A stretch of DNA of 64,000 nt from Escherichia phage Esco_phi_B-01. Of the stretch, positions 1-64,000 are shown one piece after another; the stretch's first letter is position 1; every line of letters begins with the position of its first letter. Both the position numbers and the translations under genes were made by a program. The stretch is from the sequence record OP292222.1; one strand, given 5' to 3'. The notes below the pieces were generated by a model that saw only the letters and a program-made list of their open reading frames with translations, was not told where the DNA came from and ran no database searches.

Positions 1-50
1 TGGCTTGTTTTAATGCCTTTGTTCAGCGTATCAAGAAAGAACGTAAAGAA

Positions 51-257
51 ATGGCAAAGAAATACAGCTACTTCGTCCATAACGTTTATGACGCTAATGA
101 CGACGACATGGTAGGTATCGCAGATGAAACTTTTATCCAGGATATTTACGACAAAATGACTCAGTACGAAACCTCTTTAGTTAAAGCGCCAGGGTCTGAT
201 AAGAGCGCCGAATCTAAAGTTGGTGAGCTGGATTTTTTATATGGAACTCAAGATTAA
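51..257 (+). CDS. hypothetical protein; frame is open upstream to the window edge, so this may be the 3' part of a longer gene
   Basis: ORF track; no in-frame stop between position 3 and the first ATG at 51. Confidence 0.4.
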
Positions 258-468
258 CCTGGTAGGCCTTTTAGAAGAAGTAGATGGAGAGTATTCGGCA
301 ATTCCTTATGTTCTTAAAATGTATCTTAAGGATATTGCCAAGCTTCCTATTGTAATAGACCCAAAACACCCTGATTCGGTAGAAATTAAAGCTGAAAAAG
401 GAACATTAACTTATAACTATCACGTTACCGACGAAGATTTTTATATAAAACTGAATTACAAGGATTAA
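241..468 (+). CDS. hypothetical protein (75 aa)
   Basis: ORF track frame; track start at 220 is a TTG, first ATG is at 241. Confidence 0.4.
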
Positions 469-469
469 T

Positions 470-781
470 ATGCAAAGCACCGACATTTCTCAATTGACTG
501 AAGAGCAAATTGAAGAAGCCCAGAAGCGTTTAGAAGAGAATAATGCTAAAGAAGCCGCTTCTCAAGCTGCCAAAATTCTTAAAAAGAATGCCCGTGAAAT
601 TAAGCGTCTTAATACCCATGCTCAGGGCGCTGTTCTTGAAAACAATTTCGAAGCTTACAAATATGCTATAATTAAATTACGTGGTATTTACCGTCAACCA
701 ACTACTGACGAAATCGTTAGAGTTATGTGGGAAACTACGCGTAAACAGATTTGGGAAATTATCAATGGCGCTAGTAAATAA
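470..781 (+). CDS. hypothetical protein (103 aa), acidic/basic helical
   Basis: ORF track; RBS aaggatta 4 nt upstream of ATG. Confidence 0.55.
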   Translation: MQSTDISQLTEEQIEEAQKRLEENNAKEAASQAAKILKKNAREIKRLNTHAQGAVLENNFEAYKYAIIKLRGIYRQPTTDEIVRVMWETTRKQIWEIINGASK

Positions 782-1120
782 ACCCTTTAAACGGCTTCTT
801 ATTGGAGCCGCCTTCAGACTTCGCTCATACGGTAATATTTGTATTAAGCAGACTGAAACCGAATATAAAATGGTTGGGCAGTATTCCGATGAAATTTTTC
901 GGATTGAGCCTGTAGCCAAGGTTTGGGTGGATTCACATCAACTTAAGAAGTGGTGGCAACGATGATAACATGGACTGCCGGTTAATGAATGACGAATACG
1001 AAAAAGTTTAAGAGGTGTATTATGACTATTGATGATGTAGATATTCTTACTTCCGACGAATTAAAACGATTGGGTAATATATTTCAAGACGAACATCCTG
1101 ATTTTTAAGAGGTCATATGA

Positions 1121-1294
1121 ATGACGAATTCGACGGATTTTGATAAGATTAAATCTGACAAAAATGAGATGATACTTAAATTTGAAGCTGCTCGTATTAA
1201 AGCGGAAAATGAAGGTACTATTACCTATAAGCCTATCAAGTTCAGGTCTTCTCATGAACCTCTGTACGGGGTATTAATTGGTAAAGGAGCTTAG
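1121..1294 (+). CDS. small hypothetical protein (57 aa)
   Basis: ATG preceded by aagaggtc; stop codon lies inside the terminator hairpin at 1285-1306. Confidence 0.35.
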   Translation: MTNSTDFDKIKSDKNEMILKFEAARIKAENEGTITYKPIKFRSSHEPLYGVLIGKGA

Positions 1295-1306
1295 GCTCCT
1301 TTTTTG
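1285..1306 (+). terminator. intrinsic terminator (aggagc-ttag-gctcct + TTTTT)
   Basis: perfect 6-bp GC-rich stem followed by T run. Confidence 0.6.
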
Positions 1307-1334
1307 CTTTATATTCGGATGATAAAATGAATTT

Positions 1335-1952
1335 ATGAAATACATCACATACCTGACAATATATTCCGGGACTAAGCTTCCACCGTTTTATATAGGGTCC
1401 ACCACTTTAGAGAAGCATTTGAATGGATACCACGGAAGTGTCCTTTCTAAAGCGTATAAAGAAATCTATAAAAACGAGCTTTTAGAGCATCCTGAACTAT
1501 TTGACTCATGTATTGTAAGTGAACATCCCACAAGAGAAGAGGCTTTAGAAGCTGAAAGAATGTACCAGTTAAGAACTGATGCAGCTCAAAATCCTTTATT
1601 CTTTAATAGGGCTATTGCCGCCCCTAAAGGGTTCTTCGGGCTTTCGCTACCTAAAGAGCATCACCCTCTTTACGGCTCTCATAATGCCAAAGGGTATATT
1701 CATTCCTATAATCCTGTTACATTAGAACAGACCTTTGCACCTACGGTCCCTGAAGGATATGTAGAAGGTCGTTCTCCTAATTATAAAGCATCTAGTCACA
1801 ATAAGGGCAGGAAGTGGTATAATAACGGAATAGAACATAAACTGATTAATCCGTCTAATATTCCTGATGGATGGGTCAAAGGCAAACTTCCGGGCTCGGC
1901 TTCTAAAGCCGCCTCTAAAATGTGGGAACGAATACGTAATGAAAATTCTTAA
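1335..1952 (+). CDS. GIY-YIG family endonuclease-like protein (seg-like homing endonuclease candidate)
   Basis: N-terminal YLTIYSG...FYIGST motif followed by conserved R, E (EEALEAERMY) and N; basic C-terminal region; overlaps gene 47 start by 14 nt. Confidence 0.55.
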   Translation: MKYITYLTIYSGTKLPPFYIGSTTLEKHLNGYHGSVLSKAYKEIYKNELLEHPELFDSCIVSEHPTREEALEAERMYQLRTDAAQNPLFFNRAIAAPKGFFGLSLPKEHHPLYGSHNAKGYIHSYNPVTLEQTFAPTVPEGYVEGRSPNYKASSHNKGRKWYNNGIEHKLINPSNIPDGWVKGKLPGSASKAASKMWERIRNENS

Positions 1953-2961
1953 TACAGGCGACTGGCACCTTGGAGTTAAGAACGACGACCCTTGGGTCCA
2001 AAACATTCAATTGACCGGCATTAAAGATGCTATCAATTATTCTAAAGCAAATGGTATTACTGTATGGATTCAATACGGTGATATTTTTGATGTCCGTAAA
2101 GCCATTACTCATAAGTGTATGGAATTTGCTCGGCATATTTCAGATTTGCTTAAAACCAATGGCATCACCATGTATACCATTGTTGGTAACCATGATGCCC
2201 ACTACAAAAACACCCTAACTCCGAATGCTGCTTCTGAAGTTCTGGGTAAATATGACCATATCAAGGTTATTGAGAAACCTACTACGGTTAACTTTGATGG
2301 CACCGAAATTGATTTGATTCCATGGATGTGTGAAGAAAACACGACTGATATCATGGACCATATCAAAAATACCACAGCAGATTTCTGTATTGGTCATTGG
2401 GAATTAAATGGTTTCTATTTCTATAAAGGAATGAAATCTCACGGTTTAGAACCTGATTTCCTTAAAAAGTATAAGCAAGTTTGGTCAGGCCACTTCCATA
2501 CTATTTCTGATGCAGCAAACGTCAAGTACATTGGTACTCCATGGACCCTTACTGCAGGCGATGAGAACGACCCTCGTGGTTTCTGGATTTTCGATACCGA
2601 AACTCATAAAATGGATTTCATCATTAACGAAACCTGTTGGCATCGTAAGATTCATTATCCTAATGCGACTATCGATTACAAAGATTTTACAAATATCGCA
2701 GTTCGTGTTATAGTCGATAAAATCGATGACGGCCTTACTAAGTTTGAATCAGAACTTGAAAAGGTTGTTCACTCTTTACGTATTGTGTCTAAGGTAGATA
2801 ATAGTGTTGATATCGATGATTCTGAAGAGGAAGATGAAGTTAAATCCCTCTTGGATATGATGTATGATTATATCGACGCCCTTCCTGATGGCCACACTGA
2901 AGAAGACGTTAAAGCCCTTAAGACTATGGCCGCACAACTTTATAATGAGGTTACACGATGA
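1939..2961 (+). CDS. 47: gp47 recombination nuclease subunit (Mre11-like phosphoesterase)
   Basis: starts MKILNTGDWHLG, calcineurin-like motifs (GDWH, GNHD, GHxH); matches T4 gp47 in length and position. Confidence 0.9.
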   Translation: MKILNTGDWHLGVKNDDPWVQNIQLTGIKDAINYSKANGITVWIQYGDIFDVRKAITHKCMEFARHISDLLKTNGITMYTIVGNHDAHYKNTLTPNAASEVLGKYDHIKVIEKPTTVNFDGTEIDLIPWMCEENTTDIMDHIKNTTADFCIGHWELNGFYFYKGMKSHGLEPDFLKKYKQVWSGHFHTISDAANVKYIGTPWTLTAGDENDPRGFWIFDTETHKMDFIINETCWHRKIHYPNATIDYKDFTNIAVRVIVDKIDDGLTKFESELEKVVHSLRIVSKVDNSVDIDDSEEEDEVKSLLDMMYDYIDALPDGHTEEDVKALKTMAAQLYNEVTR

Positions 2962-3221
2962 CTTTAGATGAATTCAAAAAATCGGGACTTGAACTGGAAC
3001 ACGACTGTATAGTTATTGACGATGATGGCCAACCTAGTACAATTAAGTTCTGGTTTGAAGCCGTGAGCACTCGTGATACCGGCGAGCTTATTAAAGTTTA
3101 TGTTGCTACCGATTGGGCTGTAGAATTTAGCTTTAATGTAATGGTAGATGATACTCCAGAAACATTAATTCATATGGCTGAATCATGCATCAAGGATGCG
3201 TATAACGATGAAGACTTTTAA
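2958..3221 (+). CDS. hypothetical protein (87 aa)
   Basis: ORF track; ATGA start/stop overlap with gene 47. Confidence 0.5.
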   Translation: MTLDEFKKSGLELEHDCIVIDDDGQPSTIKFWFEAVSTRDTGELIKVYVATDWAVEFSFNVMVDDTPETLIHMAESCIKDAYNDEDF

Positions 3222-4890
3222 GTTAAAAAAAGTAACGTATAAAAATATTATGTCGGTAGGGCAGCAGCCCATTACAATCCAACTTGACAAGGTCCAAAAG
3301 ACCTTAGTCACTGGTAAAAATGGTGCAGGGAAATCAACATTCCTTGAAGCTGTAACATTTGCTCTGTTCGGTAAGCCTTTTCGTGATGTTAAGAAAGGGC
3401 AGTTGATTAACTCAAGTAACAAGAAAGACCTTTTGGTCGAACTGTGGATGGAATATGATGGCAAAGAATACTATATCAAACGCGGGCAAAAACCCAACGT
3501 TTTTGAAATCTCTTGTGACGGTGAACGTCTTGATGAATCTGCCAGCAGTAAAGACTTCCAAGCGGAATTTGAACAGCTTATCGGAATGTCCTATGCAAGC
3601 TTCAAACAAATTGTCGTACTCGGCACAGCTGGATATACCCCTTTTATGGGCCTATCCACTCCTGCAAGAAGAAAACTCGTCGAAGACCTCTTAGAGGTTT
3701 CTGTATTAGCGGATATGGATAAGTTAAACAAATCTTTGATTCGTGAGACTAATAGCCAAATCCAAGTAATAGACGTTAAGCAAGATTCTATTACCCAACA
3801 AATTAAAATTTATAATGACAACGAAGAACGTCAACGTAAATTATCTGGCGAAAACGCTGCCCGTCTACAATTAATGTATGATGAGCTCGTTAAAGAAGCC
3901 AGGACTGCGAAGGCGAGCATAGAATCCCTGACTGATGAATTACTCAATGTTATCGTAGATGATGACCCTAGCGACTCCATGAGTGACCTGAGTAATAAAG
4001 GATTTGCAATCAAAAATGATATGGCGACCTTTACAAAGGTGGTTAAGTTATACGAAACTGGTGGTCACTGCCCTACGTGTATGCAAGGGTTAGAAGAGCA
4101 TGGTAATATCCTTACTAAAATTAAGGATAAAAACTTTGAGCTTCAAAAATCTTTGGATAAGATTAATGAGCAATACCAAGAGCTCAAGCTCATTAAAGAC
4201 CAAGTAACCGAACAACGCAATAAAGCGTTGGCTATTAAATCTCAGATAGCTACTCATAAGCAGCAAGCCATTACTGCTGTAGAGAAAGCCAAAAAGGTTA
4301 AGGTATTAATTGACCAAGCAGCAGCTGAGTTCGTAAGTAATGCCGAAGAGATTGCTACGCTTCAAGCAGAGCTTGATAAAATCGTCTCTACCAAATCGTC
4401 CTTGGTAATGGAAAAATATCATCGTGGAATTCTGACAGAAATGTTGAAGGATACTGGTATTAAAGGTTCCATTATTAAGAAATACATTCCTATCTTTAAT
4501 AAGCAGATTAATTCTTATTTGAAGATTATGGAAGCGGACTACGTCTTTACCCTAGACGAAGAATTCAATGAGACGATTAAATCACGTGGACGTGAAGACT
4601 TTAGTTATGCTTCATTTTCACAGGGTGAGAAAGCACGTATTGATATAGCACTTCTTTTTACATGGCGCGATATTGCTTCTAAGGTATCAGGTGTTAATAT
4701 CAGCACGTTAATTCTTGATGAAGTTTTTGATAGTGCAACTGACGCTGAAGGCGTTAAGAGCATTGCAACCATCTTGAATAGCCTTGAGGATACGAACGTG
4801 TTCATTATCTCTCACCGAGACCATGACCCACAAGCTTATGGCCAACATCTTCAAATGAAGAAAGTTGGGCGATTCACGGTGTTAGAATGA
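3208..4890 (+). CDS. 46: gp46 recombination ATPase subunit (Rad50/SbcC-like)
   Basis: Walker A GKNGAGKST, coiled-coil middle with CPTC zinc hook, C-terminal LILDEVFD Walker B; start chosen at MKTFKL by alignment to T4. Confidence 0.9.
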   Translation: MKTFKLKKVTYKNIMSVGQQPITIQLDKVQKTLVTGKNGAGKSTFLEAVTFALFGKPFRDVKKGQLINSSNKKDLLVELWMEYDGKEYYIKRGQKPNVFEISCDGERLDESASSKDFQAEFEQLIGMSYASFKQIVVLGTAGYTPFMGLSTPARRKLVEDLLEVSVLADMDKLNKSLIRETNSQIQVIDVKQDSITQQIKIYNDNEERQRKLSGENAARLQLMYDELVKEARTAKASIESLTDELLNVIVDDDPSDSMSDLSNKGFAIKNDMATFTKVVKLYETGGHCPTCMQGLEEHGNILTKIKDKNFELQKSLDKINEQYQELKLIKDQVTEQRNKALAIKSQIATHKQQAITAVEKAKKVKVLIDQAAAEFVSNAEEIATLQAELDKIVSTKSSLVMEKYHRGILTEMLKDTGIKGSIIKKYIPIFNKQINSYLKIMEADYVFTLDEEFNETIKSRGREDFSYASFSQGEKARIDIALLFTWRDIASKVSGVNISTLILDEVFDSATDAEGVKSIATILNSLEDTNVFIISHRDHDPQAYGQHLQMKKVGRFTVLE

Positions 4891-5078
4891 GTGATTTTAT
4901 AACAGGCCAGCATTTGTTGGCCGTTCCAGAAATAAAGAGATATGTTTTAGTTAACAACTTCTCTGGAGACGAACATCTTGTTACTGAAGATTATCTCCAA
5001 AATGCTTTTAAGTCAGAATATGTTACAATAATGTCAAATAGAAATCCAGCATGGTTTGTCTATGAGTACTTTGATTAA
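4887..5078 (+). CDS. hypothetical protein (63 aa)
   Basis: ORF track; ATGA overlap with gene 46 stop. Confidence 0.5.
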   Translation: MSDFITGQHLLAVPEIKRYVLVNNFSGDEHLVTEDYLQNAFKSEYVTIMSNRNPAWFVYEYFD

Positions 5079-5080
5079 AT

Positions 5081-5104
5081 TGCTTTAAAATATTGATTTA
5101 TAAT
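5081..5104 (+). promoter_or_regulatory. MotA-dependent middle promoter (TGCTTTA - 11 nt - TATAAT)
   Basis: MotA-box consensus at 5081-5087 with a -10 hexamer at 5099-5104. Confidence 0.5.
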
Positions 5105-5134
5105 ACATTTACCAACTAAATGAGAGAAAATATT

Positions 5135-5554
5135 ATGTTTGCTACTTCTAATGGCGTTACCGTTAAAGATATCCAAGTTAAAACCATCCGTACTGATTCC
5201 AACCCACATAATCAGAACCGTATCCGTAAATCATGGGTACTGAATATTGATACCAACTCTGCACGCCGATTGCAGTCTCTTCCACAAGAAACCAAGTTTA
5301 TGCTGTACAGTATCATCGATAATGATGTATCTGATAAGTGGATTGAAATCATGCGTAAACACTTTAAAGATTCTTTGGCTGCAGGTGCTAAACTTGTTAT
5401 CGACCGCGACGGTTCTGAACGTTTAGAAGATGATTATTGCGTCGACCCTGATGAGCAGTTGCTTGAAGCCGGTTCTATTATTGCTTCCAAGATTCCAGAG
5501 TATATTGAATCTCTGCCTGAATCAATCCGTAAACAAATGATCGTAATTGCTTAA
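5135..5554 (+). CDS. rpbA: RpbA-like protein (name by position between genes 46 and 45)
   Basis: ORF track; RBS gagagaaaa; name is positional only, start could be 5120. Confidence 0.5.
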   Translation: MFATSNGVTVKDIQVKTIRTDSNPHNQNRIRKSWVLNIDTNSARRLQSLPQETKFMLYSIIDNDVSDKWIEIMRKHFKDSLAAGAKLVIDRDGSERLEDDYCVDPDEQLLEAGSIIASKIPEYIESLPESIRKQMIVIA

Positions 5555-5579
5555 TAATTTGACTTGATAAGGAAACATT

Positions 5580-6278
5580 ATGAAATTCTCTAAAGAAACC
5601 CTGAACATTCTTAAAAACTTCTCTGGTATTAACCCAGGCATTATGCTTAAACCAGGTAACACCATTCTGACCCGATCTGTTACCGGTGCAAGTTACGGTG
5701 AAGCTACTGTAAGTGATACCTTCGATATCGAAGCGGCAATCTATGATTTGAATGGCTTCTTAAGTATTCTGTCTTTGGTATCGGAAAGTGCTGAAGTTTC
5801 GGTAAGTGAAGACCAAACCACATTAATTATTAAAGACCAACGTTCAACAATTAAGTGGCCTATTGCTGACCCAAGCACAATCGCATTCCCAAGTAAAGCT
5901 ATTCCGTTCCCTGTGGCTGAAGTTATTTTCGACCTGAAAGCCGAAGATTATCAACAGTTGATGCGTGTGTCCTCCGGTCTGAGTATTGATACATTTGCAA
6001 TCACTGTAGACGATGGTAAAATTGTTATCAACGGTTATAAACAAGTCGACGATAAAGAATTAACTCGTCCATTGTATTCTCTGGTCGTGGCTGACCATGA
6101 TGGTCCTGACTTTAAGTTCATCATTAACAAAACCAATATGAAAATGATGCCTGCCGATTATCATGTGTTGTTATGGGCGCGCGGTGAAGGTCAGGATGCT
6201 CGATTTGCAGCTAAGTTTGAAGGTACACAAGCTTCTTACGTATTAGCTATGGAAGCAGGCTCAAGCCACTCGTTCTAA
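5580..6278 (+). CDS. 45: gp45 sliding clamp
   Basis: near full-length similarity to T4 gp45 ([25 protein letters not shown]... LLWARGEG). Confidence 0.93.
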   Translation: MKFSKETLNILKNFSGINPGIMLKPGNTILTRSVTGASYGEATVSDTFDIEAAIYDLNGFLSILSLVSESAEVSVSEDQTTLIIKDQRSTIKWPIADPSTIAFPSKAIPFPVAEVIFDLKAEDYQQLMRVSSGLSIDTFAITVDDGKIVINGYKQVDDKELTRPLYSLVVADHDGPDFKFIINKTNMKMMPADYHVLLWARGEGQDARFAAKFEGTQASYVLAMEAGSSHSF

Positions 6279-6284
6279 AGCATA

Positions 6285-6301
6285 GGGAGGAATTTCCTCC
6301 C
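6285..6301 (+). other. perfect 8-bp inverted repeat (gggaggaa t ttcctccc) without T run, upstream of gene 44
   Basis: seen directly; followed by ttggagtataat. Confidence 0.4.
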
Positions 6302-6339
6302 TTGGAGTATAATGTAAAAACAAACCTGAGGAAATTAAT

Positions 6340-7299
6340 ATGCTTACAGTAAATAATAATGAATTCATGTTCGAACAGAAATATCGTCCAGGTACTTTAT
6401 CTGAATGTATTCTGCCTGCTCATGATAAAGAAACTCTCCAAGCCATTGTTAATAAGGGCCTAATCCCTAACATTATCCTAGTCTCTGCTTCACCAGGCAC
6501 AGGTAAAACTACCGTGGCTAAAGCATTGTGTGCTGATACAAATTCAGACATGTTGTTTGTTAACGGTTCCGACTGTCGTATTGATTTCGTTCGTAACGAA
6601 CTTACTCGTTTTGCATCTTCTAAATCTATCGAAGGTAAACGTAAGGTAATTGTTATTGACGAATTCGACCGTGCTGGTGTTGCTGAAGCTCAACGCCACC
6701 TTCGTTCATTCTTAGAGGCCTATTCCTCAAACTGTTCTGTAATTATTACAGCAAACAATATTGATGGTATCATCGGTCCACTTCAATCCCGTTGTCGTGT
6801 AATTAAATTTGGTGAAGCCACTCCAGCTGACCAAACAGCCATGATGAAAGAAATGATTCATCGTGCCGTAGCAATTTGTAAAAACGAAAATATCGAAGTC
6901 GAAGACCTTAAAGTTATTGCTGCTTTAGTTAAACAAAACTTCCCTGACTTCCGTAAAACAGTTAACCAACTGGACCGTTATTCCTCAAGTGGTAAAATCG
7001 ATGCAGGCATTTTGAGTATTGTAATGAATACCAATTCGCCTATTGATGAAGTAGTGGCTGCACTGAAAGATAAAAACTTTAAAGAACTCCGTGCATTAGC
7101 TCCACGTCATGTCAATGATTATGCCAACTTTATTATGGCATTGGCTAACGAACTCTATGGTAAATTGCCTGGACCAAGCATTGTTAGAATGTATGAAATC
7201 GTCGGTGAAAATAACCAATACCACGGTATTGCTGCTAACCCAGAAATTCACCTGACTTATCTGTTTATCCAACTTGCTCTGGAGCTCCAATGGCTATAA
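6340..7299 (+). CDS. 44: gp44 clamp loader large subunit (AAA+)
   Basis: SPGTGKTT Walker A, VIDEFDR, SRC motif; 319 aa as in T4. Confidence 0.93.
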   Translation: MLTVNNNEFMFEQKYRPGTLSECILPAHDKETLQAIVNKGLIPNIILVSASPGTGKTTVAKALCADTNSDMLFVNGSDCRIDFVRNELTRFASSKSIEGKRKVIVIDEFDRAGVAEAQRHLRSFLEAYSSNCSVIITANNIDGIIGPLQSRCRVIKFGEATPADQTAMMKEMIHRAVAICKNENIEVEDLKVIAALVKQNFPDFRKTVNQLDRYSSSGKIDAGILSIVMNTNSPIDEVVAALKDKNFKELRALAPRHVNDYANFIMALANELYGKLPGPSIVRMYEIVGENNQYHGIAANPEIHLTYLFIQLALELQWL

Positions 7300-7862
7300 G
7301 TCTTTTTGATGATGACGTTGAACTGAATGAACATGAAGTTGCTTGGAAACAACGTAACGACGCTGCTATTCAAGCCTTGGCCGATTCATTTAAAGAAAAG
7401 GCTGAAAACGAATTGTTTGCCATTATGAACGATATCACATACGGTAAAAAACAACGTAACTTGGCTCAATCAGAAAACTATAATCAATTTTGGCTAGATA
7501 ATAGTTTGAGCCAGCACGTAGATTGCATTATGCAAGCCGCGATGGTTAACTGTCTTAAACTTGACGACCAAAGTCACTTCAATTATCTTTTACATGCTGT
7601 TCCTAAGGGTAAGAGATTTGGTAAATGGGCTAAGGCCCATGATGATGAAGTTAGTGTAGTTTTTATTACTCGTTTATTGATGAAATACCATTCAATTAAT
7701 AATGATGACGCTTATCGTTATCTCGAGACTTATAAAATTAAAGGCCATCTTCCGGCAATGCTTAAGAAGATGAAAGGGTTGGTTACGGACGAGTTCCTGA
7801 AATCCGTAACTAAAAATGTGAAAGAACAAAAAGATTTGAAAAAGAAAGCATTGGAATGGTAA
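7290..7862 (+). CDS. 62: gp62 clamp loader small subunit
   Basis: similarity to T4 gp62 (LNEHEVAW, C-terminal VKEQKDLKKKALEW); overlaps gene 44 end. Confidence 0.85.
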   Translation: MAISLFDDDVELNEHEVAWKQRNDAAIQALADSFKEKAENELFAIMNDITYGKKQRNLAQSENYNQFWLDNSLSQHVDCIMQAAMVNCLKLDDQSHFNYLLHAVPKGKRFGKWAKAHDDEVSVVFITRLLMKYHSINNDDAYRYLETYKIKGHLPAMLKKMKGLVTDEFLKSVTKNVKEQKDLKKKALEW

Positions 7863-7868
7863 ATTAAA

Positions 7869-8231
7869 ATGATTGAAATTACTCTGAAACAACCTGAAGA
7901 CTTCTTGAAAGTGAAAGAGACCCTAACTCGTATGGGTATCGCTAATAATAAAGAAAAGAAACTATATCAATCCTGTCACATTTTGCAAAAGCAAGGACGG
8001 TATTATATTGTCCACTTTAAAGAGATGTTGCGTATGGATGGCCGCCAGGTAGATATCGATGGTGAAGACTACCAACGCCGTGATTCCATAGCCCAGCTTC
8101 TTAAGGATTGGGGACTTATTGATATTGTAGACGATTCTGAATTGTTCGAAATTACTAATAATTTCCGTGTCATTTCATTTAAACAGAAAAATGACTGGGA
8201 ACTGCTGTCTAAGTATACGATTGGTAATTAA
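7869..8231 (+). CDS. regA: RegA translational repressor
   Basis: near-identical to T4 RegA N-terminus (MIEITLKQPEDFLKVKETLTRMGIANNKEK). Confidence 0.9.
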   Translation: MIEITLKQPEDFLKVKETLTRMGIANNKEKKLYQSCHILQKQGRYYIVHFKEMLRMDGRQVDIDGEDYQRRDSIAQLLKDWGLIDIVDDSELFEITNNFRVISFKQKNDWELLSKYTIGN

Positions 8232-8241
8232 GTTTAAGCAA

Positions 8242-8261
8242 AGGGACTTTGGTCCCTTTTT
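8242..8261 (+). terminator. intrinsic terminator after regA (agggac-tttg-gtccct + TTTTT)
   Basis: GC stem plus T run; followed by ttggagtataat. Confidence 0.55.
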
Positions 8262-8319
8262 GGAGTATAATTATTCATCAACAAACAAAAGACAATCACT
8301 CGTCTATAAAGGAAATGAA

Positions 8320-11031
8320 ATGCAAGAATTCTATTTGACAGTCGAACAAATCGGTGATAATATTCTCGAACGTTACATCGATAAAAATGGTAACGAACGT
8401 AGTCGTGAAGTTCCTTACAAGCCTACAATGTTTATGCATGCCAACCCAGAGCAAGCCGTAAAATATATTGACATCTACGGTAAGGGCTGTGTTAAGAAAG
8501 AATTCGATTCAATGCGCGATGCTTCTCAGTGGATGAAGCGAATGGACGATATGGGTCTCGAAGCCCTTGGTATGGACGACTACAAATTAGCCTATTTGTC
8601 TGATACCTATCGTAAAGAAATCAAGTATGATTCTTCCAAGATTCGTATTGCTAACTTCGACATCGAGGTAACATCTCCTGATGGATTCCCTGAACCTGCC
8701 CAGGCTAAACATCCTATCGATGCCATTACTCACTACGACTCGATTGACGATAAATTCTATGTATTCGACCTTTTAGTTTCACCTTATGGTACGGTCGAAG
8801 AGTGGTCGATTAAAATCGCTGAGAAACTCCAAGACGAAGGTGGTGACGAAGTTCCACAAGAAATCATTGACAAAATCGTTTATCTTCCGTTTAATTCTGA
8901 AGAAGAAATGATGCTTGAGTATCTGAATTTCTGGCAACAGAAAACTCCTGTGATTTTGACTGGATGGAACGTTGAATCATTTGACGTGCCATACGTTTAT
9001 AACCGTCTGAAAAATCTGTTTGGTGAGAACACTGCTAAGCGATTAAGCCCGCATCGTAAGACTCGTGTTAAAGTTATCGAGAATATGTACGGTGTTCGTG
9101 AAATTATTACACTGTTCGGTATTTCTGTTCTGGATTATATCGACCTTTATAAAAAATTCAGCTTTACTAACCAGCCTTCTTATTCTCTGGATTATGTTTC
9201 TGAATATGAATTGAAAGTAGGTAAGTTGAAATATGATGGTCCTATCTCCAAGTTACGTGAGACAAACCACCAACGATATATTTCCTATAACATTATCGAC
9301 GTATATCGTGTTGTGCAGATTGATATGAAACGCCAGTTCATTCTTCTTAGTCTGGACATGGGTTATTATGCTAAGATGCAGATTCAGTCAGTGTTCAGTC
9401 CAATTAAGACTTGGGACGCTATTATCTTTAATAGCCTTAAAGAACAGGGTAAAGTTATTCCTCAGGCCAAATCGCATGCGGTTCAACCTTATCCAGGTGC
9501 TTTCGTTAAGGAACCTATTCCTAACGCGTACAAATATGTAATGAGTTTCGACCTTACATCTCTGTACCCAAGTATCATTCGACAAGTGAATATAAGCCCA
9601 GAGACCATCGCAGGCACATTCGCCAACGCACCGATACATGAATATATTGCCGGAACTGCTCCGCGTCCTAGCGACACCTACAGTTGCTCTCCTAACGGCA
9701 TGATGTACTATAAAGACCGTGATGGTGTGATTCCTACAGAAATCACGAAGGTGTTCTTACAACGTAAAGAACATAAAGGTTATATGCTCGCAGCTCAACG
9801 TAATGGTGAGTTAATTAAAGAAGCATTAGAAAATCCTAATCCATCTGTTGATAGTCCACTGGATATCGATTATCGTTTCGACTTCTCTGACGAAATCAAA
9901 GCCCAGATTAAAAAATTGTCAGCATCTTCTTTAAAAGAAATGTTGTTCAAAGCCGAACGTACTGAAGTCGCAGGTATGACTGCTCAGATTAACCGTAAGT
10001 TGCTTATCAACTCCCTTTATGGTGCACTTGGTAACGTATGGTTCCGTTACTATGACCTCAGGAACGCAACTGCAATCACATTGTTTGGTCAAATGGCCCT
10101 CCAATGGATTGAACGTAAGGTTAACGAATATCTGAATAGCGTATGTAAGACCGAAAACCAGAAGTTCGTGCTCTATGGTGATACCGACTCCATTTATGTT
10201 AAGGCCGATGCAATCATCAATAAAGTAGGCGAAGATAAATTCCGTGATACTAACCACTGGGTTGACTTCTTAGATAAATTTGCACGTGAACGTATGGAAC
10301 CAGCTATTGATGCAGGCTTCCGTGAGATGTGTGAATACATGAACAATAAACAGCACTTGATGTTCATGGACCGAGAAGCTATCGCAGGTCCTCCACTTGG
10401 TTCTAAAGGTCTTGGTGGATTCTGGACAGGCAAGAAACGTTATGCACTGAACGTTTGGGACATGGAAGGTACTCGTTATGCCGAACCACACTTGAAAATC
10501 ATGGGTCTCGAAACTCAGAAATCAAGTACACCTAAAGCGGTTCAGAAAGCACTGAAAGAATGTATCCGTCGTATGCTTCAAGAAGGCGAGGCCTCTTTGC
10601 AAGAGTATTTCAAACAGTTTAATAAGGAATTTAACGAATTAGACTATGTAAGCATTGCTGCAGTATCCAGTGCTAACAACATCGAGAAATATAATGAAGG
10701 TGGTTTCCCTGGTTCTAAATGCCCGTATCACATCAAAGGTTGCTTAGCTTACATGCGTGCTTCTGCTGGTGATTTGACTATGCCTCGTATCGTTGATGGT
10801 GAAAAGGTATATGTACTGCCACTTAAAGAAGGCAACCCGTTCGGTGAAGCTTGTATGGCATGGCCGTCAGGTATTGAACTTCCGATTCAGATTCGTGACC
10901 AAGTCCTCCGTTGGATGGACTACAACGTACTGTTCCAAAAGACCTTTATCAAACCCCTGACCGGTTTTACTGAGTCTGCTAAAATCGACTACGAGAAAAA
11001 AGCAACATTATTTGACATGTTTGACTTTTAA
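8320..11031 (+). CDS. 43: gp43 DNA polymerase (family B)
   Basis: start MQEFYL aligned to T4 MKEFYI; exo motifs (FDIE), pol motifs (SLYPS, YGDTDS); RBS aaaggaaa. Confidence 0.95.
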   Translation: MQEFYLTVEQIGDNILERYIDKNGNERSREVPYKPTMFMHANPEQAVKYIDIYGKGCVKKEFDSMRDASQWMKRMDDMGLEALGMDDYKLAYLSDTYRKEIKYDSSKIRIANFDIEVTSPDGFPEPAQAKHPIDAITHYDSIDDKFYVFDLLVSPYGTVEEWSIKIAEKLQDEGGDEVPQEIIDKIVYLPFNSEEEMMLEYLNFWQQKTPVILTGWNVESFDVPYVYNRLKNLFGENTAKRLSPHRKTRVKVIENMYGVREIITLFGISVLDYIDLYKKFSFTNQPSYSLDYVSEYELKVGKLKYDGPISKLRETNHQRYISYNIIDVYRVVQIDMKRQFILLSLDMGYYAKMQIQSVFSPIKTWDAIIFNSLKEQGKVIPQAKSHAVQPYPGAFVKEPIPNAYKYVMSFDLTSLYPSIIRQVNISPETIAGTFANAPIHEYIAGTAPRPSDTYSCSPNGMMYYKDRDGVIPTEITKVFLQRKEHKGYMLAAQRNGELIKEALENPNPSVDSPLDIDYRFDFSDEIKAQIKKLSASSLKEMLFKAERTEVAGMTAQINRKLLINSLYGALGNVWFRYYDLRNATAITLFGQMALQWIERKVNEYLNSVCKTENQKFVLYGDTDSIYVKADAIINKVGEDKFRDTNHWVDFLDKFARERMEPAIDAGFREMCEYMNNKQHLMFMDREAIAGPPLGSKGLGGFWTGKKRYALNVWDMEGTRYAEPHLKIMGLETQKSSTPKAVQKALKECIRRMLQEGEASLQEYFKQFNKEFNELDYVSIAAVSSANNIEKYNEGGFPGSKCPYHIKGCLAYMRASAGDLTMPRIVDGEKVYVLPLKEGNPFGEACMAWPSGIELPIQIRDQVLRWMDYNVLFQKTFIKPLTGFTESAKIDYEKKATLFDMFDF

Positions 11032-11033
11032 GT

Positions 11034-11063
11034 GTTTACATACCACATGGAACGTGGTATTAT
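11034..11063 (+). promoter_or_regulatory. T4-type early promoter (GTTTAC - 18 - TGgTATTAT)
   Basis: -35 GTTTAC at 11034-11039, extended -10, conserved leader cctatcaactacatgagga. Confidence 0.6.
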
Positions 11064-11093
11064 CCTTCCTATCAACTACATGAGGAAATTATA

Positions 11094-11330
11094 ATGGAAG
11101 CTTTAATCGTTAGTGCTGGTGTTTTAGGATTCGGTTCTCTGGCTATTATGTTCATTGGTTACTTTTTACCATGGATTCTAGCTCTTTTGCGAGGCACCCG
11201 TAGCAATGTCGGAATCTTCTTCCTTAATCTCTTGTTAGGATGGACGATGATTGGTTGGGTAGTGGCTTTAATCTGGGCCATCGTCGCTGAACGTAAATCA
11301 AACGCACAAATCATTATCGTTAAACAATGA
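11094..11330 (+). CDS. imm: Imm-like superinfection immunity membrane protein (two TM helices)
   Basis: 78 aa with two hydrophobic helices and conserved GW motifs; sits where T4 has imm, next to gene 43. Confidence 0.5.
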   Translation: MEALIVSAGVLGFGSLAIMFIGYFLPWILALLRGTRSNVGIFFLNLLLGWTMIGWVVALIWAIVAERKSNAQIIIVKQ

Positions 11331-11464
11331 AGATAATTATTTTATTTCTTATAATGACTGCCTTTACCGTTTATTGGGCAGTGGCAATTCCTCCAATGAT
11401 TCCAACATTAATCATAGGATGGATTATTCTTATAGCACAAATTAAGTATAACTGTTTTAATTGA
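11327..11464 (+). CDS. small hydrophobic membrane peptide (45 aa)
   Basis: ATGA overlap with the imm-like stop; hydrophobic throughout. Confidence 0.35.
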   Translation: MKIIILFLIMTAFTVYWAVAIPPMIPTLIIGWIILIAQIKYNCFN

Positions 11465-11471
11465 GGATATT

Positions 11472-11972
11472 ATGAAAAAGTTAATTATCGCAATGAGTAT
11501 GCTCCTATCAGGTTGCGCGGTCCAATACGGTGATGCAGTTTCGGCTGATGAAGTTGGTAAAGCTCGTATTGCAGCTGAACAGAAACAATTCGACGGCGAA
11601 ATGAAATTCCGTGCCGGTTCTGGACTTGTGTATACCCGAGCTAATAATCAATGTGGTAATAACTGTGCAAAATATGCTCAAAGGGAAATCGAATTCCAAC
11701 GTGAACAAGAGTCTAAGCGTGAAGAGGTACTAGCCAAACACCAGGCAGAAATGAAGCGCCAAGATGATTTGTACAAAAAGCAGAAACTGTATTCTATGTG
11801 TGTAAACCATATCAATCTACAGATTTCTGTCCATGAGGCTCGTTATTACGAAATGCTCGAAACCGAGAGCTTCGATAAAGCTCGTGATTATAAGAAACAA
11901 ATCAACAAGCTTAAGACCAAAGTGCCTGCTGCAGTAGAACAGTGCATGGAATACGGTAAAGATAAGATTTAA
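11472..11972 (+). CDS. putative lipoprotein (166 aa)
   Basis: signal peptide with lipobox LLSGC; RBS gagga. Confidence 0.6.
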   Translation: MKKLIIAMSMLLSGCAVQYGDAVSADEVGKARIAAEQKQFDGEMKFRAGSGLVYTRANNQCGNNCAKYAQREIEFQREQESKREEVLAKHQAEMKRQDDLYKKQKLYSMCVNHINLQISVHEARYYEMLETESFDKARDYKKQINKLKTKVPAAVEQCMEYGKDKI

Positions 11973-12032
11973 GCAATAGAAATTTATTAAAAATAGTGTA
12001 TAATGTACCTACATTCACTTGAGGAACAGATA

Positions 12033-13706
12033 ATGAAAAAGGTTGTTATTTTAGGCGCAGGTCTTGGCTCACGGTTGTATCCAATTACTAACGAAATCCC
12101 GAAGGTATTGGTTAACTATAAACAACATACGGTATTAAAGCATTTGTATGATTTGTATAGTAACCAATCAGATGAAATTATTCTGGTTATTCACAGCAAA
12201 TTTAACGACCTCGTTAAAGGCTATATTAAATCCATTAACATGATTACTGGTGATAAGCCTAAATTCACTATTCGTAACGTTGATGTTGCTAATGGTTCAG
12301 CTCATGCAATCGATTGCATTGCCGAAGATATCATTGGCCATAATGTCCTGTTTAACTGGTGTGACATCATTCCTATCGGTCATAAAGTTGAATGGGGTAA
12401 CGACTACTGTTATACCTATGGAACTGACTGTCGTTTTACATTTGAAGAACCGTACTTACGTGAAATTGGTACTGGTGGCGGTGTAGTTGGTTTGTATCAG
12501 GTAGCCAATTGGACAGGTTTCGACCGTTCTAATTATGGTGAAGACCTTGCTGATAACCTGGATTCAATGGTCTATTTGACCGAACGTAAACTGGATTTTG
12601 TAGTTGATGTCGGTGACAAATTGAAACTGGCTAAGGCCCATGAAGAATCTGAAATTAACCGTGAATTTAATAAATTAGAATTCACCGAGAATCTGGCTAT
12701 TAAAGTACCAACTAACGAATTAGGTAAAGAAATTCAATCTAAAGAAATCAATTGGTATAATTCTATTGATTCTGAATTCGTTCCTAGCATTGTAGACTTT
12801 TCTCCAGGCGAATTCATTAAAATGGAACGTATCTTTGGTCGAACCATGGCAGATGCCTACCGGTTTATGTCCAAAGAAACTAAAGTCCTCATGGTTTATA
12901 AGGTCATTAGTGCATTACGTTCATTTGGTGGAACTATTGATAACCCGTCCGATGAGCAATGGTATTCCGATGTTAAGAAAGAAGTATTGGACAAGGTCCT
13001 TATTCGTAATGCTTCTATTGCTGGATTGATTGAAGGCTTTGCTCCACAGGGCATTACCCATGTTAACGATTTCAAAGTAGGCGACCCTGAAAAACTTCTT
13101 CGCCATGCACTAGAAATTCTGTCTGAACATAAAGAACCGTACCAACTTATTCATGGCGACCCGCACTACAGTAATATTATGCTGTCGGACGAAGGTGATA
13201 TTAAAATCATCGACCCACGTGGTTATTTCGGTAATAGTTCTAAAGGCCCTGCGATTTATGATGAAGCTAAGGTGCTTTATTCTATCGATGGCTATGACAA
13301 ATTTAACTCAGACCCTCTATGGGGCGGATTAACTCGTAACGGAACTCGTGTATTCGTTGATATCGAAAAGATTATGCCTTTAGACGATATCCCTATGTGC
13401 ACATTTAAGCACAAGCTCTGGATTGCTGTTATTTGGATGGCTCTGGCAGGTTACTTTAAGAATAACCCTCTGAAAGCTCTAGGTGCTTATTATAACGGTT
13501 TGTACCAACTGAGTGTGCTGCTGAAGCGGCATCCTCGTAAGCGTAAGCTTATTACGGGTGAATTTGTCGATGAAGTTCGTGACCCTATTACGGCTCAAAT
13601 TATTACTCGTTGTCCTGATAAGTGGGTTTTGCTTGACCAGGAAACTGGTGTAAAATATAAACCTACAGGTTCTACTGAACTCCACAAACAATGGAAGAAA
13701 ATTTAA
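12033..13706 (+). CDS. bifunctional sugar-1-phosphate nucleotidyltransferase / APH-like sugar kinase fusion
   Basis: N-terminal ILGAGLGSRLYPIT...PKVL (RmlA/GlmU-type NTP-transferase signature); C-terminal HGDPHYSNIML...IIDPRGYFG (aminoglycoside/choline kinase fold Brenner and DxxG motifs); RBS gagga. Confidence 0.75.
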   Translation: MKKVVILGAGLGSRLYPITNEIPKVLVNYKQHTVLKHLYDLYSNQSDEIILVIHSKFNDLVKGYIKSINMITGDKPKFTIRNVDVANGSAHAIDCIAEDIIGHNVLFNWCDIIPIGHKVEWGNDYCYTYGTDCRFTFEEPYLREIGTGGGVVGLYQVANWTGFDRSNYGEDLADNLDSMVYLTERKLDFVVDVGDKLKLAKAHEESEINREFNKLEFTENLAIKVPTNELGKEIQSKEINWYNSIDSEFVPSIVDFSPGEFIKMERIFGRTMADAYRFMSKETKVLMVYKVISALRSFGGTIDNPSDEQWYSDVKKEVLDKVLIRNASIAGLIEGFAPQGITHVNDFKVGDPEKLLRHALEILSEHKEPYQLIHGDPHYSNIMLSDEGDIKIIDPRGYFGNSSKGPAIYDEAKVLYSIDGYDKFNSDPLWGGLTRNGTRVFVDIEKIMPLDDIPMCTFKHKLWIAVIWMALAGYFKNNPLKALGAYYNGLYQLSVLLKRHPRKRKLITGEFVDEVRDPITAQIITRCPDKWVLLDQETGVKYKPTGSTELHKQWKKI

Positions 13707-14089
13707 TGTCGTATCGAGTAGAAAATAAGCCACATTTATGTTTTGATATCGATAACACAATCACGATTTGGAACCATGACCGTGATTATGAGAACTTTAA
13801 ACCGGACACCGAAATGGTGTCCATGATTAATAAGCTTTATGATGAAGGGTACGAGATTACATTGTTCACCGCGCGTGGCATGACTTCATGTGGCCCAGGT
13901 CGAATCTTGGTTGAAGTAGTTCCTGCCTTGGTTAAGAACCTTGAAAAAATTGGATTGAAATATCACAATTTGCTTACACATAAGCCGAGTTATACTTTTA
14001 TCATCGATGACCGAGCAATCCGTCCTGACCACTTTAAAGAAATGGTTCGTGAAGGAACTCTTGATGGTTATAAGGCCTATCATCCATGA
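13706..14089 (+). CDS. small HAD-superfamily phosphatase
   Basis: motif I FDIDNTIT near the N-terminus, TAR motif II; TAATG coupling to the upstream gene. Confidence 0.6.
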   Translation: MSYRVENKPHLCFDIDNTITIWNHDRDYENFKPDTEMVSMINKLYDEGYEITLFTARGMTSCGPGRILVEVVPALVKNLEKIGLKYHNLLTHKPSYTFIIDDRAIRPDHFKEMVREGTLDGYKAYHP

Positions 14090-14622
14090 ATCCAAAAATC
14101 ATTGTTATAGACGGCCCGGATAATTCCGGGAAGTCCACTTTAATTAAAAATCTGTTATCCAATAAGAAATACCGCCTTATTGATTTTCCTAAAAAGATTA
14201 ATGGCAAGTGTATTTCATTAGGAACTGATAACGATAAGGCTTTAGTTGAAACTCTGTATAAGTTTTTAGACCCTAATTTCGTTTATATCCTTGACCGTGG
14301 TTATCCAAGTAATATTGTTTACTCAGGATTCCTTCGTGGTGAAATGGACCCTTATGTAGAACTGGAAGATTGGAAAGGGTTTAAATCTGAATTTAACGTT
14401 ATCGAGGTTATTTTAACTCGCAACCCATTAGACGAAGACTTCGAAGACGACCTTATTAAATTAACCGAAGATGAGTTCAACCTAACTATCCGGCAATACG
14501 AAACATGTTTTGAAAACGTGTTTAAAATCTTAAATCATGACGGCCATAATAATTTGCTTAATGTTGATATGGTAGAATTAAAACGTCTGAACGAATATAT
14601 TGAAAATAAGGTGAATAAATGA
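14086..14622 (+). CDS. thymidylate-kinase-like P-loop nucleotide kinase
   Basis: IVIDGPDNSGKST P-loop and DRGYPSNIVYSG (TMK DR(Y/F)..S..AYQ-like motif); ATGA coupling. Confidence 0.6.
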   Translation: MNPKIIVIDGPDNSGKSTLIKNLLSNKKYRLIDFPKKINGKCISLGTDNDKALVETLYKFLDPNFVYILDRGYPSNIVYSGFLRGEMDPYVELEDWKGFKSEFNVIEVILTRNPLDEDFEDDLIKLTEDEFNLTIRQYETCFENVFKILNHDGHNNLLNVDMVELKRLNEYIENKVNK

Positions 14623-15317
14623 AACACATTACCGCTGTTAGTTTTGAAAATGCATTTAAACAAATGAACGAAGAAATCCTGGAAGCTCCACAGTTTGCAG
14701 TTGATTCTCGTATCGGACGTTGTTATGAAATTGGTTCTGCTTCGGTAGAAGTACTGGATGCAAGCACCTATAAATTCACCGACCCACGTATTAATCGTAT
14801 TAGTTATGAATATGCCGAATCCTTTTGGAAATTTATGATTTCTGGTGGTACTGACGCTGCCGAAGCATTTAAGGAATACCCTAATGTTGCTAAGTTCATT
14901 GATAAGCCGAAAAGTGACGTATTGCCTGCAAACTTCAACACTTTCTATGGACCTCGAATTGTGGCCCAACTCCCAGCCCTACTTAAAGAGCTTAAAGAAA
15001 AGGCTAACTCGCGAAGAGTTGTGTTCCAGATTCTCCAAGAACAAGACCAAGCCCTCCTTGATTCTGACGAATCCTTAGAATATCCGTGTACCGATTCGGT
15101 AACGTATTATATTCGTGACGGACGTTTGTATGCACACACCCATATGCGTTCACAGAACTGCGCTGTTGTTATGCAGCTGGATTTCTATCTGCAGGGTAAA
15201 CTGATGGCATTTATTGCTGAACAGTGTGGTGTCGGTTTAGGTACATATTCCCACACCATGGTAAGTGCACACGTGTTTGAACGCGATTTTGACTACGTCC
15301 GAGGTTTCCTGAAATGA
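14619..15317 (+). CDS. 42: dCMP hydroxymethylase (thymidylate-synthase fold)
   Basis: catalytic-Cys region YPCTDSV and MRSQN... align with T4 gp42 FMCTNTV / MRSND; position as in T4. Confidence 0.8.
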   Translation: MKHITAVSFENAFKQMNEEILEAPQFAVDSRIGRCYEIGSASVEVLDASTYKFTDPRINRISYEYAESFWKFMISGGTDAAEAFKEYPNVAKFIDKPKSDVLPANFNTFYGPRIVAQLPALLKELKEKANSRRVVFQILQEQDQALLDSDESLEYPCTDSVTYYIRDGRLYAHTHMRSQNCAVVMQLDFYLQGKLMAFIAEQCGVGLGTYSHTMVSAHVFERDFDYVRGFLK

Positions 15318-16207
15318 GTTTGTTTATCGTTCCTATTTTCAGTATGCGTAGTTACGAAACAGGTGAATATGCCGTCCTTAAGGACGGCAATTTTCAACTC
15401 CATTTAAATCGTGCTCGTCCAGGTGATTATCTGGCTTATCCTAGAAATTCGAGCGATATCAAAGAATGCATTGAATTATTCCCGGAACTGAATTTCGTAC
15501 CACTTTGGTATAAAGAAAATGCTTATGAAACCCGTAAACATTTCTGGTCTGAAAATGAGTTTGTAGTCGATTCACTAATCGAATACTACGATTGCTCAGG
15601 ACTGGTAACTGATATCACCGGTTATGATGGTGCTCACACTGTACAATTCAACTTTAATATCACAATGGACCCTGAAGTTCCTCGTTATTATATCGACGAG
15701 TTCATTGATATTGATGTGGCTTCAGTTGAACGTTCACTTTATACTACAGTCCTGAATCAATGCCAGAAAGACGTCCTGGTGTCACGAGGTGCATCCTCTG
15801 ATAAGATTTTTGTAGACCAAAAGGTAATTAATCCTGCAGTAATTGAGCGTTACTCTGAAGGTCTAGCGCCTATTAAAATTGATGGTATTTTCCATCCATT
15901 CCGTATTTCGGATAAGTGCTATCAATTCGAAAGAGTTGTAGACCAAGCTGCCGCTGAAGGTGCTCGTCTTTATATCACTGACCCGAATGATTCATTTAAG
16001 CGTGAAGACTATCGTCCTGATGTAGAGATTATTAAATTCAAACCGAGTAAGGTTGAATATTATCAAATTCTGAAATCAAGACCACATATCATTTATCATG
16101 AGAACCCAGGTTTAGTATTCCATCCTGGTCTGGCTGAATTCATTTATTTCGGTGCCAATATTCATTCTGAATACGAAATGCCACGTTATGAGGACGTAGT
16201 ATGCTAG
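15314..16207 (+). CDS. hypothetical protein in the beta-glucosyltransferase position; candidate hmC glycosyltransferase
   Basis: 297 aa, coupled to gene 42 (ATGA), no recognisable similarity to T4 beta-gt; function inferred from position and operon context only. Confidence 0.45.
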   Translation: MSLFIVPIFSMRSYETGEYAVLKDGNFQLHLNRARPGDYLAYPRNSSDIKECIELFPELNFVPLWYKENAYETRKHFWSENEFVVDSLIEYYDCSGLVTDITGYDGAHTVQFNFNITMDPEVPRYYIDEFIDIDVASVERSLYTTVLNQCQKDVLVSRGASSDKIFVDQKVINPAVIERYSEGLAPIKIDGIFHPFRISDKCYQFERVVDQAAAEGARLYITDPNDSFKREDYRPDVEIIKFKPSKVEYYQILKSRPHIIYHENPGLVFHPGLAEFIYFGANIHSEYEMPRYEDVVC

Positions 16208-16332
16208 GTCCTCTATTGCTTTTTATAGGTTTGTTATTATTCTCTTTCGGAGCCTTGCTATTACTAGTGTGGCTCGAGAAACGAGAAGTTCGGAAGATAG
16301 TCGATAAGGCTATCAACCGAGGAATTAAGTAA
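16201..16332 (+). CDS. small membrane peptide (43 aa, one TM plus basic tail)
   Basis: ATG overlapping the upstream stop; hydrophobic core LLLFIGLLLFSFGALLLLVWL. Confidence 0.35.
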   Translation: MLGPLLLFIGLLLFSFGALLLLVWLEKREVRKIVDKAINRGIK

Positions 16333-16357
16333 TGCTGTAGCTGTGAAGTGATATAAT
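16333..16357 (+). promoter_or_regulatory. MotA-dependent middle promoter for uvsX (TGCTGTA - 12 - TATAAT)
   Basis: MotA-box-like element with one mismatch, correct spacing to -10. Confidence 0.5.
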
Positions 16358-16409
16358 TACCCTATCTTAAAACGTGAGAAAAATATAATGATGCCTATGG
16401 AAAAATATA

Positions 16410-17582
16410 ATGTCTGATTTAAAATCCCGTTTGATTAAAGCTTCTACTTCTAAAATGACTGCCGACCTGACCAAATCTAAATTGTTTAATGGTCGTGACG
16501 AAGTTCCTACTCGTATTCCTATGCTTAATATTGCATTGGGTGGTGCGTTGAATGCAGGCTTACAATCAGGTTTGACAATCTTTGCTGCACCGTCTAAACA
16601 CTTTAAAACGTTGTTTGGATTAACTATGGTTGCGGCATATATGAAGAAATATCCAGACGCAATTTGCTTGTTCTATGACTCTGAATTCGGTGCTTCAGAA
16701 TCTTATTTCCGTTCAATGGGTGTTGACCTGGAACGTGTGGTTCATACGCCAATCCAGTCAGTCGAACAACTGAAGGTTGACATGACCAACCAATTAGAAG
16801 AAATTACTCGTGGCGAAAAGGTTATTATCTTTATCGACTCCATCGGTAACACTGCTTCTAAGAAAGAAACCGAAGATGCTTTGAACGAGAAAGTTGTAGG
16901 TGATATGACTCGTGCTAAGTCTCTGAAATCTCTGTTCCGTATCGTAACACCTTATCTGACTATCAAGGATATTCCTTGCGTAGCAATTAACCATACGGCT
17001 ATGGAAATTGGTGGAATGTATCCTAAAGAGATTATGGGTGGCGGTACTGGTATTCTGTACTCTGCTTCTACCGTATTCTTTATCTCTAAACGTCAGGTTA
17101 AAGATGGTACCGAGCTCACTGGTTATGACTTCACCCTGAAGGCCGAAAAATCTCGTACTGTTAAAGAGAAATCAACGTTCCCAATTACTGTGAACTTTGA
17201 AGGTGGTATCGACCCATTTAGTGGTCTGCTCGAAATGGCTACTGATATTGGCTTTGTTGTGAAACCTAAAGCTGGTTGGTATAATCGTGCATTCCTTGAC
17301 GAAACCACGGGTGAAATGGTTCAAGAAGAAAAATCATGGCGTGCTAAAGCTACCGATTGTGTCGAGTTCTGGGGACCGCTGTTTAAACATGCTCCATTCC
17401 GTGAAGCAATCGAGAATAAGTATAAGCTCGGTGCAATTAATTCTATTAAAGAAGTCGATGATGCGGTGAACGACCTTATTAACTCTCGTGTCTCTAAGAA
17501 CGTTGCAGTTAAATTGAGTGGCGACACTCAAAGCGCAGCTGATATCGAAAACGATTTAGAAGAGATGGATTTAGATGACTGA
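16410..17582 (+). CDS. uvsX: UvsX recombinase (RecA-like)
   Basis: N-terminus MSDLKSRLIKASTSK identical to T4 UvsX; conserved throughout. Confidence 0.95.
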   Translation: MSDLKSRLIKASTSKMTADLTKSKLFNGRDEVPTRIPMLNIALGGALNAGLQSGLTIFAAPSKHFKTLFGLTMVAAYMKKYPDAICLFYDSEFGASESYFRSMGVDLERVVHTPIQSVEQLKVDMTNQLEEITRGEKVIIFIDSIGNTASKKETEDALNEKVVGDMTRAKSLKSLFRIVTPYLTIKDIPCVAINHTAMEIGGMYPKEIMGGGTGILYSASTVFFISKRQVKDGTELTGYDFTLKAEKSRTVKEKSTFPITVNFEGGIDPFSGLLEMATDIGFVVKPKAGWYNRAFLDETTGEMVQEEKSWRAKATDCVEFWGPLFKHAPFREAIENKYKLGAINSIKEVDDAVNDLINSRVSKNVAVKLSGDTQSAADIENDLEEMDLDD

Positions 17583-17904
17583 TTTATCTGATTTAGATAA
17601 TTTTGTTAAAGATACTGAAGAGGGTCCTAGTGACCCTCGTTATTATGAGAAATCGTTAGATATAATCCGTAAGTCAATGGGTTCTGTTAAGCAGGAAATT
17701 ATGCTTACATTACCTGATGGCACTGCTCACATCGTTTATGTGATGAATATTGTTATTGAGAAAGATGGAAAAGTGTCGGTTGATTTCGGAACGCCTTCCG
17801 AAGACCGAAAAGAAGAGCTAGCGCTTCATGTAGAAAAATGTGTTACAATGCAAATACAAGAAGAACTGGATAAAATTAAATCTAAGAGGTGGTGGAAGTG
17901 GTAG
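17575..17904 (+). CDS. 40: gp40-like protein (name by position between uvsX and 41)
   Basis: 109 aa ORF overlapping both neighbours; positional assignment only. Confidence 0.5.
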   Translation: MTDLSDLDNFVKDTEEGPSDPRYYEKSLDIIRKSMGSVKQEIMLTLPDGTAHIVYVMNIVIEKDGKVSVDFGTPSEDRKEELALHVEKCVTMQIQEELDKIKSKRWWKW

Positions 17905-19328
17905 AAACTATTTTGGCTCAACTGCTAGGCAATAGTGATTATTTCACTAAGGTCTGGCCTTATATGAATGATTCTTATTTTGACCAGGGTCCGGCAAAGA
18001 CCCTTTTCAAAGAAATCAAAAAACATGTCAATGAATATAATGCGGTGCCTTCTAAAAATGCTTTGAGTATTGCATTAGATAACAGCACCCTTTCAGAAGT
18101 TGAACATCAAGGAGCTAAAGAGCTTTTAAATTCTCTGAATGCAGGCCCTGAAGACCAAGAATGGTTGGTTAAAGAGACAGAGAAATATGTTCAGAAGGCA
18201 GCGATGTATAATGCCACTTCAAAAATTATTGAAATTCAAACTAATGCCGACCTTCCGGTTGAGCAACAAAATAGAAAACTCCCAGGTATTGGTGCTATTC
18301 CAGATATCATGCGTGATGCATTATCGATTTGTTTCGATTCTGAATTAGGCCATGACTGGATGGATGACTATGAAGAACGTTTTAAAAGTTATTCTGATAA
18401 AGCACGTAAGGTTCCATTCCGTCTTAATATTCTGAATAAGATTACTAAGGGTGGCGCTGAGTTTGGTACTGAAAACGTATTGTTAGCAGGAACAAACGTA
18501 GGTAAGTCTCTGGGTCTGTGTTCATTGGCTGCTGATTACCTTCAATCCGGTTACGATGTTCTTTATATCTCCATGGAGATGGCAGAGGAAGTATGTGCTA
18601 AGCGTATCGATGCTAACCTTCTAGATGTATCACTGGATGATATTGATGATGGTCACGTCTCATGGCCTGAATATAAAGCCAAGATGGATAAGTGGCGTTC
18701 AACTGCTACTTTAGGTCGTTTAAAGATTAAACAGTATCCTACTGGTGGTGCTAATGCCGATACATTCCGTGCATTATTAAACGAATACAAGCTCAAACAA
18801 AACTTTGTCCCACAGGTCGTTATCGTCGACTACTTGGCCATCTGTGCTTCATCCCGTACGAAAGTTTTCTCTGAAAACAGTTATGGATTGATTAAGATGG
18901 TTGCCGAAGAACTACGTGGACTTGCAGTAGAGAAGAAATTATTGTTGTGGACTGCAGCCCAGACTACTCGTGGCGCGAACGTTGCAGCCGAAATCGATAT
19001 GGCTGATATCGCTGAATCCTTTGGTATTGCACATACTGCAGACTTCATGTTAGGTGTGGTCGAGACAGAAGAGTTTGCTCAGATGGGTATGCAGATGGTT
19101 AAGCAGCTTAAATCCCGTTATGGTGATAAGAGCTACTACAACAAATTTAAGATTGGTGTTAAGAAAGGAAACCAGCGTTGGTATGAAGTTGAAGACGATT
19201 CTAACCCAGGCCCAGTGAACACCGTTCGTGAGGCTACAGGTGAAATGAATCGCCAAGCAGAGGTCAATCGTCAGTCGCGTGTTAATAGAAGCGATTTAGA
19301 CGATTTAGCAGCATCTATCAAATTTTAA
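17889..19328 (+). CDS. 41: gp41 replicative DNA helicase (DnaB-like)
   Basis: GTG start aligning MVEVV.. to T4 MVEII..; Walker A GTNVGKS; C-terminus like T4 gp41. Confidence 0.93.
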   Translation: MVEVVETILAQLLGNSDYFTKVWPYMNDSYFDQGPAKTLFKEIKKHVNEYNAVPSKNALSIALDNSTLSEVEHQGAKELLNSLNAGPEDQEWLVKETEKYVQKAAMYNATSKIIEIQTNADLPVEQQNRKLPGIGAIPDIMRDALSICFDSELGHDWMDDYEERFKSYSDKARKVPFRLNILNKITKGGAEFGTENVLLAGTNVGKSLGLCSLAADYLQSGYDVLYISMEMAEEVCAKRIDANLLDVSLDDIDDGHVSWPEYKAKMDKWRSTATLGRLKIKQYPTGGANADTFRALLNEYKLKQNFVPQVVIVDYLAICASSRTKVFSENSYGLIKMVAEELRGLAVEKKLLLWTAAQTTRGANVAAEIDMADIAESFGIAHTADFMLGVVETEEFAQMGMQMVKQLKSRYGDKSYYNKFKIGVKKGNQRWYEVEDDSNPGPVNTVREATGEMNRQAEVNRQSRVNRSDLDDLAASIKF

Positions 19329-19349
19329 GGAGCTTCGGCTCCTTTTTTG
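19328..19349 (+). terminator. intrinsic terminator (aggagc-ttcg-gctcct + T6)
   Basis: UUCG-loop hairpin plus T run immediately after gene 41. Confidence 0.65.
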
Positions 19350-19357
19350 TTTTAAGG

Positions 19358-19386
19358 GTTTACTTCTCCTGTAGGCATGATACTAT
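19358..19386 (+). promoter_or_regulatory. T4-type early promoter (GTTTAC - 17 - TGaTACTAT)
   Basis: consensus -35/-10 and conserved leader atagacctgtcaactaatggag. Confidence 0.65.
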
Positions 19387-19412
19387 AGACCTGTCAACTA
19401 ATGGAGAACAAA

Positions 19413-19730
19413 ATGAAAACCATCGACTGTAAAGCGGAATATAAAGTGTATTACCATGGAAGTTGTAGTGTTGCTAATATTGGTAATATGCTTTGTCCTC
19501 CTGAGGAAACAGGAGTTCTGTCTGAAACTGGTCGTAAGAAAAACCTGAACCGTGTGTTCTTTACTGAAGATATTGGTTTGGCTAAGATTTATGCTGGCCG
19601 AGCTGCTCGTTCGGTGGGAGGAGAACCTCGTCTTTATCGTGTAATTGCTCCGGTAGATGTGGTTTGTTTAAATGATACCAAAGGCGCTACGGTTTATCAC
19701 GCTGAATGGGCCTTCTGTGAGGAAATCTAA
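19413..19730 (+). CDS. hypothetical protein (105 aa) with HGS...Y...E spacing
   Basis: ORF track; start moved to the ATG that follows RBS ggaga. Confidence 0.5.
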   Translation: MKTIDCKAEYKVYYHGSCSVANIGNMLCPPEETGVLSETGRKKNLNRVFFTEDIGLAKIYAGRAARSVGGEPRLYRVIAPVDVVCLNDTKGATVYHAEWAFCEEI

Positions 19731-19934
19731 ATGTTTAAATTAGAAATCGTAGTGTTTATTGGTTGGTTTGAAAATGGTAATATGTTTACCAAAGAAACTG
19801 CGCTGGATGTTAGTGACCAAAAAATGATTGAATGGGTTACAGTGCAGTATGCAGAAGTGAATAATGCACTGGTGAAAGCCTTTGTTAATGACAATAAAGT
19901 TTTTGAATATGATGCCCGCATTGAGGAAATCTAA
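19731..19934 (+). CDS. dmd: Dmd-like antitoxin (inhibitor of RnlA/LsoA toxins)
   Basis: VVFIGWFENGNMFTKE...QYAEVNNALVKAF matches remembered T4 Dmd (VVFMGWFKNESMFTKE...QYAEVNKALVKAF). Confidence 0.6.
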   Translation: MFKLEIVVFIGWFENGNMFTKETALDVSDQKMIEWVTVQYAEVNNALVKAFVNDNKVFEYDARIEEI

Positions 19935-20075
19935 ATGGAAGAGGTTGAATGTGTAGTATGTGGTTGTTCGGTATGTGAAGACCAGGCGGTATTTGATGCT
20001 TGGGACAACGCAACTTGTTTAGACTGCGATAGCGAATACGAAGAAATTGCTCATAAACATGAAGACGAGGAATAA
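19935..20075 (+). CDS. small Cys-rich zinc-ribbon protein (46 aa)
   Basis: CVVCGCSVC...CLDC four-Cys pattern; RBS gaggaaa; acidic tail. Confidence 0.4.
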   Translation: MEEVECVVCGCSVCEDQAVFDAWDNATCLDCDSEYEEIAHKHEDEE

Positions 20076-20315
20076 ATGAATATTGTATTAATGAAGCCGA
20101 CCTCTAGCTCTTTTTGGAATAAATCTTTTGGTAAGCATAATATGTTTATCCAACGCACCGTAAGCAGCTGGGAACTAGTTCTTTCAGTCGGTCACAACGA
20201 TTATGAACAAGAATACGTAGAGTTCTTCGAATTTCCTGTGAAGCCTACTAAGCGTCAGATTCGTCAGACCAAACATAAATTCCGTAAAATTTATTTGGAA
20301 GATTCATTAAAATAA
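20076..20315 (+). CDS. hypothetical protein (79 aa)
   Basis: ORF track; directly follows the upstream stop. Confidence 0.5.
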   Translation: MNIVLMKPTSSSFWNKSFGKHNMFIQRTVSSWELVLSVGHNDYEQEYVEFFEFPVKPTKRQIRQTKHKFRKIYLEDSLK

Positions 20316-20316
20316 A

Positions 20317-20346
20317 GTTTACAACGGTCTATGGTAGTGATACTAT
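20317..20346 (+). promoter_or_regulatory. T4-type early promoter (GTTTAC - 18 - TGaTACTAT)
   Basis: consensus plus conserved leader atagacctatcaactaatgaggag. Confidence 0.65.
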
Positions 20347-20374
20347 AGACCTATCAACTAATGAGGAGTTAAAA

Positions 20375-20668
20375 ATGAAAAAGTTATTAATCGCAGCAAT
20401 CCTTACAGTAGCATCATGTGGTACAGCTCCAGTTACGGCTGGATTGGATAAAGACCTTTGTGAATGGTCTATGACCGCAGACCAAGAATCAGTTGAACAT
20501 CAGATTTACGCTGATATCATGAATATCACTAAACGTGACCGTCCTGATATGGTTAAAGAAGTATCTGACCAATTGGCTTCTAGCGGTGTTATGCAGTATA
20601 ACTATGTTCTGTACTGTGATGCTAATTTCGATAACAAAAATATTGTTAAAGAGGTGATAGGTGAATAA
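20375..20668 (+). CDS. sp: Spackle-like periplasmic protein (Sp)
   Basis: 97 aa with signal peptide; DKDLCEWSMTADQ...VMQYNYVLYCD resembles remembered T4 Sp. Confidence 0.5.
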   Translation: MKKLLIAAILTVASCGTAPVTAGLDKDLCEWSMTADQESVEHQIYADIMNITKRDRPDMVKEVSDQLASSGVMQYNYVLYCDANFDNKNIVKEVIGE

Positions 20669-21101
20669 GATTAACAGAAATTTGGTTATCAAAAAGCTCC
20701 GTTGCAAAAATCCAAATGCACAAGCATACAGGATGTTTTGGAGCGACGACCACCAGTACCTGGGTTATTTTCTTGTTGATAGTGATGATAGAATTACAAT
20801 GGCCCATAAACTTCTTAACAGAGAATTAAACCATTGGCAAGAACTTATTGCGGTAAGGTCTAAATTATTTTCATGTAATGCAATGCATCAATTGGTTTAT
20901 TTTTTCGCTGAAGGTATTCCTGACAAGGTTGAGTTTGATGGATTCGAATTTAAAGATATCCACCCGGACAACGAATTGAACGACCGCGTTAATATGGATA
21001 TCCCTAGCAAGTATATCAAAAACAGTCTGTTGAAAATTCTGGAAGCTCCGGTTTATTCAATTGACGACCAGATTTTTAATGCCTTTATGAACCGAGGTTA
21101 A
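20661..21101 (+). CDS. hypothetical protein (146 aa)
   Basis: ORF track; GTG start preceded by aaagagg. Confidence 0.5.
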   Translation: MNKINRNLVIKKLRCKNPNAQAYRMFWSDDHQYLGYFLVDSDDRITMAHKLLNRELNHWQELIAVRSKLFSCNAMHQLVYFFAEGIPDKVEFDGFEFKDIHPDNELNDRVNMDIPSKYIKNSLLKILEAPVYSIDDQIFNAFMNRG

Positions 21102-21102
21102 T

Positions 21103-21294
21103 ATGACTGCAATGTGTACGGGCTCTAAGATTTCTGTATTCGAACTGTTCGAAGAATATGAAATCGTATCAAAAGACCAAGAAGCTATCCATATTATTGC
21201 CGGTGATGGCGTAACTTGGATTATCCCACTTTACCACGAAGATACATATGAAGTCACTGATGCAAATGGTGATAAAGCTATTTTCGTAATATAA
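21103..21294 (+). CDS. hypothetical protein (63 aa)
   Basis: ORF track; start 2 nt after upstream stop. Confidence 0.45.
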   Translation: MTAMCTGSKISVFELFEEYEIVSKDQEAIHIIAGDGVTWIIPLYHEDTYEVTDANGDKAIFVI

Positions 21295-21297
21295 ATA
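21290..21297 (+). promoter_or_regulatory. T4 late promoter box TATAAATA
   Basis: exact TATAAATA 14 nt upstream of the ATG at 21311. Confidence 0.45.
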
Positions 21298-21310
21298 AGG
21301 CCAGGAGCCT

Positions 21311-21472
21311 ATGAAATCTTTTAAAGAAGTTATGAACGAAGATATGGTCGCAGGCGATGCTGGTGGAAATCCATCTAATATTGCCTCCGGAACTACCTCA
21401 GGCGCAGTCGTCAACAAAGGGCCTGAACAAATCCCATCTAAAAAGCGTAAAGAAAAATCCGAAAACGAATGA
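21311..21472 (+). CDS. small Gly/Ser-rich protein (53 aa) with basic tail
   Basis: RBS aggag; preceded by a late-promoter box. Confidence 0.4.
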   Translation: MKSFKEVMNEDMVAGDAGGNPSNIASGTTSGAVVNKGPEQIPSKKRKEKSENE

Positions 21473-21510
21473 TATAATGGCTCTATTAATTTAGAGCCCA
21501 AGGAAAAATA

Positions 21511-22539
21511 ATGTCATATGTCGATAGAGAATTTGCTGTACGTGCCTTGAATTACCAACCTAAATTCAGACAAGTAACTGGTAGTGATTTTAAATTAAAC
21601 TGTCGTTGTCGTGTATGCGGCGACTCCCAAAAGGATGAGAACAAAGCTCGATTCTGGGCCTATCCAGCCAATGACGGCTCTGTAATGCTACACTGTTTTA
21701 ACTGTGATTATTCGGCAGGAATTAAGAAGTACCTATACGAATATGAGCCTGATTTATATCGCGAATATATTCTTGAGAAACATAAAGAGCAATCGTTCGG
21801 GAGACAAGCTGCGCCTAAGGTGGAGATATCTGAAAAAATTAAAGCTAAGATGCCTGTCATTGAAAAGCTTAATTTCTGTGAACGATTAGATAGAATGCCG
21901 AAAGACCATCCTATTATTAAGTATGTAACTCTGCGGTGCATTCCTGAAAATAAATGGAATCGGTTATGGTTTACTAAAGAATGGCCTGCATTGGTGAATT
22001 CTGTTAATCCAGGGACATATTCCAAAGAAATGCCTGAACCACGTTTGGTTATTCCAATTTTCAATAAGAATAAACAAATTGAAAGTTTTCAGGGCCGAGC
22101 CTTACGTAAAGATGCTCCACAAAAATATATTACAATAAAAGCTCATGACCAAGCTACAAAAATATATGGAATGGATACAGTTGACGAACGTCAATTGGTG
22201 TGGGTAATGGAAGGTCCTATTGATTCATTATTCGTACCTAATGCAATAGCAATTACTGGTGGGTCGTTGGACTTGGCTATGGTTCCATGTAAAGAAACTC
22301 GTGCCTGGGTAATGGACAATGAACCCCGTCATCCTGACACAATTAAGCGTATGCAACGATTAGTTGATGCCGGCGAAAGGGTCCTATTCTGGGACAAGGC
22401 CCCATGGCCTTCTAAAGATATAAATGATATGGTTATGAAAGATAAAGCTGATATAAATGATGTATTGGCATATATGAAAGCTAATATAGCCCAAGGGTTA
22501 ATGGCAAAAATGAGGCTTTCAAAATATTCTAAAATTTAG
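21511..22539 (+). CDS. 61: gp61 DNA primase
   Basis: 342 aa; zinc-ribbon CRCRVCGD...CFNC; C-terminus NIAQGLMAKMRLSKYSKI matches T4 gp61. Confidence 0.92.
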   Translation: MSYVDREFAVRALNYQPKFRQVTGSDFKLNCRCRVCGDSQKDENKARFWAYPANDGSVMLHCFNCDYSAGIKKYLYEYEPDLYREYILEKHKEQSFGRQAAPKVEISEKIKAKMPVIEKLNFCERLDRMPKDHPIIKYVTLRCIPENKWNRLWFTKEWPALVNSVNPGTYSKEMPEPRLVIPIFNKNKQIESFQGRALRKDAPQKYITIKAHDQATKIYGMDTVDERQLVWVMEGPIDSLFVPNAIAITGGSLDLAMVPCKETRAWVMDNEPRHPDTIKRMQRLVDAGERVLFWDKAPWPSKDINDMVMKDKADINDVLAYMKANIAQGLMAKMRLSKYSKI

Positions 22540-22736
22540 ACAGGAACTCCGCTAAAGAATCCAATTATGCTTAATACGTGTTCCATTGTAACCGCTGGTA
22601 AAATTACCCCTTGGCTAGCGGCTACAGGAACTACTAAAAGATTCCAAAGGAATACGTCTAGCGCAAGAAAACCTAACATCATTTTCTTGTCTTTCTTTTC
22701 AGCCAATTTCCAGATTTGGTAAAAAATACTACCCAT
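22536..22736 (-). CDS. small membrane protein (66 aa) on the opposite strand
   Basis: strong minus-strand RBS AGGAGGA 5 nt before ATG; amphipathic N-terminus then TM segment. Confidence 0.5.
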   Translation of the reverse strand: MGSIFYQIWKLAEKKDKKMMLGFLALDVFLWNLLVVPVAASQGVILPAVTMEHVLSIIGFFSGVPV

Positions 22737-22765
22737 GTTATCCTCCTGTTAAATTAATATTTATT

Positions 22766-22789
22766 CGCTTTAATCTAGCAGTTTATAAT
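22766..22789 (+). promoter_or_regulatory. MotA-type middle promoter for gene 56 (cGCTTTA - 11 - TATAAT)
   Basis: MotA-box-like element with one mismatch, -10 TATAAT. Confidence 0.4.
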
Positions 22790-22830
22790 TATCTAACTTA
22801 CTAACAAATGAATTGATAAGGAAAAATATA

Positions 22831-23352
22831 ATGGCTCATTTTAATGAATGTTCTCAACTGATTGCCGGTGCCGATAAAGCTGAAGAAGCTTATTTTAATG
22901 CTCTGATTCACGAAGATAAAGACCCTCTGCAGGTTATGCTTGATATGCAGAAATCTTTGCAGGTTCGTTTAGCTAAAGATAAGCCTGAATATAATCGTCA
23001 TCCTGATGATTTGGCCACTGCGGGTGAAGTTGTCGATTGGCTTCGCAACCAGAAAGATTATATTGATGACGAATTCCGTGAACTTCTGACTTCTCTTGGT
23101 GGTATGAGCAATGGTGAAAAAGATGCATCTGCAGTATGGAAGCCTTGGAAAGCTCAACATGCTGAACGTCGTGAAACCCTGATTAACGATTTGTCTCCTG
23201 AAGACCAGCTCGAAATTAAATTCGAAATGATTGATATTCTGCACTTTGTTCTGAATATGTTCCAGGGTCTTGGACTGACTGCTGAAGAAATCTTTAAACT
23301 GTATTATCTTAAAAATGCCGAGAACTTTGCTCGTCAAGACCGAGGTTATTAA
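22831..23352 (+). CDS. 56: gp56 dCTPase/dUTPase (MazG-like)
   Basis: MAHFNEC...DPLQVMLDMQ...IDDEFRELLTSLG...EIFKLYYLKNAENFARQDRGY closely matches T4 gp56. Confidence 0.85.
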   Translation: MAHFNECSQLIAGADKAEEAYFNALIHEDKDPLQVMLDMQKSLQVRLAKDKPEYNRHPDDLATAGEVVDWLRNQKDYIDDEFRELLTSLGGMSNGEKDASAVWKPWKAQHAERRETLINDLSPEDQLEIKFEMIDILHFVLNMFQGLGLTAEEIFKLYYLKNAENFARQDRGY

Positions 23353-23354
23353 GT

Positions 23355-23362
23355 TATAAATA
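23355..23362 (+). promoter_or_regulatory. T4 late promoter box TATAAATA upstream of soc
   Basis: exact TATAAATA about 30 nt before the soc ATG. Confidence 0.6.
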
Positions 23363-23393
23363 CACCTGTAATTAAACAACAAAGGAGTTAATT

Positions 23394-23627
23394 ATGGGTG
23401 GTTTCGTTAATATCAAAACCTTTACGCATCCAGCTGGTGAAGGTAAAGAAGTTAAAGGTACTGAGGTTTCAGTTCCGTTTGAAATCTATTCAAATGAGCA
23501 TCGTATTGCCAATGCTCATTATCAGACTTTCCCTTCGGCCGTTGCAGCCTATACTACTGTAGTGACTGATGCAGCCGATTGGCGAACTAAGAACGCGGCG
23601 ATGTTTACGCCTACCGATATTGTTTAA
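23394..23627 (+). CDS. soc: Soc small outer capsid protein
   Basis: GFVNIKTF...AHYQTFPS matches T4 Soc; late promoter upstream; RBS aaaggag. Confidence 0.8.
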   Translation: MGGFVNIKTFTHPAGEGKEVKGTEVSVPFEIYSNEHRIANAHYQTFPSAVAAYTTVVTDAADWRTKNAAMFTPTDIV

Positions 23628-23632
23628 TTATA

Positions 23633-23656
23633 AGGAACCTTCGGGTTCCTTTTTTC
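23633..23656 (+). terminator. intrinsic terminator (aggaacc-ttcg-ggttcct + T6)
   Basis: GC stem, UUCG loop, T run. Confidence 0.7.
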
Positions 23657-23665
23657 GTTTTAGTA

Positions 23666-23695
23666 GTTTACTTTACGAGTAGGCCATGTTAAGAT
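23666..23695 (+). promoter_or_regulatory. T4-type early promoter (GTTTAC - 18 - TGtTAAGAT)
   Basis: -35 consensus with weaker -10. Confidence 0.5.
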
Positions 23696-23721
23696 AGATG
23701 TATCTTATAGAGGAGAACACT

Positions 23722-23931
23722 ATGTTAAATCGTTGGATTAAACCAAATAAAACTTTGGATGAAATTATCGCTAATCACGTATTGAAAAAGTACTTCTATA
23801 CTCCTTGGTATACCGAAGTTATTGTCCATTCATTTATGATGCATGAAGACGGTTCTATCGAATTTAACGCCGAAATCCGTCACGAGACTGATGATATTGA
23901 TAAAGTTGAATTTAAACGAGGTTTCCTATGA
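23722..23931 (+). CDS. hypothetical protein (69 aa)
   Basis: start after RBS aggag; the track ATG at 23698 lies inside the promoter. Confidence 0.5.
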   Translation: MLNRWIKPNKTLDEIIANHVLKKYFYTPWYTEVIVHSFMMHEDGSIEFNAEIRHETDDIDKVEFKRGFL

Positions 23932-24275
23932 TTCAGTGGCTTAAGAATTTTTTCAAAATTAGACCGGGCGAAGGCGCGGTCCCTATTAGGCCTTCAGATG
24001 TCAAGCTAAGAGAATATGTTTATATGGGCGACGGTATGATGGAAGAAGTTATCCGTCAGCCTGAAAAAGCAGGCAATGTTGGGTCTCACGCTTCGAGCTT
24101 AAATGCCGACGAATTAAAAGCCCGTTTAGAAAAATTAAAAGACGAGCGAGCGCAAAGGCAAAATTATATTGATACCACTCCTATTATGGTTGCGGCTGCC
24201 GTTAGTTCTTGGACCGGCGATTCGTCTTATTCTGACTCAGGAAGCTGTGACTCATCGTCCGGCTCGTGTGATTAA
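23928..24275 (+). CDS. hypothetical protein (115 aa) with Ser/Cys-rich C-terminus
   Basis: ORF track; ATGA coupling. Confidence 0.5.
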   Translation: MIQWLKNFFKIRPGEGAVPIRPSDVKLREYVYMGDGMMEEVIRQPEKAGNVGSHASSLNADELKARLEKLKDERAQRQNYIDTTPIMVAAAVSSWTGDSSYSDSGSCDSSSGSCD

Positions 24276-24475
24276 TGAAACCTTTATCATGGCTTAAAGA
24301 TTGGCTAGACCGTCCTGGTGATTATCTTGATGACGGTTGGTTAGACCAAGCTAATGCAGAAATGAAACGTGAATCCGAGGAATGGATTCTTAAAGGCATC
24401 CGTGACGAACGCGAAAAGAAATTAGAACGCGAGGCCCTTAGGATTATGCGTGATATCTATGGGGACAAATCATGA
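24275..24475 (+). CDS. hypothetical protein (66 aa)
   Basis: ORF track; TAATG coupling. Confidence 0.45.
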
Positions 24476-24625
24476 CTATTGGAGAAGCTGAAGCACGTAC
24501 TAAAGAGGCAATGGATTTGCTTCTTAAAATTGGTAGTAAAATGATGGAAGAAAACGAGAAATACATCCAGGAAAATAAAATTCCGGATGGTCCTTTAGTA
24601 GGTAAACTAAAAAGAGGAAAACATA

Positions 24626-25117
24626 ATGAAAGTCTATGAACTCGAATTCCATGTACGTGATTCATCAGGCCAAACGCGTCCTTATGATGCTACGGCGTGT
24701 CTTATCTTTGTCGACAATGGTATGAATTCTATAACCCAGTTAGAAACACGATTAAAAGATATTAAGCTGCCAGAAAATATTCTGATGAAGGCTTACCATA
24801 ACAAAAATGTTGATGTCGCTGAGGGATGCCCTTTTAGTGTGGCTCAAGCCTTGCATATCAAAGGCTATCGTTACCCGGCAGACCCTTATGCCGAAGGAAC
24901 AATGGATATTTTCTATAAAGATAGAGATAGAATGGCTACTGAACGTCTTAAAGGTCGTACTTATCTGATTTCTACCGTCGAAGACCTGACGGAGGTAGAA
25001 TGTCAGATTTGGAAACACTTTGATATTGGTTTGCGTTTTACCCCGACCGAAGAAGCTATTCGTGATGCTAAGTTACGAGCTCGTATGTATGGTTATGGTC
25101 CTATCGGTGGTTACTAA
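24626..25117 (+). CDS. hypothetical protein (163 aa)
   Basis: ORF track; RBS aaaagaggaaa. Confidence 0.55.
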
Positions 25118-25305
25118 TGGACTTATTTGATATGTTTGTCATTCCGGACCCTGAGCCTGAAACAACTCAGGAGCCGCCTATTGACCTTGTCAATGAACTT
25201 GATATGATTATACAGAAGCACGGCTTTAAGTTGCCTAAAGATGCCCTGGCTGACCTAGCTTCTTACTATCAAGACCCTCCACCCTGGGCTCCTTGGGTAA
25301 AATAA
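25117..25305 (+). CDS. hypothetical protein (62 aa), acidic/Pro-rich
   Basis: ORF track; TAATG coupling. Confidence 0.45.
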   Translation: MDLFDMFVIPDPEPETTQEPPIDLVNELDMIIQKHGFKLPKDALADLASYYQDPPPWAPWVK

Positions 25306-25538
25306 TGAATTGGCTAACTAATATACCTACATCGGCGTTGGATATCGACCGTAAACAAGCTCGTAAGGAAACCGAGCAAAAAAATATTCAGGCAAAAGCT
25401 CCTAAGATTGAAGTTGAGAAGCCAGAAACAAAAAGCTCTTATGAATCAAAAAGCTCCTATACTTCATATACCCAATCCTCATTAGGCATGGCTGCCGACA
25501 TTGCGGTGTTTGGCGTCCCACTTGGTGTGTTTAAGTAG
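25305..25538 (+). CDS. hypothetical protein (77 aa) with C-terminal hydrophobic segment
   Basis: first ATG overlapping the upstream stop (track start is a TTG). Confidence 0.45.
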   Translation: MNWLTNIPTSALDIDRKQARKETEQKNIQAKAPKIEVEKPETKSSYESKSSYTSYTQSSLGMAADIAVFGVPLGVFK

Positions 25539-25566
25539 TTTACATCTCCTCCCTTCATGTTATAAT
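25538..25566 (+). promoter_or_regulatory. T4-type early promoter (GTTTAC - 17 - TGtTATAAT)
   Basis: consensus; inverted repeat atgacctc/gaggtcat downstream covers the RBS and ATG. Confidence 0.6.
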
Positions 25567-25590
25567 GACCTCTAAATCACTGGAGGTCAT

Positions 25591-26160
25591 ATGAACATCG
25601 AACAAAAATGTCTTTATCAAGACCGAATCAATTCCAAATTTTCAAAATCTGAACAAGCGTTGTTAGAGAAATGTCTGGATGCCAAAAAAGACCCTAACTT
25701 ACATTATGACCTAGACAAACTAGTTCGTAAACATGTTACTTCGGCCGTTCCGGTAGAGCTTTATCGTGGGATTACCACCAGAGAACTTGAGCAATTAGAG
25801 CTCCTTTCAGTAGGGTGCCACTGGTCTCCTGGTCGGGTTACTTCTTTTAGTACACAATACTCTCAGGCTTGCCAGTTCGCAGGGTCATGGGAATATGGAA
25901 CCAAAACCATTTTAAGTCTCAGGAATGCACCCTTCATTTTTGACTACTACAATCATGCTATCGACCTTGTTCTTGCAGGGAATGCGGACGAACTTGAAAT
26001 AGATGAAACCCGTATTGACCTCTATGATATGGTCGAAACCGAATGTGAGTTCATGGTCTCTAGTCTATCACGGTTCGAGATTGTGGAAATCGAAACTATC
26101 AAAAGGGACCCATACGACATCGAGTACAAAATAATTCATTTAAAAATGTTGGATTTTTAG
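25591..26160 (+). CDS. modB: ADP-ribosyltransferase, ModB-like (R-S-E type)
   Basis: LYRGI (Arg), FSTQ (S-x-S), ECEFMV (E-x-E); position relative to srd and dda as in T4. Confidence 0.55.
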   Translation: MNIEQKCLYQDRINSKFSKSEQALLEKCLDAKKDPNLHYDLDKLVRKHVTSAVPVELYRGITTRELEQLELLSVGCHWSPGRVTSFSTQYSQACQFAGSWEYGTKTILSLRNAPFIFDYYNHAIDLVLAGNADELEIDETRIDLYDMVETECEFMVSSLSRFEIVEIETIKRDPYDIEYKIIHLKMLDF

Positions 26161-26189
26161 TTTACAGGCAAGGATGCTTATGTTACTAT
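26160..26189 (+). promoter_or_regulatory. T4-type early promoter (GTTTAC - 18 - TGtTACTAT)
   Basis: consensus elements. Confidence 0.55.
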
Positions 26190-26214
26190 CTTTCTATCAA
26201 CTGAGGAGAATAAT

Positions 26215-26829
26215 ATGTTATATCCAAGCCATAAATTAGCAGAATTTATCAACAATGCCAAATGCGATGATTTCCGTGAGAATACTCAGATAGAAATTGA
26301 TGAGGTGTATTCTGATTTAGAACAGAGCACGCTCTGGCAGTGTATGGAAAATAAACCTGATTCTATCCAGGAAACTCTGAACAAAATTATTCGTAAGAAC
26401 CTGACTTCTGTAGTGCCTGATAAGCTCTATCGCGGTATATCTAAAAAGACCCTGAAGTATCTAGAGTCCACAATGTGTGTGGGTGCGGTAATTGAATTCG
26501 ACCGCGTGATGAGCTTCTCTAAAGACTTCAACGTAGCAAGGAATTTCGCATCTTATAACTTCTACGGCACATTTAATATCTTTTGTATTAATGATGCGCC
26601 ATTTGTGTACAATTATCAGGAAGAAATCTTTAAAATGTTATGTGCTGCGCCCCCTGAAGAGTTCCCAGGCGCATTTCCTGAATCTACCCGTGTAGCAAAC
26701 TTACAATTAATTAATGATGAAGATGAGATGATGTTCCCTGCGGGAACTACGCTGCGCGTAGACTCTATTGAGAGAAATCCTAAATGGAATAATTACACCA
26801 TTTGGAATCTTTCCGTTCTTTCTTACTGA
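26215..26829 (+). CDS. modA: ADP-ribosyltransferase, ModA-like (R-S-E type)
   Basis: LYRGIS, MSFSKDF, EDEMMF motifs; paralog of the upstream gene. Confidence 0.55.
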   Translation: MLYPSHKLAEFINNAKCDDFRENTQIEIDEVYSDLEQSTLWQCMENKPDSIQETLNKIIRKNLTSVVPDKLYRGISKKTLKYLESTMCVGAVIEFDRVMSFSKDFNVARNFASYNFYGTFNIFCINDAPFVYNYQEEIFKMLCAAPPEEFPGAFPESTRVANLQLINDEDEMMFPAGTTLRVDSIERNPKWNNYTIWNLSVLSY

Positions 26830-26898
26830 ACCACCCGGTTTAATTGAAAGGCAAAGTCCTTGATTCATTATACCGTTGAAAATTTAAAGCAAAAAAGT

Positions 26899-26927
26899 GT
26901 TTACTTTATTAAGCAACATGATACTAT
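26899..26927 (+). promoter_or_regulatory. T4-type early promoter (GTTTAC - 17 - TGaTACTAT)
   Basis: consensus plus conserved leader atagacctatcaactaat. Confidence 0.65.
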
Positions 26928-26967
26928 AGACCTATCAACTAATCGTCCGTAAGATGAGAAAAATATC

Positions 26968-27717
26968 ATGCCTACTATTAAAACTAGCGATGAATTTGAG
27001 TTAAAGGTTTACAACCGCCGCAAACACACCAAAGCTTCTGCTTATAAACGTGGTAAGGACTTCAATCTGTCTAGTAAGTATGTTCGTAGACTTCTCGAAC
27101 AAAAAGTGTGCGCTTATTCAGGCGAGTACTTTGATGAAAATTCAGTTAATGATAAGATTTCATTTGAACGTTTTAACAACGATATCGGCTATATTGAGGG
27201 TAATGTAATCCCAGTTAAAGTTAAGTATAACAGCTTACGTGCCGATTTGTCCCTTGATGAACTGAAACGTGCCCAGACTCGTTTAGCAGTTCGTATTTCA
27301 GGTAGTTCTAAAATGCCTAATAGTTTTAAAGTTACCCCTGATAATTATTATAAAATCCGTAAAATCGTTAAAAATATAAAAGATACCCAAAGAGGTCTTA
27401 AAAAACGTGAAAAACGTCTTAAAGACCTTATTAAATCGGGAGCTACTGATAAGACTCCTTCTGTTATCGCGGTTAAGGCCCGTATCCACGGTTCTAACGC
27501 TTCAATCGGTACTATGGAAAAAGGTCTTAAATCTTTAATTGGTGGGCCTGACTGGCGCGTCAAGTTTAAATTGTCTGAAGCAGAAACGCGTTACGATATG
27601 TATGATAAAATTATTCAAGGTCTGGAGCGTTTAGAACACCTTTCTTTTATTGACAAATTGAAGTTGAAAAAAGGTCTTCCGCTGAATGCTTCAATTTTTT
27701 CACTGATTAGAGGTTAA
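26968..27717 (+). CDS. srd: Srd-like protein (name by position and size)
   Basis: 249 aa ORF located modA - srd - dda.1 - dda as in T4; contains a CxxxGE...N...N HNH-like core lacking the His residues. Confidence 0.55.
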   Translation: MPTIKTSDEFELKVYNRRKHTKASAYKRGKDFNLSSKYVRRLLEQKVCAYSGEYFDENSVNDKISFERFNNDIGYIEGNVIPVKVKYNSLRADLSLDELKRAQTRLAVRISGSSKMPNSFKVTPDNYYKIRKIVKNIKDTQRGLKKREKRLKDLIKSGATDKTPSVIAVKARIHGSNASIGTMEKGLKSLIGGPDWRVKFKLSEAETRYDMYDKIIQGLERLEHLSFIDKLKLKKGLPLNASIFSLIRG

Positions 27718-27721
27718 CGTG

Positions 27722-28018
27722 ATGTACTATGCATACGTATTAGTTCACAAGGACAAAGACGGGTATGAAATTCCATTAGAAGATGCCGGTGAAGTGACTT
27801 TGTATTCGACAAAGATTGGAGCCGACACTGCTTTAGAGGCTTATGAAATCTCAACAAAAAGATATCTTCGGCTTGGACGCCTTGAAACAGTGTGCACGCC
27901 AAGAAAATGGTGGTTTGATAAGTGGGAAACTAAAACAGTTTTTCCTACCAAAGAACGGGCCCGAGAATTAAAATTGATTTTAGACACTTTATATGTTAAG
28001 CGAGTAAAATTGGCATGA
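27722..28018 (+). CDS. hypothetical protein (98 aa), dda.1 position
   Basis: ORF track; ATG just after GTG. Confidence 0.45.
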   Translation: MYYAYVLVHKDKDGYEIPLEDAGEVTLYSTKIGADTALEAYEISTKRYLRLGRLETVCTPRKWWFDKWETKTVFPTKERARELKLILDTLYVKRVKLA

Positions 28019-29346
28019 TTACATTTGAAGACTTGAATATTGGGCAACGGACGGCCTTTAAAGAAATCATTGAAGCTGTTAAACGACGTAAGGGCGAATG
28101 GATTACATTGAATGGTCCTGCGGGTACAGGTAAAACGACCCTTACTAAATTTATCCTTGACCACTTAGTCAAGAATGGCGAACTCGGAGTTATTTTGACC
28201 GCACCTACGCACGCGGCCAAGAAGGTATTGTCGAAACTCGCAGGCCAAGAAGCATCGACAATCCACCGAATCTTAAAGATTAACCCGACTACATACGAAG
28301 ACCAGGATATTTTTGAACAACGTGAAGCTCCTGATTTGAGCAAATGTAATGTTCTTGTGGTCGACGAAGGCTCAATGATTGACGGTAAGTTGTTTAAGAT
28401 TATCGAAGCATCGGTTCCACCATGGTGCACTGTACTGGGGATTGGCGACCGAGCTCAGTTACAGCCAGTAGAACCTGGAAGTGATGGAAGTCCTCAGTTG
28501 TCTCCATTCTTTACCCATCCTAAAATTAAACAGCTACACCTTACTGAAGTAATGCGTAGTAATGCTCCTATCATTGAGGTTGCTACTGAAATCCGTAATG
28601 GTGGATGGTTCCGAGATTGTATATTCGAAGGTCACGGTGTCCATGGTTTTAAATCTCAAACGGCTTTAAAAGATTTTATGATGAATTATTTTTCCATCGT
28701 AAAAGATGCTGATGCCTTGTTTGAGAATAGGATGTTTGCTTATACAAATAAATCAGTTGAAAAACTGAATAGTATTATTCGTAAAAAGCTTTATGAAACC
28801 GATGCACCTTATATCAAGGGCGAAATCCTCGTGATGCAAGAGCCTTTTATTAAGGAACTTGAATATGACGGTAAGAAATTCTCTGAAACCATTTTTAATA
28901 ACGGCCAGATGGTTCGTATTTTAGATGTGAACCACACCTCATTGTTCTTGTCTGCCAAGGATGTAGGCACTCGCCAGATGATTAATTACTGGGACCTCCA
29001 GGTTGAATCTGTTGATGAGGATGACGAGTACTACGTAGAACACTTGAAAGTTATTGATGAGGCTTCAGTTGAGAAGTTCCATTATTTCTTGGCTAAGGTG
29101 GCTACTGAGTACAAGGCCATGCGTGGGACTGGTAATAAACCTAAGTGGGCTGATTTCTGGAAAGCCAAGCGAATGTTCACTAAGGTCCGAGCTCTTCCGG
29201 TGAGCACTGTTCATAAATCACAGGGCCTTACTGTCCAAAACAGTTTCATCTATACTCCGTGCATGCACATGGCTGATGCGAATTTAGCTTCACAGCTGGC
29301 TTATGTTAGTATTACCCGTGCTCGTACTGATGCCTATTATGTTTGA
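28015..29346 (+). CDS. dda: Dda DNA helicase (SF1B)
   Basis: LNGPAGTGKTT Walker A, VVDEGSM Walker B, C-terminal SITRAR motif; 443 aa. Confidence 0.9.
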   Translation: MITFEDLNIGQRTAFKEIIEAVKRRKGEWITLNGPAGTGKTTLTKFILDHLVKNGELGVILTAPTHAAKKVLSKLAGQEASTIHRILKINPTTYEDQDIFEQREAPDLSKCNVLVVDEGSMIDGKLFKIIEASVPPWCTVLGIGDRAQLQPVEPGSDGSPQLSPFFTHPKIKQLHLTEVMRSNAPIIEVATEIRNGGWFRDCIFEGHGVHGFKSQTALKDFMMNYFSIVKDADALFENRMFAYTNKSVEKLNSIIRKKLYETDAPYIKGEILVMQEPFIKELEYDGKKFSETIFNNGQMVRILDVNHTSLFLSAKDVGTRQMINYWDLQVESVDEDDEYYVEHLKVIDEASVEKFHYFLAKVATEYKAMRGTGNKPKWADFWKAKRMFTKVRALPVSTVHKSQGLTVQNSFIYTPCMHMADANLASQLAYVSITRARTDAYYV

Positions 29347-29353
29347 GGAAAAT

Positions 29354-29593
29354 ATGATTAAAGTAACTAAAGACCAATTTTATAAGTTGAAATTCGAAAC
29401 CGAATATATTATTAAGGTCAACCCAGACGATACAAATATCCGTGGCAAGGCTCATAAGGTCTTGCATTCACTTAAAGAGATTGAAAGTGATTTTATTGCA
29501 GTGCAAAAACTGATGGACGACAACATCTCTTCGGTTTATATTGAAGACTATACTGTTGGCCAAATCCGAGACCTTATGAGGTACGTTAAATGA
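29354..29593 (+). CDS. hypothetical protein (79 aa)
   Basis: start after RBS gaggaaaat. Confidence 0.5.
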   Translation: MIKVTKDQFYKLKFETEYIIKVNPDDTNIRGKAHKVLHSLKEIESDFIAVQKLMDDNISSVYIEDYTVGQIRDLMRYVK

Positions 29594-30264
29594 AAGATAT
29601 AATTATTGACTTCGAAACCTTTGCCACTACCCAAAATGCAGCAGTTATCGACCTCGCCGTAATTGCTTATGACCCTAATCCAGAGGTAGTAGAATCTTTT
29701 GAAGAGCTTACTCAACGTGGCCTTCGTATTAAATTCGATTTGGCTTCTCAACGCGATAAACGTCTGTTCTCTAAAAGCACATTGCAGTGGTGGAAAGAAC
29801 AAGGACCTGAAGCACGTAAAAACCTGGCTCCGTCCGAAATTGATGTGAGTACTTCTATCGGCATTGGTAATTTCTTGGAATACTGCCGTAAAAACGAAGT
29901 GGACCAATGGAAATCCCAGATGTGGTGCCGCGGAATGTCCTTTGACTTTCCAATCTTAGTGGACCTTATTCGTGATGCTTATCGTTCTGAAGGTGTTCCT
30001 GAGAACGAAATCGATACCACTAAGTTGGAACCGGTTAAATTCTGGAACCAACGCGATATCCGTACGGCCATTGAAGCCTATTCACTGACGCGTGGATTAA
30101 GCATGTGCCCTCTGCCTAACGGGACATTGAATGGCTTTGTGGCTCACGACTCTATCCATGACTGCGCCAAGGATATCTTGATGCTGAAATATGCCCAACG
30201 ATATGCTTTAAACCTGGAAGATGTTCCTGAGAATCCAGACCCATTAAGTGTAAAAAATCGATAA
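29590..30264 (+). CDS. dexA: DexA exonuclease A (DnaQ-like 3'-5' exonuclease)
   Basis: IIDFETFAT exo I motif, HDSIHDCAKD exo III; 224 aa; position after dda. Confidence 0.8.
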   Translation: MKDIIIDFETFATTQNAAVIDLAVIAYDPNPEVVESFEELTQRGLRIKFDLASQRDKRLFSKSTLQWWKEQGPEARKNLAPSEIDVSTSIGIGNFLEYCRKNEVDQWKSQMWCRGMSFDFPILVDLIRDAYRSEGVPENEIDTTKLEPVKFWNQRDIRTAIEAYSLTRGLSMCPLPNGTLNGFVAHDSIHDCAKDILMLKYAQRYALNLEDVPENPDPLSVKNR

Positions 30265-30268
30265 AAGT

Positions 30269-30297
30269 GTTTACTTCTCCTCATGACATGATATTAT
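30269..30297 (+). promoter_or_regulatory. T4-type early promoter (GTTTAC - 17 - TGaTATTAT)
   Basis: consensus elements. Confidence 0.6.
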
Positions 30298-30324
30298 CTA
30301 CCCTATCAACATGAGGAGAACAAA

Positions 30325-30834
30325 ATGAAACTTTATCGAGTTGAGTCATCGTTCAGTATCTTAGATGATGGAAACGCTATCACAATACGACGAGACCTCT
30401 GTACTCAAATGACCCCGTATAGAAGTACAACAGACTCATGGAGTGAAGGCTGGTTATTAGAAGTAGGTTTAGACAGGCCTATTTTTAGACACCATCATAG
30501 CATTAATAAAAATATCCCACTACCAAGTCAAGATAAGCTGTTGGTAGAAAATTCTAATAAAGCCATTAGAACTAAGTGGAAAAGGCCTGATTATGAAGGC
30601 TCTGATGATTATATTCCAGGTTGGTTTGTTAACCTCTACCATTTTGCTTTTGCCAGTGAGTATGATATGATGCGCTGGTTCACTCGTGAAGAGCGTGAAG
30701 AATTATCTTCTAAAGGATTCTATCTTGCTGTTTACGAAATACCAGAAGATGAGGTTGTCATCGGTGGCCGCCAAGTAATGTTCCGCAAATCCCATGCCGA
30801 ACTTGTAGATTTTATTGAATTGAGAACAATATGA
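30325..30834 (+). CDS. hypothetical protein (169 aa)
   Basis: ORF track; RBS gaggaga. Confidence 0.55.
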   Translation: MKLYRVESSFSILDDGNAITIRRDLCTQMTPYRSTTDSWSEGWLLEVGLDRPIFRHHHSINKNIPLPSQDKLLVENSNKAIRTKWKRPDYEGSDDYIPGWFVNLYHFAFASEYDMMRWFTREEREELSSKGFYLAVYEIPEDEVVIGGRQVMFRKSHAELVDFIELRTI

Positions 30835-31379
30835 AATTTAATTACAACCCTAAATACACCCCGAATCCGGCAGCTAAACTGATTGATTTTGATGTTTTAA
30901 GCACTTATGTATGCCCTGTTAAACCACTGGAAATTAAGGAAACCACTATGACTACTCAGACTATCGAAATCGGCAAAACCTACAAACTGGTTGAACCTGA
31001 AATTAAAACTAAGGCCTTGATTTCTGGTTATAAAACTCTGACTTATGTTTTTGGCGAAGGCGAATTTATTGTTGAAGAATTCGCCAAAAGTGAGTGGTTT
31101 GACAAATCTTACGTCCTCCACGGCCGCCGGTTAGATAATAACAAAATAGAGAAAAACCTGGTTTATGAAGATGAGTTCATCCTGTTCCAAGAAGTTGAAG
31201 AACAAGGCCCTACCGACCTGTTGTGTGCTGCTGTGGCTATCCGTCGTCCTTTTGATAATCCTATCTGTGGTTGGGTAACAGACCAGTGGATTGAAGATGG
31301 TGTTGAACTCCTGAACGTTGTACATGCTGGTGATTTTAGCGTAGTACCTCGTAGTGCAGTGGTTAATGTATTGAATTAA
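30831..31379 (+). CDS. hypothetical protein (182 aa), paralog of 31453-32019
   Basis: shared C-terminal domain (GWVTDQWIEDGVELLNVVHAGDFSVVPRS vs GYITDQWVEEGVKLYNIVFLGTFKVVPES). Confidence 0.5.
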   Translation: MKFNYNPKYTPNPAAKLIDFDVLSTYVCPVKPLEIKETTMTTQTIEIGKTYKLVEPEIKTKALISGYKTLTYVFGEGEFIVEEFAKSEWFDKSYVLHGRRLDNNKIEKNLVYEDEFILFQEVEEQGPTDLLCAAVAIRRPFDNPICGWVTDQWIEDGVELLNVVHAGDFSVVPRSAVVNVLN

Positions 31380-31381
31380 TA

Positions 31382-31410
31382 GTTTACTTTATCGAGGGCC
31401 ATGTTATAAT
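31382..31410 (+). promoter_or_regulatory. T4-type early promoter (GTTTAC - 17 - TGtTATAAT)
   Basis: consensus elements. Confidence 0.6.
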
Positions 31411-31452
31411 GGCTCTCATGGATTATAAACCTTTAACCAAGAGAGAAAAATT

Positions 31453-32019
31453 ATGATTACTATTTCCGATATCGGCAGTATCGTTCGTGTATCCAAAAAG
31501 TCTCGTTCAAAAGCTGCGGGCAGTTTAGTTGAAGTTGTTAGCATCCAACTTAAAGAAGGTGTCAGTGAAGAAAATTATGAAGTAAAAGTTCGTATCATTC
31601 CTAAAAATCGCCAGACTGAAACCCAATTCGGTTATGTGCGCGCTAAATTCTTGGAATCGACTGAATTTACCGGATACATCGCTCCCGTAGTTGAAGAAGT
31701 TGAATCCCATGATGGGTATGTATGTGAAAGCAATGATATCCGTGGCGTAGTAGCTCAAGACGTTGAAACTATTGACCAATCTCATGTCGGCGTTGATTTC
31801 AAATGGAAATTAGGTCGAGGAGTGTGTTTTAATACTCCTAAACCGTTCAAATATGTTGACGAACCTTTTGGTACTTATGAAACTACTAGCATGTCCGGTT
31901 ACATCACAGACCAGTGGGTTGAAGAAGGCGTTAAGCTTTATAACATCGTGTTCCTTGGAACCTTTAAAGTGGTTCCTGAAAGCTTTATTGTCGAGTATGC
32001 TAATATTCATCGTGCATAA
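31453..32019 (+). CDS. hypothetical protein (188 aa), paralog of 30831-31379
   Basis: see paralog; RBS gagagaaaaa. Confidence 0.55.
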   Translation: MITISDIGSIVRVSKKSRSKAAGSLVEVVSIQLKEGVSEENYEVKVRIIPKNRQTETQFGYVRAKFLESTEFTGYIAPVVEEVESHDGYVCESNDIRGVVAQDVETIDQSHVGVDFKWKLGRGVCFNTPKPFKYVDEPFGTYETTSMSGYITDQWVEEGVKLYNIVFLGTFKVVPESFIVEYANIHRA

Positions 32020-32033
32020 AGTTTAAAAAAGTA

Positions 32034-32063
32034 GTGTACAACAAGATAGGGTAGTGATAAGAT
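32034..32063 (+). promoter_or_regulatory. early-type promoter variant (GTGTAC - 18 - TGaTAAGAT) inside an inverted repeat agggta/taccct
   Basis: near-consensus -35 and extended -10. Confidence 0.4.
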
Positions 32064-32179
32064 TACCCTATCAAAACAAATGAGTGATGGAGAATAAAAA
32101 TGTTTGCACCTTATATTATGATTGCAGTTATCGTTATCTGTCTGTATCTTTTAATTAAAGCTTGTTAAGGAGATTCAAA

Positions 32180-32398
32180 ATGGCTAAAGTTGCTGTGAAC
32201 TCAACTCGCGAAGAATTTGAAGATGTTCTGTTCAACCCTGATTTAATCGTAGTTCAAAAGGAACATTCTGATACGTTTTCTCATTTATCGTCGGTTTATG
32301 TATACGAAAATCAAGGTGATAAAAACCCTATCTATGCAGTGTTCCGTGAAATTACTGCTGAAGGTACTGACTTCTGGAAGGAAACTTATAATGCGTAA
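32180..32398 (+). CDS. hypothetical protein (72 aa)
   Basis: start after RBS aaggaga. Confidence 0.45.
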   Translation: MAKVAVNSTREEFEDVLFNPDLIVVQKEHSDTFSHLSSVYVYENQGDKNPIYAVFREITAEGTDFWKETYNA

Positions 32399-32807
32399 TC
32401 AATCTAAATTTGAAGTTGGTAAGTGGTATTATTTTAAAGACGAAGCATCTGAAGCTGAATTCCGTCGTAGAGTTATCAATAACACCGGTATAGCGGATGC
32501 TATTGTTGAAGCCGAAGGTTTTTGTCCAAGGACTATCAAAGCGGGTAATGTAATTAATGTAGACCTAGCTTATGGTGATAATAAAGATATGATTTTATAT
32601 CCTACTGAGCGGAAATTCTTTACTGAAATGTGTGTAGTTGAAAATGAAGATGAATGGGCAGAAGACGGTGTCTCCGAAGACGAAGACCAGTCTGAAGATG
32701 CTGCGCCGTTCGAACCGAGTGATTTCCCTTTGACTAAAATCACTATTTCTAATAATTCTGAAGCCTGGACAGTTTACCAGATGCTGAAAGCCCACTTTAA
32801 GGAATAA
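32391..32807 (+). CDS. hypothetical protein (138 aa), acidic C-terminus
   Basis: ATG overlapping the upstream stop. Confidence 0.5.
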   Translation: MRNQSKFEVGKWYYFKDEASEAEFRRRVINNTGIADAIVEAEGFCPRTIKAGNVINVDLAYGDNKDMILYPTERKFFTEMCVVENEDEWAEDGVSEDEDQSEDAAPFEPSDFPLTKITISNNSEAWTVYQMLKAHFKE

Positions 32808-32810
32808 TAG

Positions 32811-32987
32811 ATGCCACTTTATGATTACAAATGCCAATCTGAAGACTGTGCAAAAGAATACGAAAAAATCAAGAAAATCTCTGAAAGAGATAACGATGTT
32901 TGTCCTGATTGCCATCGGCTGGCTGTTCGGTTAGTTTCAGCTCCTAAACATGTTAACGGCGGGTTCTATGACCTGCTAACTAAGTGA
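32811..32987 (+). CDS. FmdB-family-like zinc ribbon protein (58 aa)
   Basis: MPLYDYKCQSEDC...CPDC pattern typical of the small CxxC...CxxC regulatory zinc ribbon; RBS aaggaa. Confidence 0.45.
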   Translation: MPLYDYKCQSEDCAKEYEKIKKISERDNDVCPDCHRLAVRLVSAPKHVNGGFYDLLTK

Positions 32988-32993
32988 GAAATT

Positions 32994-33254
32994 ATGAAAT
33001 ATGTTAATCGTTCTATCGCGGCTCTTGTACTAGCAGTTTCGTTGGTTGGTTGTACTGATGCCGATAATGCTACCCGTGTATTAGATGCAAATGGCTACGA
33101 ACAAATCCAAATCACGGGATACAACCTATTTGGCTGTTCTGAAGATGATTTCCAACGTACAGGCTTTATTGCTGTAGGGCCGACAGGTAAAAGGGTTGAA
33201 GGAACAGTTTGTTCCGGGTTATTCTTTAAAAAGTCGACCATTCGATTTGATTAA
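32994..33254 (+). CDS. putative lipoprotein (86 aa)
   Basis: signal peptide with lipobox LVGC. Confidence 0.55.
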   Translation: MKYVNRSIAALVLAVSLVGCTDADNATRVLDANGYEQIQITGYNLFGCSEDDFQRTGFIAVGPTGKRVEGTVCSGLFFKKSTIRFD

Positions 33255-33270
33255 GGGCTTCGGCCCTTTT
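33253..33270 (+). terminator. intrinsic terminator (aagggc-ttcg-gccctt + TT)
   Basis: UUCG hairpin plus T run. Confidence 0.55.
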
Positions 33271-33271
33271 A

Positions 33272-33296
33272 TGCTTTAAGTGAAATGGGATAATAT
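33272..33296 (+). promoter_or_regulatory. MotA-dependent middle promoter for gene 39 (TGCTTTA - 12 - TAATAT)
   Basis: exact MotA-box core with correct spacing. Confidence 0.5.
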
Positions 33297-33320
33297 TCTC
33301 CTACTACATGAGGAAATAAC

Positions 33321-35138
33321 ATGATTAAGAATGAAATTAAAGTACTGTCCGACATTGAACATATCAAAAAACGTAGTGGGATGTATATTGGCTCAAGTGC
33401 TAATGAAGCTCACGGTCGATTCCTGTTTGGTAATTTTACCCAGGTGAACTATGTTCCTGGACTGGTTAAATTAATTGACGAAATCATTGATAACTCTGTC
33501 GATGAAGCTATTCGTACCAATTTTAAATTCGCAAATAAAATCGATGTTCAAATTAAGAATAATCAGGTTTCAGTTTCTGATAATGGCCGTGGTATTCCTC
33601 AAGCAATGGTTACTGACCAAAACGGTGAACAAATTCCGGGCCCTGTAGCTGCATGGACTATTCCAAAGGCAGGTGGTAACTTTGGAGATGACGCCGAGCG
33701 TAAGACAGGCGGCATGAACGGTGTTGGTAGTAGTTTAACTAATATCTTCTCTGTTTTGTTCACAGGCATCACCTCTGATGGTGAGAATGAGATTACTGTT
33801 AACTGTTCCAACGGAATGGAAAACAAAGGTTGGTCTACTAAGAAATCTAAAGGTAAGGGTACTTCGGTTATATTCACCCCAGACTTTAACCATTTCGAAG
33901 AAAATAGCCTGTCCCAAATTTATCTGGATATTACATTAGACCGTCTTCAAACACTGGCCGTAATTTATCCAGATATCCAATTTACTTTTAATGGTAAAAA
34001 AGTGGATGGCAACTTTAAAAAGTATGCTAAGCAATTTGGTGAAGACTTTGTAATCCAAGAAACCGATAATGTTTCGATGGCATTTACTCCTTCTCCGGAC
34101 GGGTTCCGTCAACTGACGTATGTAAACAATATCCATACTAAGAACGGTGGTCACCATGTTGAATGTGTGTTCGATGATATCTGTGAGCACCTTCTGCCAG
34201 GTATTAAAAAGAAATATAAAGGAATCGAAGTAACTAAGGCCCGTGTTAAAGAATGTCTGACCATGGTCATGTTCATTCGTGATATGAGCAATATGCGTTT
34301 TGATTCACAGACTAAAGAGCGATTAACCTCTCCATTTGGTGAGATTCGTAACCATATCCAAATTGATGCTAAGAAAATTGCAACGGCTATTCTTAAGGTC
34401 GATGGGTTGATTATGCCTATTGTCGAAGCCGCTTTAGCACGTAAACTTGCTGCTGAAAAAGCCGCCGAAACAAAAGCTGCTAAGAAAGCTTTGAAAGCCA
34501 AGGTCCATAAGCATATTAAAGCCAATATGTATGGCAAAGATGCTGATACGACTTTATTCCTTACGGAAGGTGATTCTGCAATGGGTCCTTTCATTGAAGT
34601 TCGTAATAAAGACCTCCAAGGTGGTTATCCGTTACGCGGAAAGGTTATGAATACCTGGGGTATGACTGCTGCCGATATCATGAAGAACAAAGAATTGTTT
34701 GATATCTGTGCAATCACTGGACTGGTTATTGGTGAACCTGCAGATAAAACCAACTATCGTAATATCGCTATCATGACTGACGCCGATGTGGATGGTACTG
34801 GTTCGATTTATCCTTCGTTATTAGCTTTCTTTAGTCAGTGGCCGGAATTGTTTGAACAGGGACGAATTCGTTTCTGTAAGACTCCTGTAATCATTGCTCA
34901 GGTTGGTAAAGAACAGGAATGGTTCTATGATGTACCTAGTTATACCAAAGCTAAGGACTCACTACCAAAACATTCTATTCGTTATATTAAAGGTCTCGGT
35001 TCTCTTGAGAAGGCTGAATACCGTCGAATGATTCAAGACCCTAAATTCGATGTAGTTCAATTACCTGAAGATTGGAAAGACCAGTTCGAAATGCTCCTTG
35101 GAAACGACCCACAGCTGCGTAAGGCTTGGATGTCATAA
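33321..35138 (+). CDS. 39: DNA topoisomerase II large subunit, fused gp39+gp60 equivalent (GyrB-like ATPase plus TOPRIM)
   Basis: 605-aa continuous ORF; GHKL ATPase motifs (IDNSVDE, GRGIP, GGxxGxG) and C-terminal part matching T4 gp60. Confidence 0.92.
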   Translation: MIKNEIKVLSDIEHIKKRSGMYIGSSANEAHGRFLFGNFTQVNYVPGLVKLIDEIIDNSVDEAIRTNFKFANKIDVQIKNNQVSVSDNGRGIPQAMVTDQNGEQIPGPVAAWTIPKAGGNFGDDAERKTGGMNGVGSSLTNIFSVLFTGITSDGENEITVNCSNGMENKGWSTKKSKGKGTSVIFTPDFNHFEENSLSQIYLDITLDRLQTLAVIYPDIQFTFNGKKVDGNFKKYAKQFGEDFVIQETDNVSMAFTPSPDGFRQLTYVNNIHTKNGGHHVECVFDDICEHLLPGIKKKYKGIEVTKARVKECLTMVMFIRDMSNMRFDSQTKERLTSPFGEIRNHIQIDAKKIATAILKVDGLIMPIVEAALARKLAAEKAAETKAAKKALKAKVHKHIKANMYGKDADTTLFLTEGDSAMGPFIEVRNKDLQGGYPLRGKVMNTWGMTAADIMKNKELFDICAITGLVIGEPADKTNYRNIAIMTDADVDGTGSIYPSLLAFFSQWPELFEQGRIRFCKTPVIIAQVGKEQEWFYDVPSYTKAKDSLPKHSIRYIKGLGSLEKAEYRRMIQDPKFDVVQLPEDWKDQFEMLLGNDPQLRKAWMS

Positions 35139-35146
35139 TAAATACG

Positions 35147-35164
35147 TACGGTACATGAGTACCG
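35147..35164 (+). other. hairpin acggtac-atga-gtaccgt without T run
   Basis: 7-bp inverted repeat just after gene 39. Confidence 0.35.
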
Positions 35165-35180
35165 TATAAAAGGAGACTTT

Positions 35181-35342
35181 ATGAGAAAGTACTGGGTTAC
35201 GCTCGTCACAGGTGAATATGGTTATCTCTGGACAGATACACGTCCTCTTTTTGCAGAGTACGTTACTATCACAGTTGAAACATGGGACGGCGAAGTTTAC
35301 CAAACCCGTGGTCAAGTTTATAGAGTCGATTCAAGCAACTAA
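35181..35342 (+). CDS. small hypothetical protein (53 aa)
   Basis: RBS aaaggag; ends before the terminator at 35347. Confidence 0.35.
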   Translation: MRKYWVTLVTGEYGYLWTDTRPLFAEYVTITVETWDGEVYQTRGQVYRVDSSN

Positions 35343-35346
35343 TTAA

Positions 35347-35364
35347 GGGCCGCAAGGCCCTTTT
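35347..35364 (+). terminator. intrinsic terminator (gggcc-gcaa-ggccc + TTTT)
   Basis: GC stem with GNRA loop and T run. Confidence 0.6.
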
Positions 35365-35368
35365 CGGG

Positions 35369-35396
35369 GTTTACAACAGATTAAAAGTGTGATACG
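35369..35396 (+). promoter_or_regulatory. early-type promoter (GTTTAC - 16 - TGtGATACG), weak -10
   Basis: consensus -35 only. Confidence 0.35.
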
Positions 35397-35416
35397 ATTC
35401 TCTAAGAGGTGAGAAT

Positions 35417-35740
35417 ATGATTATGCAAGATAATAGTATAGTGAACACTGATAACTTGGCTTTGTCTTTTATGGAGACCGCAATTCGCAATTGTAAAGAC
35501 GAAGGAGTCGTGATTACAAGTGGCAAGGGACTAGAATATCTTAAGGCTGTAAAATCTATTGCCTTAAAGATTAAAGATAACCAGGCGCTCTCTCCTGTTG
35601 TCCAGGAAAAGGTTCTGGAGATATTGTATCGCCACAGAGAGCACAAAAGTACAATGGGTTCTATGAGAAGAATTCTGGCTGAACTGGGTTCTACCAGAGA
35701 ATATGTTCAACATGAGGTAGTTAAAAATGACAAACTTTAA
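35417..35740 (+). CDS. hypothetical protein (107 aa)
   Basis: ORF track; RBS aagaggtgag. Confidence 0.5.
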   Translation: MIMQDNSIVNTDNLALSFMETAIRNCKDEGVVITSGKGLEYLKAVKSIALKIKDNQALSPVVQEKVLEILYRHREHKSTMGSMRRILAELGSTREYVQHEVVKNDKL

Positions 35741-35930
35741 AGTCAACATTGATTTGTTTGATAAAGCTGTCCACAAAGAATTCCGGCTAATCCAGAGATT
35801 TTTTGATATCAATGCAGCTGAAGATTTTAAAGAACGCTTTAAAGAAATCAGATATAAAATACTCAACGACATCGCTACTAAGGAAGAGCTCCTTGAAGTA
35901 GCAGATATTTTTAAACGTAACCTGAATTGA
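35727..35930 (+). CDS. hypothetical protein (67 aa)
   Basis: ORF track; overlaps upstream end. Confidence 0.45.
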   Translation: MTNFKVNIDLFDKAVHKEFRLIQRFFDINAAEDFKERFKEIRYKILNDIATKEELLEVADIFKRNLN

Positions 35931-35937
35931 GAAAAAT

Positions 35938-38148
35938 ATGATTATTGAAACCGAAAAAGAACAAATCATTGGCAACGGCTCTAAGTCCACAGGATTTACT
36001 ATCCAGGCCTCGCCTAAGGTCTTTAAAATTCTTTCATCAGACCTTTATAGTAATAAGGTACGTGCTGTAGTTCGTGAACTAATTACCAACATGATTGATG
36101 CTCATATTCTGAATGGTAATAAAGAACGTTGGAAAGTACAGGTTCCTGGTAAGCTCGACCCTCGCTTTGTGTGCCGTGATTTCGGACCAGGCATGAGTGA
36201 TTTCCAGATTCGTGGTGATGAAAACGAAACCGGTTTGTATAACTCTTATTTCGCATCATCCAAAACCGCTTCTAACGATTTCATTGGTGGCTTTGGCCTT
36301 GGTTCTAAATCTCCGTTCAGTTATACAGAAACGTTTAATATTACCTCATGGCACAATGGTGAAGTTCGCGGATATGTAGCTTATATGGATGGCGATGGTC
36401 CACAGATTAAACCTACTTTCGTAGAACCTATGCAGCCAGGTGATAAAACAGGTATCGAAATCACGGTTCCTGTCGATGAAGAAGATTTCCGTAAGTTTGA
36501 AACTGAAGTTCGATATATCATGCGTCCGTTCATTGGACTCGGCGATGTTGACGGTGTTGAAGTTGATTATTTCCCTGAATTTGATGACTACTATGCTGTA
36601 ACAGATACAGGTTACAGAGATTTCGAACGTTCAGGACTTTATGCTGTTTATGGCGGTATTGTTTATCCATTGGATTCTGCTTATAATAAAGGCACATGGA
36701 TGCGTACTCGCCATGATGTAGTTTATATTAAGTTCCCTATGGGCTCGCTGGATATTGCTCCGTCTCGTGAAGTGTTGTCTCTTGATAAACGTACGATGGA
36801 AAATATTGCAACCCGTATCGAAGCACTGGATGCAGTGGTCTTTAAAAACGATACACAAGAATGGGTTGAATCTGATAATCCACGCCATGTTTATCGCGAC
36901 CTTTCTAACCTTGGTTACAGTGCTCGTGACTATCTTACCAAAAAAGGTGGGACTAGCCTGTTTACTACAGAAAAATTGACATACGAGAAATTGTACCAAC
37001 GTTATACACTTCAAAACGACCTTATTAATTTGGGTGTTGTTTACGAAATCGTTTCAGACCCACGTTTGAAACGAATTAAGCCGAGTGGTAATACTTCTTC
37101 GGTGGCAGGACTTAGTAGCCTATTAGGCATTAATAATAAAGAAATCCATATTGTTTATGATGATGAAAAGGGTCGTGTGCCACTAGTTCGAGGACTTTGG
37201 GCTCTAGCAATGGACAACAGTGCTTCGGCTAAGAAAATTGTTAAAGAGAACAATATTCCTAAATACGGAACTGACCTTATTTTCGTCGACCCAAATTCAA
37301 TGCTGCAAATGCAACAACTTGAAAAGGTTAAAGAACTTTTTAAAGGTGATACTATTCATTTTTATAAAGTCTCTGAACTGAATAAAATTGTTAAGCCATG
37401 GATTCCGGTTACTGTTCGTTCATCCGAACCTCGTCCTAAAACACCAAGTGCTTATCGTTGGTTCATTAAAGACGGGCGTTGGCAACAAGAGACCTTATAC
37501 TTAACTGCTGCAGAAGCAGAAGAAATTACAGGGTACGTATTGTTTGGTAGTCGTTCTGATATCATGGGAATGGATGAAGCTTATGGTATCTTTGACATCA
37601 ACACCACTACCATGTGTCGTATGGCTAATTTGATTGGTGCTACCGAATTCCATATCATTCGCCCTCAGATTGCCAAAAAGATTAAAAAGTTAGGCCAATG
37701 TGAATGCTTGATGGAAACCACGTTGGAAGCTTATGCCGAAGCACTAGATGCTGTAGATATTGATGAATATATTGGTAGTAATACCCGTGCAAGGTATTAT
37801 CTTGAAATCATTGCTAAGTTCCCTGAGCTTGGTTTTATGACCAAATATTTCAGTGATAAGCCGGTGTCTGAAGCATATACTCGTCTGAGTAATTTCTATG
37901 ATATATTCCGTTATATGAATTTCCATGGGTATATCACTGATGACAAACTTTCTGTTATCAAGAAAATCTGTAACACGACGTTCAATACGTTAACCAATAA
38001 TGCTTCAAGTAACAATGATAAAATGACTGTACAGTTTGAATCCGATTACCATTTAGTTTCGGACTACATGTATCGTCGTGGAACATCCATTACCGAGGCT
38101 TCTGTAGCTCAAATCGTTAAATTCATGAAAGCCGTGGAAGCGGCTTAA
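35938..38148 (+). CDS. rIIA: rIIA protein (GHKL-ATPase-like N-terminal domain)
   Basis: 736 aa; N-terminal region VRELITNMIDA, GFGLGSKS typical of rIIA; followed by rIIB. Confidence 0.85.
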   Translation: MIIETEKEQIIGNGSKSTGFTIQASPKVFKILSSDLYSNKVRAVVRELITNMIDAHILNGNKERWKVQVPGKLDPRFVCRDFGPGMSDFQIRGDENETGLYNSYFASSKTASNDFIGGFGLGSKSPFSYTETFNITSWHNGEVRGYVAYMDGDGPQIKPTFVEPMQPGDKTGIEITVPVDEEDFRKFETEVRYIMRPFIGLGDVDGVEVDYFPEFDDYYAVTDTGYRDFERSGLYAVYGGIVYPLDSAYNKGTWMRTRHDVVYIKFPMGSLDIAPSREVLSLDKRTMENIATRIEALDAVVFKNDTQEWVESDNPRHVYRDLSNLGYSARDYLTKKGGTSLFTTEKLTYEKLYQRYTLQNDLINLGVVYEIVSDPRLKRIKPSGNTSSVAGLSSLLGINNKEIHIVYDDEKGRVPLVRGLWALAMDNSASAKKIVKENNIPKYGTDLIFVDPNSMLQMQQLEKVKELFKGDTIHFYKVSELNKIVKPWIPVTVRSSEPRPKTPSAYRWFIKDGRWQQETLYLTAAEAEEITGYVLFGSRSDIMGMDEAYGIFDINTTTMCRMANLIGATEFHIIRPQIAKKIKKLGQCECLMETTLEAYAEALDAVDIDEYIGSNTRARYYLEIIAKFPELGFMTKYFSDKPVSEAYTRLSNFYDIFRYMNFHGYITDDKLSVIKKICNTTFNTLTNNASSNNDKMTVQFESDYHLVSDYMYRRGTSITEASVAQIVKFMKAVEAA

Positions 38149-38162
38149 TCTAAGGAAATATT

Positions 38163-39128
38163 ATGTACAATATTAAATGTGTCTCTGAATACGAACAAAC
38201 CTTAATTACTTCTATGTATGCTTCAGGTAATTATACCCAATCTGAACTGGCCGAAGATTTTGGTATCTCGGTTGATACGGTCCGTAAAGTTCTAAAAAAT
38301 GCTGAAGAAGCTAAACGTTCACAAGTGGTTATTACTGGAAATATCAAAGTAACGGTTCCTAACGAGCCTCGTGTAGTTCCGGTTGAAGTTACTATTGGTG
38401 GCTCTCGTCCAGAAATTATCTGGAACGCGAGTTCTAAATTCGTATCCATCACTGAAGGTCGTACAGTATGGAATACTACTAATAAGAACAAACACTTTGA
38501 TGCCATCGTACAGGCCCTTAAAGAATCCCGTTTTGATGATGCGATTAAACTGATTTCCATTAAAGAAGCTGTTAAGGCTTTCGTTAAAGGTAACGTTCGT
38601 ATTGAAGGTGGACGTCTGGTTTATCAAGGTATCGAATTGCGTTCAGGCTTGATTGACCGTATTATCACCTCAATGGAAAATGGCGAAGATTTTGAATTCT
38701 ACCTGCCGTTCCTTGAGAATCTGTTAGAAAACCCAAGCGAAAAAGCTGTACAGCGTCTGTTCGACTTCCTGGTCGCGAACGATATCAAAATCACTGAAGA
38801 CGGCCACTTTATCGCATGGAAAGTTGTTAACTCAGATTACACCGACTGCCGTACCGGTACGTTTGATAACTCGCCAGGTAAGCCAGTTAAAATGCCTCGT
38901 TCGCGTGTAAATGACGATGATGAAGTAACTTGTTCAAGTGGTCTGCACGTTTGCTCTCGTAGCTATATCGGTCATTTTGGTAACTCAAGCTGTAAAGTAG
39001 TTTCATGTAAAGTTAACCCACGTGATGTTGTTAGTATCCCAGTTGATTATGGTGATGCTAAAATGCGTGTGTGTTATTATGAAGTTCTGGAAGACGTCAC
39101 TGAACAGTTCGCAAACGAATACAAATAA
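38163..39128 (+). CDS. rIIB: rIIB protein
   Basis: 321 aa ORF immediately after rIIA, size and order as in T4. Confidence 0.8.
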   Translation: MYNIKCVSEYEQTLITSMYASGNYTQSELAEDFGISVDTVRKVLKNAEEAKRSQVVITGNIKVTVPNEPRVVPVEVTIGGSRPEIIWNASSKFVSITEGRTVWNTTNKNKHFDAIVQALKESRFDDAIKLISIKEAVKAFVKGNVRIEGGRLVYQGIELRSGLIDRIITSMENGEDFEFYLPFLENLLENPSEKAVQRLFDFLVANDIKITEDGHFIAWKVVNSDYTDCRTGTFDNSPGKPVKMPRSRVNDDDEVTCSSGLHVCSRSYIGHFGNSSCKVVSCKVNPRDVVSIPVDYGDAKMRVCYYEVLEDVTEQFANEYK

Positions 39129-39163
39129 ACTAAATGGAGGCTTCGGCCTCCTAAGAGGAAATT

Positions 39164-39361
39164 ATGTTAGATTACCAAGCACGTGTAATTGATGAATATG
39201 CCCAACTGGTCCTGAAAATTAATGCACTAGAAACCTTTATTAAAGGCGGTGTTTTTGAAACTCTTGATATCCGTCAACAAGGGTTACTTATTGCACAACT
39301 GGACGCGATGGGTGCATACGCTCATTGTTTAGAGGTTCGTATTTCTTATTTCGGTGAGTAA
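39164..39361 (+). CDS. hypothetical protein (65 aa)
   Basis: ORF track; RBS aagaggaaa. Confidence 0.45.
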   Translation: MLDYQARVIDEYAQLVLKINALETFIKGGVFETLDIRQQGLLIAQLDAMGAYAHCLEVRISYFGE

Positions 39362-39362
39362 A

Positions 39363-39680
39363 ATGATTAATTTCATGAACGTCGGCGACGAAGATATCAA
39401 AGATAGTTATCTCCAAGGTAATCATGTGGCCGATAAGGTTTATTGTGTAGATGTAATCAAATCTGATAAAGCTACAGGCCATCTTTTTGCAACAGATGTG
39501 ATTTTCGATTCAGTTGAAAACCTTAAAAAATTAGACCACAGTAAATTGAGTGAAAACTCTCGTATCTATTTTGGTAATGTTCACGTCGAAGAATTGTATA
39601 TTGGTGGCGATTATGAATCCGTCAAATCCGGGACTAGTTCGACTGTCGAAGATGCCGACATTTACCCTGAAGACATCTGA
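39363..39680 (+). CDS. hypothetical protein (105 aa)
   Basis: ORF track; first ATG after a GTG. Confidence 0.45.
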   Translation: MINFMNVGDEDIKDSYLQGNHVADKVYCVDVIKSDKATGHLFATDVIFDSVENLKKLDHSKLSENSRIYFGNVHVEELYIGGDYESVKSGTSSTVEDADIYPEDI

Positions 39681-39693
39681 TTTAACGGGTGAA

Positions 39694-40170
39694 ATGAAGG
39701 TCAAGATTAAGGATACCGTATTGTATTCCTTAAGCCAAGACCCGTCCCAAGATAAGAAAGAAGTATTGACTCGGTGTGTTATTGCAACGTATGCAGAGTA
39801 CATGGTTGCTGATTGGTTGAAAGGATACGTCAACAGTGGTCTGGAAGACCATGACGACCCTTATACCTACGCCTGGGATGTTTTAGCCCATCCTATGTAC
39901 TGTGGACTACGTGTAGAGGTCAAGACCCACCAATCTGATTCTAAGTGGATTTCCTGCACTACAGGATACTCGGGTGACTTCCCTTATGGAACAGGGATAA
40001 ACCTAGGACCGCTCTTGAATCATAAAGTTGCAGACTGTATAATTATATTCGACACTTCAGTAAATGAGGCAGGCGACGTCCTGTTCACTCCTAAGTTCTC
40101 TGGTGACAGAGAATCCATCAAAAAGCTAGTCCGTAAGAGTAATTACAACGGCTGGTATCTCGCCTTATAA
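39694..40170 (+). CDS. hypothetical protein (158 aa); occupies the denB position but is unverified
   Basis: ORF frame; internal ATG chosen because earlier starts overlap the upstream gene. Confidence 0.45.
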   Translation: MKVKIKDTVLYSLSQDPSQDKKEVLTRCVIATYAEYMVADWLKGYVNSGLEDHDDPYTYAWDVLAHPMYCGLRVEVKTHQSDSKWISCTTGYSGDFPYGTGINLGPLLNHKVADCIIIFDTSVNEAGDVLFTPKFSGDRESIKKLVRKSNYNGWYLAL

Positions 40171-40183
40171 TTTTAAAATAAGT

Positions 40184-40213
40184 GTTTACATACGCCATGG
40201 ATGGTGTTACTAT
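40184..40213 (+). promoter_or_regulatory. T4-type early promoter (GTTTAC - 18 - TGtTACTAT)
   Basis: consensus plus leader cctatcaactacatgagagg. Confidence 0.6.
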
Positions 40214-40244
40214 CTTCCTATCAACTACATGAGAGGAAAACAAA

Positions 40245-40505
40245 ATGGATATCAAATTATATTACGCTAAACACAAAGTTACGGGTAAAGTTGTTGCCGC
40301 AATGTATGATGCATCAGGTGAAGATGTTATTACGGAATTATCCCTTTCTAATTGTAGATTTCTTCGTCCTTTGATAGCGTCAAAAAAAGATTTACAAAAA
40401 CTTATCGACGGTAAATTAGATAATGTCGATGGTATAGATATCCATTATGAACTCCGCCATGCACTGAATGATGGGTTTATGGAAATAAAAGAGATAGTAT
40501 TATGA
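40245..40505 (+). CDS. hypothetical protein (86 aa)
   Basis: ORF track; RBS gagagg. Confidence 0.5.
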   Translation: MDIKLYYAKHKVTGKVVAAMYDASGEDVITELSLSNCRFLRPLIASKKDLQKLIDGKLDNVDGIDIHYELRHALNDGFMEIKEIVL

Positions 40506-40730
40506 GTAGCAAAACCTGGTGCTTTATTTGGATGACTTGTATTCCAATTATTTGTATATGTTTTAGTTTAATTATAATTTTATAATGAGGATTTATGTAT
40601 ATACATAAATTTGGTAAAGATAAGTTCGGCAACTGGTTAGTTATGCGCGATTACATTTTTGAGTGCCAGGCCTTAAACGCCCAAAGAATTTACGGTGGTA
40701 TAATAGAATATTACGAAAAACGATAAATCA

Positions 40731-40759
40731 GTATACATCTCCATTAGACATGATACTAT
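40731..40759 (+). promoter_or_regulatory. early promoter variant (GTATAC - 17 - TGaTACTAT)
   Basis: consensus -10 and leader atagacctatcaactaatggag. Confidence 0.5.
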
Positions 40760-40785
40760 AGACCTATCAACTAATGGAGATGATT

Positions 40786-40896
40786 ATGAAAAACTTACTT
40801 AAAGCAATTTGGAACATGTTTGTGTTATTGGTTGTATTGAGCATTTTCCCAATAGTTTTTATGATTGACCACGTACGTGTATTCTTTAACTTCTGA
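40786..40896 (+). CDS. small membrane peptide (36 aa)
   Basis: RBS ggaga 5 nt before ATG; hydrophobic core. Confidence 0.35.
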   Translation: MKNLLKAIWNMFVLLVVLSIFPIVFMIDHVRVFFNF

Positions 40897-40906
40897 GGAA
40901 AATATT

Positions 40907-41053
40907 ATGGGTAATCGAATTTATAAAGTAAAGCTGCACGGTAAAGTGATTACTACCGTTAGCTTTAATTTTTATATCAGCGCTGACTGCGCCCGCGATA
41001 TCCTCATCGAGGAAGGATATAGCGAATACATCCAAATTGAAGAAGTTCTTTAA
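40907..41053 (+). CDS. small hypothetical protein (48 aa)
   Basis: RBS tgaggaaaatatt before ATG. Confidence 0.4.
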   Translation: MGNRIYKVKLHGKVITTVSFNFYISADCARDILIEEGYSEYIQIEEVL

Positions 41054-41069
41054 TTCTGAGGAAAATATT

Positions 41070-41294
41070 ATGAAACTTTTTAAAGATATCGCAGTTGGTG
41101 AAAAATTTGTCTTAGGTAATGGTCAACAATTGATTCGTATTTCTCCTTTAATGGATAATAGCGAGCGGCCTATTCGTACTGAAAACTGTTTGGATTATCC
41201 TTTTTATCAAAAGCGTTTTGCTATTGAAAATAATACCGAGTGTTTCACGGTTGATGAACTGATGGAATTATCAGAAGAAGTCGACTCTGAATAA
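41070..41294 (+). CDS. hypothetical protein (74 aa)
   Basis: RBS tgaggaaaatatt before ATG. Confidence 0.45.
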   Translation: MKLFKDIAVGEKFVLGNGQQLIRISPLMDNSERPIRTENCLDYPFYQKRFAIENNTECFTVDELMELSEEVDSE

Positions 41295-41308
41295 TTGAGG
41301 AAATTATC

Positions 41309-41653
41309 ATGTCTAAAGTATTTTTTGGTAATGCTAAGATTATGTTCTTTGAGCAACTCAGTCTTAAAGAGGCATTGGCAGCCTTCAATCAAGAACTGGT
41401 TACTGGGTTAGATTCAAAAACTATGGCAAGCGCGGATTTCGTTTTCGTTCAAGACCCGGATACAGGGTTTTATCGATTCATCAAATTCCGTATGAGCATG
41501 GACCCTGACTATCGTAGTGCTTACTATGTGAGTTACGAAAATGTTATCAAAGAATTACGTGATACCTATGGACGTGCTTTGAACCCACTGAATAAGGTAT
41601 ATAATGCGTCCTTTTATACGAGCGGATTTATTTTAGAACAGCTACAAAAATAG
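41309..41653 (+). CDS. hypothetical protein (114 aa)
   Basis: ORF track; RBS gaggaaa. Confidence 0.5.
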   Translation: MSKVFFGNAKIMFFEQLSLKEALAAFNQELVTGLDSKTMASADFVFVQDPDTGFYRFIKFRMSMDPDYRSAYYVSYENVIKELRDTYGRALNPLNKVYNASFYTSGFILEQLQK

Positions 41654-41681
41654 TTTACAACCTCGAGAATCATGTTATAAT
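41653..41681 (+). promoter_or_regulatory. T4-type early promoter (GTTTAC - 17 - TGtTATAAT)
   Basis: consensus elements. Confidence 0.6.
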
Positions 41682-41730
41682 GGTTCTCGTTGACTGGATA
41701 ACAAAACATTAATCTACTGAGGAAATTGAT

Positions 41731-42180
41731 ATGAATACTTATATGACTCGCGGTAACGTTCTGTCTGCTGGTGCTACTACTGTTGCTTATGTTAAGAATG
41801 GCGAATACCAAAATGGTAAGCCTTCTAAAGAAATCTCAGCTCAGCCAGGCTTCTACTTCTTTGTTAAAGGTGAAGCAGATTCTCGTGTCGTAGCCGCTCG
41901 CTTTTATGTCGGTAACCAACGTTCAGCTCAAGGTCTTGATGGTATTGTGGCTAACATCCGTAAGAAACGTTCTCAATCAGCTCGCACTATGGCAGTGAAT
42001 GGTGTGGTGTATGAAGTTCTTTATGTGCCAGCTTCTAAAATGAAACCTCTGACTACAGGCTTTGGTAAAGGTCAAATTGCAATGGTTTTCACTCGCAATC
42101 ATAGTTCAGACCTTCAGACACTGGAAGAAATGAACCGTATGTTGGCCGATAACTTCAAATTCGTTCTGCAGGCTTACTAA
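41731..42180 (+). CDS. ndd: Ndd nucleoid disruption protein
   Basis: C-terminal half [16 protein letters not shown]...FTRNH...[21 protein letters not shown] essentially identical to T4 Ndd. Confidence 0.8.
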
Positions 42181-42260
42181 TGAGTAATTTCCATAACGAA
42201 CATGTGATGCAATGGCACCGTCATAATCTGAAATTAACCGGTGTCTTCGGACGCCCTTGA
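42180..42260 (+). CDS. stp: Stp-like 26-aa peptide (T4 Stp modulates the host EcoprrI restriction / PrrC anticodon nuclease system)
   Basis: [26 protein letters not shown] versus remembered T4 Stp [26 protein letters not shown]; ATG shares the A of the ndd stop. Confidence 0.6.
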
Positions 42261-42267
42261 GGAAAAT

Positions 42268-42417
42268 ATGAATATTTTACAAGGTTTTGCTGCGGGTATT
42301 TGGACTTATCTAGGTATTTGGACTATTACGACGGGTGAAACTTCGGTCATTTCTCAGGCCATTCCACAATTCATATTGGCATTTGTTCTGATTCTACAGG
42401 CCTTTACCAAAAAATGA
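42268..42417 (+). CDS. small membrane protein (49 aa), cassette copy A
   Basis: RBS tgaggaaaat; hydrophobic. Confidence 0.4.
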   Translation: MNILQGFAAGIWTYLGIWTITTGETSVISQAIPQFILAFVLILQAFTKK

Positions 42418-42477
42418 TTAAGAAATCTTGGGTTACTCGGTAGCCCTTTCTTCTTTATTGGTAACACTGTATTACGG

Positions 42478-42552
42478 AGTAATTCCCATAACGAACATGT
42501 GATGCAGTTCTATCGTAACAATCTTAAAACTAAAGGCGTCTTCGGACGCTAA
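42478..42552 (+). pseudogene. stp paralog remnant lacking the initiator ATG (encodes ...[24 protein letters not shown])
   Basis: second repeat copy; start codon replaced, internal GTG/ATG at 42499/42502 would give only a 16-17 aa product. Confidence 0.4.
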
Positions 42553-42562
42553 TGAGGAAAAT

Positions 42563-42724
42563 ATGATTATCATAGTTTTTATTGAACTTATTACGGCTAT
42601 AGTCTGTTCGGTTTGCTTCTTTTTAGGTGTGTGGACCCCTGGTCCGGTATTCTTAAGTTTTCTGTTTATTGGCTGGGTTCTTTCTACTTTTGTCGGTTTA
42701 CTTAAGATGATTAAAAATGATTAA
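42563..42724 (+). CDS. small membrane protein (53 aa), cassette copy B, unrelated to the copy A ORF
   Basis: RBS tgaggaaaat; two hydrophobic segments. Confidence 0.4.
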   Translation: MIIIVFIELITAIVCSVCFFLGVWTPGPVFLSFLFIGWVLSTFVGLLKMIKND

Positions 42725-42857
42725 GAAAATCTTGGGCTACTCGGTAGCCCTTGCTGCTTTATTGGTAGCACTGTATTATGGAGTAATATTCGGTCTTATC
42801 CAAGTTGTGCTTTTTATTTCCGATGTTATTATGGTTATTCATTCACTAGTATGGTAA
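42717..42857 (+). CDS. small membrane peptide (46 aa); its copy-A counterpart at 42414-42443 is frameshifted
   Basis: intact only in copy B (aagaaaatc vs aagaaatc). Confidence 0.35.
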   Translation: MIKKILGYSVALAALLVALYYGVIFGLIQVVLFISDVIMVIHSLVW

Positions 42858-42861
42858 AATT

Positions 42862-44241
42862 ATGGCTGATGTAATTGATACCCTTTTTAAACAATCCTTA
42901 GATGTTTACGATGATGCTTTTACTCGTCGTGACTTAAAAAGCATTATCGACAATGAAGCGCTGGCTTACGCAATGTATACTGTCGAAAACCGCGCCATTC
43001 CAAATATGATTGATGGCTTTAAACCCGTACAACGTTTTGTAGTTGCTCGTTGTCTTGATATGGCTCGTGGTAATAAAGAAAAATTCCACAAATTAGCTTC
43101 TATTGCAGGTGGTGTAGCCGACCTTGGATATCACCATGGTGAAGGCTCTGCTCAAGAAGCAGGTGCTCTGATGGCTAACACTTGGAACAACAACTTCCCA
43201 CTGTTGGATGGCCAGGGTAACTTTGGTTCTCGATTGGTTCAAAAAGCAGCGGCATCTCGTTATATTTTTGCACGTATTGGAACTAATTTCGCAAAGGTTT
43301 ATAAGGATACAGAATATGCTCCGGTTCATGCGGATGTCGAACATAAGCCACCAGCTTTTTATCTGCCTATTATTCCTACTGTTCTTCTTAATGGTATTTC
43401 CGGTATTGCAACTGGTTATGCAACTAATATTCTTCCTCATAGTTTTGATTCTGTTAAGAAAGCTGTATTGCAGGTTCTTCAAGAAAAACGCGTAACCAAG
43501 CCTAAGGTGGCTTATCCGGAATTCCGTGGTGATGTGGTTGAGATTGAACCAGGTAGTTATGAACTACGAGGCACGTATAAGTTCACATCTCGAACCCAAA
43601 TGCATATCACAGAAATCCCGTACAAATACGACCGTGAAACGTATGTGGCCAAGGTATTAGACCCTCTAGAAGACAAAGGGTATATCACATATGATGACGA
43701 TTGTGACGAGAATGGTTTCGGCTTCAAGGTTAAGATTCGTAAAGAATATGAATTGCCTACTGAAGAAAATAAGAAGCACGAAAAAATCATGAAGGACTTT
43801 GGGTTAATCGAACGCCGTTCACAAAACCTGACTGTCATTAATGAGAAAGGTAAACTTAAGGTTTACGAAGATGCAGTTGAACTGATTCGTGATTTCGTTG
43901 AGGTCCGTAAGACCTTTGTACAAAAACGTATTGATGGTAAAATCATCGAAACCGAAGAAGCTTTCAAACTGGCATTGGCTAAAGCCACCTTTATCAAAGA
44001 TGTTATTGATGGAATTGTGGTTATCCAAGGTAAGACTCGTAAGGTTTTAACCGAAGAATTGGCTGGTAATAAAGTCTACGGCGAATATGCCGATAAACTC
44101 GTAGCAATGAATATTTTCCATATCACTTCCGATGAAGCTAAGAAACTGGCTTTGGAAGCCAAGGCTAAGAAAGAAGAGCACCAATACTGGAAAACCACTG
44201 ATGTTGTAACTGAGTATGTTAAAGATTTGGAGGCTCTATGA
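42862..44241 (+). CDS. 52: gp52 DNA topoisomerase II medium subunit (GyrA-like)
   Basis: 459 aa; RAIPNMIDGFKPVQR motif typical of the GyrA/ParC N-terminus. Confidence 0.92.
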   Translation: MADVIDTLFKQSLDVYDDAFTRRDLKSIIDNEALAYAMYTVENRAIPNMIDGFKPVQRFVVARCLDMARGNKEKFHKLASIAGGVADLGYHHGEGSAQEAGALMANTWNNNFPLLDGQGNFGSRLVQKAAASRYIFARIGTNFAKVYKDTEYAPVHADVEHKPPAFYLPIIPTVLLNGISGIATGYATNILPHSFDSVKKAVLQVLQEKRVTKPKVAYPEFRGDVVEIEPGSYELRGTYKFTSRTQMHITEIPYKYDRETYVAKVLDPLEDKGYITYDDDCDENGFGFKVKIRKEYELPTEENKKHEKIMKDFGLIERRSQNLTVINEKGKLKVYEDAVELIRDFVEVRKTFVQKRIDGKIIETEEAFKLALAKATFIKDVIDGIVVIQGKTRKVLTEELAGNKVYGEYADKLVAMNIFHITSDEAKKLALEAKAKKEEHQYWKTTDVVTEYVKDLEAL

Positions 44242-44342
44242 GCCTTGGAGTCGAGTTCTTGTTACTCTGTATCTTTGCTGTTATCCTAGGCCTGGCAACA
44301 GGCTTAGCTATAGGTTTAATAGCGGCTCACTTTAAAAAGTAA
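44238..44342 (+). CDS. small membrane peptide (34 aa)
   Basis: ATGA overlap with gene 52 stop; ends at the terminator. Confidence 0.3.
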   Translation: MSLGVEFLLLCIFAVILGLATGLAIGLIAAHFKK

Positions 44343-44365
44343 GGAACCTTCGGGTTCCTTTTTTG
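44342..44365 (+). terminator. intrinsic terminator (aggaacc-ttcg-ggttcct + T5)
   Basis: same hairpin as at 23633. Confidence 0.7.
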
Positions 44366-44383
44366 GGTTTAGTGCAAAAAAGT

Positions 44384-44412
44384 GTTTACATCTGCTTTAA
44401 ACATGATACTAT
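44384..44412 (+). promoter_or_regulatory. T4-type early promoter (GTTTAC - 17 - TGaTACTAT)
   Basis: consensus; the spacer also contains TGCTTTA. Confidence 0.6.
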
Positions 44413-44460
44413 AGACCTATCAAATAAATGAACTGAAACAAACAACCCGGAGATACAAAA

Positions 44461-44688
44461 ATGAAATTTAAAATCGAAAACGAAATCGTTAAAGCTAAAA
44501 ATGCTCTGACTGCTAACAAACTGGTTGTAGATGGTATTGAATATGATATCTGTGGAGTTCGTGAAGAAAAACCCGGTGTTCTGACTTTCTTCACAATGAT
44601 TTTTAAATTTAAAGGTGTCACAGAATTCAAACAGTTTGATTTTGCCCCTGAAGACGAAATCGAAGTTCGTAATCTGAACATTAAGTAA
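44461..44688 (+). CDS. hypothetical protein (75 aa)
   Basis: ORF track; RBS ggaga. Confidence 0.5.
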   Translation: MKFKIENEIVKAKNALTANKLVVDGIEYDICGVREEKPGVLTFFTMIFKFKGVTEFKQFDFAPEDEIEVRNLNIK

Positions 44689-44699
44689 GTACTTTATTA

Positions 44700-44719
44700 G
44701 AGCTCTTGAAAAAGAGCTC
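44700..44719 (+). other. stable hairpin gagctctt-gaaa-aagagctc (GNRA loop) without T run
   Basis: 8-bp perfect stem directly after the upstream stop. Confidence 0.4.
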
Positions 44720-44727
44720 AAAATAAA

Positions 44728-44756
44728 GTTTACTTCTGCTTTAAACATGATACTAT
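44728..44756 (+). promoter_or_regulatory. T4-type early promoter (GTTTAC - 17 - TGaTACTAT) upstream of motA
   Basis: consensus plus conserved leader. Confidence 0.65.
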
Positions 44757-44790
44757 AGACCTATCAAATAAATGGTTATCGGAGATTAAA

Positions 44791-45423
44791 ATGTCTAAAA
44801 TTACTTACATCATCAAAGCTTCTGAAGACGTCCTGAATGAAAAAACGGCTTCTATCTTAGTACATATCATCAAGAACAACTTCATCACTTCAGGCGAAGT
44901 CCGTGAAGCCCTGAGTGAACAATTTAGTGCAGCGGTAGTTAACTCTAACATCGGTGTATTGATTAAGAAAGGATTCATCGAAAAATCTGGTGATGGACTG
45001 GTGGCTACAGGTGAAGCAATGGACCTAGTTCAAAAAGCTGCCGACCTGTTCGCTTCTGAAAATGCTCCAGAGATGTTGGAAAAACGTAAAACTCGCAGTT
45101 CACGTGGTGTTACTCCTGAAATGGTAGTATTGGCTGATGAAGTTAAATCTTTGTTAGAAGACCGTATCGAGATTCGTGAAATCGCTGAAAACCGTAGCAA
45201 TCTTGAAGTTCGATTCGCTAAACGTACCAATGGTATTCGTCAAATCGAAGTCCGTCGTGACGGAATGATGCGTATCTTCGGTTATAATATGACCGATAAA
45301 GAAAAACAAGTGTTTACTTCTTTGAATCTTGATGTTAAGATTAAGACCGGTGGTAAGAATACTTATATCGACTTCCAAAACGTATCATCTGAAGTTATCA
45401 AAACCGTAACCAACGCAATTTAA
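44791..45423 (+). CDS. motA: MotA middle-transcription activator
   Basis: MSKITYIIKASEDVLNEKTASIL...NSNIGVLIKKGFIEKSGDGL matches T4 MotA; 210 aa. Confidence 0.88.
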   Translation: MSKITYIIKASEDVLNEKTASILVHIIKNNFITSGEVREALSEQFSAAVVNSNIGVLIKKGFIEKSGDGLVATGEAMDLVQKAADLFASENAPEMLEKRKTRSSRGVTPEMVVLADEVKSLLEDRIEIREIAENRSNLEVRFAKRTNGIRQIEVRRDGMMRIFGYNMTDKEKQVFTSLNLDVKIKTGGKNTYIDFQNVSSEVIKTVTNAI

Positions 45424-45441
45424 CTGACTGAGGAAATTATT

Positions 45442-45771
45442 ATGAACAAGCTGAATATTGTTAATGAACTTCGTCGTTGTGCAGAACCTACTCAAGAAGG
45501 TTGGGATATTTGGTACCATGGCGCTTATCTTGGAACTATTGTTAAGATTAAAGCGGGTAAATACTTAATCATCCGTGGTGGTTCTGAAGCTTCTATGGGA
45601 ATTCGTAAGAACTTTATGGCAGCCATCAGCACCTTTGTTCCAGCTGCTTATGAAGTCTATAAAGCCGACTACAAAGAATACCAGGAATCACAACCAGTTA
45701 TTCGTTCAATTGGTGTTAATAAAGCTCAACAGAAAACTTTATGGCAACGTATTAAAGGATGGTTCAAATGA
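45442..45771 (+). CDS. hypothetical protein (109 aa)
   Basis: ORF track; RBS tgaggaaatt. Confidence 0.5.
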   Translation: MNKLNIVNELRRCAEPTQEGWDIWYHGAYLGTIVKIKAGKYLIIRGGSEASMGIRKNFMAAISTFVPAAYEVYKADYKEYQESQPVIRSIGVNKAQQKTLWQRIKGWFK

Positions 45772-45923
45772 AAACATTTAAAATTGTCGTAGAATTTTAT
45801 AACGGCGAAGGTGTGGTCCATCTTAAAGCAGCCAACCAATTTGATGCTGTAAGAGTATATTGTCAATGCTTTGAAAGTTCCAAAAAGGCCATAAAAATCA
45901 AAAGCGTTGAGGAAACCAAATGA
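45768..45923 (+). CDS. small hypothetical protein (51 aa)
   Basis: ATGA overlaps at both ends (translational coupling). Confidence 0.4.
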
Positions 45924-46384
45924 AACCCTTCAAAGAGCGTCTTGAATTATTAGACCTGGCTTTATCACGTGAGACCCCTGAAAGTCTTGCTGCTAAATTC
46001 CAGTCATATGGATACGCCAACTATACAGAAGAAGATGTTCTAAAAGAAGTTCCTGAAATCTGTTGGCAGATTGCTCATTGGAACAACAATGAAAAATATC
46101 AGCGACGAATTGTGTGTGCAGCCAACCGCTTTAAGTTAAAAGACGGCGGGACTTTGGTTATTCCTGGCGCTCGTCATTATTCAAAAGATATGGCGGAAGT
46201 GCTTGACCAAGTAAGTGATAAACTTGTGTCAGAGCATGTTTGTGGTGATGACCAAGGATTTATCGACCAATATTCAAACTATTGGACTCGCGAAGAAGCA
46301 ATGATTATTGCAACATATGCTAATCAAGTTCGTATTGAACGTGGTGGTAGTGAAAAAGAACTTTACTCTGAGGACCTTTACTAA
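45920..46384 (+). CDS. hypothetical protein (154 aa)
   Basis: ORF track. Confidence 0.5.
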
Positions 46385-46665
46385 TGAATCTTAAACAACT
46401 CCAGATTGATGCAATCGAAGCCCATATCAACCATATTAAACGTCTGAATGTTATGGTGGAAGACAACTGGGGAACTTATGTCAACCAACCGGCTTGGGAT
46501 GCATTAGACCATGAATATATAAAGAATATTAGCTCCAAGACAATCCATGGGAATATGGAAGGGTTGAAGCCGTTCCTACGTGATATGTATATTGCAACTA
46601 ATAAAGAAATTATCAGTTCTCTTGAATATCAATTAAGGAAATTACGTGAACAATCTGGTAGCTAA
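46384..46665 (+). CDS. hypothetical protein (93 aa)
   Basis: ORF track; TAATG coupling. Confidence 0.5.
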   Translation: MNLKQLQIDAIEAHINHIKRLNVMVEDNWGTYVNQPAWDALDHEYIKNISSKTIHGNMEGLKPFLRDMYIATNKEIISSLEYQLRKLREQSGS

Positions 46666-46754
46666 GCACGATTTCAATAAGGCTTCGGTCCATAAGGACA
46701 AGAAGAAAAATTTTAAAGAGTCCAAGCGTAAGCAGAAACATAAGGGTAAAGGGT

Positions 46755-46919
46755 ATGAGTCATAACTTAGAGAATACCGTAACAGGTATGCGTACGCGTG
46801 AGCAGGAGTGCTTTGAGGAATTCCTAGGAGCTGATTTTAAGTTCCAGGAACCTATTGAAGAAATGTATCAGGAATATGTTGTACGGATGAAAAATCATGT
46901 GTACAACCTAGAAGAATAG
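46755..46919 (+). CDS. small acidic hypothetical protein (54 aa)
   Basis: RBS aagggtaaaggg. Confidence 0.35.
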   Translation: MSHNLENTVTGMRTREQECFEEFLGADFKFQEPIEEMYQEYVVRMKNHVYNLEE

Positions 46920-46977
46920 TGTTACAATATTCTTACTGAATAAATGAATGTCCTATTGAATACTTGAGTAAATTAAA

Positions 46978-47253
46978 ATGACTAAAATTGAAATCGTTTC
47001 CGAAATTGCTACTATTGTTTCCATTTTGATTAAAACGGATTGTGAAGACATCATGCAACGCCGTGATGAGTTTATTGCCTTTTTGAATGAGTTAGGTATT
47101 CGTAATGAACATGGAAAGGAACTTAACGGTCTATCTTTTAATAAACTCTTTAAGTCTTTAACTGAAGATGAACGTGATACTCTTATTGAGCAATTTAACG
47201 AAGGGTATGAAGATATACACCGTTATCTAATGATGTATACCTCCAATTTTTAA
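46978..47253 (+). CDS. asiA: AsiA anti-sigma70 factor
   Basis: IVSILIK...FIAFLNE...LTEDE...LIEQFNEGYE...YLMMYT matches T4 AsiA; 91 aa. Confidence 0.88.
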   Translation: MTKIEIVSEIATIVSILIKTDCEDIMQRRDEFIAFLNELGIRNEHGKELNGLSFNKLFKSLTEDERDTLIEQFNEGYEDIHRYLMMYTSNF

Positions 47254-47903
47254 CGAGTTCGACCTAATGTCCTCCCGGCCTGACCACACATAGACGAAAG
47301 TCTAGGAAATCCTAAATCCGGTTTGGTATCGTACCAATATAATGATATCGAGCCGGCATAGATGTTATCCAAATTAAAAAACGGGCATGAAAACATATAC
47401 GTGAATTGGGTTTTCTTCTTTGTAGGAAGGAACACAGTTTCTGTACTTGATTCAAAATAGTTTCCGTTAACTCCCGCCATATATTCTACTGACGTTTTGT
47501 CAATTGGAAACCCTCCCGTATTTTTTGCGTCTACCGTTTCCGGTAATTTACCCTCATAAGCAACCATATCCACAAAATAATTCATGTTGGTTGGTCTAAA
47601 AGAATATATTGCTGTGAAGTCTGCGCCTGAAGAAGAATGCACTATTCGGAGCTGCTCGATAGCCGCAATTTTAAATCTATTGTCCTGGTCTTGTCTAATC
47701 ATTTCAGTATAAGAGGCATAAGTTGTCTCTTTATAAAAGTTTAGAATATACTCGCCTTTATACCAAACTAATGCCATAAAGAACAATAATATTACGACTA
47801 GGACCCGGGAAAAAACTACTTTCCCGGAAGAAGTATCTTTAAAAATTCTATCAAGAAGTCCAAAAAGTAGGTCTGATAATGAAAATCCTACTTTTGGTTC
47901 CAT
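47250..47903 (-). CDS. t: holin T
   Basis: LSDLLFGLLDRIFKD, single TM, YMFSCPFFNLDNIYAG as in T4 gpt; 217 aa. Confidence 0.9.
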   Translation of the reverse strand: MEPKVGFSLSDLLFGLLDRIFKDTSSGKVVFSRVLVVILLFFMALVWYKGEYILNFYKETTYASYTEMIRQDQDNRFKIAAIEQLRIVHSSSGADFTAIYSFRPTNMNYFVDMVAYEGKLPETVDAKNTGGFPIDKTSVEYMAGVNGNYFESSTETVFLPTKKKTQFTYMFSCPFFNLDNIYAGSISLYWYDTKPDLGFPRLSSMCGQAGRTLGRTR

Positions 47904-47921
47904 ACTTTTCTCCTTTAAAGA

Positions 47922-47929
47922 TATTTATA
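47922..47929 (-). promoter_or_regulatory. T4 late promoter TATAAATA (minus strand) for t
   Basis: plus-strand tatttata; RBS AAGGAG between box and ATG. Confidence 0.55.
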
Positions 47930-47945
47930 ATTTAATACTTTCGTA

Positions 47946-48722
47946 TTATACCCAAGACCCGTAAATAGTACCTGTGGCACCCCATGAAGGACTATTACCA
48001 CTTACAGCAGGCCCTGCAGCTCCAGGTGGAGACATGGATACACTGCGTCCATAACCCCAGCCGCCTGCAGCGCCTGCGTCACCGCCCCAACCGCCACCAA
48101 ACTGTCCGCCGGCATCCCCGGGACCACCGGCCCCAGCATAACTAGCGTTACCGCCAGGTCTATAACTAGTTGCACCACCTAACCCGAATGGTCTGCCACC
48201 GCCACCGCCGCAGGTTGAGCCAGAAGGATAGCTATTTTGCAATGATGTAGCACCGCCACCACCGCCACCACCACAGATAACACCATAGTTCCATATGCGT
48301 AAACGCCCACCAATTTCATTATAAATTGCTGTACCGCCTTGTTGGCCTCCACCGCCATTGGTTGCGCCATTACCACCGCGTCCCCACATATGAACCCCAC
48401 CATGAATATTCAAAGTAACGTATTCGTTAGGGATGTCACTATTCATAAAGAACAATGGAAGGTCTCTAGTATAAGATACTAAATCGCCGGTGATATTAAA
48501 CACAATAGGTGCAGCGCCGGCTTCAAAACAACGGTCTCTAAACCAATACCCGTTGAAGTTGTGGTCCGCCCCAAGTGTGTGAATTATTTCAACAGACCGA
48601 CCTATCATATTACTCATCCAAAATGGAACACCCATTCTCAATCGTTGGGCTGCTCCTGCCATCCAAGGGTCCCCAGTTTGTACCCTTGCAGACCATCCTA
48701 CCCACGGTCCTTCAACTGCCAT
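47946..48722 (-). CDS. 38: gp38 tail fiber adhesin (T2-type, glycine-rich motifs)
   Basis: polyglycine tracts ([20 protein letters not shown]); [11 protein letters not shown] region like T2 gp38; start at the ATG that follows SD GGAGG. Confidence 0.85.
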
Positions 48723-48734
48723 ATAAACCTCCAA

Positions 48735-48748
48735 GGGGCCTAGGCCCC
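48735..48748 (-). other. perfect palindrome ggggcctaggcccc between the gene 37 stop and the gene 38 RBS
   Basis: seen directly. Confidence 0.4.
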
Positions 48749-48753
48749 TCTTA

Positions 48754-51700
48754 TTATTTTAACAATGATTTAACTAAAGCTTTAAGTTCTTCAATCTCTG
48801 ATTTCAATTCTGCTATTTCGGCAGTGTGCTCATTGATTGCAGCTGTATTTAAACCAATTACACCGTTATAGTTCAAACGAAGTAAAGCTTCACCATCAGG
48901 GTCACCTTCAACCAATTCAGGTAAAATAGCTTGAACTTCTTGGGCAATTAAACCAGCATTAGGTTCCCATTTCTGATTACCTTCCTCATCTAGGCCTCGC
49001 TTCTGCATATAAGTGTAACCGTTAATTTTAGAAAGCTTCTGAGAAGCATTTTCAAATTTAACAAGGTCCTTTTTAACACGAATATCAGAGCGGACATAAA
49101 CATCGCGGACAAACGTAGAATAGGCATCACTTTGTTGGACTAAATGCCCATAAGAAATAATAGCTCTTCCTGTTTCGGTCCACAAAGCACCGGTGGTATC
49201 CCAAAGACCTTGATGAATCTGATAACCGGCTGACCATGAAGCAATATGAACACCATTGGCAACCATATTGATTCGGCCATCGCCACCATGAACTAATCCG
49301 GTATCATTATCACCAATAACAAGACATGGTCCGGCCCACACAGGGTCACCGCCGCCAGCTGATAATCTTGCTCCAGTTTTAACCATGTTAGGAACAAACA
49401 GAGTTCCATTGTGGTGGAATTCATATATAGCTTGTGGGTCAGAACCGTTTTCTTGGTTACCTACACGAATAATACCTTGCGCCCATGTATTAGTGATGCG
49501 TCGCATGCCAAAATCAACACCTGATATGTATCCTTCGTTAGTAATACCAGATTTTCCTTTGATAATTGGATAATAACTATCATTACCAACATTACCAAAA
49601 TCAACAAATACCGGTGCTTCTTGCTTCCATTGGTTTCCCCAATCGCCAGCCTGGTGGGATGCCCAGACAGAGCCATTAATAAAAAGACGGTCCCTATTAA
49701 AATTAAAAGTGGCTGAACCTTGTGGGTTTAAAGCAATATCGCCGTCTGCATTAATATTTACGCCTGAATTAGTTTGAAAACTATAAATTGATACAGCATT
49801 ATCGGCACCGCCGTTACCTACATACCAGTTATCAATACCAGCTTTTTGTCCTTTCATATAACCAGATTCGGTTGCAGCACTGTTAATAACAATAGCATCC
49901 GAGTTTGCATTCAGCGTTAAACGCCCGGTCATTGTGTCGCCGCCTTTACCTACACGAGTATTCACCGCTGCGTCAAGGTTAGTAGCACCGCTATACTTGT
50001 TCCAAATAGAACCTGCAATATTACCATCAGTATTCATGAAAGCTGTACCGGCATATAAGCGGTTCTGAGCCATGAAGTTACCTTCTTTGGTAAAGCGCCA
50101 GTATTTTAATCCGGTTGTAACGCCATCGCCCTGCAAATCACCTTGAGCAACAATTCGGTATTCGCTCGTGGTGCGGTCCATACCTTGAGTAATAGTTACA
50201 TTAGAAACTGTATTTTTCTGCTTGGTAATTGGATAGAATGCTTGGGTTGCTGCACCAAGTGTTTGATACAACGGAGCTTTAGTCGTATTCTGGTTGGCAT
50301 AAGATGCACCATTACCAGCAGGGAATTCTAATACGCTGTTAGCAATAAAAGAAACTTGGTCAGCCGCTAAATTAGGGATTTTAACTTGACCGGTGTCTAA
50401 CGTAATACTTAATGGGCGTAATGGGCCTAATCCGCCACTTTCGCCGGCATTAACATTGGTTGGGATAATATGCAGCTGGTCTTCTGAATTTCGGAAAATA
50501 ACACCATATTTATCATTCCAAATACGAAGACCACTAGCAGCGCGGACTTTAATTTCATTGGAAACATACAGATTGCGTTTTAAGGATGTATCTTGACTGA
50601 CAGACAATCCTTCGACGATGTTCATCGTACCGTTTAAATAAGATTCGACTTTACCTGCTGTAGTTCGTTGAATATAGTGCATCCAGCCGGTAGCATCAGA
50701 TGTTTCCAATACGTTTTTACGAGAACCACCTACCGTATTAAAAGTGTCACCCCAACCTTTGAGCTCTATATTATCAACTGAACTATATCCTGTGGTACTT
50801 CCTTTAAAAATCACAGTGGAAGCGTTACCACGACCGTCAATATTAACCGAACCACCACGGACTTCAACGTTACCAGGAGTAACCAACAACCCACCATCAG
50901 TGTTAACGTTTGTTACACCTTTACCACGGAAATAATGGTGGTATTTACCACTCTGATGATAACCTAAAAGAGTCTGTCCATCACCAAAGCCGTTTTTATC
51001 ATTAGTAGTATTAACAATAACTAATGGATAGTTTTGAGCTGTAGGAAGAATTAAATCAGAACCGTTGGTTGAATAACCAGCAACTAACTGTTTAAGGCTT
51101 GTAACTTCAGTCGGAGTTGTAAGTAAAGTATAAGCTCCATTATTAACTGTATGGAACTGGCCGTCTTGTTTCCATTTCAAACCTGTGTTATTGTCACCAA
51201 GAGCAATTGAAGCCGTCCCTAATTCAGAATATCCTTTAGGGCCACCTGGAAGACCTACAGAAATAGAATGACCGGCTTTCAATCCACCGGACCAGGTAAA
51301 CGACCAAAGATAAGTGTCTAAGCCATCTCCGGAATACCAGGCTATTCCGTCATTAACATTAACTTCGTGGAAAATACCTGCTCCTACAGCATTTCGCATA
51401 ACACGGAGGTGGTTAATAGCCGTTTCGCTTTCTGCCAATGGAGTGTTATTTGATAATGAAGATATATCGTAATCGCCGGCGGCTTTACCGTCGGTAATAA
51501 CTTTATTAGTATAAATTATTGGAGATTTTACCGATGTTCCACCAGAAATAGATGGAGCATAAAATAAACCGTCACCGTTGAATGCAAAAATATTAGATGT
51601 TGAATTAGTGTAATCCTGAACACGAACATTTAAGATTTGCTTGGTATCCCCAGCACGGTTTTGAGAATAAATTATGCCTCTTTCACGCGCATCAGCCAAA

Positions 51701-52074
51701 TCCTGGAATCGAACGTGGGTAGTTCCTGCACCCCGTACAAGAACTTCACCGTTATCTGTCATTAGGCGAGATTTTGCTGTGATATCACCATTTGCTGTTA
51801 TACTTCCGGATGTCGTATAACTACCTGTTTGGGTAAAAGCACCCTTCAGGGCATAATCGCCGGTCTGGTTGTAGTTACCGTTATGAATAACGTTTCCGTC
51901 GATATTACCACCTTTAGCAAAGCCAAGGTCGATAATCGCTCCAGTGTCATCTTTGGTAAATAACAAACGGTCTTTTAAGTTAATAGCCAGCTCGCCTTCA
52001 GCCAACTGCGCTGGCGTAGGACGTACACCAGCTACTTTACTTCTTTTAAATTGTATCTGTTTTAAAGTAGCCAT
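48754..52074 (-). CDS. 37: gp37 long tail fiber distal subunit with C-terminal intramolecular-chaperone (peptidase S74-like) domain
   Basis: N-terminus [13 protein letters not shown] as T4 gp37; C-terminus SDIRVKKD...[15 protein letters not shown]...coiled coil. Confidence 0.9.
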
Positions 52075-52082
52075 AATGCCTC

Positions 52083-52730
52083 TTAATAATAACCAAAATC
52101 TTGAATAGAATCTTTTTGAACAATCTGGTCAAAGCGAGGAACGTGTCCTGCACCAGAGGCCGGATTCCGTGAAATAAAGTTAGGAGCCGCTAGCACTCCA
52201 TCCATTATTTGCATGTCAGTATTATTTATTTGGACCTGTTTTGCGTTATCTACTAATGACAATCCAACTTGGGCTTTAGTAGGGGTGTTGCCTGGGCTGA
52301 ATACGCGGCCTGATTCATCATAAACTTGACGGAATAACGAATCACCCATTACAGTAAGACGTTTAGCACCAACTGTTGTATTTGGGTCAAATATCATAAA
52401 CGGAGTACCATCTTCCGTTTCATATCCAAAAGCACCTTTAATACGGAAAGAAGCTGTGAACGGGGCTCCGCCGGTTCTTGCTCCTAATTTAATACCATAT
52501 CCATTAGTATCATTAAAGGTCAAACCTTTTTCAAAATACACGTTGTTCTGATAATTACCACCGTTAGCTTTTGAAACGAAATCGTTATCAACTGCTTGAG
52601 GTTTATTATACTCGGTGTAAACTTTATATGTTTTGTAAAGAAGGTCGTTTGATACAGGCGTTAAAGGAAAATTACCTTGGTGCCATAATACCGAACCTCC
52701 TGCTGTAGAACCTAATTTTAAATCTGCCAT
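52083..52730 (-). CDS. 36: gp36 long tail fiber connector
   Basis: MADLKLGSTAGGSVLWHQGNFPL matches T4 gp36 N-terminus. Confidence 0.88.
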   Translation of the reverse strand: MADLKLGSTAGGSVLWHQGNFPLTPVSNDLLYKTYKVYTEYNKPQAVDNDFVSKANGGNYQNNVYFEKGLTFNDTNGYGIKLGARTGGAPFTASFRIKGAFGYETEDGTPFMIFDPNTTVGAKRLTVMGDSLFRQVYDESGRVFSPGNTPTKAQVGLSLVDNAKQVQINNTDMQIMDGVLAAPNFISRNPASGAGHVPRFDQIVQKDSIQDFGYY

Positions 52731-52784
52731 TTGAGTTTCCTTTGGGAGTTATAGCCTTTTATATATTTATGGCTGTAGAAAATG

Positions 52785-52806
52785 AAAAAGGAACCCGAAG
52801 GTTCCT
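52785..52806 (-). terminator. intrinsic terminator on the minus strand between genes 35 and 36
   Basis: minus strand reads aggaacc-ttcg-ggttcct + TTTTT. Confidence 0.6.
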
Positions 52807-53927
52807 TAATATTTTTCTCTAAATTCAGCGACCCAAACCTGACCAGGCTTAGTACCTGTTTTATCGTATAACTGAGCTATGGTAGTACCCATATTCTTAG
52901 TTTCGGTACCGAAATTCATACGAATACCATTTACACCAAATTCGGCTGATTTAGGTTGAGATTCTGGCTCTGATACTTCACCAAACATCACATTACGTAC
53001 ACCGCCAACTCCATCGGCCACTGTTTTTCTTGCATACAATGTAAATGTTTCAGTATTAGCAGGAACTTCAATTACCCGCTCAAAAGTCATCCAAGACCCA
53101 GCAGGGACATTAGGTGGAACTTCCATATTAACCGACCCTGTTAAAGCACCTGAGGCATTAAAAAATCTAACAGACATCTGAGAGGTCCCTAAATCTTTTA
53201 ATTCCTGGTCACACATCATTTGGAATTTAAGATAAAAGAATTCTCCAGGCTTCATATTATAATCGGCGCAAGGAGTAGTAGGAGATTCAGTAGGGAAACG
53301 TTTTATTTCCTCTCCATCATTACTTAGATAAGTGTTTTCATCTTCCACTATTCTTATAGGATACCCGGTGCCGCCAACATCACTGATATCGTCAAAAACG
53401 ACTTCTAATGGTGTAGAAACATCTTCAACAAACACCCCATCATTATAAAGGACGTGTTCCATCACTATAGTATTTCTACCGGACACGTAAAAGGCCGAAT
53501 AAGACGGCTCGAAGCGGTCTATTAGCCATTTAGATGGAAATGCGGTACTTCCAGCTGCACGGAACCAATCAATAAGATTTTGTGAAGCATTTAATCTACC
53601 GGAAGATACTAAACAAACTATTCTATTGGCTGGTATTGAACTTATGTAAGTAATAAAAGCTTCAGAGATAACATCAAAATCTTTTGTAAAGCTATAAGTT
53701 TTGTTAGCCACCACTTTAGGTTCGGCACTAACATCAATTTCTATAAGGTTTAGTCCATTTTGAAAATTCTGGGGACCAAAGTCCCCATCTTGAAATTTAA
53801 CATATGCTTTTGTGGTAGACTTAGTACAGCTACCTGCTATACTAAGTTTATACCTTACAGCATTGTTTTCAGATAATGTAGGAACCTGGACATATCCTTG
53901 TCCAAATTCTGCCATAAATCTTTCCAT
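52806..53927 (-). CDS. 35: gp35 long tail fiber hinge protein
   Basis: MERFMAEFGQGYVQ and C-terminus like T4 gp35. Confidence 0.88.
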   Translation of the reverse strand: MERFMAEFGQGYVQVPTLSENNAVRYKLSIAGSCTKSTTKAYVKFQDGDFGPQNFQNGLNLIEIDVSAEPKVVANKTYSFTKDFDVISEAFITYISSIPANRIVCLVSSGRLNASQNLIDWFRAAGSTAFPSKWLIDRFEPSYSAFYVSGRNTIVMEHVLYNDGVFVEDVSTPLEVVFDDISDVGGTGYPIRIVEDENTYLSNDGEEIKRFPTESPTTPCADYNMKPGEFFYLKFQMMCDQELKDLGTSQMSVRFFNASGALTGSVNMEVPPNVPAGSWMTFERVIEVPANTETFTLYARKTVADGVGGVRNVMFGEVSEPESQPKSAEFGVNGIRMNFGTETKNMGTTIAQLYDKTGTKPGQVWVAEFREKY

Positions 53928-53935
53928 AATACCTC

Positions 53936-56900
53936 TTATTCAATCCACTCAAACTTAACGGATTTAGTGACTGGGTCAGGGATAATACGAACATTACCAA
54001 TACGTAACCAATCAAGGATTGTAATGTTTTTCATGGTGGCATTATCTGCAGGTAAAGCACCCACGTCATTGGCTGTAGGCGGGTTAGCTGCTGTATAAAC
54101 CATAGCAAAATCCGTCCACTCATTTTTATTTTTCTGCCAAGTACGGGTATAACGAATGGTACCACCATTCAAACCTACAGGATAACAAATCCAATCTTGA
54201 TAACACGAATCCAATGTATTACCAAACTGGGTTAACGTACCAGGGTATTTAATTTCGTTTTTATCTCTATCAAAGAAATCAAACCATTGGCCTCTAAGCT
54301 TTTCATCATTAGAGCCTAAAACCGGGGCTCCTTCAGTACCATCCTCATTCAGATAATGTATTTCAGGCGAATCAAAAGTTCCATCTAACGTCAACCAGCC
54401 TGAGGCTTTCCAAACTTCATCCGTCACCGAAGGTGGCTTGGTCTGAATTGTATCAATAGTTATATGACGACGTAATATCATTCTATGATACCCAGGGAAC
54501 TTACTATAAGTAGCCTCGTCATTGATATCAACAGACCAGAAGCCAACTGTCTCTGCCGTAGGAACCTGAGAATCTAATGTAGGCTTAGTACCAAATACGC
54601 GAACCGGAGCATTCACACGGAGTACACCGGACATTGTATCACCGGCTTGGTTAACAAAGTTTCTGTCTACAATTTCTACTGCGTTTTTCTCGGTAAGAAC
54701 TTTATAAGCACCACCACCATTAGCTACGATATTTCCTGCATCTAATGTTTTAAGTACCAAGTTCTGTGAGTTATCGCCTAAAGTCAATGTAGCACCAGAA
54801 GCTTCACCAGTGGTGGTTGCGATAGTTCTTCCATTTAACACAAAGTTATTTTTGGCTTGAACATCATTACCAGCGCTAAGGTTGTTAAGTGCAGCAACAT
54901 TACCTGTAGCAGTGTTTAATGTCAATACGTTAGTAGTATCGCCAATCGTTAATGTAGTTCCAGTAGATGGAGATGTTATTTTCCATTTATTAGTTCCGTT
55001 AACAACATTCACTGTACCAAAGGTAGAATTAGTAGCTGTAACATCCGTAAATGTAGCAGTACTAGAAGACACCAGAGGGGCTGCCAGGTTCAATTGTTTG
55101 GTCAGGGTTAAAGAACCATTAACCGTTTGGTCGACGTCTCTACGAATGAACTGAAGTGAATCCAGGCCATCCAATTTCTCGGAGTTCACAGCCGTAGCAT
55201 TTATAGGTAAAAAGTTCTGTAAAGTTTTATTCATCTCGTAAGATGAAACCGCATAACCTGTTTTAGGATAGTTGGCTGCATTCAGAACAGTATCGTCATT
55301 CTCATAAAGGCCTGTAGCTGAGTTAAATTTAACACCAGAACCGGTAACTTTATTTCCTGAGTAAGTCAAAGCACCTTCGGTCAATTTAACAAATCCACGA
55401 CGAAGTGCAGTAGATTCCCAAGTGGTTTCGGTCTGTACTACATATTTTAAACCAGAAGGGCTTACAGCCAGAACTTTAGAAGTTCCTGCAGTGGTTTCGG
55501 TATTCGTTGCAACACGAATAATACCTTCAGAACTTTCAGTAGATTTTTTAGAGTGTAATTTCAAAGGAGTGATGATGGTTTTGTCATCAGTGCCAACATT
55601 GACTTCGGTCTGGGTAGCCAGACGAGCGGTACCACGTTGGGTCTCATTTGCTTCTCTAATATCTAGTGTATAATGGTTCCATAAGGTTCCTGATTCAATC
55701 AAACCACTGGCTGCTGAGACAGAAGTTCTAGCAGTATCATTAAGTCTTGTTTTAATTTTCAACGGAGTTGAAATAACATTATCTAACGTGCCTTCATCAA
55801 ATTCTGCCTGGGTTGCAATTCTAGCAATACCAGTCAATCCTTCCGTAGCTTTCCTATCATTTAACGTTTTAGGCGTTACCGCACGAGTATAATCTGTTCC
55901 AGTATCTGTCTCTACTTGCGTAGCAATTTCAATTAACCCTGTACGAGTATCAAGAGCCACACGAGCATGCAACGTTTCAGGAGAAACCGCGCTGTTAGCA
56001 AATCCACTAGCAGATTGTCCGGTATTAACTTCTGATTGGGTAGAAAGATATACCGTACCTTGTTGGACTTGAGTAGCTTTATATTGGTCTAAAGCTTTAG
56101 GAGAAATAACCAAATTGCCTACGTTCTTATTATAAACGTTAGTACCTACAGTGTCCCTAGCAGTCGCAGGAGTTGTGTCTACCGTAGAGGTATATTTTAC
56201 AATACCTGAAAGACTTTCAGTGCCCTGGCGCGTCTGTAGCTTCTTAGGAGTAATAATGGTGGTATCGTCAACACCGGCATCAGTTTCCTGTTGCGTAGCA
56301 ATTTCGGCTACACCACGACGAGTTTCGGTTGCAGTACGTTCGTTTAATTTCTTAGGAGAAATAATCAAATCATCCTGGAAAGCGAAAGTTGTATCTTGGT
56401 TCACCTGAGCAGTCGTAGCAATACGAGCAATACCACGACGAGTTTCAGTGGCAACACGATTGGCTAAAGTCTGAGGAGTAATTGCAAGTTCTTTTTCAGG
56501 ATTATTTTCATGGTCAACGTTAGCCTGGGTCTGAGACGCAAGGGCAATAACACCAAGACGAGCACGAGTTAAATCATCCTTAGAATCTACACGTTCTACT
56601 GTAGGAACGTTCTGAGCAACAACCCAATATTTACCGCCTGTAGTGGTGTCTTCGATATAACTCAGTTCAATAACCGGGGTATAACTTATATTGCCATTAA
56701 AGGTCAATACGTCATTCAACACCCATTCAGTATCTGGTGGATATTCAGAACGTTTAGGGAACTGGAGCAATTGAACAGAAGAAGCAATTTTATCACCTAC
56801 AGCAGCCTTAATATTTACTGTCTGTGCTTTACGAAGATAGTTCAATGCGATTTTAATAGTATCGCCTTGTGCTACGCTAGTAGGTAAAGTGATATTAATA

Positions 56901-57907
56901 GTTTGTGGAGTTGTGTTATTAGGACCAAAAACAATAATACTTTCGTTAGCCAAAAGTTCTACGTCATCACGAATAACACGCAGTCGAGTTTGGCGGTCAC
57001 CGTCCCAAACATACCATATTTTTTCAACAGAGTTATAAACAAAGAACCCATCACCAGAGGTACGGAATTCCATGCTATGCTGGCCAGGCTTACCTAATGA
57101 AGACGATGCATCAAAGGTTTCAACGATTAAGTGGAACTTACTTCCAAGACCATCGATATCTACGGTTTTAACCATATCACCTTGGTTCGCATACTTAGGA
57201 AGAGTAAATTTAATTACTGCACCTGAAGTATAACGACGTAAAACGTTATCACCCGCTTGAGCTTGGAACTGTGCAGTATTAGGCTCTACGCGAATACCAC
57301 GTTCTTCGTTACCTGCTTCCCAGAAATGCCAAAGACGGTTAGCAAAGATAAGCATGTTATAAGAAAAAGGTTTGGTTATCAGAGTTTCAGAGAACTGGTT
57401 ACCAAATCGAACAATTTTCTGATTACCGCCGCCTGGAGCAGAACTAGATTGAACCTTGATTTCATTATAACCTACACGACCGCCGATATCCTTGATTACA
57501 ATGGTATCACCATCAGTAGGGTTAGGAGGCAGAGTAAATGTAGTAAAGCTAGCAGCTGAGTCCACCGCAATATATTCACCGGAAGCCAACTGGCGCGTAG
57601 GAGATGCTACTGTAATCCATTTAGGGTCAGTACGGGTAGCAGTCCAATAACCAGGTACAAAAGTTCCAGATGGTGCAGCGATATCACGTTGAGCAACCCA
57701 AATACGTTGGTCATGGATTACGGCAAACCCTTTCTTATATCCGCGCGTCTCGTCGTACGCCTGGATGGTGTTCTCATCTATAAAGAATTCAACGTTGACG
57801 CCATCATCTAGTACATTGTAATCGGCTTTGGCAACATTGATAACTTTCTCGCCCGCAGCATCGAGTCCGGATGTAGCACGGAATGCAGGTTTTAAAATAT
57901 CAGCCAT
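53936..57907 (-). CDS. 34: gp34 long tail fiber proximal subunit
   Basis: 1323 aa; gene order 34-35-36-37-38 as in T4. Confidence 0.9.
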   Translation of the reverse strand: MADILKPAFRATSGLDAAGEKVINVAKADYNVLDDGVNVEFFIDENTIQAYDETRGYKKGFAVIHDQRIWVAQRDIAAPSGTFVPGYWTATRTDPKWITVASPTRQLASGEYIAVDSAASFTTFTLPPNPTDGDTIVIKDIGGRVGYNEIKVQSSSAPGGGNQKIVRFGNQFSETLITKPFSYNMLIFANRLWHFWEAGNEERGIRVEPNTAQFQAQAGDNVLRRYTSGAVIKFTLPKYANQGDMVKTVDIDGLGSKFHLIVETFDASSSLGKPGQHSMEFRTSGDGFFVYNSVEKIWYVWDGDRQTRLRVIRDDVELLANESIIVFGPNNTTPQTINITLPTSVAQGDTIKIALNYLRKAQTVNIKAAVGDKIASSVQLLQFPKRSEYPPDTEWVLNDVLTFNGNISYTPVIELSYIEDTTTGGKYWVVAQNVPTVERVDSKDDLTRARLGVIALASQTQANVDHENNPEKELAITPQTLANRVATETRRGIARIATTAQVNQDTTFAFQDDLIISPKKLNERTATETRRGVAEIATQQETDAGVDDTTIITPKKLQTRQGTESLSGIVKYTSTVDTTPATARDTVGTNVYNKNVGNLVISPKALDQYKATQVQQGTVYLSTQSEVNTGQSASGFANSAVSPETLHARVALDTRTGLIEIATQVETDTGTDYTRAVTPKTLNDRKATEGLTGIARIATQAEFDEGTLDNVISTPLKIKTRLNDTARTSVSAASGLIESGTLWNHYTLDIREANETQRGTARLATQTEVNVGTDDKTIITPLKLHSKKSTESSEGIIRVATNTETTAGTSKVLAVSPSGLKYVVQTETTWESTALRRGFVKLTEGALTYSGNKVTGSGVKFNSATGLYENDDTVLNAANYPKTGYAVSSYEMNKTLQNFLPINATAVNSEKLDGLDSLQFIRRDVDQTVNGSLTLTKQLNLAAPLVSSSTATFTDVTATNSTFGTVNVVNGTNKWKITSPSTGTTLTIGDTTNVLTLNTATGNVAALNNLSAGNDVQAKNNFVLNGRTIATTTGEASGATLTLGDNSQNLVLKTLDAGNIVANGGGAYKVLTEKNAVEIVDRNFVNQAGDTMSGVLRVNAPVRVFGTKPTLDSQVPTAETVGFWSVDINDEATYSKFPGYHRMILRRHITIDTIQTKPPSVTDEVWKASGWLTLDGTFDSPEIHYLNEDGTEGAPVLGSNDEKLRGQWFDFFDRDKNEIKYPGTLTQFGNTLDSCYQDWICYPVGLNGGTIRYTRTWQKNKNEWTDFAMVYTAANPPTANDVGALPADNATMKNITILDWLRIGNVRIIPDPVTKSVKFEWIE

Positions 57908-57939
57908 TTTATTTCCTTTTCGTTTTCAGGGTATAGAAC

Positions 57940-57947
57940 TATTTATA
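57940..57947 (-). promoter_or_regulatory. T4 late promoter TATAAATA (minus strand) for gene 34
   Basis: plus-strand tatttata 32 nt upstream of the gene 34 start. Confidence 0.55.
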
Positions 57948-57954
57948 GCAAAGT

Positions 57955-57983
57955 GTTTACTTCTTCCAGGGTCATGATATAAT
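57955..57983 (+). promoter_or_regulatory. T4-type early promoter (GTTTAC - 17 - TGaTATAAT) for rnh
   Basis: consensus; diverges from the gene 34 late promoter. Confidence 0.6.
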
Positions 57984-58014
57984 AACCTTCTACACTAATT
58001 GGACAGAGGTTCAT

Positions 58015-58962
58015 ATGAACGATTTAGATTTCTTACTTCCTGAAGAAGACCAACAAAAAGACGGATTTTTACTCCTGGATTTCAGCCAAATCATTATGGC
58101 TGCAGCCTTCCAAGAATTTGGTGAAAGCGCTGGATTTCCTAAAGTAACCACAGCAATGCTTCGACACCTTGTGTTGAATTCAATTAAGAAAAACATTAAA
58201 GACTTTAAAAAACAAGGTTACAACCAACTAATCATTTGTGTTGATAACTCTAAATCAGGTTATTGGCGTCGTCGTTATTCTTCTTATTATAAGAAAAACC
58301 GTGCCAAGGCACGTGACGAATCACCATTTGATTGGGAAGGCTTATTCACTGCAATGCATATTATTGTGGATGAACTGGAACAAAACATGCCTTATATTGT
58401 TATGAATATCGATACAATCGAGGCTGATGACCATATTGCTGTATTGACTCGTATCCTTACGGCTAAAGGCCATCCGGTTATGATTGGTTCTTCTGATGGT
58501 GACTTTACCCAACTTCATAAATTTCCTGGTGTAAAACAATGGTCTCCAATGCAGAAAAAATTCGTCAAAACAAAATCCGGTGATGCTCTGCTTGATTGTG
58601 TGACTAAGGTTGTTAAAGGTGACCGCAAGGACAACGTTGCAAGTATTAAAGTTCGTGGTGATTATTGGTTGACAATGGTTGAAGGCGAACGTACTCCTAG
58701 CACTCGTGCCAAGGAACTTGAAGCAATTGCTCTGAATTATTATGACCATGATATAATTAAAACACTTCTTACTGAGGAACAATATGAACGTTTCTGTGAA
58801 AACCAAATCTTAATTGATATGGACTTTATTCCAGACGATATTGTTGCTTTAATTACTGAAAGATATAATACGTATAACAAACCTTCGAAATCTAAAGTTT
58901 ATCCTTATTTCGTTAAATCAGGTTTGTCTAAACTAACTGCTACAGTAGCTGATTTTTATTAA
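58015..58962 (+). CDS. rnh: RNase H (FEN-1-like 5'-3' exonuclease)
   Basis: LLDFSQI, CVDNSKSGYWRR, SSDGDFTQLH match T4 RNase H. Confidence 0.9.
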   Translation: MNDLDFLLPEEDQQKDGFLLLDFSQIIMAAAFQEFGESAGFPKVTTAMLRHLVLNSIKKNIKDFKKQGYNQLIICVDNSKSGYWRRRYSSYYKKNRAKARDESPFDWEGLFTAMHIIVDELEQNMPYIVMNIDTIEADDHIAVLTRILTAKGHPVMIGSSDGDFTQLHKFPGVKQWSPMQKKFVKTKSGDALLDCVTKVVKGDRKDNVASIKVRGDYWLTMVEGERTPSTRAKELEAIALNYYDHDIIKTLLTEEQYERFCENQILIDMDFIPDDIVALITERYNTYNKPSKSKVYPYFVKSGLSKLTATVADFY

Positions 58963-58972
58963 GGTGAATATA

Positions 58973-59242
58973 ATGGCTAAAGAAAAAGTGAAAGTTGAAT
59001 TCAATCAAGAAGAACATGGTAATACCCTGGCCCAGTTGATTAAAACTGCTTCCGATACTAAATTAAAAATGGAAGCATATGGTGACGAAATTAAAGATAT
59101 CAAAGACCGTGCTAAGACTGAACTTGGTGTAGACGGTAAAATGTTTAACCAGCTGTTCTCCCTGTATCATAAAGGCACTCGTGAACGTTTCGAAGACGAA
59201 AAAACTGAAGTGGTAGAACTGTATGACACAATCTTTGAATGA
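58973..59242 (+). CDS. dsbA: DsbA double-stranded DNA binding protein
   Basis: 89 aa; ELGVDGKMFNQLFSLYHK and C-terminal VVELYDT match T4 DsbA; RBS aaggtg. Confidence 0.75.
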   Translation: MAKEKVKVEFNQEEHGNTLAQLIKTASDTKLKMEAYGDEIKDIKDRAKTELGVDGKMFNQLFSLYHKGTRERFEDEKTEVVELYDTIFE

Positions 59243-59525
59243 TTTTGATGGAGCGGTTAATACCGCTTCTGAACCCGTCCATGTATTGGTAAATAAACAA
59301 CAGAATGGCCTTGATATTGAGGCCTTTGTTGAGGCTGAAGGTTGTAGTTACCTCGAAGCGGCTACCGCATGGTTGGAAGAGAACAGCATCCCTGAAGGTA
59401 ACTTTGCTCGTTATTTGCCTGCAGGAATTATTGATAAAATTATGAACGAGGCCATTGATGATAACTTGCTTCGTCCTTCAATGGCACGAACGCAAAAAAC
59501 TAATACCCTGGATTTCTTGTTATGA
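59223..59525 (+). CDS. 33: gp33 late transcription co-activator
   Basis: SYLEAATAWLEENSIPE...NLLRPS...KTNTLDFLL matches T4 gp33. Confidence 0.8.
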   Translation: MTQSLNDFDGAVNTASEPVHVLVNKQQNGLDIEAFVEAEGCSYLEAATAWLEENSIPEGNFARYLPAGIIDKIMNEAIDDNLLRPSMARTQKTNTLDFLL

Positions 59526-60175
59526 TTAAGATTCGCATGCCACCAAACAATAACCGTATGGTGAATGGTAAGAGCGTATATTCACTATACTTAATGCTCA
59601 AACATCACTTCAATGCCAAATACGACGTTATAAAATATAACTGGGTCATGCGAATCTCTGATACGGCTTACCAAAAACGTCGTGACAAATATTTCTTCGA
59701 GAAATTGAGTGATAAATACACTTTGAAAGAGCTTGCTCTTATCTTCATGAGTAACTTGGTGGCTAACCAAGATGCATGGATTGGCGACATCAGTGATGCT
59801 GACGCCTTAGTCTTTTACCGAGAATATATCGGTAGACTTAAAAGAATAAAACAAGTTTTTGAGGATGATATCAAAAACATCTATTATTTCAGTAAGAAAG
59901 TGGAAGTTCAAGCGCTTTCTGAAATTTTTGAATATAATAAAAAAGTTAACTCGAGCTATATTTTTAAGCTCCTTCAATCGAATGTTATTTCATTCGAAAC
60001 GTTTATTTTGCTTGATTCATTTATGGATATAATAAATAAACATGATGAACAGACCAACGATTTAGTGTGGTCTAAGTATTCGACTAAATTAAATGCTTAT
60101 AAGAAAATTCTTATAATCGATAATTTAGAAGCTCGTAAATTGTTCATTGAAACTATCAAATCTTGTAAGTTTTAA
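59522..60175 (+). CDS. 59: gp59 helicase loader
   Basis: MIKIRMP...YDVIKYNWVMRISD...SNLVANQDAWIGDISDADALVFYREYIGRLK nearly identical to T4 gp59. Confidence 0.88.
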   Translation: MIKIRMPPNNNRMVNGKSVYSLYLMLKHHFNAKYDVIKYNWVMRISDTAYQKRRDKYFFEKLSDKYTLKELALIFMSNLVANQDAWIGDISDADALVFYREYIGRLKRIKQVFEDDIKNIYYFSKKVEVQALSEIFEYNKKVNSSYIFKLLQSNVISFETFILLDSFMDIINKHDEQTNDLVWSKYSTKLNAYKKILIIDNLEARKLFIETIKSCKF

Positions 60176-60184
60176 TGCTTCATA

Positions 60185-60265
60185 TTAAATGTGTTAATAT
60201 ACTAACTCAATCTGTTAAAAACTGTTAATAAAATACAACTGCTAAAATCTGCTAAGGTAAATAAT
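60185..60265 (+). promoter_or_regulatory. gene 32 5' leader with reiterated CTG(T/C)TAA elements (candidate gp32 translational operator)
   Basis: five repeats at 60192, 60213, 60223, 60240, 60250 in an A/T-rich leader. Confidence 0.45.
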
Positions 60266-61171
60266 ATGTTCAAACGTAAAGACCCTTCCCAACTGGCTGC
60301 TCAACTGTCTGCAATGAAAGGTGGTTCTTCTTTCTCTTCCGATGATAAAGCTGAATGGAAATTGAAAGATGACAATGGTGTTGGTACTGCGGTAATTCGT
60401 TTCCTACCTTCGAAAAACGAAGAAAATCCATCTCCATTCGTTAAGCTCGTTAACCACGGCTTTAAGAAAAATGGTCAATGGTACATTGAAAACTGTACGT
60501 CTACTCACGGTGATTTCGATTCTTGTCCTGTATGTAAATACATGAACCAGAACGATACGTATAATACTAATAACGCCGAATACAAACTGATGAAACGTAA
60601 AACTTCCTTCTGGGCTAACATCCTTGTTATTAAGGATAGTGCAGTGCCTGCTAACGAAGGTAAAGTGTTTAAATTCCGTTTCGGTCAGAAAATTATGGAT
60701 AAAATCAACCAGATGGTTGAAGTTGATACTGATATTGGTGAAGTGCCGGTTGACGTAACATGTCCGTTTGATGGTGCTAACTTCGTACTGAAATCTAAGA
60801 AAGTTGGTGACTTCAAAAACTACGACGATTCCAAATTCATGGGTCAGTCTGAAATTCCTAACATCAATGATGAAGCTTACCAAGCTAAATTGATGGAAGA
60901 AATGCACGACCTTTCTAAACTGCTCGAGTTCAAATCGTTTGAAACTAACGAAGCCAAGTTTAAGAAAGTTGTTGGTACTGCTGCTCTTGGTGGTGCTGCC
61001 GCTAAAGCTTCTGCAGCTGCTGATAAGATTGGTGATGACCTGGACGCATTCAGTGCAGACCTTGATGCATATGATTCCAAACCGTCTACACCGACCCGTT
61101 CCACTACTCCTGAACCATCAGTAAGTCCTTCTGATGACGATGGTCTGGACGACCTGTTAGCTGGTCTATAA
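60266..61171 (+). CDS. 32: gp32 single-stranded DNA binding protein
   Basis: 301 aa; MFKRK...AVIRFLPSK...VNHGFKKNG...zinc site and acidic C-terminus as in T4. Confidence 0.95.
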
Positions 61172-61187
61172 GTTATTGATTTATAAT

Positions 61188-61213
61188 GGGAAGACTTCGG
61201 TCTTCCCTTTTTG
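61188..61213 (+). terminator. intrinsic terminator (gggaagac-ttcg-gtcttccc + T5)
   Basis: 8-bp stem, UUCG loop, T run. Confidence 0.7.
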
Positions 61214-61223
61214 GCATTTAATG

Positions 61224-61252
61224 GTTTACAATGCCTTTAAACATGATACTAT
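61224..61252 (+). promoter_or_regulatory. T4-type early promoter (GTTTAC - 17 - TGaTACTAT)
   Basis: consensus plus conserved leader. Confidence 0.65.
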
Positions 61253-61281
61253 AGACCTATCAACTACATGAGGAAATAAAA

Positions 61282-61650
61282 ATGGAAATTGGTAAATTTT
61301 ACGTATTAGACCCTGCTGCCAAAAAACAATTCATCGCTGGTAGTCCTGATGATAATTATAATTCGTGCATGGTCAAGTTGATGGAACAACATGGCAATTC
61401 CTTCAAAGTCCTGGATATGAGTTATATTGAAGGTGATTATTTTGTTGAAAAAGTTGAAATGAAAGATGGCACTATCCTGAATAGTATGGGTGGGCCTGAT
61501 GAGTACTTTGAACTCGGTGAATGGGAATTCCAACATTTCATGGAAGTTGATGGTGATGCACCTGTTGATACCCAAACCATTCATGTGCAGGTAAACCACA
61601 AAAATGCGGCAGAAGTTGTTGCCTTGATTAAAGCAACCTTTGGAATTTAA
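61282..61650 (+). CDS. hypothetical protein (122 aa), tandem paralog of the next gene
   Basis: shares M.IGK.Y.L.P...EEYFEL.E.EF architecture with 61654-62034. Confidence 0.5.
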   Translation: MEIGKFYVLDPAAKKQFIAGSPDDNYNSCMVKLMEQHGNSFKVLDMSYIEGDYFVEKVEMKDGTILNSMGGPDEYFELGEWEFQHFMEVDGDAPVDTQTIHVQVNHKNAAEVVALIKATFGI

Positions 61651-61653
61651 AAA

Positions 61654-62034
61654 ATGAAAATTGGTAAAAAATACGAACTTCGCCCTGAGTGTATCAAAGC
61701 TTTTATTAATATCACCCCTATCAATAATAATGATATGGTCGATATTATCCAAGAAAACGGCGGGTGGTTTGAAGTAAAGGATACAATGACCACAGATGGG
61801 GATAAATTTGTAACTAAAATCAAATGTGCTAATGGCAAGATTTTTAGTTCGGACGGAACACTAGAGGAATATTTTGAATTGCATGAAGATGAGTTCTATT
61901 GCTTCCGTGAATATGACGAAGATGAAGTTGACAAACCTGTTACTAAGGCAGGCGTGACTCAAATCCATTGCATTGTTACCGAACAGAACGTTGACCAAAT
62001 TATTGAACTTTTGCAAAAAACTTTTAAGGCCTAA
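61654..62034 (+). CDS. hypothetical protein (126 aa), tandem paralog
   Basis: see previous. Confidence 0.5.
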   Translation: MKIGKKYELRPECIKAFINITPINNNDMVDIIQENGGWFEVKDTMTTDGDKFVTKIKCANGKIFSSDGTLEEYFELHEDEFYCFREYDEDEVDKPVTKAGVTQIHCIVTEQNVDQIIELLQKTFKA

Positions 62035-62035
62035 C

Positions 62036-62296
62036 ATGACTAAAGATGATTTCCTGGATGCAGTAGAAAAAGCCAGTGAGAAATTTGAAGTGATGGCTGT
62101 TCGAGTTCACAAAGACCGAAATTACGGCCTCGATATCCAAACGTATTCGTTATGGCTTGTAGGTGAACATAGCCTTGTAACCACTTTAGTTATGGGTGTT
62201 GATGCTCAACCTTTACTGGTTAAATTTAGAAGTATGGAAAAAGCCACCAAGGAAATGATTAAACTTGGTAAATGGCTTGATAAAATTCAAAAATAA
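62036..62296 (+). CDS. hypothetical protein (86 aa)
   Basis: first ATG 2 nt after upstream stop. Confidence 0.45.
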   Translation: MTKDDFLDAVEKASEKFEVMAVRVHKDRNYGLDIQTYSLWLVGEHSLVTTLVMGVDAQPLLVKFRSMEKATKEMIKLGKWLDKIQK

Positions 62297-62298
62297 AT

Positions 62299-62327
62299 GT
62301 TTACAAGGTCTATAGGCATGATACTAT
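62299..62327 (+). promoter_or_regulatory. T4-type early promoter (GTTTAC - 17 - TGaTACTAT)
   Basis: consensus; flanking inverted repeat ggtctatag / ctatagacc. Confidence 0.65.
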
Positions 62328-62359
62328 AGACCTATCAACTAACGAGTGAGGAAAATAAA

Positions 62360-62587
62360 ATGGCTAAGGTTAATATTGATATCGTTGATTTTGAATACAC
62401 CTACGAAGTTATCCGTAATCGTTATCCTTCTTTGACTATGACTTATATCAAAGACACACAATTCTGTAGTATGCAAATTGAAGTCCAAGGTCCTCTTGAA
62501 GACCTTACCCGCTTTATGGCTGATGAATATTGCGATGGTATGCATGCTGAAGACGCTGAATTTTATATGGGCTTAATTCAAAAATAA
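62360..62587 (+). CDS. hypothetical protein (75 aa)
   Basis: ORF track; RBS gaggaaaat. Confidence 0.5.
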
Positions 62588-62589
62588 GT

Positions 62590-62619
62590 GTTTACCTAAG
62601 GCTATGGTAGTGATACTAT
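62590..62619 (+). promoter_or_regulatory. T4-type early promoter (GTTTAC - 18 - TGaTACTAT)
   Basis: consensus; inverted repeat aaggctat / atagcctt around the -10. Confidence 0.6.
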
Positions 62620-62645
62620 AGCCTTATCAACTTGAGGAGAATAAA

Positions 62646-62885
62646 ATGAAATTACAACGCGAATCAATTAAAGATTCTGAAGTTAAAGGCAAATGGTACT
62701 TCACAATCCAAGGTAGCAATCCGGAAGCTCTGGAAAAAGCCGAACAAGCTTTGTGTGAAATGGGTTGGAAAGATGAGTGTGATGGATGTCCTCTTTATGA
62801 AGATGGTAGCTCATCTGGTTTCTGGATTCACCATTCTGATGTTGACCAATTTAAAGCTGACTGGAAAATCGCTAAGAAAGCGTGA
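62646..62885 (+). CDS. hypothetical protein (79 aa)
   Basis: ORF track; RBS gaggaga. Confidence 0.5.
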   Translation: MKLQRESIKDSEVKGKWYFTIQGSNPEALEKAEQALCEMGWKDECDGCPLYEDGSSSGFWIHHSDVDQFKADWKIAKKA

Positions 62886-62895
62886 GGAAAATATA

Positions 62896-64000
<1,105 letters not shown>

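Follow-up and report, generated by a model that had tools for sequence, protein, structure and literature searches.

Arabinosyl-5-hydroxycytosine is a recently recognised hypermodification of phage DNA which, as described in papers that cite Mahler et al. 2025, shields the phage from type II restriction, from the Brig1 glycosylase and from type I CRISPR-Cas. In RB69, gp48 is an experimentally proven 5hodCMP synthase (PMC13326640), and RB69 gp46:47 and DLP3 gp79 have been proposed as ‘arabinosyltransferase 1’ (Lee et al., NAR 2026, PMC13326640). Thanatos DNA is mono-arabinosylated, with a TH1_063-type protein as the phage’s single ara-GT, and the base-proximal arabinose is alpha-linked (Lee et al., PMC13326640). 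Genes of this type, which fall in the protein family phrog_3891, were picked as glycosyltransferase (GT) candidates both by Brandt et al. (PMC12838424) and by Lee et al. (PMC13326640). The Aat deleted in Bas46 may belong to either the phrog_3891-type or the gp3-type family. Dhakaviruses were included in the synteny analysis of Lee et al., where their arabinosylation is inferred by comparative genomics only (PMC13326640).

In vitro, DLP3 gp76 and gp77 together added sugar to DNA that was already arabinosylated, while single DLP3 GTs (gp76, gp77, gp79) supplied with UDP-Araf/UDP-Arap and DNA containing 5-hydroxycytosine (5hoC) produced no arabinosylation; by their own account, Lee et al. could not distinguish addition of the first sugar to DNA from its addition to the mononucleotide (PMC13326640). 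For TH1_063, no transfer was detected to plain DNA, dCMP, dCTP or cytosine (Brandt et al., PMC12838424), a negative result that is uninformative because these acceptors lack the 5-OH. In the literature covered, we found no direct demonstration of transfer by a family member.

Here we analyse a Dhakavirus member of this family in Escherichia phage Esco_phi_B-01 (OP292222.1). The whole stretch of DNA studied (the window, 64,000 nucleotides) is JS98/JS10-like, and the gene of interest lies in a compact module (Table 1). It is a genuine gene, since it has homologues in 352 phage records (27-100% identity) and in 117 clusters of the protein database, and its structural model reaches a pLDDT of 94.9; the JS10 ‘hypothetical protein’ is 100% identical to it. 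Start and stop codons overlap throughout the module, from 12003 to 16332, and the genes are tightly packed. At the junction with the upstream gene, the ATG (15314-15316) overlaps the TGA (15315-15317), and the two are presumably translationally coupled. At the other end, the ATG of a 43-aa ORF overlaps the final 7 nt of the gene (ATGCTAG). This small ORF has no family match, and its membership of the module is uncertain. A promoter/terminator scan of 11-17 kb returned signal only at background level.

Table 1. Features of the putative arabinosylation module of Esco_phi_B-01 (window coordinates).
Feature	Position	Strand	Evidence
Bifunctional NTP-transferase + APH-like kinase, 567 aa, RB69 gp52:53 homologue	12003..13706	+	Pfam, 41-44% identity
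HAD-type sugar-phosphate phosphatase, 132 aa, RB69 gp51 homologue	13691..14089	+	61% identity, TIGR01689
TMK-like P-loop nucleotide kinase, 178 aa, RB69 gp45 homologue	14086..14622	+	phrog_761, 38% identity
ThyA-superfamily enzyme, 232 aa, RB69 gp48 homologue	14619..15317	+	80% identity, PDB 9iqu/9iqc, MRSQN
Shine-Dalgarno-like GAGG (15301-15304), 9-nt spacer, ATGA overlap (15314-15317)	15301..15317	+	Read from sequence
ORF under study, 297 aa, predicted GT-B glycosyltransferase	15314..16207	+	phrog_3891 homology, AF2 model, Foldseek
43-aa ORF, one hydrophobic helix	16201..16332	+	ORF sequence

The initial annotation had placed this ORF where T4 encodes beta-gt, and the position is borne out: in the window the order runs from the DNA polymerase to the ThyA-like gene, the ORF and uvsX, which parallels the series 42, b-gt, segA, uvsX within the T4 order 43, imm.1, imm, 42, b-gt, segA, uvsX. 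A second suggestion, that the protein might represent a new family of DNA glycosyltransferases, has been overtaken by the literature, as the protein matches phrog_3891 (E=3e-159, residues 1-296), the family of the published candidates (PMC12838424, PMC13326640). Against RB69 gp46:47, identity is 70% to one half (RB69p047) and 65% to the other (RB69p046); it is 52% to Thanatos TH1_063 (E=3e-99) and about 50% to DLP3-type proteins of Acinetobacter phages, DLP3 gp79 itself not being the comparand. By sequence, the protein represents the RB69 gp46:47/DLP3-type/TH1_063 family in Dhakavirus, and this family has already been described.

The neighbourhood tells a similar story. As in RB69, where gp46:47 lies directly downstream of a D169N ThyA homologue, the Esco_phi_B-01 ORF directly follows a ThyA-like gene. 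A ThyA-like gene of MRS(Q/E)N type with the GT behind it is the order in RB69 and Thanatos too, as well as in a jumbo phage contig of 383 kb and in rhizobiophage phiM9; the pairing of a D169N-type ThyA with the GT is seen in Thanatos, L005 and phiM9. At locus L006, an unannotated 271-aa neighbour was considered as a divergent ThyA and rejected on comparison. RB69, Thanatos and the jumbo phage contig each have a TMK-like kinase beside the GT; in RB69 it lies downstream of the GT, whereas in Esco_phi_B-01 it lies upstream of the ThyA gene. RB69 further differs in carrying gp49, gp50 (U32-like), gp55 (arabinose-5-P isomerase) and gp3, homologues of which are absent from the Esco_phi_B-01 cluster; the latter has the 43-aa membrane ORF after the GT instead. 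In the RB69 reference record the gene is split in two, which Lee et al. put down to sequencing error (PMC13326640), whereas the Esco_phi_B-01 ORF is intact.

The upstream gene was initially taken for T4 gene 42 and the acceptor for hmC; neither identification is supported. The ThyA-like protein is 80% identical to RB69 gp48 and 25% identical to T4 gp42, and among PDB entries the new phage structures 9iqu/9iqc score E=2e-125, T4 gp42 (1b49) only 1.5e-4. Moreover, it has Asn in HMRSQN where gp42 has Asp in NMRSND (the D169N change). Its sequence thus points to a homologue of the flavin-dependent 5-hydroxy-dCMP synthase, not to a dCMP hydroxymethylase. Given the 80% identity to a proven 5hodCMP synthase and the D169N change that is diagnostic of such enzymes, the acceptor base is almost certainly 5-hydroxycytosine and not hmC.

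The two genes at the head of the module would supply the sugar. The larger encodes an N-terminal Pfam NTP_transferase domain (PF00483, E=3e-8, with the motif GAGLGSRL) and a C-terminal APH domain (E=1e-5). Its match to RB69 gp52 and gp53 begins at 12033 and its phrog_4098 alignment at residue 11, and its true start is probably near 12033. In the account given by Lee et al., RB69 gp52:53 is analogous to HY126 AfhE, for which UDP-arabinose pyrophosphorylase activity is cited as shown, and gp51 to HY126 AfhF (PMC13326640). By analogy, we propose that the bifunctional protein makes UDP-arabinofuranose, and that the adjacent phosphatase (TIGR01689 capsule biosynthesis phosphatase, E=1e-14) may convert Araf-1,5-bisphosphate to Araf-1-P in an AfhF-like manner (PMC13326640). 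A homologue of the isomerase RB69 gp55 is absent from the cluster, and this activity is presumably supplied by the host enzymes KdsD/GutQ.

Fold prediction and a structural search, which the initial annotation had put forward as the way to choose between GT-A and GT-B, came out for GT-B. The AF2 model (pLDDT 94.9, pTM 0.89) consists of two halves of alternating strands and helices (about residues 1-181 and 192-297), that is, two Rossmann-like domains. With a cut-off of E<=1e-3, Foldseek returned 113 PDB matches; every one of the best 50 is either a GT-B glycosyltransferase or a UDP-GlcNAc 2-epimerase of GT-B fold. The best TM-scores (TMq) belong to MshA (3c4q, 0.61), BshA (6n1x, 0.59) and HepE (0.56), with WsaF as a further GT-B match; in BFVD, viral glycosyltransferases rank directly after phrog_3891-type members. 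A predicted GT-B fold with 3c4q as top structural match is also what Lee et al. describe for the ‘arabinosyltransferase 1’ family. The model is a confident one, and the fold it predicts is GT-B, with two Rossmann-like domains and a cleft. The protein has no match in Pfam or NCBIfam and only a PHROGs match without a functional name. Searched leniently against Pfam (E<=1), the 62 family members hit no glycosyltransferase or epimerase model, only scattered chance matches, and the family has no match in the PDB by sequence or by profile. As no member reaches a Pfam or NCBIfam glycosyltransferase model, the assignment as a GT rests on the predicted fold.

Conservation within the family adds detail to this picture. 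In both halves of the model, invariant polar residues sit at the C-terminal ends of strands, the layout that would be expected of an active site in the cleft. R197, D200, T222-D223-P224-N225, K246 and H270-P-G are invariant and lie at strand ends or helix starts; E275, conserved in at least 70% of the family, is similarly placed. Like the model, the retaining GT-B enzymes MshA (3c4q) and BshA (6n1x) pair two Rossmann domains across a cleft, but the phage protein is only 9-12% identical to enzymes of this type and about 70-100 residues shorter. The family matches neither Pfam Glycos_transf_1 nor Glyco_trans_4, and no E-x7-E motif was identified in the protein; H270-P-G-x-x-E275 alone might be its analogue. 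Were the donor alpha-linked UDP-D-Araf, the alpha linkage reported for the base-proximal arabinose would be consistent with a retaining mechanism.

T4 beta-gt itself belongs to the GT-B superfamily. The initial description of the ORF product as non-homologous to it stands at the level of sequences and profiles, where hhalign of the 62-sequence family profile against T4 beta-gt gives a probability of 0.2% and no detectable similarity, but fails at the level of the fold, the predicted GT-B fold being that of the beta-gt superfamily. The two proteins share a genomic slot between a ThyA-family base-modifying gene and uvsX, a fold class (predicted for the phage protein studied here) and, presumably, the transfer of an NDP-sugar onto a hydroxyl at C5 of cytosine. 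They differ in that T4 beta-gt (351 aa, pI 9.05) acts on a hydroxymethyl group using host UDP-glucose, whereas the Esco_phi_B-01 enzyme would act on a hydroxyl directly on the ring (that of 5hoC) using a pentose made by the phage. The 297-aa protein is also strongly acidic (pI 4.9, net charge -17), a property that sets it apart from T4 beta-gt and counts weakly against a DNA-acting transferase.

Taken together, we consider it probable that the protein is a GT-B transferase which puts the first arabinosyl on the 5-OH of 5-hydroxycytosine in phage DNA. This reading draws on homology, synteny, predicted fold and the pattern of conservation; from these we infer that a transfer takes place, which donor is used, what individual residues do, and that DNA rather than the free nucleotide is the acceptor. 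In the pathway we propose, the upstream ThyA-like enzyme would hydroxylate dCMP to 5-hydroxy-dCMP, which the TMK-like kinase and general kinases would carry to the triphosphate for incorporation into phage DNA. Meanwhile, host arabinose-5-phosphate would become UDP-D-arabinofuranose through the action of the NTP-transferase/kinase and of the HAD phosphatase. The UDP-sugar would be bound mainly by the C-terminal Rossmann-like half (conserved candidate contacts F193, P195-F196-R197, S199, D200, Y203, T222-D223-P224-N225, K246, H270-P-G and E275). The N-terminal half, which is unusually conserved in the family, would hold the 5-hydroxycytosine (candidate contacts M11-R12-S13, K23-D24-G25-N26, Y66, R74, D100, N113 and N115), and the first arabinosyl would then be moved to the 5-OH to give 5-O-arabinosyl-cytosine. 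The initial annotation had singled out the ORF as the leading candidate for the enzyme that puts the sugar on the base, and its confidently predicted GT-B fold, its place in a module with an NDP-sugar pathway and a base-modifying enzyme, and its homology to ‘arabinosyltransferase 1’ support that choice; the guess of a DNA sugar transferase is partly supported, being largely right but no longer new.

When 5-hydroxycytosine stands unmodified in DNA it acts as a mutagenic lesion of oxidative origin, which E. coli Nth and Nei excise, so masking the base before incorporation would make biological sense. This brings us to an alternative in which the protein glycosylates free 5-hydroxy-dCMP/-dCDP/-dCTP before replication, a dedicated TMK-like kinase handles the bulky arabinosylated nucleotide, the polymerase incorporates it and only the later sugars of other phages are added on DNA. 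What is conserved around the GT is a set of nucleotide-level enzymes, namely a ThyA-like synthase and a TMK-like kinase, joined in L006 by a MazG-like gene; the sugar genes vary. The kinase of the window matches phrog_761 ‘thymidylate kinase’ at E=2e-39, and the GT family is fused to this TMK-like kinase family in at least nine cluster representatives, in both domain orders. The kinase domain of the fusions aligns with the TMK-like family at an hhalign probability of 96% (E=4e-9), and one fusion protein, P0203, matches Pfam Thymidylate_kin (E=1e-4). The link appeared only with hhalign, as phmmer found no match between the window neighbours and the fusion proteins. The phiM9 gene that follows the GT has a P-loop of TMK-like type, but it aligns only weakly with the kinase family in hhalign (38%) and is not counted among the confirmed cases. 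Some GTs are also fused to a HAD-like domain, a label that comes from motifs and a weak Pfam match; hhalign detects no relation between it and the HAD phosphatase of the window (probability 0.3%). The recurrent fusions to the neighbouring TMK-like kinase are new here and compatible with a nucleotide-level acceptor.

Pre-replicative transfer, which Lee et al. explicitly leave open (PMC13326640), would also explain why single GTs were inactive on 5hoC-DNA in vitro, as well as the presence of an extra phage nucleotide kinase, and it would be the first glycosylation of a DNA base before replication. The acidic character of the protein points the same way, but this is weak evidence: the uvsX product of the window has a pI of 5.4 and RB69 gp3, whose family is proposed to act on DNA (Lee et al., PMC13326640), a pI of 6.3. 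Adjacency is not decisive either, since T4 beta-gt adjoins the nucleotide-level gene 42 yet acts on DNA, and the fusions may reflect only co-assembly in a dNTP-synthesis/replication complex. On balance, we think transfer to the free nucleotide unlikely, although the fusions make the choice between DNA and nucleotide as acceptor sharply testable.

We give much less credence to the possibility that the protein is a UDP-pentose pyrophosphorylase which makes the activated sugar, leaving the transfer to another protein. It stems from an in vitro assay in which His-tagged TH1_063 was supplied with UTP, xylose-1-P and pyrophosphatase and the product matched UDP-xylose in mass and MS/MS pattern, whereas the no-enzyme control and a TH1_060 preparation gave none (Brandt et al., PMC12838424). 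Yet the predicted fold is GT-B, sugar-1-P nucleotidylyltransferases number 0 among the best 50 PDB matches, and the protein has neither a PF00483 or PF12804 match nor a G-x-G-x-R-L motif. Both PF00483 and such a motif are found in the neighbouring 567-aa protein, the HY126 counterpart of which, AfhE, is a pyrophosphorylase in the account of PMC13326640. Phages such as Thanatos would, moreover, be left without any transferase. Reverse transfer to phosphate by a retaining GT-B enzyme of GT4-like type could yield UDP-xylose out of xylose-1-P and UDP (from UTP breakdown), which would reconcile the observed product with a transferase.

Least probable of all is a GT-B-fold protein that is not a transferase, such as a UDP-sugar 2-epimerase-like enzyme remodelling the UDP-pentose. 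Arabinose and ribose are epimers at C2, Foldseek gives its lowest E-values to the non-hydrolysing UDP-GlcNAc 2-epimerases 7vza and 7vz6 (E=3e-6; these values do not separate transferases from GT-B-fold epimerases) and the analogous RL38J1_215 has a similar top match (1o6c; Lee et al., PMC13326640), but the epimerase TM-scores (0.45-0.53) lie below those of the transferases MshA (0.61) and BshA (0.59), no family member matches Pfam Epimerase_2, no epimerase is required from arabinose-5-P onwards in the AfhE/AfhF work that PMC13326640 cites, some modules with a family member have no sugar-activation genes nearby (L005, phiM9), and mono-arabinosylating phages would be left transferase-less. What the protein shares with these epimerases (7vza, 1f6d, 3ot5) is a compact GT-B-like fold, at 9-14% sequence identity and in a pathway with no evident need for epimerisation.

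Transfer of the first arabinose thus remains the preferred reading, and it carries some weight. An enzyme that adds the first sugar controls the whole arabinosyl-5hoC modification, and it would serve as a labelling tool for 5-hydroxycytosine as an oxidative DNA lesion. There is a practical gain as well: in public records of JS98/JS10-type phages the gene is a ‘hypothetical protein’ and its neighbour a ‘thymidylate synthase’ or ‘dCMP hydroxymethylase’, annotations that can be corrected.

Finally, the module bears on the extent of the modification. RB69 gp3 and DLP3 gp76-gp77, the second and third arabinosyltransferases, share with the protein the pathway, the GT-B fold class and the proposed use of UDP-Araf (PMC13326640), but gp3 belongs to a separate family that is GT4/T4 alpha-gt-like by HMM (PMC6024577). 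A second transferase of the gp3 type is absent from the window, and the identity bands of the database search agree. This type occurs in 212 phage records, all of them from Mosigvirus, Acinetobacter phages or a single Tegunavirus; set against the 352 records of the family studied here, this fits the latter as the core, first transferase. With no second transferase of this type in the window, we expect the arabinoses on Esco_phi_B-01 DNA to be mostly single, and from these gene contents we predict that the DNA of JS98-like phages is mono-arabinosylated at 5hoC.

The gene in question is real and encodes a putative glycosyltransferase for modified cytosine, and the initial annotation, which proposed a transferase acting on 5-hydroxymethylcytosine (hmC), was largely right about the enzyme and misread the chemistry. 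T4 has the gene order 43, imm.1, imm, 42, b-gt, segA, uvsX; therefore the target ORF occupies the beta-gt slot, as had been claimed. The reported lack of resemblance to T4 beta-gt was likewise borne out, since a 62-sequence family profile shows no similarity to it (hhalign probability 0.2%). Translational coupling to gene 42 holds only in part: the start codon of the target and the stop codon of the upstream ORF share bases (an ATGA junction read in the sequence, with GAGG 9 nt 5' of the ATG), but that ORF is of the RB69 gp48 type, not gp42. The junction belongs to a chain of six ORFs, from the NTP-transferase gene to a 43-aa ORF, that overlap by 4 to 16 nt. For the 43-aa ORF, which matches no family, co-translation with the genes of the module is possible.

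Features in and around the modification module of the window
Coordinates	Strand	Feature	Remarks
8167-11031		DNA polymerase	upstream of the module
11094-11330, 11472-11972	+	Imm (superinfection-immunity) homologue; 166-aa ORF MKKLIIAMSMLLSGC	one gene each of the pair, between polymerase and module; Imm, Pfam E=5e-18; 166-aa ORF, lipoprotein-signal-like N-terminus, no family match
12003-13706		NTP-transferase (GAGLGSRL motif) and APH-like kinase domains	41-44% identity to RB69 gp52 and gp53
13691-14089		HAD phosphatase	61% identity to RB69 gp51
14086-14622		TMK-like kinase	38% identity to RB69 gp45
14619-15317		ThyA-superfamily protein	Pfam E=4e-13
15314-16207	+	Target ORF	297 aa
16201-16332	+	43-aa ORF MLGPLLLFIGLLLFSFGALLLLVWLEKREVRKIVDKAINRGIK	one hydrophobic helix; ATG overlaps last 7 nt of target ORF
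16410 (start)		uvsX	downstream of target ORF

The target protein matches no Pfam or NCBIfam model and falls into phrog_3891 ('unknown function') in PHROGs. Glycosyltransferase and epimerase Pfam models match none of 62 diverse family members even at E<=1, and neither the target sequence nor the family profile found a solved structure. The family is small: when 1.84 billion representative proteins were searched exhaustively with the profile, only 239 clusters emerged (181 at E<=1e-10). Whether the fold is GT-A or GT-B, a question raised at the outset, was answered by prediction in favour of GT-B. The AlphaFold2 model, built from the 62-sequence alignment (pLDDT 94.9, pTM 0.89, no disordered segment), consists of two halves of alternating strands and helices, and among 113 Foldseek matches in the PDB at E<=1e-3 the best 50 are all of GT-B type. 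TM-scores were 0.61 for MshA (3c4q), 0.59 for BshA (6n1x) and 0.56 for both HepE and a mycobacterial mannosyltransferase (7qsg), with WsaF and GtfA chimeras as further GT-B matches; the epimerases found were non-hydrolysing UDP-GlcNAc 2-epimerases (best E=3e-6, TM 0.45-0.53). The entry 3c4q is also the structural match given for RB69 gp46:47 (Lee et al., PMC13326640). Among viral structures, the search ranked members of the family itself first and viral glycosyltransferases next.

The invariant or near-invariant polar residues lie at C-terminal strand ends and in the following loops of both halves (M11-R12-S13, K23-D24-G25-N26, Y66, N69, R74, D100, N113, N115 and N148 are conserved in the N-terminal half; F193, P195-F196-R197, S199, D200, Y203, T222-D223-P224-N225, K246 and H270-P271-G272 in the C-terminal half). 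In the model, this is the layout expected of a cleft active site, with putative roles for individual residues. Conservation is unusually high in the N-terminal half, on the acceptor side, consistent with one acceptor shared by the family.

The suggestion of a new family has been overtaken by publications of 2025-2026 on RB69 gp46:47, DLP3 gp79 and Thanatos TH1_063, and the protein is best filed in this known family. The target shares 70% identity with RB69p047 across residues 1-179 and 65% with RB69p046 across residues 184-296, and these two RB69 ORFs are halves of a single gene split by a sequencing error (Lee et al., PMC13326640); identity to TH1_063 is 52% over the full length. Lee et al., whose comparative analysis included Dhakaviruses, named RB69 gp46:47 'arabinosyltransferase 1', hypothesised that it and DLP3 gp79 add the first arabinose, and noted conserved synteny with the single arabinosyltransferase of the mono-arabinosylated phage Thanatos (PMC13326640). 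Earlier, RB69 ORF003c had been proposed as the transferase with ORF046/047 unmentioned (Thomas et al. 2018), and a 2021 survey listed RB69p047 without function.

What the enzyme would decorate depends on the gene upstream. Its product is 80% identical to RB69 gp48 and only 25% identical to T4 gp42; three new phage 'thymidylate synthase' entries of the PDB (9iqu, 9iqc and 9ir2, E=2e-125) resemble it far more closely than T4 gp42 does (1.5e-4). RB69 gp48 and DLP3 gp80 convert dCMP into 5-hydroxy-dCMP with a flavin cofactor, and in RB69 DNA arabinose is joined directly to C5 via oxygen, which corrects an earlier 'arabinosyl-hmC' assignment (Lee et al., NAR 2026, PMC13326640). The same authors proposed Asn at the position of E. 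coli ThyA Asp169 as diagnostic of 5hodCMP synthases. The window protein reads HMRSQN where T4 gp42 has NMRSND, and the Asn recurs in RB69 gp48, Thanatos TH1_062, a jumbo-phage homologue and phiM9 td.2. Together, this Asn and the likeness to RB69 gp48 point to 5-hydroxycytosine (5hoC) as the base made here. The acceptor is almost certainly 5hoC, predicted to carry arabinose, and the earlier assignment of hmC is not supported.

The sugar genes of the module, for the NTP-transferase/kinase and the HAD phosphatase, have HY126 counterparts in AfhE and AfhF, which turn arabinose-5-phosphate into UDP-arabinofuranose (He et al. 2026, as cited by Lee et al., PMC13326640). Homologues of RB69 gp55 (arabinose-5-P isomerase), gp50 (U32-like, 'peptidase'), gp49 and gp3 (a second transferase) were not found within the window. 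The lack of gp55 predicts that the Dhakavirus cluster relies on host KdsD/GutQ for arabinose-5-P, and the lack of gp3 predicts mono-arabinosylated DNA. In addition, the TMK-like kinase gene lies upstream of the ThyA gene, whereas in RB69 it lies downstream of the glycosyltransferase (window 11000-16400 against loci L001, RB69 20000-36000, and L003). The target family is also the wider one (352 records versus 212): the gp3 family is confined to Mosigvirus (>=95% identity) and, at <60%, to Acinetobacter phages and a single Tegunavirus, which leaves empty the intermediate range expected of a Dhakavirus copy. This distribution fits a core first transferase to which gp3-type enzymes are add-ons, and it too predicts mono-arabinosylation in this phage.

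Distant relatives show which partners are constant. In a 383-kb contig of a jumbo T4-like phage (GCA_040384225.1), a 39%-identical homologue sits between a ThyA-like gene with MRSQN and a TMK-like kinase, with no sugar-activation genes nearby. Two genes upstream of this D169N ThyA homologue, a Flavodoxin_2-type (FMN reductase-like) gene (6426-6929) suggests a dedicated flavin reductase partner, which fits the reported flavin dependence of 5hodCMP synthases. Phage phiM9 belongs to another phage family; there, the overlapping genes are td.2 (with MRSQN), a homologue of the target (profile E=1e-28) and an EGLDRSGKDS P-loop gene whose kinase match is weak (hhalign 38%). The locus of the most distant member (Logan contig SRR22071707_3375) holds a MazG-like gene, a TMK-like kinase, the glycosyltransferase, a U32-like protein and a GT47-like protein, with no recognisable ThyA. 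What stays constant beside the glycosyltransferase is therefore the set of enzymes for making and phosphorylating the modified nucleotide, while the sugar genes vary; this fits the view of Lee et al. of 5hoC as a platform for different sugars. The U32-family protein of the last locus (9049-10122), adjoining the glycosyltransferase, is 51% identical to RB69 gp50 (L001 6493-7662). Some U32 proteins, among them RlhA, TrhP and UbiU/V, hydroxylate their substrates without oxygen, and the product of RlhA is 5-hydroxycytidine in rRNA. By analogy, gp50-type proteins might provide an alternative anaerobic route to 5-hydroxycytosine; RB69 gp50 is listed only as a 'sugar or heterocycle reductase' (Lee et al., PMC13326640).

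We found no demonstration of transfer by the family in the literature covered, which includes Lee et al. and Brandt et al. (PMC12838424), and Lee et al. cannot tell mononucleotide from DNA as acceptor of the first sugar (PMC13326640). Addition to the free 5-hydroxy-dC nucleotide would agree with a set of fusions newly observed here. In at least nine representatives (P0203, P0208, P0215, P0217, P0221, P0229, P0244, P0248 and P0251) the transferase is fused to a ~180-aa domain with an EGFDRIGKD P-loop, C-terminal in eight and N-terminal in one, which resembles the window-type TMK-like kinases (hhalign 96% probability, E=4e-9) and in one case also matches Pfam Thymidylate_kin. Eight others (P0131, P0143, P0146, P0153, P0170, P0174, P0190 and P0212) carry an N-terminal HAD-like domain. 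These fusions are Rosetta-stone links of the transferase to the nucleotide and sugar branches of the pathway. Single DLP3 glycosyltransferases, given UDP-Araf or UDP-Arap, did not arabinosylate 5hoC-DNA (Lee et al., PMC13326640), and the strong acidity of the target (pI 4.9, net charge -17; family median pI 5.35; T4 beta-gt 9.05) is weak evidence in the same direction. Yet T4 beta-gt adjoins gene 42 and acts on DNA, and later sugars are added at the DNA level. We regard the free nucleotide as an unlikely acceptor. We also rate low a UDP-xylose-type pyrophosphorylase, the conclusion drawn for purified TH1_063 from its conversion of UTP and xylose-1-P to UDP-xylose (Brandt et al., PMC12838424). 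The predicted fold is GT-B and not a nucleotidyltransferase fold, the neighbouring gene already supplies a canonical NTP-transferase, and mono-arabinosylating phages would have no transferase. If the protein is a glycosyltransferase, that result might be explained by a retaining GT-B enzyme working in reverse and moving xylose from xylose-1-P onto UDP.

Over 4.5 kb, the region matches the Dhakaviruses JS98 and UP19 (98.6% identity) and JS10 (98.5%), all Escherichia phages, and the target is 100% identical to a JS10 'hypothetical protein'. The 352 records with homologues are T4-like phages of Escherichia, Klebsiella, Yersinia, Serratia, Proteus, Pseudomonas and Acinetobacter, with weaker matches in Sinorhizobium phage phiM9 and Serratia phage PS2. 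Public names for three of the module's genes appear outdated or wrong: in JS98, JS10, IME08 and related records the target gene is listed as 'hypothetical protein' (in a few, as 'RNA polymerase binding protein'), the homologue of the 5hodCMP synthase goes under 'thymidylate synthase' or 'dCMP hydroxymethylase', and 'phosphoheptose isomerase' stands for the HAD phosphatase. Separately, the 'phage Ec2-ASingh' deposit (PQ561406.1, PQ561417.1) probably mixes two phages, as it pairs a Dhakavirus-like contig (98.6% identical to the window module) with a separate contig carrying a 98.9% RB69 gp3 homologue typical of Mosigvirus.

Follow-up and report, generated by a model that had tools for sequence, protein, structure and literature searches.

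The window analyzed here, a 64,000-nucleotide stretch of Escherichia phage Esco_phi_B-01 (OP292222.1), comes from a Dhakavirus (a JS98-like T4-type coliphage) and is 97% identical to phage JS98. Short cassettes of one design recur along it (Table 1): an A/T-rich upstream region, often holding the stop codon of the preceding gene, is followed by a −35 GTTTAC, a spacer of 17-18 nt, TGn, a −10 TAYWAT, a C-rich discriminator, a leader and an ATG. A sequence-only reading had placed this element at 18 coordinates, and the motif is present at all 18. The sites all lie on the + strand, far beyond chance: the strict pattern GTTTAC-N16-19-TACTAT has 10 matches, every one on the + strand, versus 0.03 expected, and the 20-mer TGATACTATAGACCTATCAA has 7 exact and 2 near occurrences versus 0 expected. 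A weight-matrix search, partly circular because the matrix was built from the sites themselves, returned 21 + strand sites with scores of 21.4 or higher and no − strand site, adding 32034, 35369 and 46899 to the earlier 18, along with a weaker candidate at 45312. The repeat families were also recovered by an independent repeat finder.

Table 1. Predicted early promoter cassettes, named by the gene served, and UUCG-loop terminators in the window.
Feature	Position	Strand	Details
imm cassette (−35 GTTTAC to ATG)	11034..11096	+	weak embedded stem ATACCAC/GTGGTAT; abuts gene 43 stop codon
UUCG-loop intrinsic terminator after gene 41	19327..19350	+	directly 5' of promoter 19358; repeat family D15
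Cassette for 105-aa ORF (phrog_2110, JS98 orf34-like), then dmd	19358..19415	+	spacer TTCTCC pairs with Shine-Dalgarno GGAGAA
sp (spackle) cassette	20317..20377	+	embedded 11-bp stem GGTCTATGGTA-GTGA-TACTATAGACC overlapping −10
UUCG-loop terminator after soc	23632..23657	+	5' of promoter 23666; repeat family D11
mrh.2 cassette	23666..23724	+	−10 is TAAGAT
modB cassette	25538..25593	+	−10/discriminator ATGACCTC pairs with GAGGTCAT spanning Shine-Dalgarno and AUG
modA cassette	26160..26217	+	motif, weight matrix
srd cassette	26899..26970	+	without strong stem
motB.2 cassette	30269..30327	+	11-bp spacer arm TTCTCCTCATG pairs with Shine-Dalgarno region CATGAGGAGAA
motB cassette	31382..31455	+	embedded stem GAGGGCCAT/ATGGCTCTC around −10
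Promoter GTGTAC...TAAGAT, 22-aa hydrophobic mini-ORF (32100-32168) and cef start	32034..32184	+	embedded stem GATAGGGTA/TACCCTATC
Cassette for 107-aa ORF (phrog_5382), 5' of rIIA.1	35369..35419	+	weight matrix
Cassette for 86-aa ORF (phrog_2390)	40184..40247	+	motif
Cassette (GTATAC) for ndd.4-like membrane peptide	40731..40788	+	11-bp spacer arm ATCTCCATTAG pairs with CTAATGGAGAT spanning Shine-Dalgarno
ndd cassette	41653..41733	+	embedded 10-bp stem CGAGAATCAT/ATGGTTCTCG
UUCG-loop terminator	44341..44366	+	5' of promoter 44384; repeat family D11
Cassette for variable 75-aa ORF (44461-44688, phrog_10955)	44384..44463	+	motif
motA cassette	44728..44793	+	core nearly identical to core of 44384
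Weaker candidate promoter inside motA 3' end, 5' of arn.4	45312..45347	+	conserved in all relatives
asiA cassette (GTGTAC...TACAAT)	46899..46980	+	short stem AAGAATA/TATTCTT
rnh cassette, divergent from gene 34	57955..58017	+	discriminator pairs with Shine-Dalgarno region
UUCG-loop terminator after gene 32	61188..61212	+	5' of promoter 61224; terminator search
frd.2a cassette	61224..61284	+	left partner of AnYang deletion
frd.3 cassette	62299..62362	+	embedded 10-bp stem AGGTCTATAG/CTATAGACCT; right partner of AnYang deletion
frd.1 cassette	62590..62648	+	embedded 12-bp stem AAGGCTATGGTA-GTGA-TACTATAGCCTT

The copies had been described as near-identical, which holds for a core of ~25 nt (extended −10, −10, discriminator and first transcribed bases) but not for the rest, the copies being 61-84% identical over 62 nt. 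TG at −15/−14 is invariant in the sequence logo of all 21 copies, as are T1, A2, A5 and T6 of the −10; the −35 is GTTTAC in 18 copies and a G(T/A/G)TAC variant in three. C occupies −3 in 16 of 21 copies and −2 in 15, and each of the six positions just 5' of the −35 region is A or T in 17-21 of them. In 11 of the 21 copies, no more than 7 nt separate the upstream stop codon from the −35. Transcription is predicted to start at the A of ATCAAC, giving a leader of 12-43 nt; a Shine-Dalgarno sequence and an ATG, the latter 18-49 nt past the −10, are present in every copy.

This arrangement agrees with the published architecture of T4 early promoters, namely UP element, −35 GTTTAC, TGn and −10 (Hinton, 2010, PMC2988021; Nolan et al., 2006, PMC1524935), and orthologues of T4 early genes lie downstream. 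The upstream A-tract and the C-rich −3 to −1 are likewise shared, and the CTATCAAC start region also occurs in T4 matrix matches; the window lineage differs in a −10 that is mostly TACTAT and in a discriminator, AGACCT, that is nearly fixed in nine copies. Nine window promoters have positional counterparts among the T4 matrix matches, which are themselves predicted early promoters, 5' of sp, mrh.2, modB, srd, motB.2, ndd.4, motA, frd.3 and frd.1, and the start rule predicted here also recovers Pe133295 as annotated in T4. The cassette comprising a promoter and a 22-aa mini-ORF lies between motB and cef here and between frd.2 and frd.1 in T4. We rejected assignment to T4 middle promoters, which depend on MotA and carry, instead of a −35, a MotA box (TGCTT) centred at −30, as all copies carry a GTTTAC-type −35 at sigma-70 spacing. 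Unmodified host RNA polymerase would be expected to fire the cassette promoters right after infection, independently of phage protein synthesis. The served genes were thought to be mostly unknown small ORFs; instead, most are named early genes (imm, sp, mrh.2, modB, modA, srd, motB.2, motB, cef, ndd, motA, asiA, rnh, frd.1-3), and the genes flanked by the promoters are mostly conserved.

An early promoter combined with a stem-loop (between −35 and −10, overlapping the −10, or upstream) and followed by a Shine-Dalgarno sequence and start codon has been termed a PeSL (promoter-early stem-loop; Arbiol et al., 2010, PMC2839356). About 17 of the 21 cassettes fit this definition: 13 have an embedded stem, three of the remaining eight an upstream terminator, and 44728 is counted for an AT-rich hairpin lying upstream, which was recognized by eye alone. 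Terminators with a UUCG loop, reported as frequently preceding the element, do so at four of the 21 promoters but not at the others. With the PeSLs of phi1/RB49, PST/T4 and nt-1/KVP40 (PMC2839356; Comeau et al., 2014, PMC4122927) the cassettes share the succession of a stop codon in an A/T-rich stretch, strong early promoter, stem-loop, Shine-Dalgarno and ATG, as well as many copies in a single orientation, inter-copy crossovers through which small ORFs are lost, gained or replaced among close relatives, and degraded half-copies adjoining indels. They differ in that the promoter is of the T4 type (GTTTAC...TGnTAYWAT) and not a perfect match to the sigma-70 consensus, the stems have a higher A/T content and differ from one another where the known ones are GGGG/CCCC, a subset of stems pairs with the Shine-Dalgarno, for most copies the gene served is a conserved early gene and not an ORFan, and the copies showed no enrichment at indels compared with other gene junctions.

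The short inverted repeats noticed around several copies are real and non-random. About two thirds of the cassettes (~13/21) carry one whose 5' arm lies upstream of the predicted start site, and the folding energy, computed over a fixed frame of 62 nt, is −11 kcal/mol or lower in 13 of 21 copies. When each spacer was paired with its own leader, the mean duplex energy was −9.45, a value reached by 0 of 20000 permutations, versus −6.66 ± 0.59 for permuted pairings. Folding was stronger in the 11 promoters abutting an upstream stop codon (mean −15.8) than in the other 10 (−7.5; p = 0.0004), and this association of strong stems with upstream stops recurs in T4. Two compensatory double changes distinguish the stem of 20317 from that of its paralogue 62590. 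Because no T-run follows the embedded stems and the terminator search did not call them terminator-like, they probably do not act as intrinsic terminators. Since transcription from the promoter itself leaves out the 5' arm, the stem can form only in read-through RNA from upstream. There it likely attenuates or insulates upstream read-through, by analogy with the only phi1 element for which an attenuating stem-loop was tested (PMC2839356).

In four to five cassettes (orf34-like, motB.2, ndd.4-like, modB and rnh), the stem is predicted to hide the ribosome-binding site as well. The modeled probability that this site is unpaired is 0.13 in read-through RNA versus 0.65 in the promoter's own transcript at 40731, 0.21 versus 0.58 at 30269, and 0.24 versus 0.55 at 57955; in MN04, accessibility rises by at least 0.3 in 3 of 18 promoter genes versus 1 of 58 other genes. 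Predicted masking is confined to a minority of cassettes. As the site would be hidden in read-through RNA, we propose that those genes are translated mainly from transcripts of their own promoter. The ribosome-binding-site hairpins of T4 e, soc, 49 and I-TevI, whose 5' arm contains the proximal promoter (Uzan and Miller, 2010, PMC3014915), are comparable: there too the 5' arm is upstream of the proximal start site, and the Shine-Dalgarno or AUG is masked in long read-through but not in proximal transcripts, as predicted for the window. In those T4 genes, however, the proximal promoter is late and expression is delayed, whereas in the window it is early, and the predicted effect, limited to the same four to five genes, would be to confine translation to the immediate-early period.

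We compared the window with six relatives, identifying 22 indel events, and the content flanked by the cassettes varies among these genomes. In UGJNEcP3, 44430-44728 is missing, and promoters 44384 and 44728 meet with an overlap of 47 bp; AnYang lacks 61285-62299, with a 63-bp overlap between promoters 61224 and 62299. Conversely, UGJNEcP3 has at 40184 an extra 240-bp ORF flanked by a 47-bp promoter duplicate, and ABTNLsp5 has at 19358 an inserted ORF flanked by promoter copies. The ORF at 44461-44688 is replaced in four relatives, again between promoters 44384 and 44728, and ABTNLsp5 has one mosaic promoter that combines two of those in the window. Because all copies of the 25-60 bp core point the same way, homologous crossover sometimes takes place between two of them, and the small genes in between are deleted, inserted or replaced. 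The modular shuffling of accessory genes suggested by the sequence-only reading is supported: in 4 of 22 events the crossover lies within the shared promoter core. Promoters nevertheless show no excess at indel boundaries over gene junctions generally (13/44 versus 0.28 expected). Boundaries are enriched at promoters over random positions (7e-7), and events with both ends in promoters number 4 versus 1.7 expected (p = 0.08). No promoter is involved in 13 of the 22 events; homing endonucleases and paralogue recombination are among their causes.

This absence of enrichment, the 13 promoter-free events and the predominance of conserved core early genes among those served would all fit ordinary early promoters and nothing more, with similarity due to selection for optimal RNA polymerase binding, inverted repeats incidental, and indels bounded by promoters only because promoters sit at gene boundaries. 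We consider this improbable, given that in four events the crossover falls within the shared core, the junction homology being 47-63 bp, and that one promoter is a mosaic. Moreover, although spacers are the variable part of a promoter, each one is complementary to the sequence downstream of it; such complementarity goes with the lack of a terminator and is found again in T4, where the sequences differ. Small non-autonomous MITE-like elements that transpose and happen to carry promoters would account for the many copies and for the mini-ORF cassette at different loci in T4 and the window phage. The copies, however, share a single orientation, that of early transcription, have neither terminal inverted repeats nor target-site duplications, hold orthologous positions across genera, and are joined by homologous crossovers rather than insertions with duplications, making transposition very unlikely.

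The inverted repeats might also act in DNA, either as cruciforms or single-strand hairpins that draw recombination or a nuclease, or as palindromic operators at which a dimeric phage regulator turns early promoters off. Mini-circle crossovers in RB49 were mapped inside the PeSL loop (PMC2839356), and the mechanism of T4 early-promoter shut-off is unknown (PMC2988021). In addition, the folding asymmetry between + and − strands in the window (−1.95 kcal/mol) is barely above the random 62-mer background (−1.28), so that the RNA-level reading rests mainly on a few G.U-type substitutions; six of ten single stem changes in true orthologues give G.U on the + strand. Yet most mismatches and substitutions in orthologues are of the G.T type on the + strand, equivalent to C.A on the other, which disfavors a two-strand cruciform; the arms stay complementary although their sequences vary between promoters, as would not be expected of a sequence-specific protein site; and the strong stems of T4 fold at −17.6 on the + strand versus −12.6 on the − strand. 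Action in DNA is, in our judgment, as doubtful as the ordinary-promoter explanation.

We place at roughly 85% the probability that the cassettes are sigma-70-dependent early promoters of a JS98-like Dhakavirus organised as PeSL-type units, and the early-promoter and PeSL interpretation first drawn from the sequence is supported. The repeats are about 21 predicted strong early promoters of a T4-type phage, many with a small built-in stem-loop, and they belong to an already known kind of regulatory unit. Genome comparisons show that they occasionally act as crossover points for the gain, loss or swap of small genes, as in other T4 relatives.

The strict early promoter pattern GTTTAC-N16-19-TACTAT has 10 matches in the window, on the + strand only, against 0.03 expected from shuffles, and the 20-mer TGATACTATAGACCTATCAA occurs there as 7 exact copies and 2 copies with 1-2 mismatches, when none is expected. 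Promoters 32034, 35369 and 46899 (numbers are the window positions of each -35 hexamer) came from scanning more loosely and from a weight matrix derived from the sites themselves; they bring the set to 21, and neither search matched the - strand of the window. The same promoter families were recovered by an independent repeat finder, and all 18 sites at which the sequence-only reading had placed the element carry it.

When the 21 copies are aligned by their -10, every one shows TG at -15/-14 and, within the -10, T, A, A and T at positions 1, 2, 5 and 6; the hexamer is mainly TACTAT; A/T-rich bases lie directly 5' of GTTTAC, and the -10 is followed by a-g-a-C-C-T and then A-T-C-A-A-C-T-a-a. With the -10 placed at -12 to -7, the predicted start is the A of ATCAAC, and by this rule a T4 matrix match starts at 133295, the coordinate of the early promoter named Pe133295 in the T4 record. 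Every promoter is followed, 18-49 nt downstream, by a Shine-Dalgarno sequence and ATG. The window promoters are built as published for T4 early promoters, with UP element, -35, TGn and -10 (PMC2988021), and a GTTTAC -35 and a preference for C at -3 to -1 have been noted in T4 relatives (PMC1524935). When three T4 segments were scanned with the promoter matrix, 26/26 matches fell on the early-gene strand. Because the start region CTATCAAC is common to these matches and the window promoters, the "conserved leader" is a Tevenvirinae trait and no peculiarity of JS98. The elements are T4-type early promoters in the form of PeSLs (promoter-early stem-loop cassettes), an identification made with high confidence.

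Over positions 19000-27000 the window shares 97.4% identity with Escherichia phage JS98 (Dhakavirus, Tevenvirinae), and matches to this interval come from 775 T4-type phage records. Gene names follow from synteny with annotated JS98: on the + strand lie, in order, a-gt.x, 47, 46, 45, 44, 62, regA, 43, imm, uvsX, 41, dmd, sp, 61, 56, soc, mrh, modB, modA, srd, dda, dexA, motB, cef, 39, rIIA, rIIB, denB, ndd, 52, motA and asiA; the tail-fibre genes and t occupy the - strand at 47.2-57.9 kb, beyond which rnh, 33, 59, 32, the frd.x genes and frd are again on the + strand. Neither Rfam at gathering thresholds nor a tRNA scan found known RNAs in the window.

The sequence-only account stands in its observation and interpretation; corrections concern how alike the copies are, how often a terminator precedes them and which genes they flank. 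"Near-identical" describes the core of ~25 nt comprising the extended -10, the -10, the discriminator and the first transcribed bases; across 62 nt the repeat finder gives just 61-84% identity, so the term is limited to that core. UUCG-loop terminators, said to precede the promoters frequently, were located by a terminator scan directly before only four of them (terminators at 19327, 23632, 44341 and 61188). Nor are the flanked genes mostly unknown small ORFs, of which there are five: the genes served are mainly named early genes (imm, sp, mrh.2, modB, modA, srd, motB.2, motB, cef, ndd, motA, asiA, rnh, frd.2a, frd.3 and frd.1). The UUCG/UUAG-loop terminators themselves form repeat families on the + strand that are 93-94% identical at distant loci (23631-23664 and 44340-44373; 1284-1311 and 19327-19354), so that this part of the cassettes, too, offers potential homology patches. 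Another UUCG-loop hairpin, AAGGGCTTCGGCCCTT (33253-33268, +), lies upstream of gene 39 and is followed by no early promoter of the GTTTAC type; T4 gene 39 has a mapped middle promoter.

PeSLs were defined in phi1/RB49 by Arbiol et al. (2010) as units comprising an early promoter, an A/T-rich upstream stretch with an upstream stop codon, a stem-loop, and a Shine-Dalgarno sequence with start codon; there, one PeSL stem-loop cut lacZ expression about as strongly as rrnB T1, and JS98 appears in a passing mention of PeSL-like sequences near gene 43 (PMC2839356). PeSLs were later described in PST/T4, with the consensus TTTACW-N17-TAYWAT, and in nt-1/KVP40 by Comeau et al. (2014; PMC4122927). A full-text literature search for JS98 early promoters returned nothing beyond the 2010 paper (PMC2839356). 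Because this definition already includes a stem-loop, the stems embedded in the window promoters are the known element's defining "SL" and no new feature. Nothing here falls outside known kinds; the set is a well-documented addition to a known family.

The promoter spacers are often complementary to downstream sequence within their own promoter. The duplex that a spacer forms with its own -10-to-ATG segment has a mean energy of -9.45 kcal/mol, as compared with -6.66 ± 0.59 for permuted pairings of the 21 promoters, and 0/20000 permutations are as strong as observed. T4 gives the same pattern (-9.85 versus -6.30 ± 0.42 permuted; 0/20000 permutations reach the observed value). In all cases the 5' arm of the inverted repeat lies upstream of the predicted start, and the arm registers vary from promoter to promoter: both arms precede the start and the stem surrounds or overlaps the -10 in eight promoters (20317, 62590, 62299, 31382, 41653, 32034, 46899 and 11034), and the Shine-Dalgarno region forms the 3' arm in five (19358, 30269, 40731, 25538 and 57955). 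In a fixed 62-nt frame, folding energy averages -15.8 kcal/mol for the 11 promoters that start at most 7 nt from the upstream stop codon and -7.5 for the other 10, which have a longer gap or a terminator (one-sided Mann-Whitney p = 0.0004); likewise, T4 promoters abutting the upstream ORF fold at -15.0 versus -9.3 otherwise (p = 0.016). We rejected intrinsic termination by the embedded stems, none of which has a T-run or was called by the terminator scan. By analogy, stems other than those that pair with the Shine-Dalgarno region may serve as attenuators, insulators or 3'-end stabilisers.

Substitutions and strand asymmetry provide evidence on whether pairing is selected, and in RNA or DNA. 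Two compensatory double changes (G-C to A-T; T-A to G-C) separate paralogues 20317 and 62590, and one double change and two wobble changes separate paralogues 31382 and 41653. Among syntenic orthologues from six relatives, the independent single changes within stems number 10, too few to conclude from: six yield G.U on the + strand, a Watson-Crick pair is kept in one, another turns a loop-closing pair into A.C, and the remaining two disrupt terminal pairs. These counts were hand-curated to syntenic copies because automated orthologue alignment took paralogous promoters at some loci. The window promoters fold at -11.9 on the + strand versus -9.9 on the - strand, and because this difference (-1.95 kcal/mol) is near the -1.28 that G/T skew already gives random regional 62-mers, strand asymmetry is a weak test of RNA versus DNA for the window. 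The strong stems of T4 show a clearer asymmetry (-17.6 versus -12.6).

Where the Shine-Dalgarno region is the 3' arm, the predicted unpaired probability of the Shine-Dalgarno-to-AUG segment differs between read-through and own transcripts: 0.13 versus 0.65 for 40731, 0.21 versus 0.58 for 30269, 0.24 versus 0.55 for 57955, 0.35 versus 0.64 for 25538 and 0.43 versus 0.73 for 19358. In the T4 counterparts of the motB.2, ndd.4 and modB promoters, promoter sequence pairs with the Shine-Dalgarno through arm sequences that differ from those of the window. As a control, we used the annotated relative MN04, comparing 18 promoter-served genes with 58 others truncated at the median leader length. Mean accessibility gain was 0.13 versus 0.06 (p = 0.048), and gains of at least 0.3 occurred in 3/18 versus 1/58 (Fisher p = 0.039). 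Because the effect is large in just these 3 of 18 genes, promoter-linked masking of the ribosome-binding site is rejected as a general rule and is a minority feature. PMC3014915 describes masking for T4 e, soc, 49 and I-TevI, in whose long transcripts the 5' arm contains a proximal promoter; that promoter is a late one, whereas those considered here are early.

A broader reading is that the stems are a general T4/Dhakavirus RNA device making mRNA structure promoter-dependent, the cassettes also moving small genes across loci and genera; we regard this as tentative, with a probability of roughly 0.3. Read-through RNA would fold the stem and so attenuate, insulate or mask the ribosome-binding site, promoter-proximal RNA would be unable to fold it, and expression of some early genes would be tied to the brief period in which their own promoter fires. 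These cassettes may also carry small genes between loci and genera, as the two placements of a 22-aa mini-ORF suggest. This hydrophobic ORF, MFAPYIMIAVIVICLYLLIKAC (32100-32168, +), lies between promoter 32034 and cef, an arrangement found in the window and MN04 only, among seven Dhakavirus genomes; the other five have the promoter counterpart and lack the ORF. In T4, the same promoter-leader-ORF unit (MFAPYIMAAVMLVCLYLLIKAC) occupies the unannotated frd.2-frd.1 gap, with the ORF at ~146015-146083 of NC_000866 (- strand). Leader and ORF match 200 phage records over at least 80% of their length, 65 of them at 95-99% identity and the rest including T4-like genomes at ~80% at the frd locus, and the sequence is almost never annotated. 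Promoter and ORF together form a module of the type proposed under the PeSL model, in which a promoter travels with a small gene.

To follow flanked content, we compared the window with JS98, MN04, dhabil, AnYang, ABTNLsp5 and UGJNEcP3, each of which has 17-21 such promoters in a single orientation. Content does vary among the six. In the early regions, chained alignments distinguish 22 indels or replacements of 40 bp or more: four with promoter copies at both ends, five with a promoter at one end and 13 with a promoter at neither, the last including homing endonuclease insertions, frd.2a/frd.2b paralogue recombination and a tandem duplication.

Weaker candidate promoter, and insertions and deletions at promoters
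Feature	Location	Strand	Details
Weaker candidate promoter	45312	+	Inside motA; from looser scan/weight matrix
Deletion	44430-44728, absent in UGJNEcP3		Single hybrid promoter; 47 bp overlapping homology
Deletion	61285-62299, absent in AnYang		From promoter 61224 to promoter 62299; 63 bp overlap
Insertion	40194-40240, UGJNEcP3		Extra 240-bp ORF between full copy and -35-less copy of promoter 40184
Insertion	Within promoter 19358, ABTNLsp5		Extra promoter and 125-aa ORF

Two further differences fit the same picture as the four promoter-bounded events: JS98, dhabil, AnYang and ABTNLsp5 have an unrelated ORF in place of the one at 44461-44688, which lies between near-identical promoters 44384 and 44728, and the ABTNLsp5 frd.3 promoter has a spacer of the 61224 type. 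Indel boundaries fall in promoter zones far more commonly than random positions do (p = 7e-7). Relative to gene junctions generally, we found no excess at promoters for the 22 early-region events (13/44 boundaries versus 0.28 expected), and events with both ends in promoters number 4 versus 1.7 expected (p = 0.08). The cassettes demonstrably take part in recombination in a minority of events.

Other variable segments were observed in these regions. An HNH homing endonuclease ORF of 205 aa (1335-1952, +; phrog_10820, E = 2e-92) directly follows hairpin terminator 1284-1311; JS98 lacks it and has 157 bp in place of the window's 607 bp. Adjoining promoter 40731 upstream is a window-specific 152-bp segment (40571-40722) with a 43-aa ORF (40595-40726, +) that has its own Shine-Dalgarno and no PHROG match; in the six relatives its place is taken by 17 bp or, in dhabil, by a different ORF. 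The interval from ndd to gene 52 (+) has tandem duplications of ~100 nt (42175-42275 and 42470-42570; 78% identity) and 61 nt (42423-42483 and 42727-42787; 92% identity), which contain small ORFs and hairpins and vary in copy number among relatives. The arn.4-arn.3 segment (45771-45927, +) is 155 bp with a 54-aa ORF (phrog_15636) in the window, ~360 bp in JS98, MN04, dhabil and AnYang, and 13 bp in ABTNLsp5 and UGJNEcP3; no promoter copies lie at its boundaries.

These results set limits on the shuffling model, since crossovers in promoter cores account for ~1 in 5 indels and promoters are no hotter than other gene junctions. They also flag a conserved 22-aa gene missed by T4 annotation, a small lead whose product is a predicted membrane peptide. 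The PeSL description, so far drawn from RB49/phi1, T4/PST and KVP40/nt-1, fits Dhakavirus too, and the JS98-type lineage of therapeutic-candidate phages now has a near-complete early-promoter map. Masking of ribosome-binding sites linked to early promoters is a second small lead, which predicts that translation of the 4-5 early genes concerned should depend on transcript origin.

Follow-up and report, generated by a model that had tools for sequence, protein, structure and literature searches.

The dmd antitoxin gene of Escherichia phage Esco_phi_B-01 lies exactly between two identical 16-bp direct repeats, each of which serves as the joint between one gene and the next, and among close relatives of this phage whole dmd genes are present or absent as clean indels bounded by the same joints. 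The best explanation, with an estimated probability of about two in three, is that dmd is shuffled, within an operon of four genes, by recombination over the short homology of these linkers; comparison of the sequences suggests that recombination acts on the linker itself. Throughout, the window is the whole stretch of 64,000 nucleotides analysed (OP292222.1), which belongs to a Dhakavirus, a T-even phage of the JS10/JS98 type, and is 98.2% identical to JS10 over positions 19300–20400.

The Repeat Pair

Two exact copies of the 16-mer TGAGGAAATCTAAATG are found on the + strand of the window, at 19718–19733 and 19922–19937; their period of 204 nt equals the length of ORF 19731–19934, and this single ORF is the unit between them. 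Both copies are read as (T)GAG GAA ATC TAA ATG, that is Glu-Glu-Ile-stop with the next ATG abutting: copy 1 is the end of the 109-aa ORF 19401–19730 and the start of the 67-aa ORF 19731–19934, while copy 2 is the end of the latter and the start of the 46-aa ORF 19935–20075. The preliminary description had seen in the repeats an exact bracket around a Dmd-like ORF, each copy running through the EEI-stop end, the ribosome-binding site and the next ATG; the positions, the ends and starts of the ORFs and the protein matches reported below bear this out on every point.

Such a pair is rarely produced by chance, 0.007 exact direct pairs of 16-mers at most 500 nt apart being expected per window (300 first-order Markov simulations, k-mer scan). 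The next-best match to TGAGGAAATCTAAATG in the window, at 61269 and with two mismatches, is also the sole further near match; shuffled windows hold 0.14 matches at up to two mismatches, and none of 100 shuffles reaches three. The looser pattern GAGGAAANNTAAATG has two matches in the window, which are the two repeat copies, for 0.01 expected. The pair was found by pattern search and k-mer scan; general repeat listings, of the whole window and of 19600–20100, omit it.

A large part of the repeat is generic: GAGGAAA followed by 2–8 nt and ATG is the general form of the ribosome-binding site in this phage, present at 20 sites on the + strand and at none on the − strand of the window, and this consensus (GAGGAAA and ATG) accounts for 10 of the 15 core bases, so that identity alone is a weaker argument for common descent of the copies. 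What is specific to the pair is TCTAA, the spacer formed by Ile codon and stop, together with the T preceding the core; no other junction carries TCTAA. RNA around the copies folds no better than shuffled sequence (z 0.96 for copy 1 and 0.06 for copy 2), which is why the repeats are not regarded as a functional RNA element; a promoter scan gave no promoter-like site at either copy, and the ends of the 204-bp unit show neither inverted repeats nor an attC-like structure.

Organization of the Operon

Four genes, named here up, dmd, the 46-aa gene and 61.4, follow one another without gaps between two outer promoter repeats. The features of the region, all on the + strand, are the following.

16410–17582, + strand: uvsX, assigned by ORF length, sequence and T4 synteny.
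17575–17904, + strand: gene 40, by T4 synteny.
17889–19328, + strand: gene 41, annotated as gp41 helicase in relatives.
19327–19344, + strand: terminator-like hairpin with a T-run, just past gene 41 (7-bp stem with four GC pairs, tail TTTTTGTTTTA).
19349–19404, + strand: copy of a 56-nt early-promoter-like repeat that the window holds six times; it heads the four-gene operon.
19401–19730, + strand: up, the upstream gene, 109 aa, PHROG 2110, function unknown; its C-terminus ...EWAFCEEI-stop encodes copy 1.
19718–19733, + strand: repeat copy 1 (last base of a Cys codon, Glu-Glu-Ile-stop of up, Shine-Dalgarno GAGG, ATG of dmd).
19731–19934, + strand: dmd of the 67-aa type (Pfam PF17587, PHROG 2102, PDB matches), annotated as dmd in JS10 and JS98.
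19922–19937, + strand: repeat copy 2 (last base of an Ile codon, Glu-Glu-Ile-stop of Dmd, Shine-Dalgarno, ATG of the 46-aa gene).
19935–20075, + strand: 46-aa Cys-rich gene (CxxC...CxxC), PHROG 13952; it borders the cassette on the right and is joined to up where the site is empty.
20067–20078, + strand: third, related linker GAGGAATAAATG, Glu-Glu-stop-ATG with no Ile codon, between the 46-aa gene and 61.4.
20076–20315, + strand: gp61.4/TifA homologue, 79 aa, DUF7279 (PF23945, 66 bits), last gene of the operon.
20309–20364, + strand: PeSL-like element, an early promoter (TTTACA-17-TACTAT) whose −10 box lies in a stem-loop, closing the operon and heading sp.
20375–20668, + strand: spackle (sp), Pfam T4_Spackle.
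20661–21472, + strand: three small ORFs.
21511–22539, + strand: gene 61 (primase), by T4 synteny.

The three successive junctions within the operon follow one linker design, GAGGAAATCTAAATG twice and then GAGGAATAAATG at 20067, and neighbouring small genes end in ...EE/EEE-stop. In relatives, up is annotated as a protein of 105 aa starting at the ATG at 19413; the 61.4/TifA homologue is 44% identical to T4 gp61.4 (E 1e-15). At the left end of the operon, the fold of 19330–19410 is indistinguishable from that of shuffles (z −0.55); at the right end, 20309–20364 is a further copy of the 56-nt promoter repeat, and its stem-loop has a z of −2.64, only 1 of 200 shuffles folding as well. None of the six proteins tested had a match in NCBIfam, and up had none in the PDB; by the ORF list, Pfam, PHROG and NCBIfam, the operon has no gene for a recombinase or endonuclease, and no recombinase family was found among the neighbours. 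An antisense ORF at 19727–19921 was considered as a gene and rejected for want of support.

The Dmd Protein and Its C-Terminal Tail

The 67-aa ORF encodes a member of the Dmd family: it matches Pfam PF17587 (Dmd) with 72 bits against a cutoff of 27 (E 5e-20, model positions 4–59 of 60), PHROG 2102 with an E of 5e-32 and, in the PDB, 5i8j_A (E 2.1e-21) and 5hy3_B ("Antitoxin Dmd", 60 aa, the length of T4 Dmd; E 1.4e-16). Its identity to T4-type Dmd is about 58% (tblastn), and 19 columns are invariant across nine Dmd variants. T4 Dmd is known to bind the HEPN RNase toxins RnlA and LsoA, to inhibit them and to be needed by the phage on hosts with rnlAB or lsoAB (PMC9391042, PMC8266594); by homology, the Dmd of the window would likewise block HEPN toxins of the RnlA/LsoA type.

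Residues 64–67 of the protein (IEEI) lie past the point where T4 Dmd and the two solved Dmd structures stop. The core of the family ends at D-x-R, as observed in T4 Dmd (...VDCRG), in the phiE142-type Dmd (...EADFR), in 5i8j and in 5hy3, and the tails found beyond it differ according to the downstream junction (IEEI, SEETK, SNEK, HIHLSEEI). The EEI-stop end of up is kept in Kanagawavirus, where the site is empty, and distant homologues of up without dmd end in FCEEIK, FCEEIV or FCEEV; by these endings, the linker is native to the 3' end of up. With the EEI end belonging to up and the Dmd cores stopping at D-x-R, the IEEI tail of Dmd is derived from the linker; on the simplest reading, dmd would owe its downstream repeat to a duplication of the junction between up and the 46-aa gene.

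Cassette States in Related Phages

The order of genes and linkers between up and the 46-aa gene is not conserved among relatives. In the lines below R denotes the linker, which in relatives is (T/C)GAGGAAATCTAAATG, and dmd64 and dmd67 denote genes encoding the 64-aa and 67-aa types of Dmd; junctions were read directly except where an alignment span or a protein search is indicated.

up–R–dmd67–R–46-aa gene: the window, JS98, VR5 and IME281, read directly; JS10, dhaeg, dhabil, CLB_P2, MN04, CUA3, AnYang, C6, NC-G and others, by alignment span.
up–R–dmd64–R–dmd67–R–46-aa gene, with three repeat copies: fDHCT2, 04086 and ABTNLsp5.
up–R–dmd64–R–46-aa gene: QL01, IME341 and vB_EcoM_005, read directly; WG01, IME08, Bp7, PSD9, IME540, FB, LQ5, PSD2002, ABTNLS3 and SHP1, by protein search.
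up–R–46-aa gene, one R with both flanks conserved: the Kanagawavirus loci CIP9, L022, L023 and L046, read directly; Kosakonia phage 305, IME523, Entb_45 and MY742, by full-length single-piece alignment.

Linkers thus outnumber cassettes by one: the tandem has three, a lone cassette two and the empty site one. KIT01 carries the tandem in a modified form: its middle R has one mismatch (TAAGG...), the third copy is absent, and its dmd67 ends in ...SNEK-stop, after which a promoter and sp come next. The dmd64 product is itself a member of the Dmd family (58–61 bits in Pfam) and is 55% identical to that of dmd67 (about 67–71% at the nucleotide level). It was found only in Dhakavirus, in 23 records that represent 4 tandem and 13 single-copy phages. 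In the tandems dmd64 lies upstream of dmd67; the four characterised two-copy phages (out of five records with two matches) all have this arrangement, and neither a 67–67 tandem nor the order 67–64 was found among them.

Other genes also occupy the position behind the up–R junction: one locus (L018) has a third Dmd type, another (L045) a Dmd variant whose MEEF N-terminus resembles that of the 46-aa gene, and a third (L019) a 188-aa gene, with no dmd in the stretch examined. Two of the loci mentioned, the empty site L046 and the Dmd variant L045, were added by a metagenome scan; a pattern scan of IMG/VR gave no loci beyond those already found. No dmd was found outside this syntenic locus. The same junctions recur in dozens of genomes sequenced independently in different laboratories and countries. 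Phages with the empty site (Kanagawavirus) infect Enterobacter and Kosakonia, and no empty site was found in Escherichia phages among the relatives compared; this distribution agrees with selection favouring dmd on E. coli.

Indels, Mosaicism, and Recurrence

Three comparisons between a tandem and a single-cassette phage each contain one large indel, which corresponds to exactly one cassette (flank identity being calculated over 400 nt on each side).

KIT01 versus LHE83: 2102 nt collinear at 95.1% identity; one 195-bp indel (dmd64); flanks 96.2% and 96.2%.
fDHCT2 versus the window: 2294 nt collinear at 94.3% identity; one 195-bp indel (dmd64); flanks 96.5% and 94.2%.
04086 versus QL01: 2288 nt collinear at 93.7% identity; one 204-bp indel (dmd67); flanks 90.8% and 94.0%.

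All three large indels are bounded by R, with one copy remaining; elsewhere in the alignments the same pairs have one or two gaps of 1–3 nt. Comparison of relatives for the interval between the repeats had been put forward in the preliminary description, which would have been contradicted by repeats conserved without any polymorphism of the cassette; what is found is clean gain or loss of one cassette at the repeat, in three pairs, together with the tandem, either type alone and the empty site. Its designation of dmd as a mobile anti-defence module holds as far as gain and loss of the cassette at the repeat are concerned; "mobile" is too strong a word for a unit seen at one locus only and provided with neither a recombinase nor terminal inverted repeats.

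The cassettes are also found in combinations that cut across phage lineages. By pairwise alignment, the dmd67 of fDHCT2 is 99% identical to that of IME281 and 98.5% identical to that of the window; KIT01 dmd67 is 99% identical to that of LHE83, and ABTNLsp5 dmd67 is 97% identical to that of VR5. The cassette state does not follow the similarity of up, as 04086 (tandem), QL01 (dmd64 only) and LHE83 (dmd67 only) share an up that is 98.7% identical. The occurrence of dmd67 genes from different lineages beside dmd64, and a state that does not track up, imply several independent gains, losses or swaps; on the other side, the dmd64 genes of the tandem phages form their own clade, and the tandems may therefore share one origin as far as dmd64 is concerned. 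With only about 67–71% nucleotide identity between its two genes, the tandem is either old or joined from two lineages, and no fresh duplication.

Identity also shifts at gene boundaries. Between DK-13, a Gaprivervirus, and Dhakavirus, up is 81% identical and dmd67 95–97.5% identical, and mismatch maps place the step at R, which indicates transfer across genera at the level of the cassette. Between the window and IME281, identity is 99.5% in dmd, 84% in the 46-aa gene and 69.5% in 61.4; the window and UP19 share an identical (100%) 46-aa gene, whereas their 61.4 genes are 66% identical.

Proposed Mechanism and Alternative Explanations

The codons GAG GAA A.. of the Glu-Glu-(Ile)-stop end double as the Shine-Dalgarno sequence of the next gene, whose ATG abuts the stop, and the genes of the operon would be translationally coupled through the linkers. 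According to the mechanism proposed here, one linker copy would cross over with another, or the template would switch from one to the other, during replication or co-infection, and exactly one gene would be added, removed or swapped, either within one genome or between co-infecting phages. Recombination of R with R by deletion would yield the empty junction ...TTCTGTGAGGAAATCTAAATGGAAGAGG..., and its other products would be a dmd–dmd junction or a 204-bp circle. Because after each such event both neighbours would keep an intact end, Shine-Dalgarno sequence, start codon, frame and coupling, the products would be viable, and the natural relatives may be regarded as such products: the dmd64–dmd67 tandem with three linkers, either type alone, or the empty site with a single linker. 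Part of the identity between the repeats could nevertheless be convergent, given the ribosome-binding-site consensus and the recurring acidic EE tail.

If convergence is taken further, the linker becomes passive: the copies would be alike owing to shared selection on the ribosome-binding site, the abutting stop and ATG and the acidic tail, the polymorphism would stem from an ancient tandem duplication together with ordinary homologous recombination in the long genes on either side, and the 16-mer would be the mark of a boundary rather than the site of crossover. This account has some plausibility, and on the whole it is unlikely. It is favoured by the 20 coding-strand sites with GAGGAAA, 2–8 nt and ATG, by the EE/EEE-stop ends of neighbouring small genes and by the dmd/61.4 junction of T4, which follows the same principle with a different sequence (CGAGGATAATATG); in addition, single-copy phages could exchange dmd64 for dmd67 with no more than the homology of up and the 46-aa gene. 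Yet up and dmd, which are unrelated, share all 16 bases including the unique spacer TCTAA, and the IEEI tail is missing in other Dmd lineages; indels of one cassette between tandem and single-copy phages, with exactly one linker left each time, go beyond what flank homology alone provides, and the single-copy empty site of Kanagawavirus with both flanks conserved, as well as the sharp shifts of identity at linkers, are likewise against it.

Shuffling at the linkers has also to be weighed against active insertion, with the 16-bp repeats as a target-site duplication and a transposase, a homing endonuclease or a site-specific recombinase of the integron kind as the agent. Such an event would leave the pattern observed, in which the empty site has a single copy and the insert a copy on either side; however, the 204-bp unit encodes Dmd alone, terminal inverted repeats and attC-like structure are missing, the junctions are unstructured and the operon has no recombinase or endonuclease gene, so that this origin is judged very improbable. 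To our knowledge, a 16-bp duplication that at the same time supplies coding tail, Shine-Dalgarno sequence, stop and ATG is atypical of known elements. A mobile cassette of the transposon or integron type was accordingly rejected, the unit being Dmd-only and devoid of inverted repeats, and the recombinase families being absent among its neighbours. That the repeat is due to chance or to an assembly artefact, for which nothing speaks except its short length, has a negligible probability in view of the 0.007 local 16-mer pairs expected per window and of the recurrence of the same junctions in dozens of independently sequenced genomes.

Relationship to Known Systems

The dmd gene of T4 (gene 61.5) belongs to the same family and to the same neighbourhood, between gene 41 and 61.4/tifA, sp and 61. 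The preliminary description was mistaken in locating it after gene 61: along transcription the T4 order is uvsX, 40, 41, dmd, 61.4, sp, 61.2, 61.1, 61. No repeat flanks T4 dmd, which stands first behind an early promoter and is joined to 61.4 by CGAGGATAATATG; in the window, in contrast, dmd is the second gene of its operon, behind up, which is missing in T4, and is followed by the extra 46-aa gene. The Dmd of the window differs from that of T4 also in its four-residue, linker-encoded tail and in the existence of a second type, 55% identical, within the genus.

Modular shuffling mediated by PeSL has been described in T4-type phages (Arbiol et al. 2010, PMC2839356; Comeau et al. 2014, PMC4122927), where PeSL repeats mediate indels and mini-circles (PMC2839356). 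The dmd locus resembles these cases in its small accessory genes within a hyperplastic region, in a repeated regulatory bracket, in repeat-bounded indels and in the single copy at the empty site; indeed, the outer bounds of the operon (19349–19404 and 20309–20364) are promoter repeats, the latter with a stem-loop over the −10 box. The dmd repeat itself differs in being 15–16 bp long, partly coding and internal to the operon, and in resolving single genes; of the hallmarks of PeSL it has the repeat-bounded indels with one copy left, and neither the promoter nor the stem-loop.

T4 has been found to amplify dmd-tifA via recombination at microhomologies of 6–10 bp (Srikant, Guegler and Laub 2022, PMC9391042), a length that is therefore sufficient in a T-even phage. 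The two cases have in common the locus, the proposed mechanism based on short direct repeats and the single repeat between units. In T4 the microhomologies are unique and due to chance, the tandems are homotypic and selection took place in the laboratory, whereas Dhakavirus has a conserved, functional 16-bp linker, natural cassettes and a tandem of divergent paralogues (71% nt, 55% aa); one repeat per junction is found in the products of gain and loss, and no homotypic tandem. The likeness to integron cassettes is an analogy only: promoterless single-gene units are arrayed behind a common promoter and share a repeated boundary, but the dmd array has no integrase, attC/attI or structured site, and exchange would proceed via general recombination or replication.

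Implications

The dmd gene was already known and annotated; what is new is a cassette boundary that consists of a linker of coding tail and ribosome-binding site inside an operon, rather than of a promoter and terminator. No description of two Dmd types or of the dmd polymorphism of Dhakavirus was found in the literature searched. Short-homology recombination as the mechanism, to which the comparative data and the T4 precedent point, would fit the known plasticity of T-even genomes, and it extends the concepts of PeSL shuffling and of microhomology amplification, overturning neither.

An anti-toxin island has been proposed to lie between genes 41 and 61 of T-even phages, with dmd acting against RnlA/LsoA, tifA against ToxN and adfA against DarT (PMC9391042). 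A bolder view, offered as speculation and considered rather doubtful, is that the linker is maintained as a "universal joint" for a recombinase-free array of anti-defence cassettes downstream of gene 41 (Dmd variants, TifA variants, small Cys-rich proteins), in which the 64-aa and 67-aa Dmd types would face different RnlA/LsoA-like HEPN toxins, and copy number and type would set the host range. The two divergent types lend themselves to a direct comparison of toxin specificity. Apart from that view, the natural isolates show that one anti-defence gene can come, go or be exchanged while its neighbours would remain expressed as before, across a boundary of 16 bp that is coding tail, ribosome-binding site, stop and start at once, and the locus offers a concrete case of how phages may tune their counter-defence repertoire at the resolution of a single gene.

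The dmd locus in related phages

The 16-bp linker at the 3' end of the upstream gene up, which comprises its Glu-Glu-Ile-stop tail, the RBS and the next ATG, is followed by different genes in some related phages. In the metagenome contig OBRI01000039.1 (L045, 168-383), a Dmd variant with the N-terminus MEEF... lies immediately 3' of up and the linker; its first four residues are identical to those of the 46-aa gene product and the DNA is there nearly identical, which suggests a crossover a few bases past the linker. In L019 (2791-3370; an IMG/VR contig of 171,541 bp, closely related to L018), the same position is taken by a gene for a 188-aa protein whose N-terminus resembles a signal peptide, the replaced block extending from the linker to the promoter 5' of the spackle gene; no dmd is present in the examined stretch of this contig.

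A different arrangement is found in the relatives LHE83 and KIT01 (L031, 1180-1250, and L029, 1380-1440), which lack both the 46-aa gene and 61.4; their 67-aa Dmd type ends in ...CDYRSNEK-stop, directly followed by the spackle promoter. Taken together with the downstream AGTTTACA, this tail is similar to the way 61.4 terminates in the window (20290-20330: ...DSLK-stop AGTTTACA), which hints at a deletion that left the core of dmd joined to the end of 61.4. Two related contigs that do not belong to Dhakavirus carry, after dmd, a gene for a 110-113-aa protein (L015, 3041-3382; L018, 3007-3339), the middle of which is similar to the C-terminal half of Dmd; the L015 protein scores 19 bits on Pfam Dmd, under the cutoff, while its L018 counterpart gives no match to this family. 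This protein may be an extended, diverged Dmd paralogue.

Neighbouring genes

The gene up (19401-19730, PHROG 2110) is conserved in several T-even genera (the window and related loci L007-L028); its product carries the motifs YHGS and FFTEDIGLAKIYAGRA and gave no match to Pfam, NCBIfam or PDB sequences. One GenBank record (HX01) bears the putative annotation 'ADP-ribosyl transferase', under a match which also spans Dmd. On the 3' side of the spackle gene, the C-terminus of a 146-aa ORF (20661-21101) weakly matches, below threshold, the Pfam family AdfA (anti-DarT factor A), at 16 bits against a cutoff of 27 and E 0.0067; DDQIFNAFMNRG is a C-terminal motif common to variable neighbours in related phages.

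Repeats

An early-promoter-like 56-nt repeat of the form GTTTAC ... GATACTATAGACCTATCAACTAA is present in six copies in the window:
19349-19404
20309-20364
44375-44430
44719-44774
61215-61270
62290-62345

Two of these enclose the entire up-dmd-46aa-61.4 operon; in the 20309-20364 copy the -10 box is covered by a strong stem-loop, in which it resembles the PeSL elements of T4-type phages.

A small gene of about 48 aa (ATG 40907, stop 41053) is flanked on both sides by a repeat (40886-40909 and 41049-41072) containing TTCTGAGGAAAATATTATG, a 19-nt exact RBS repeat with copies 163 nt apart, a layout similar to that of dmd between its repeats. At 42175-42787, units of about 300 bp that are 78-92% identical to each other are repeated in tandem; they cover the following small hydrophobic ORFs, immediately 5' of a 459-aa ORF at 42862:
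42241-42417
42563-42724
42717-42857

These repeats look like small membrane-protein genes duplicated locally.
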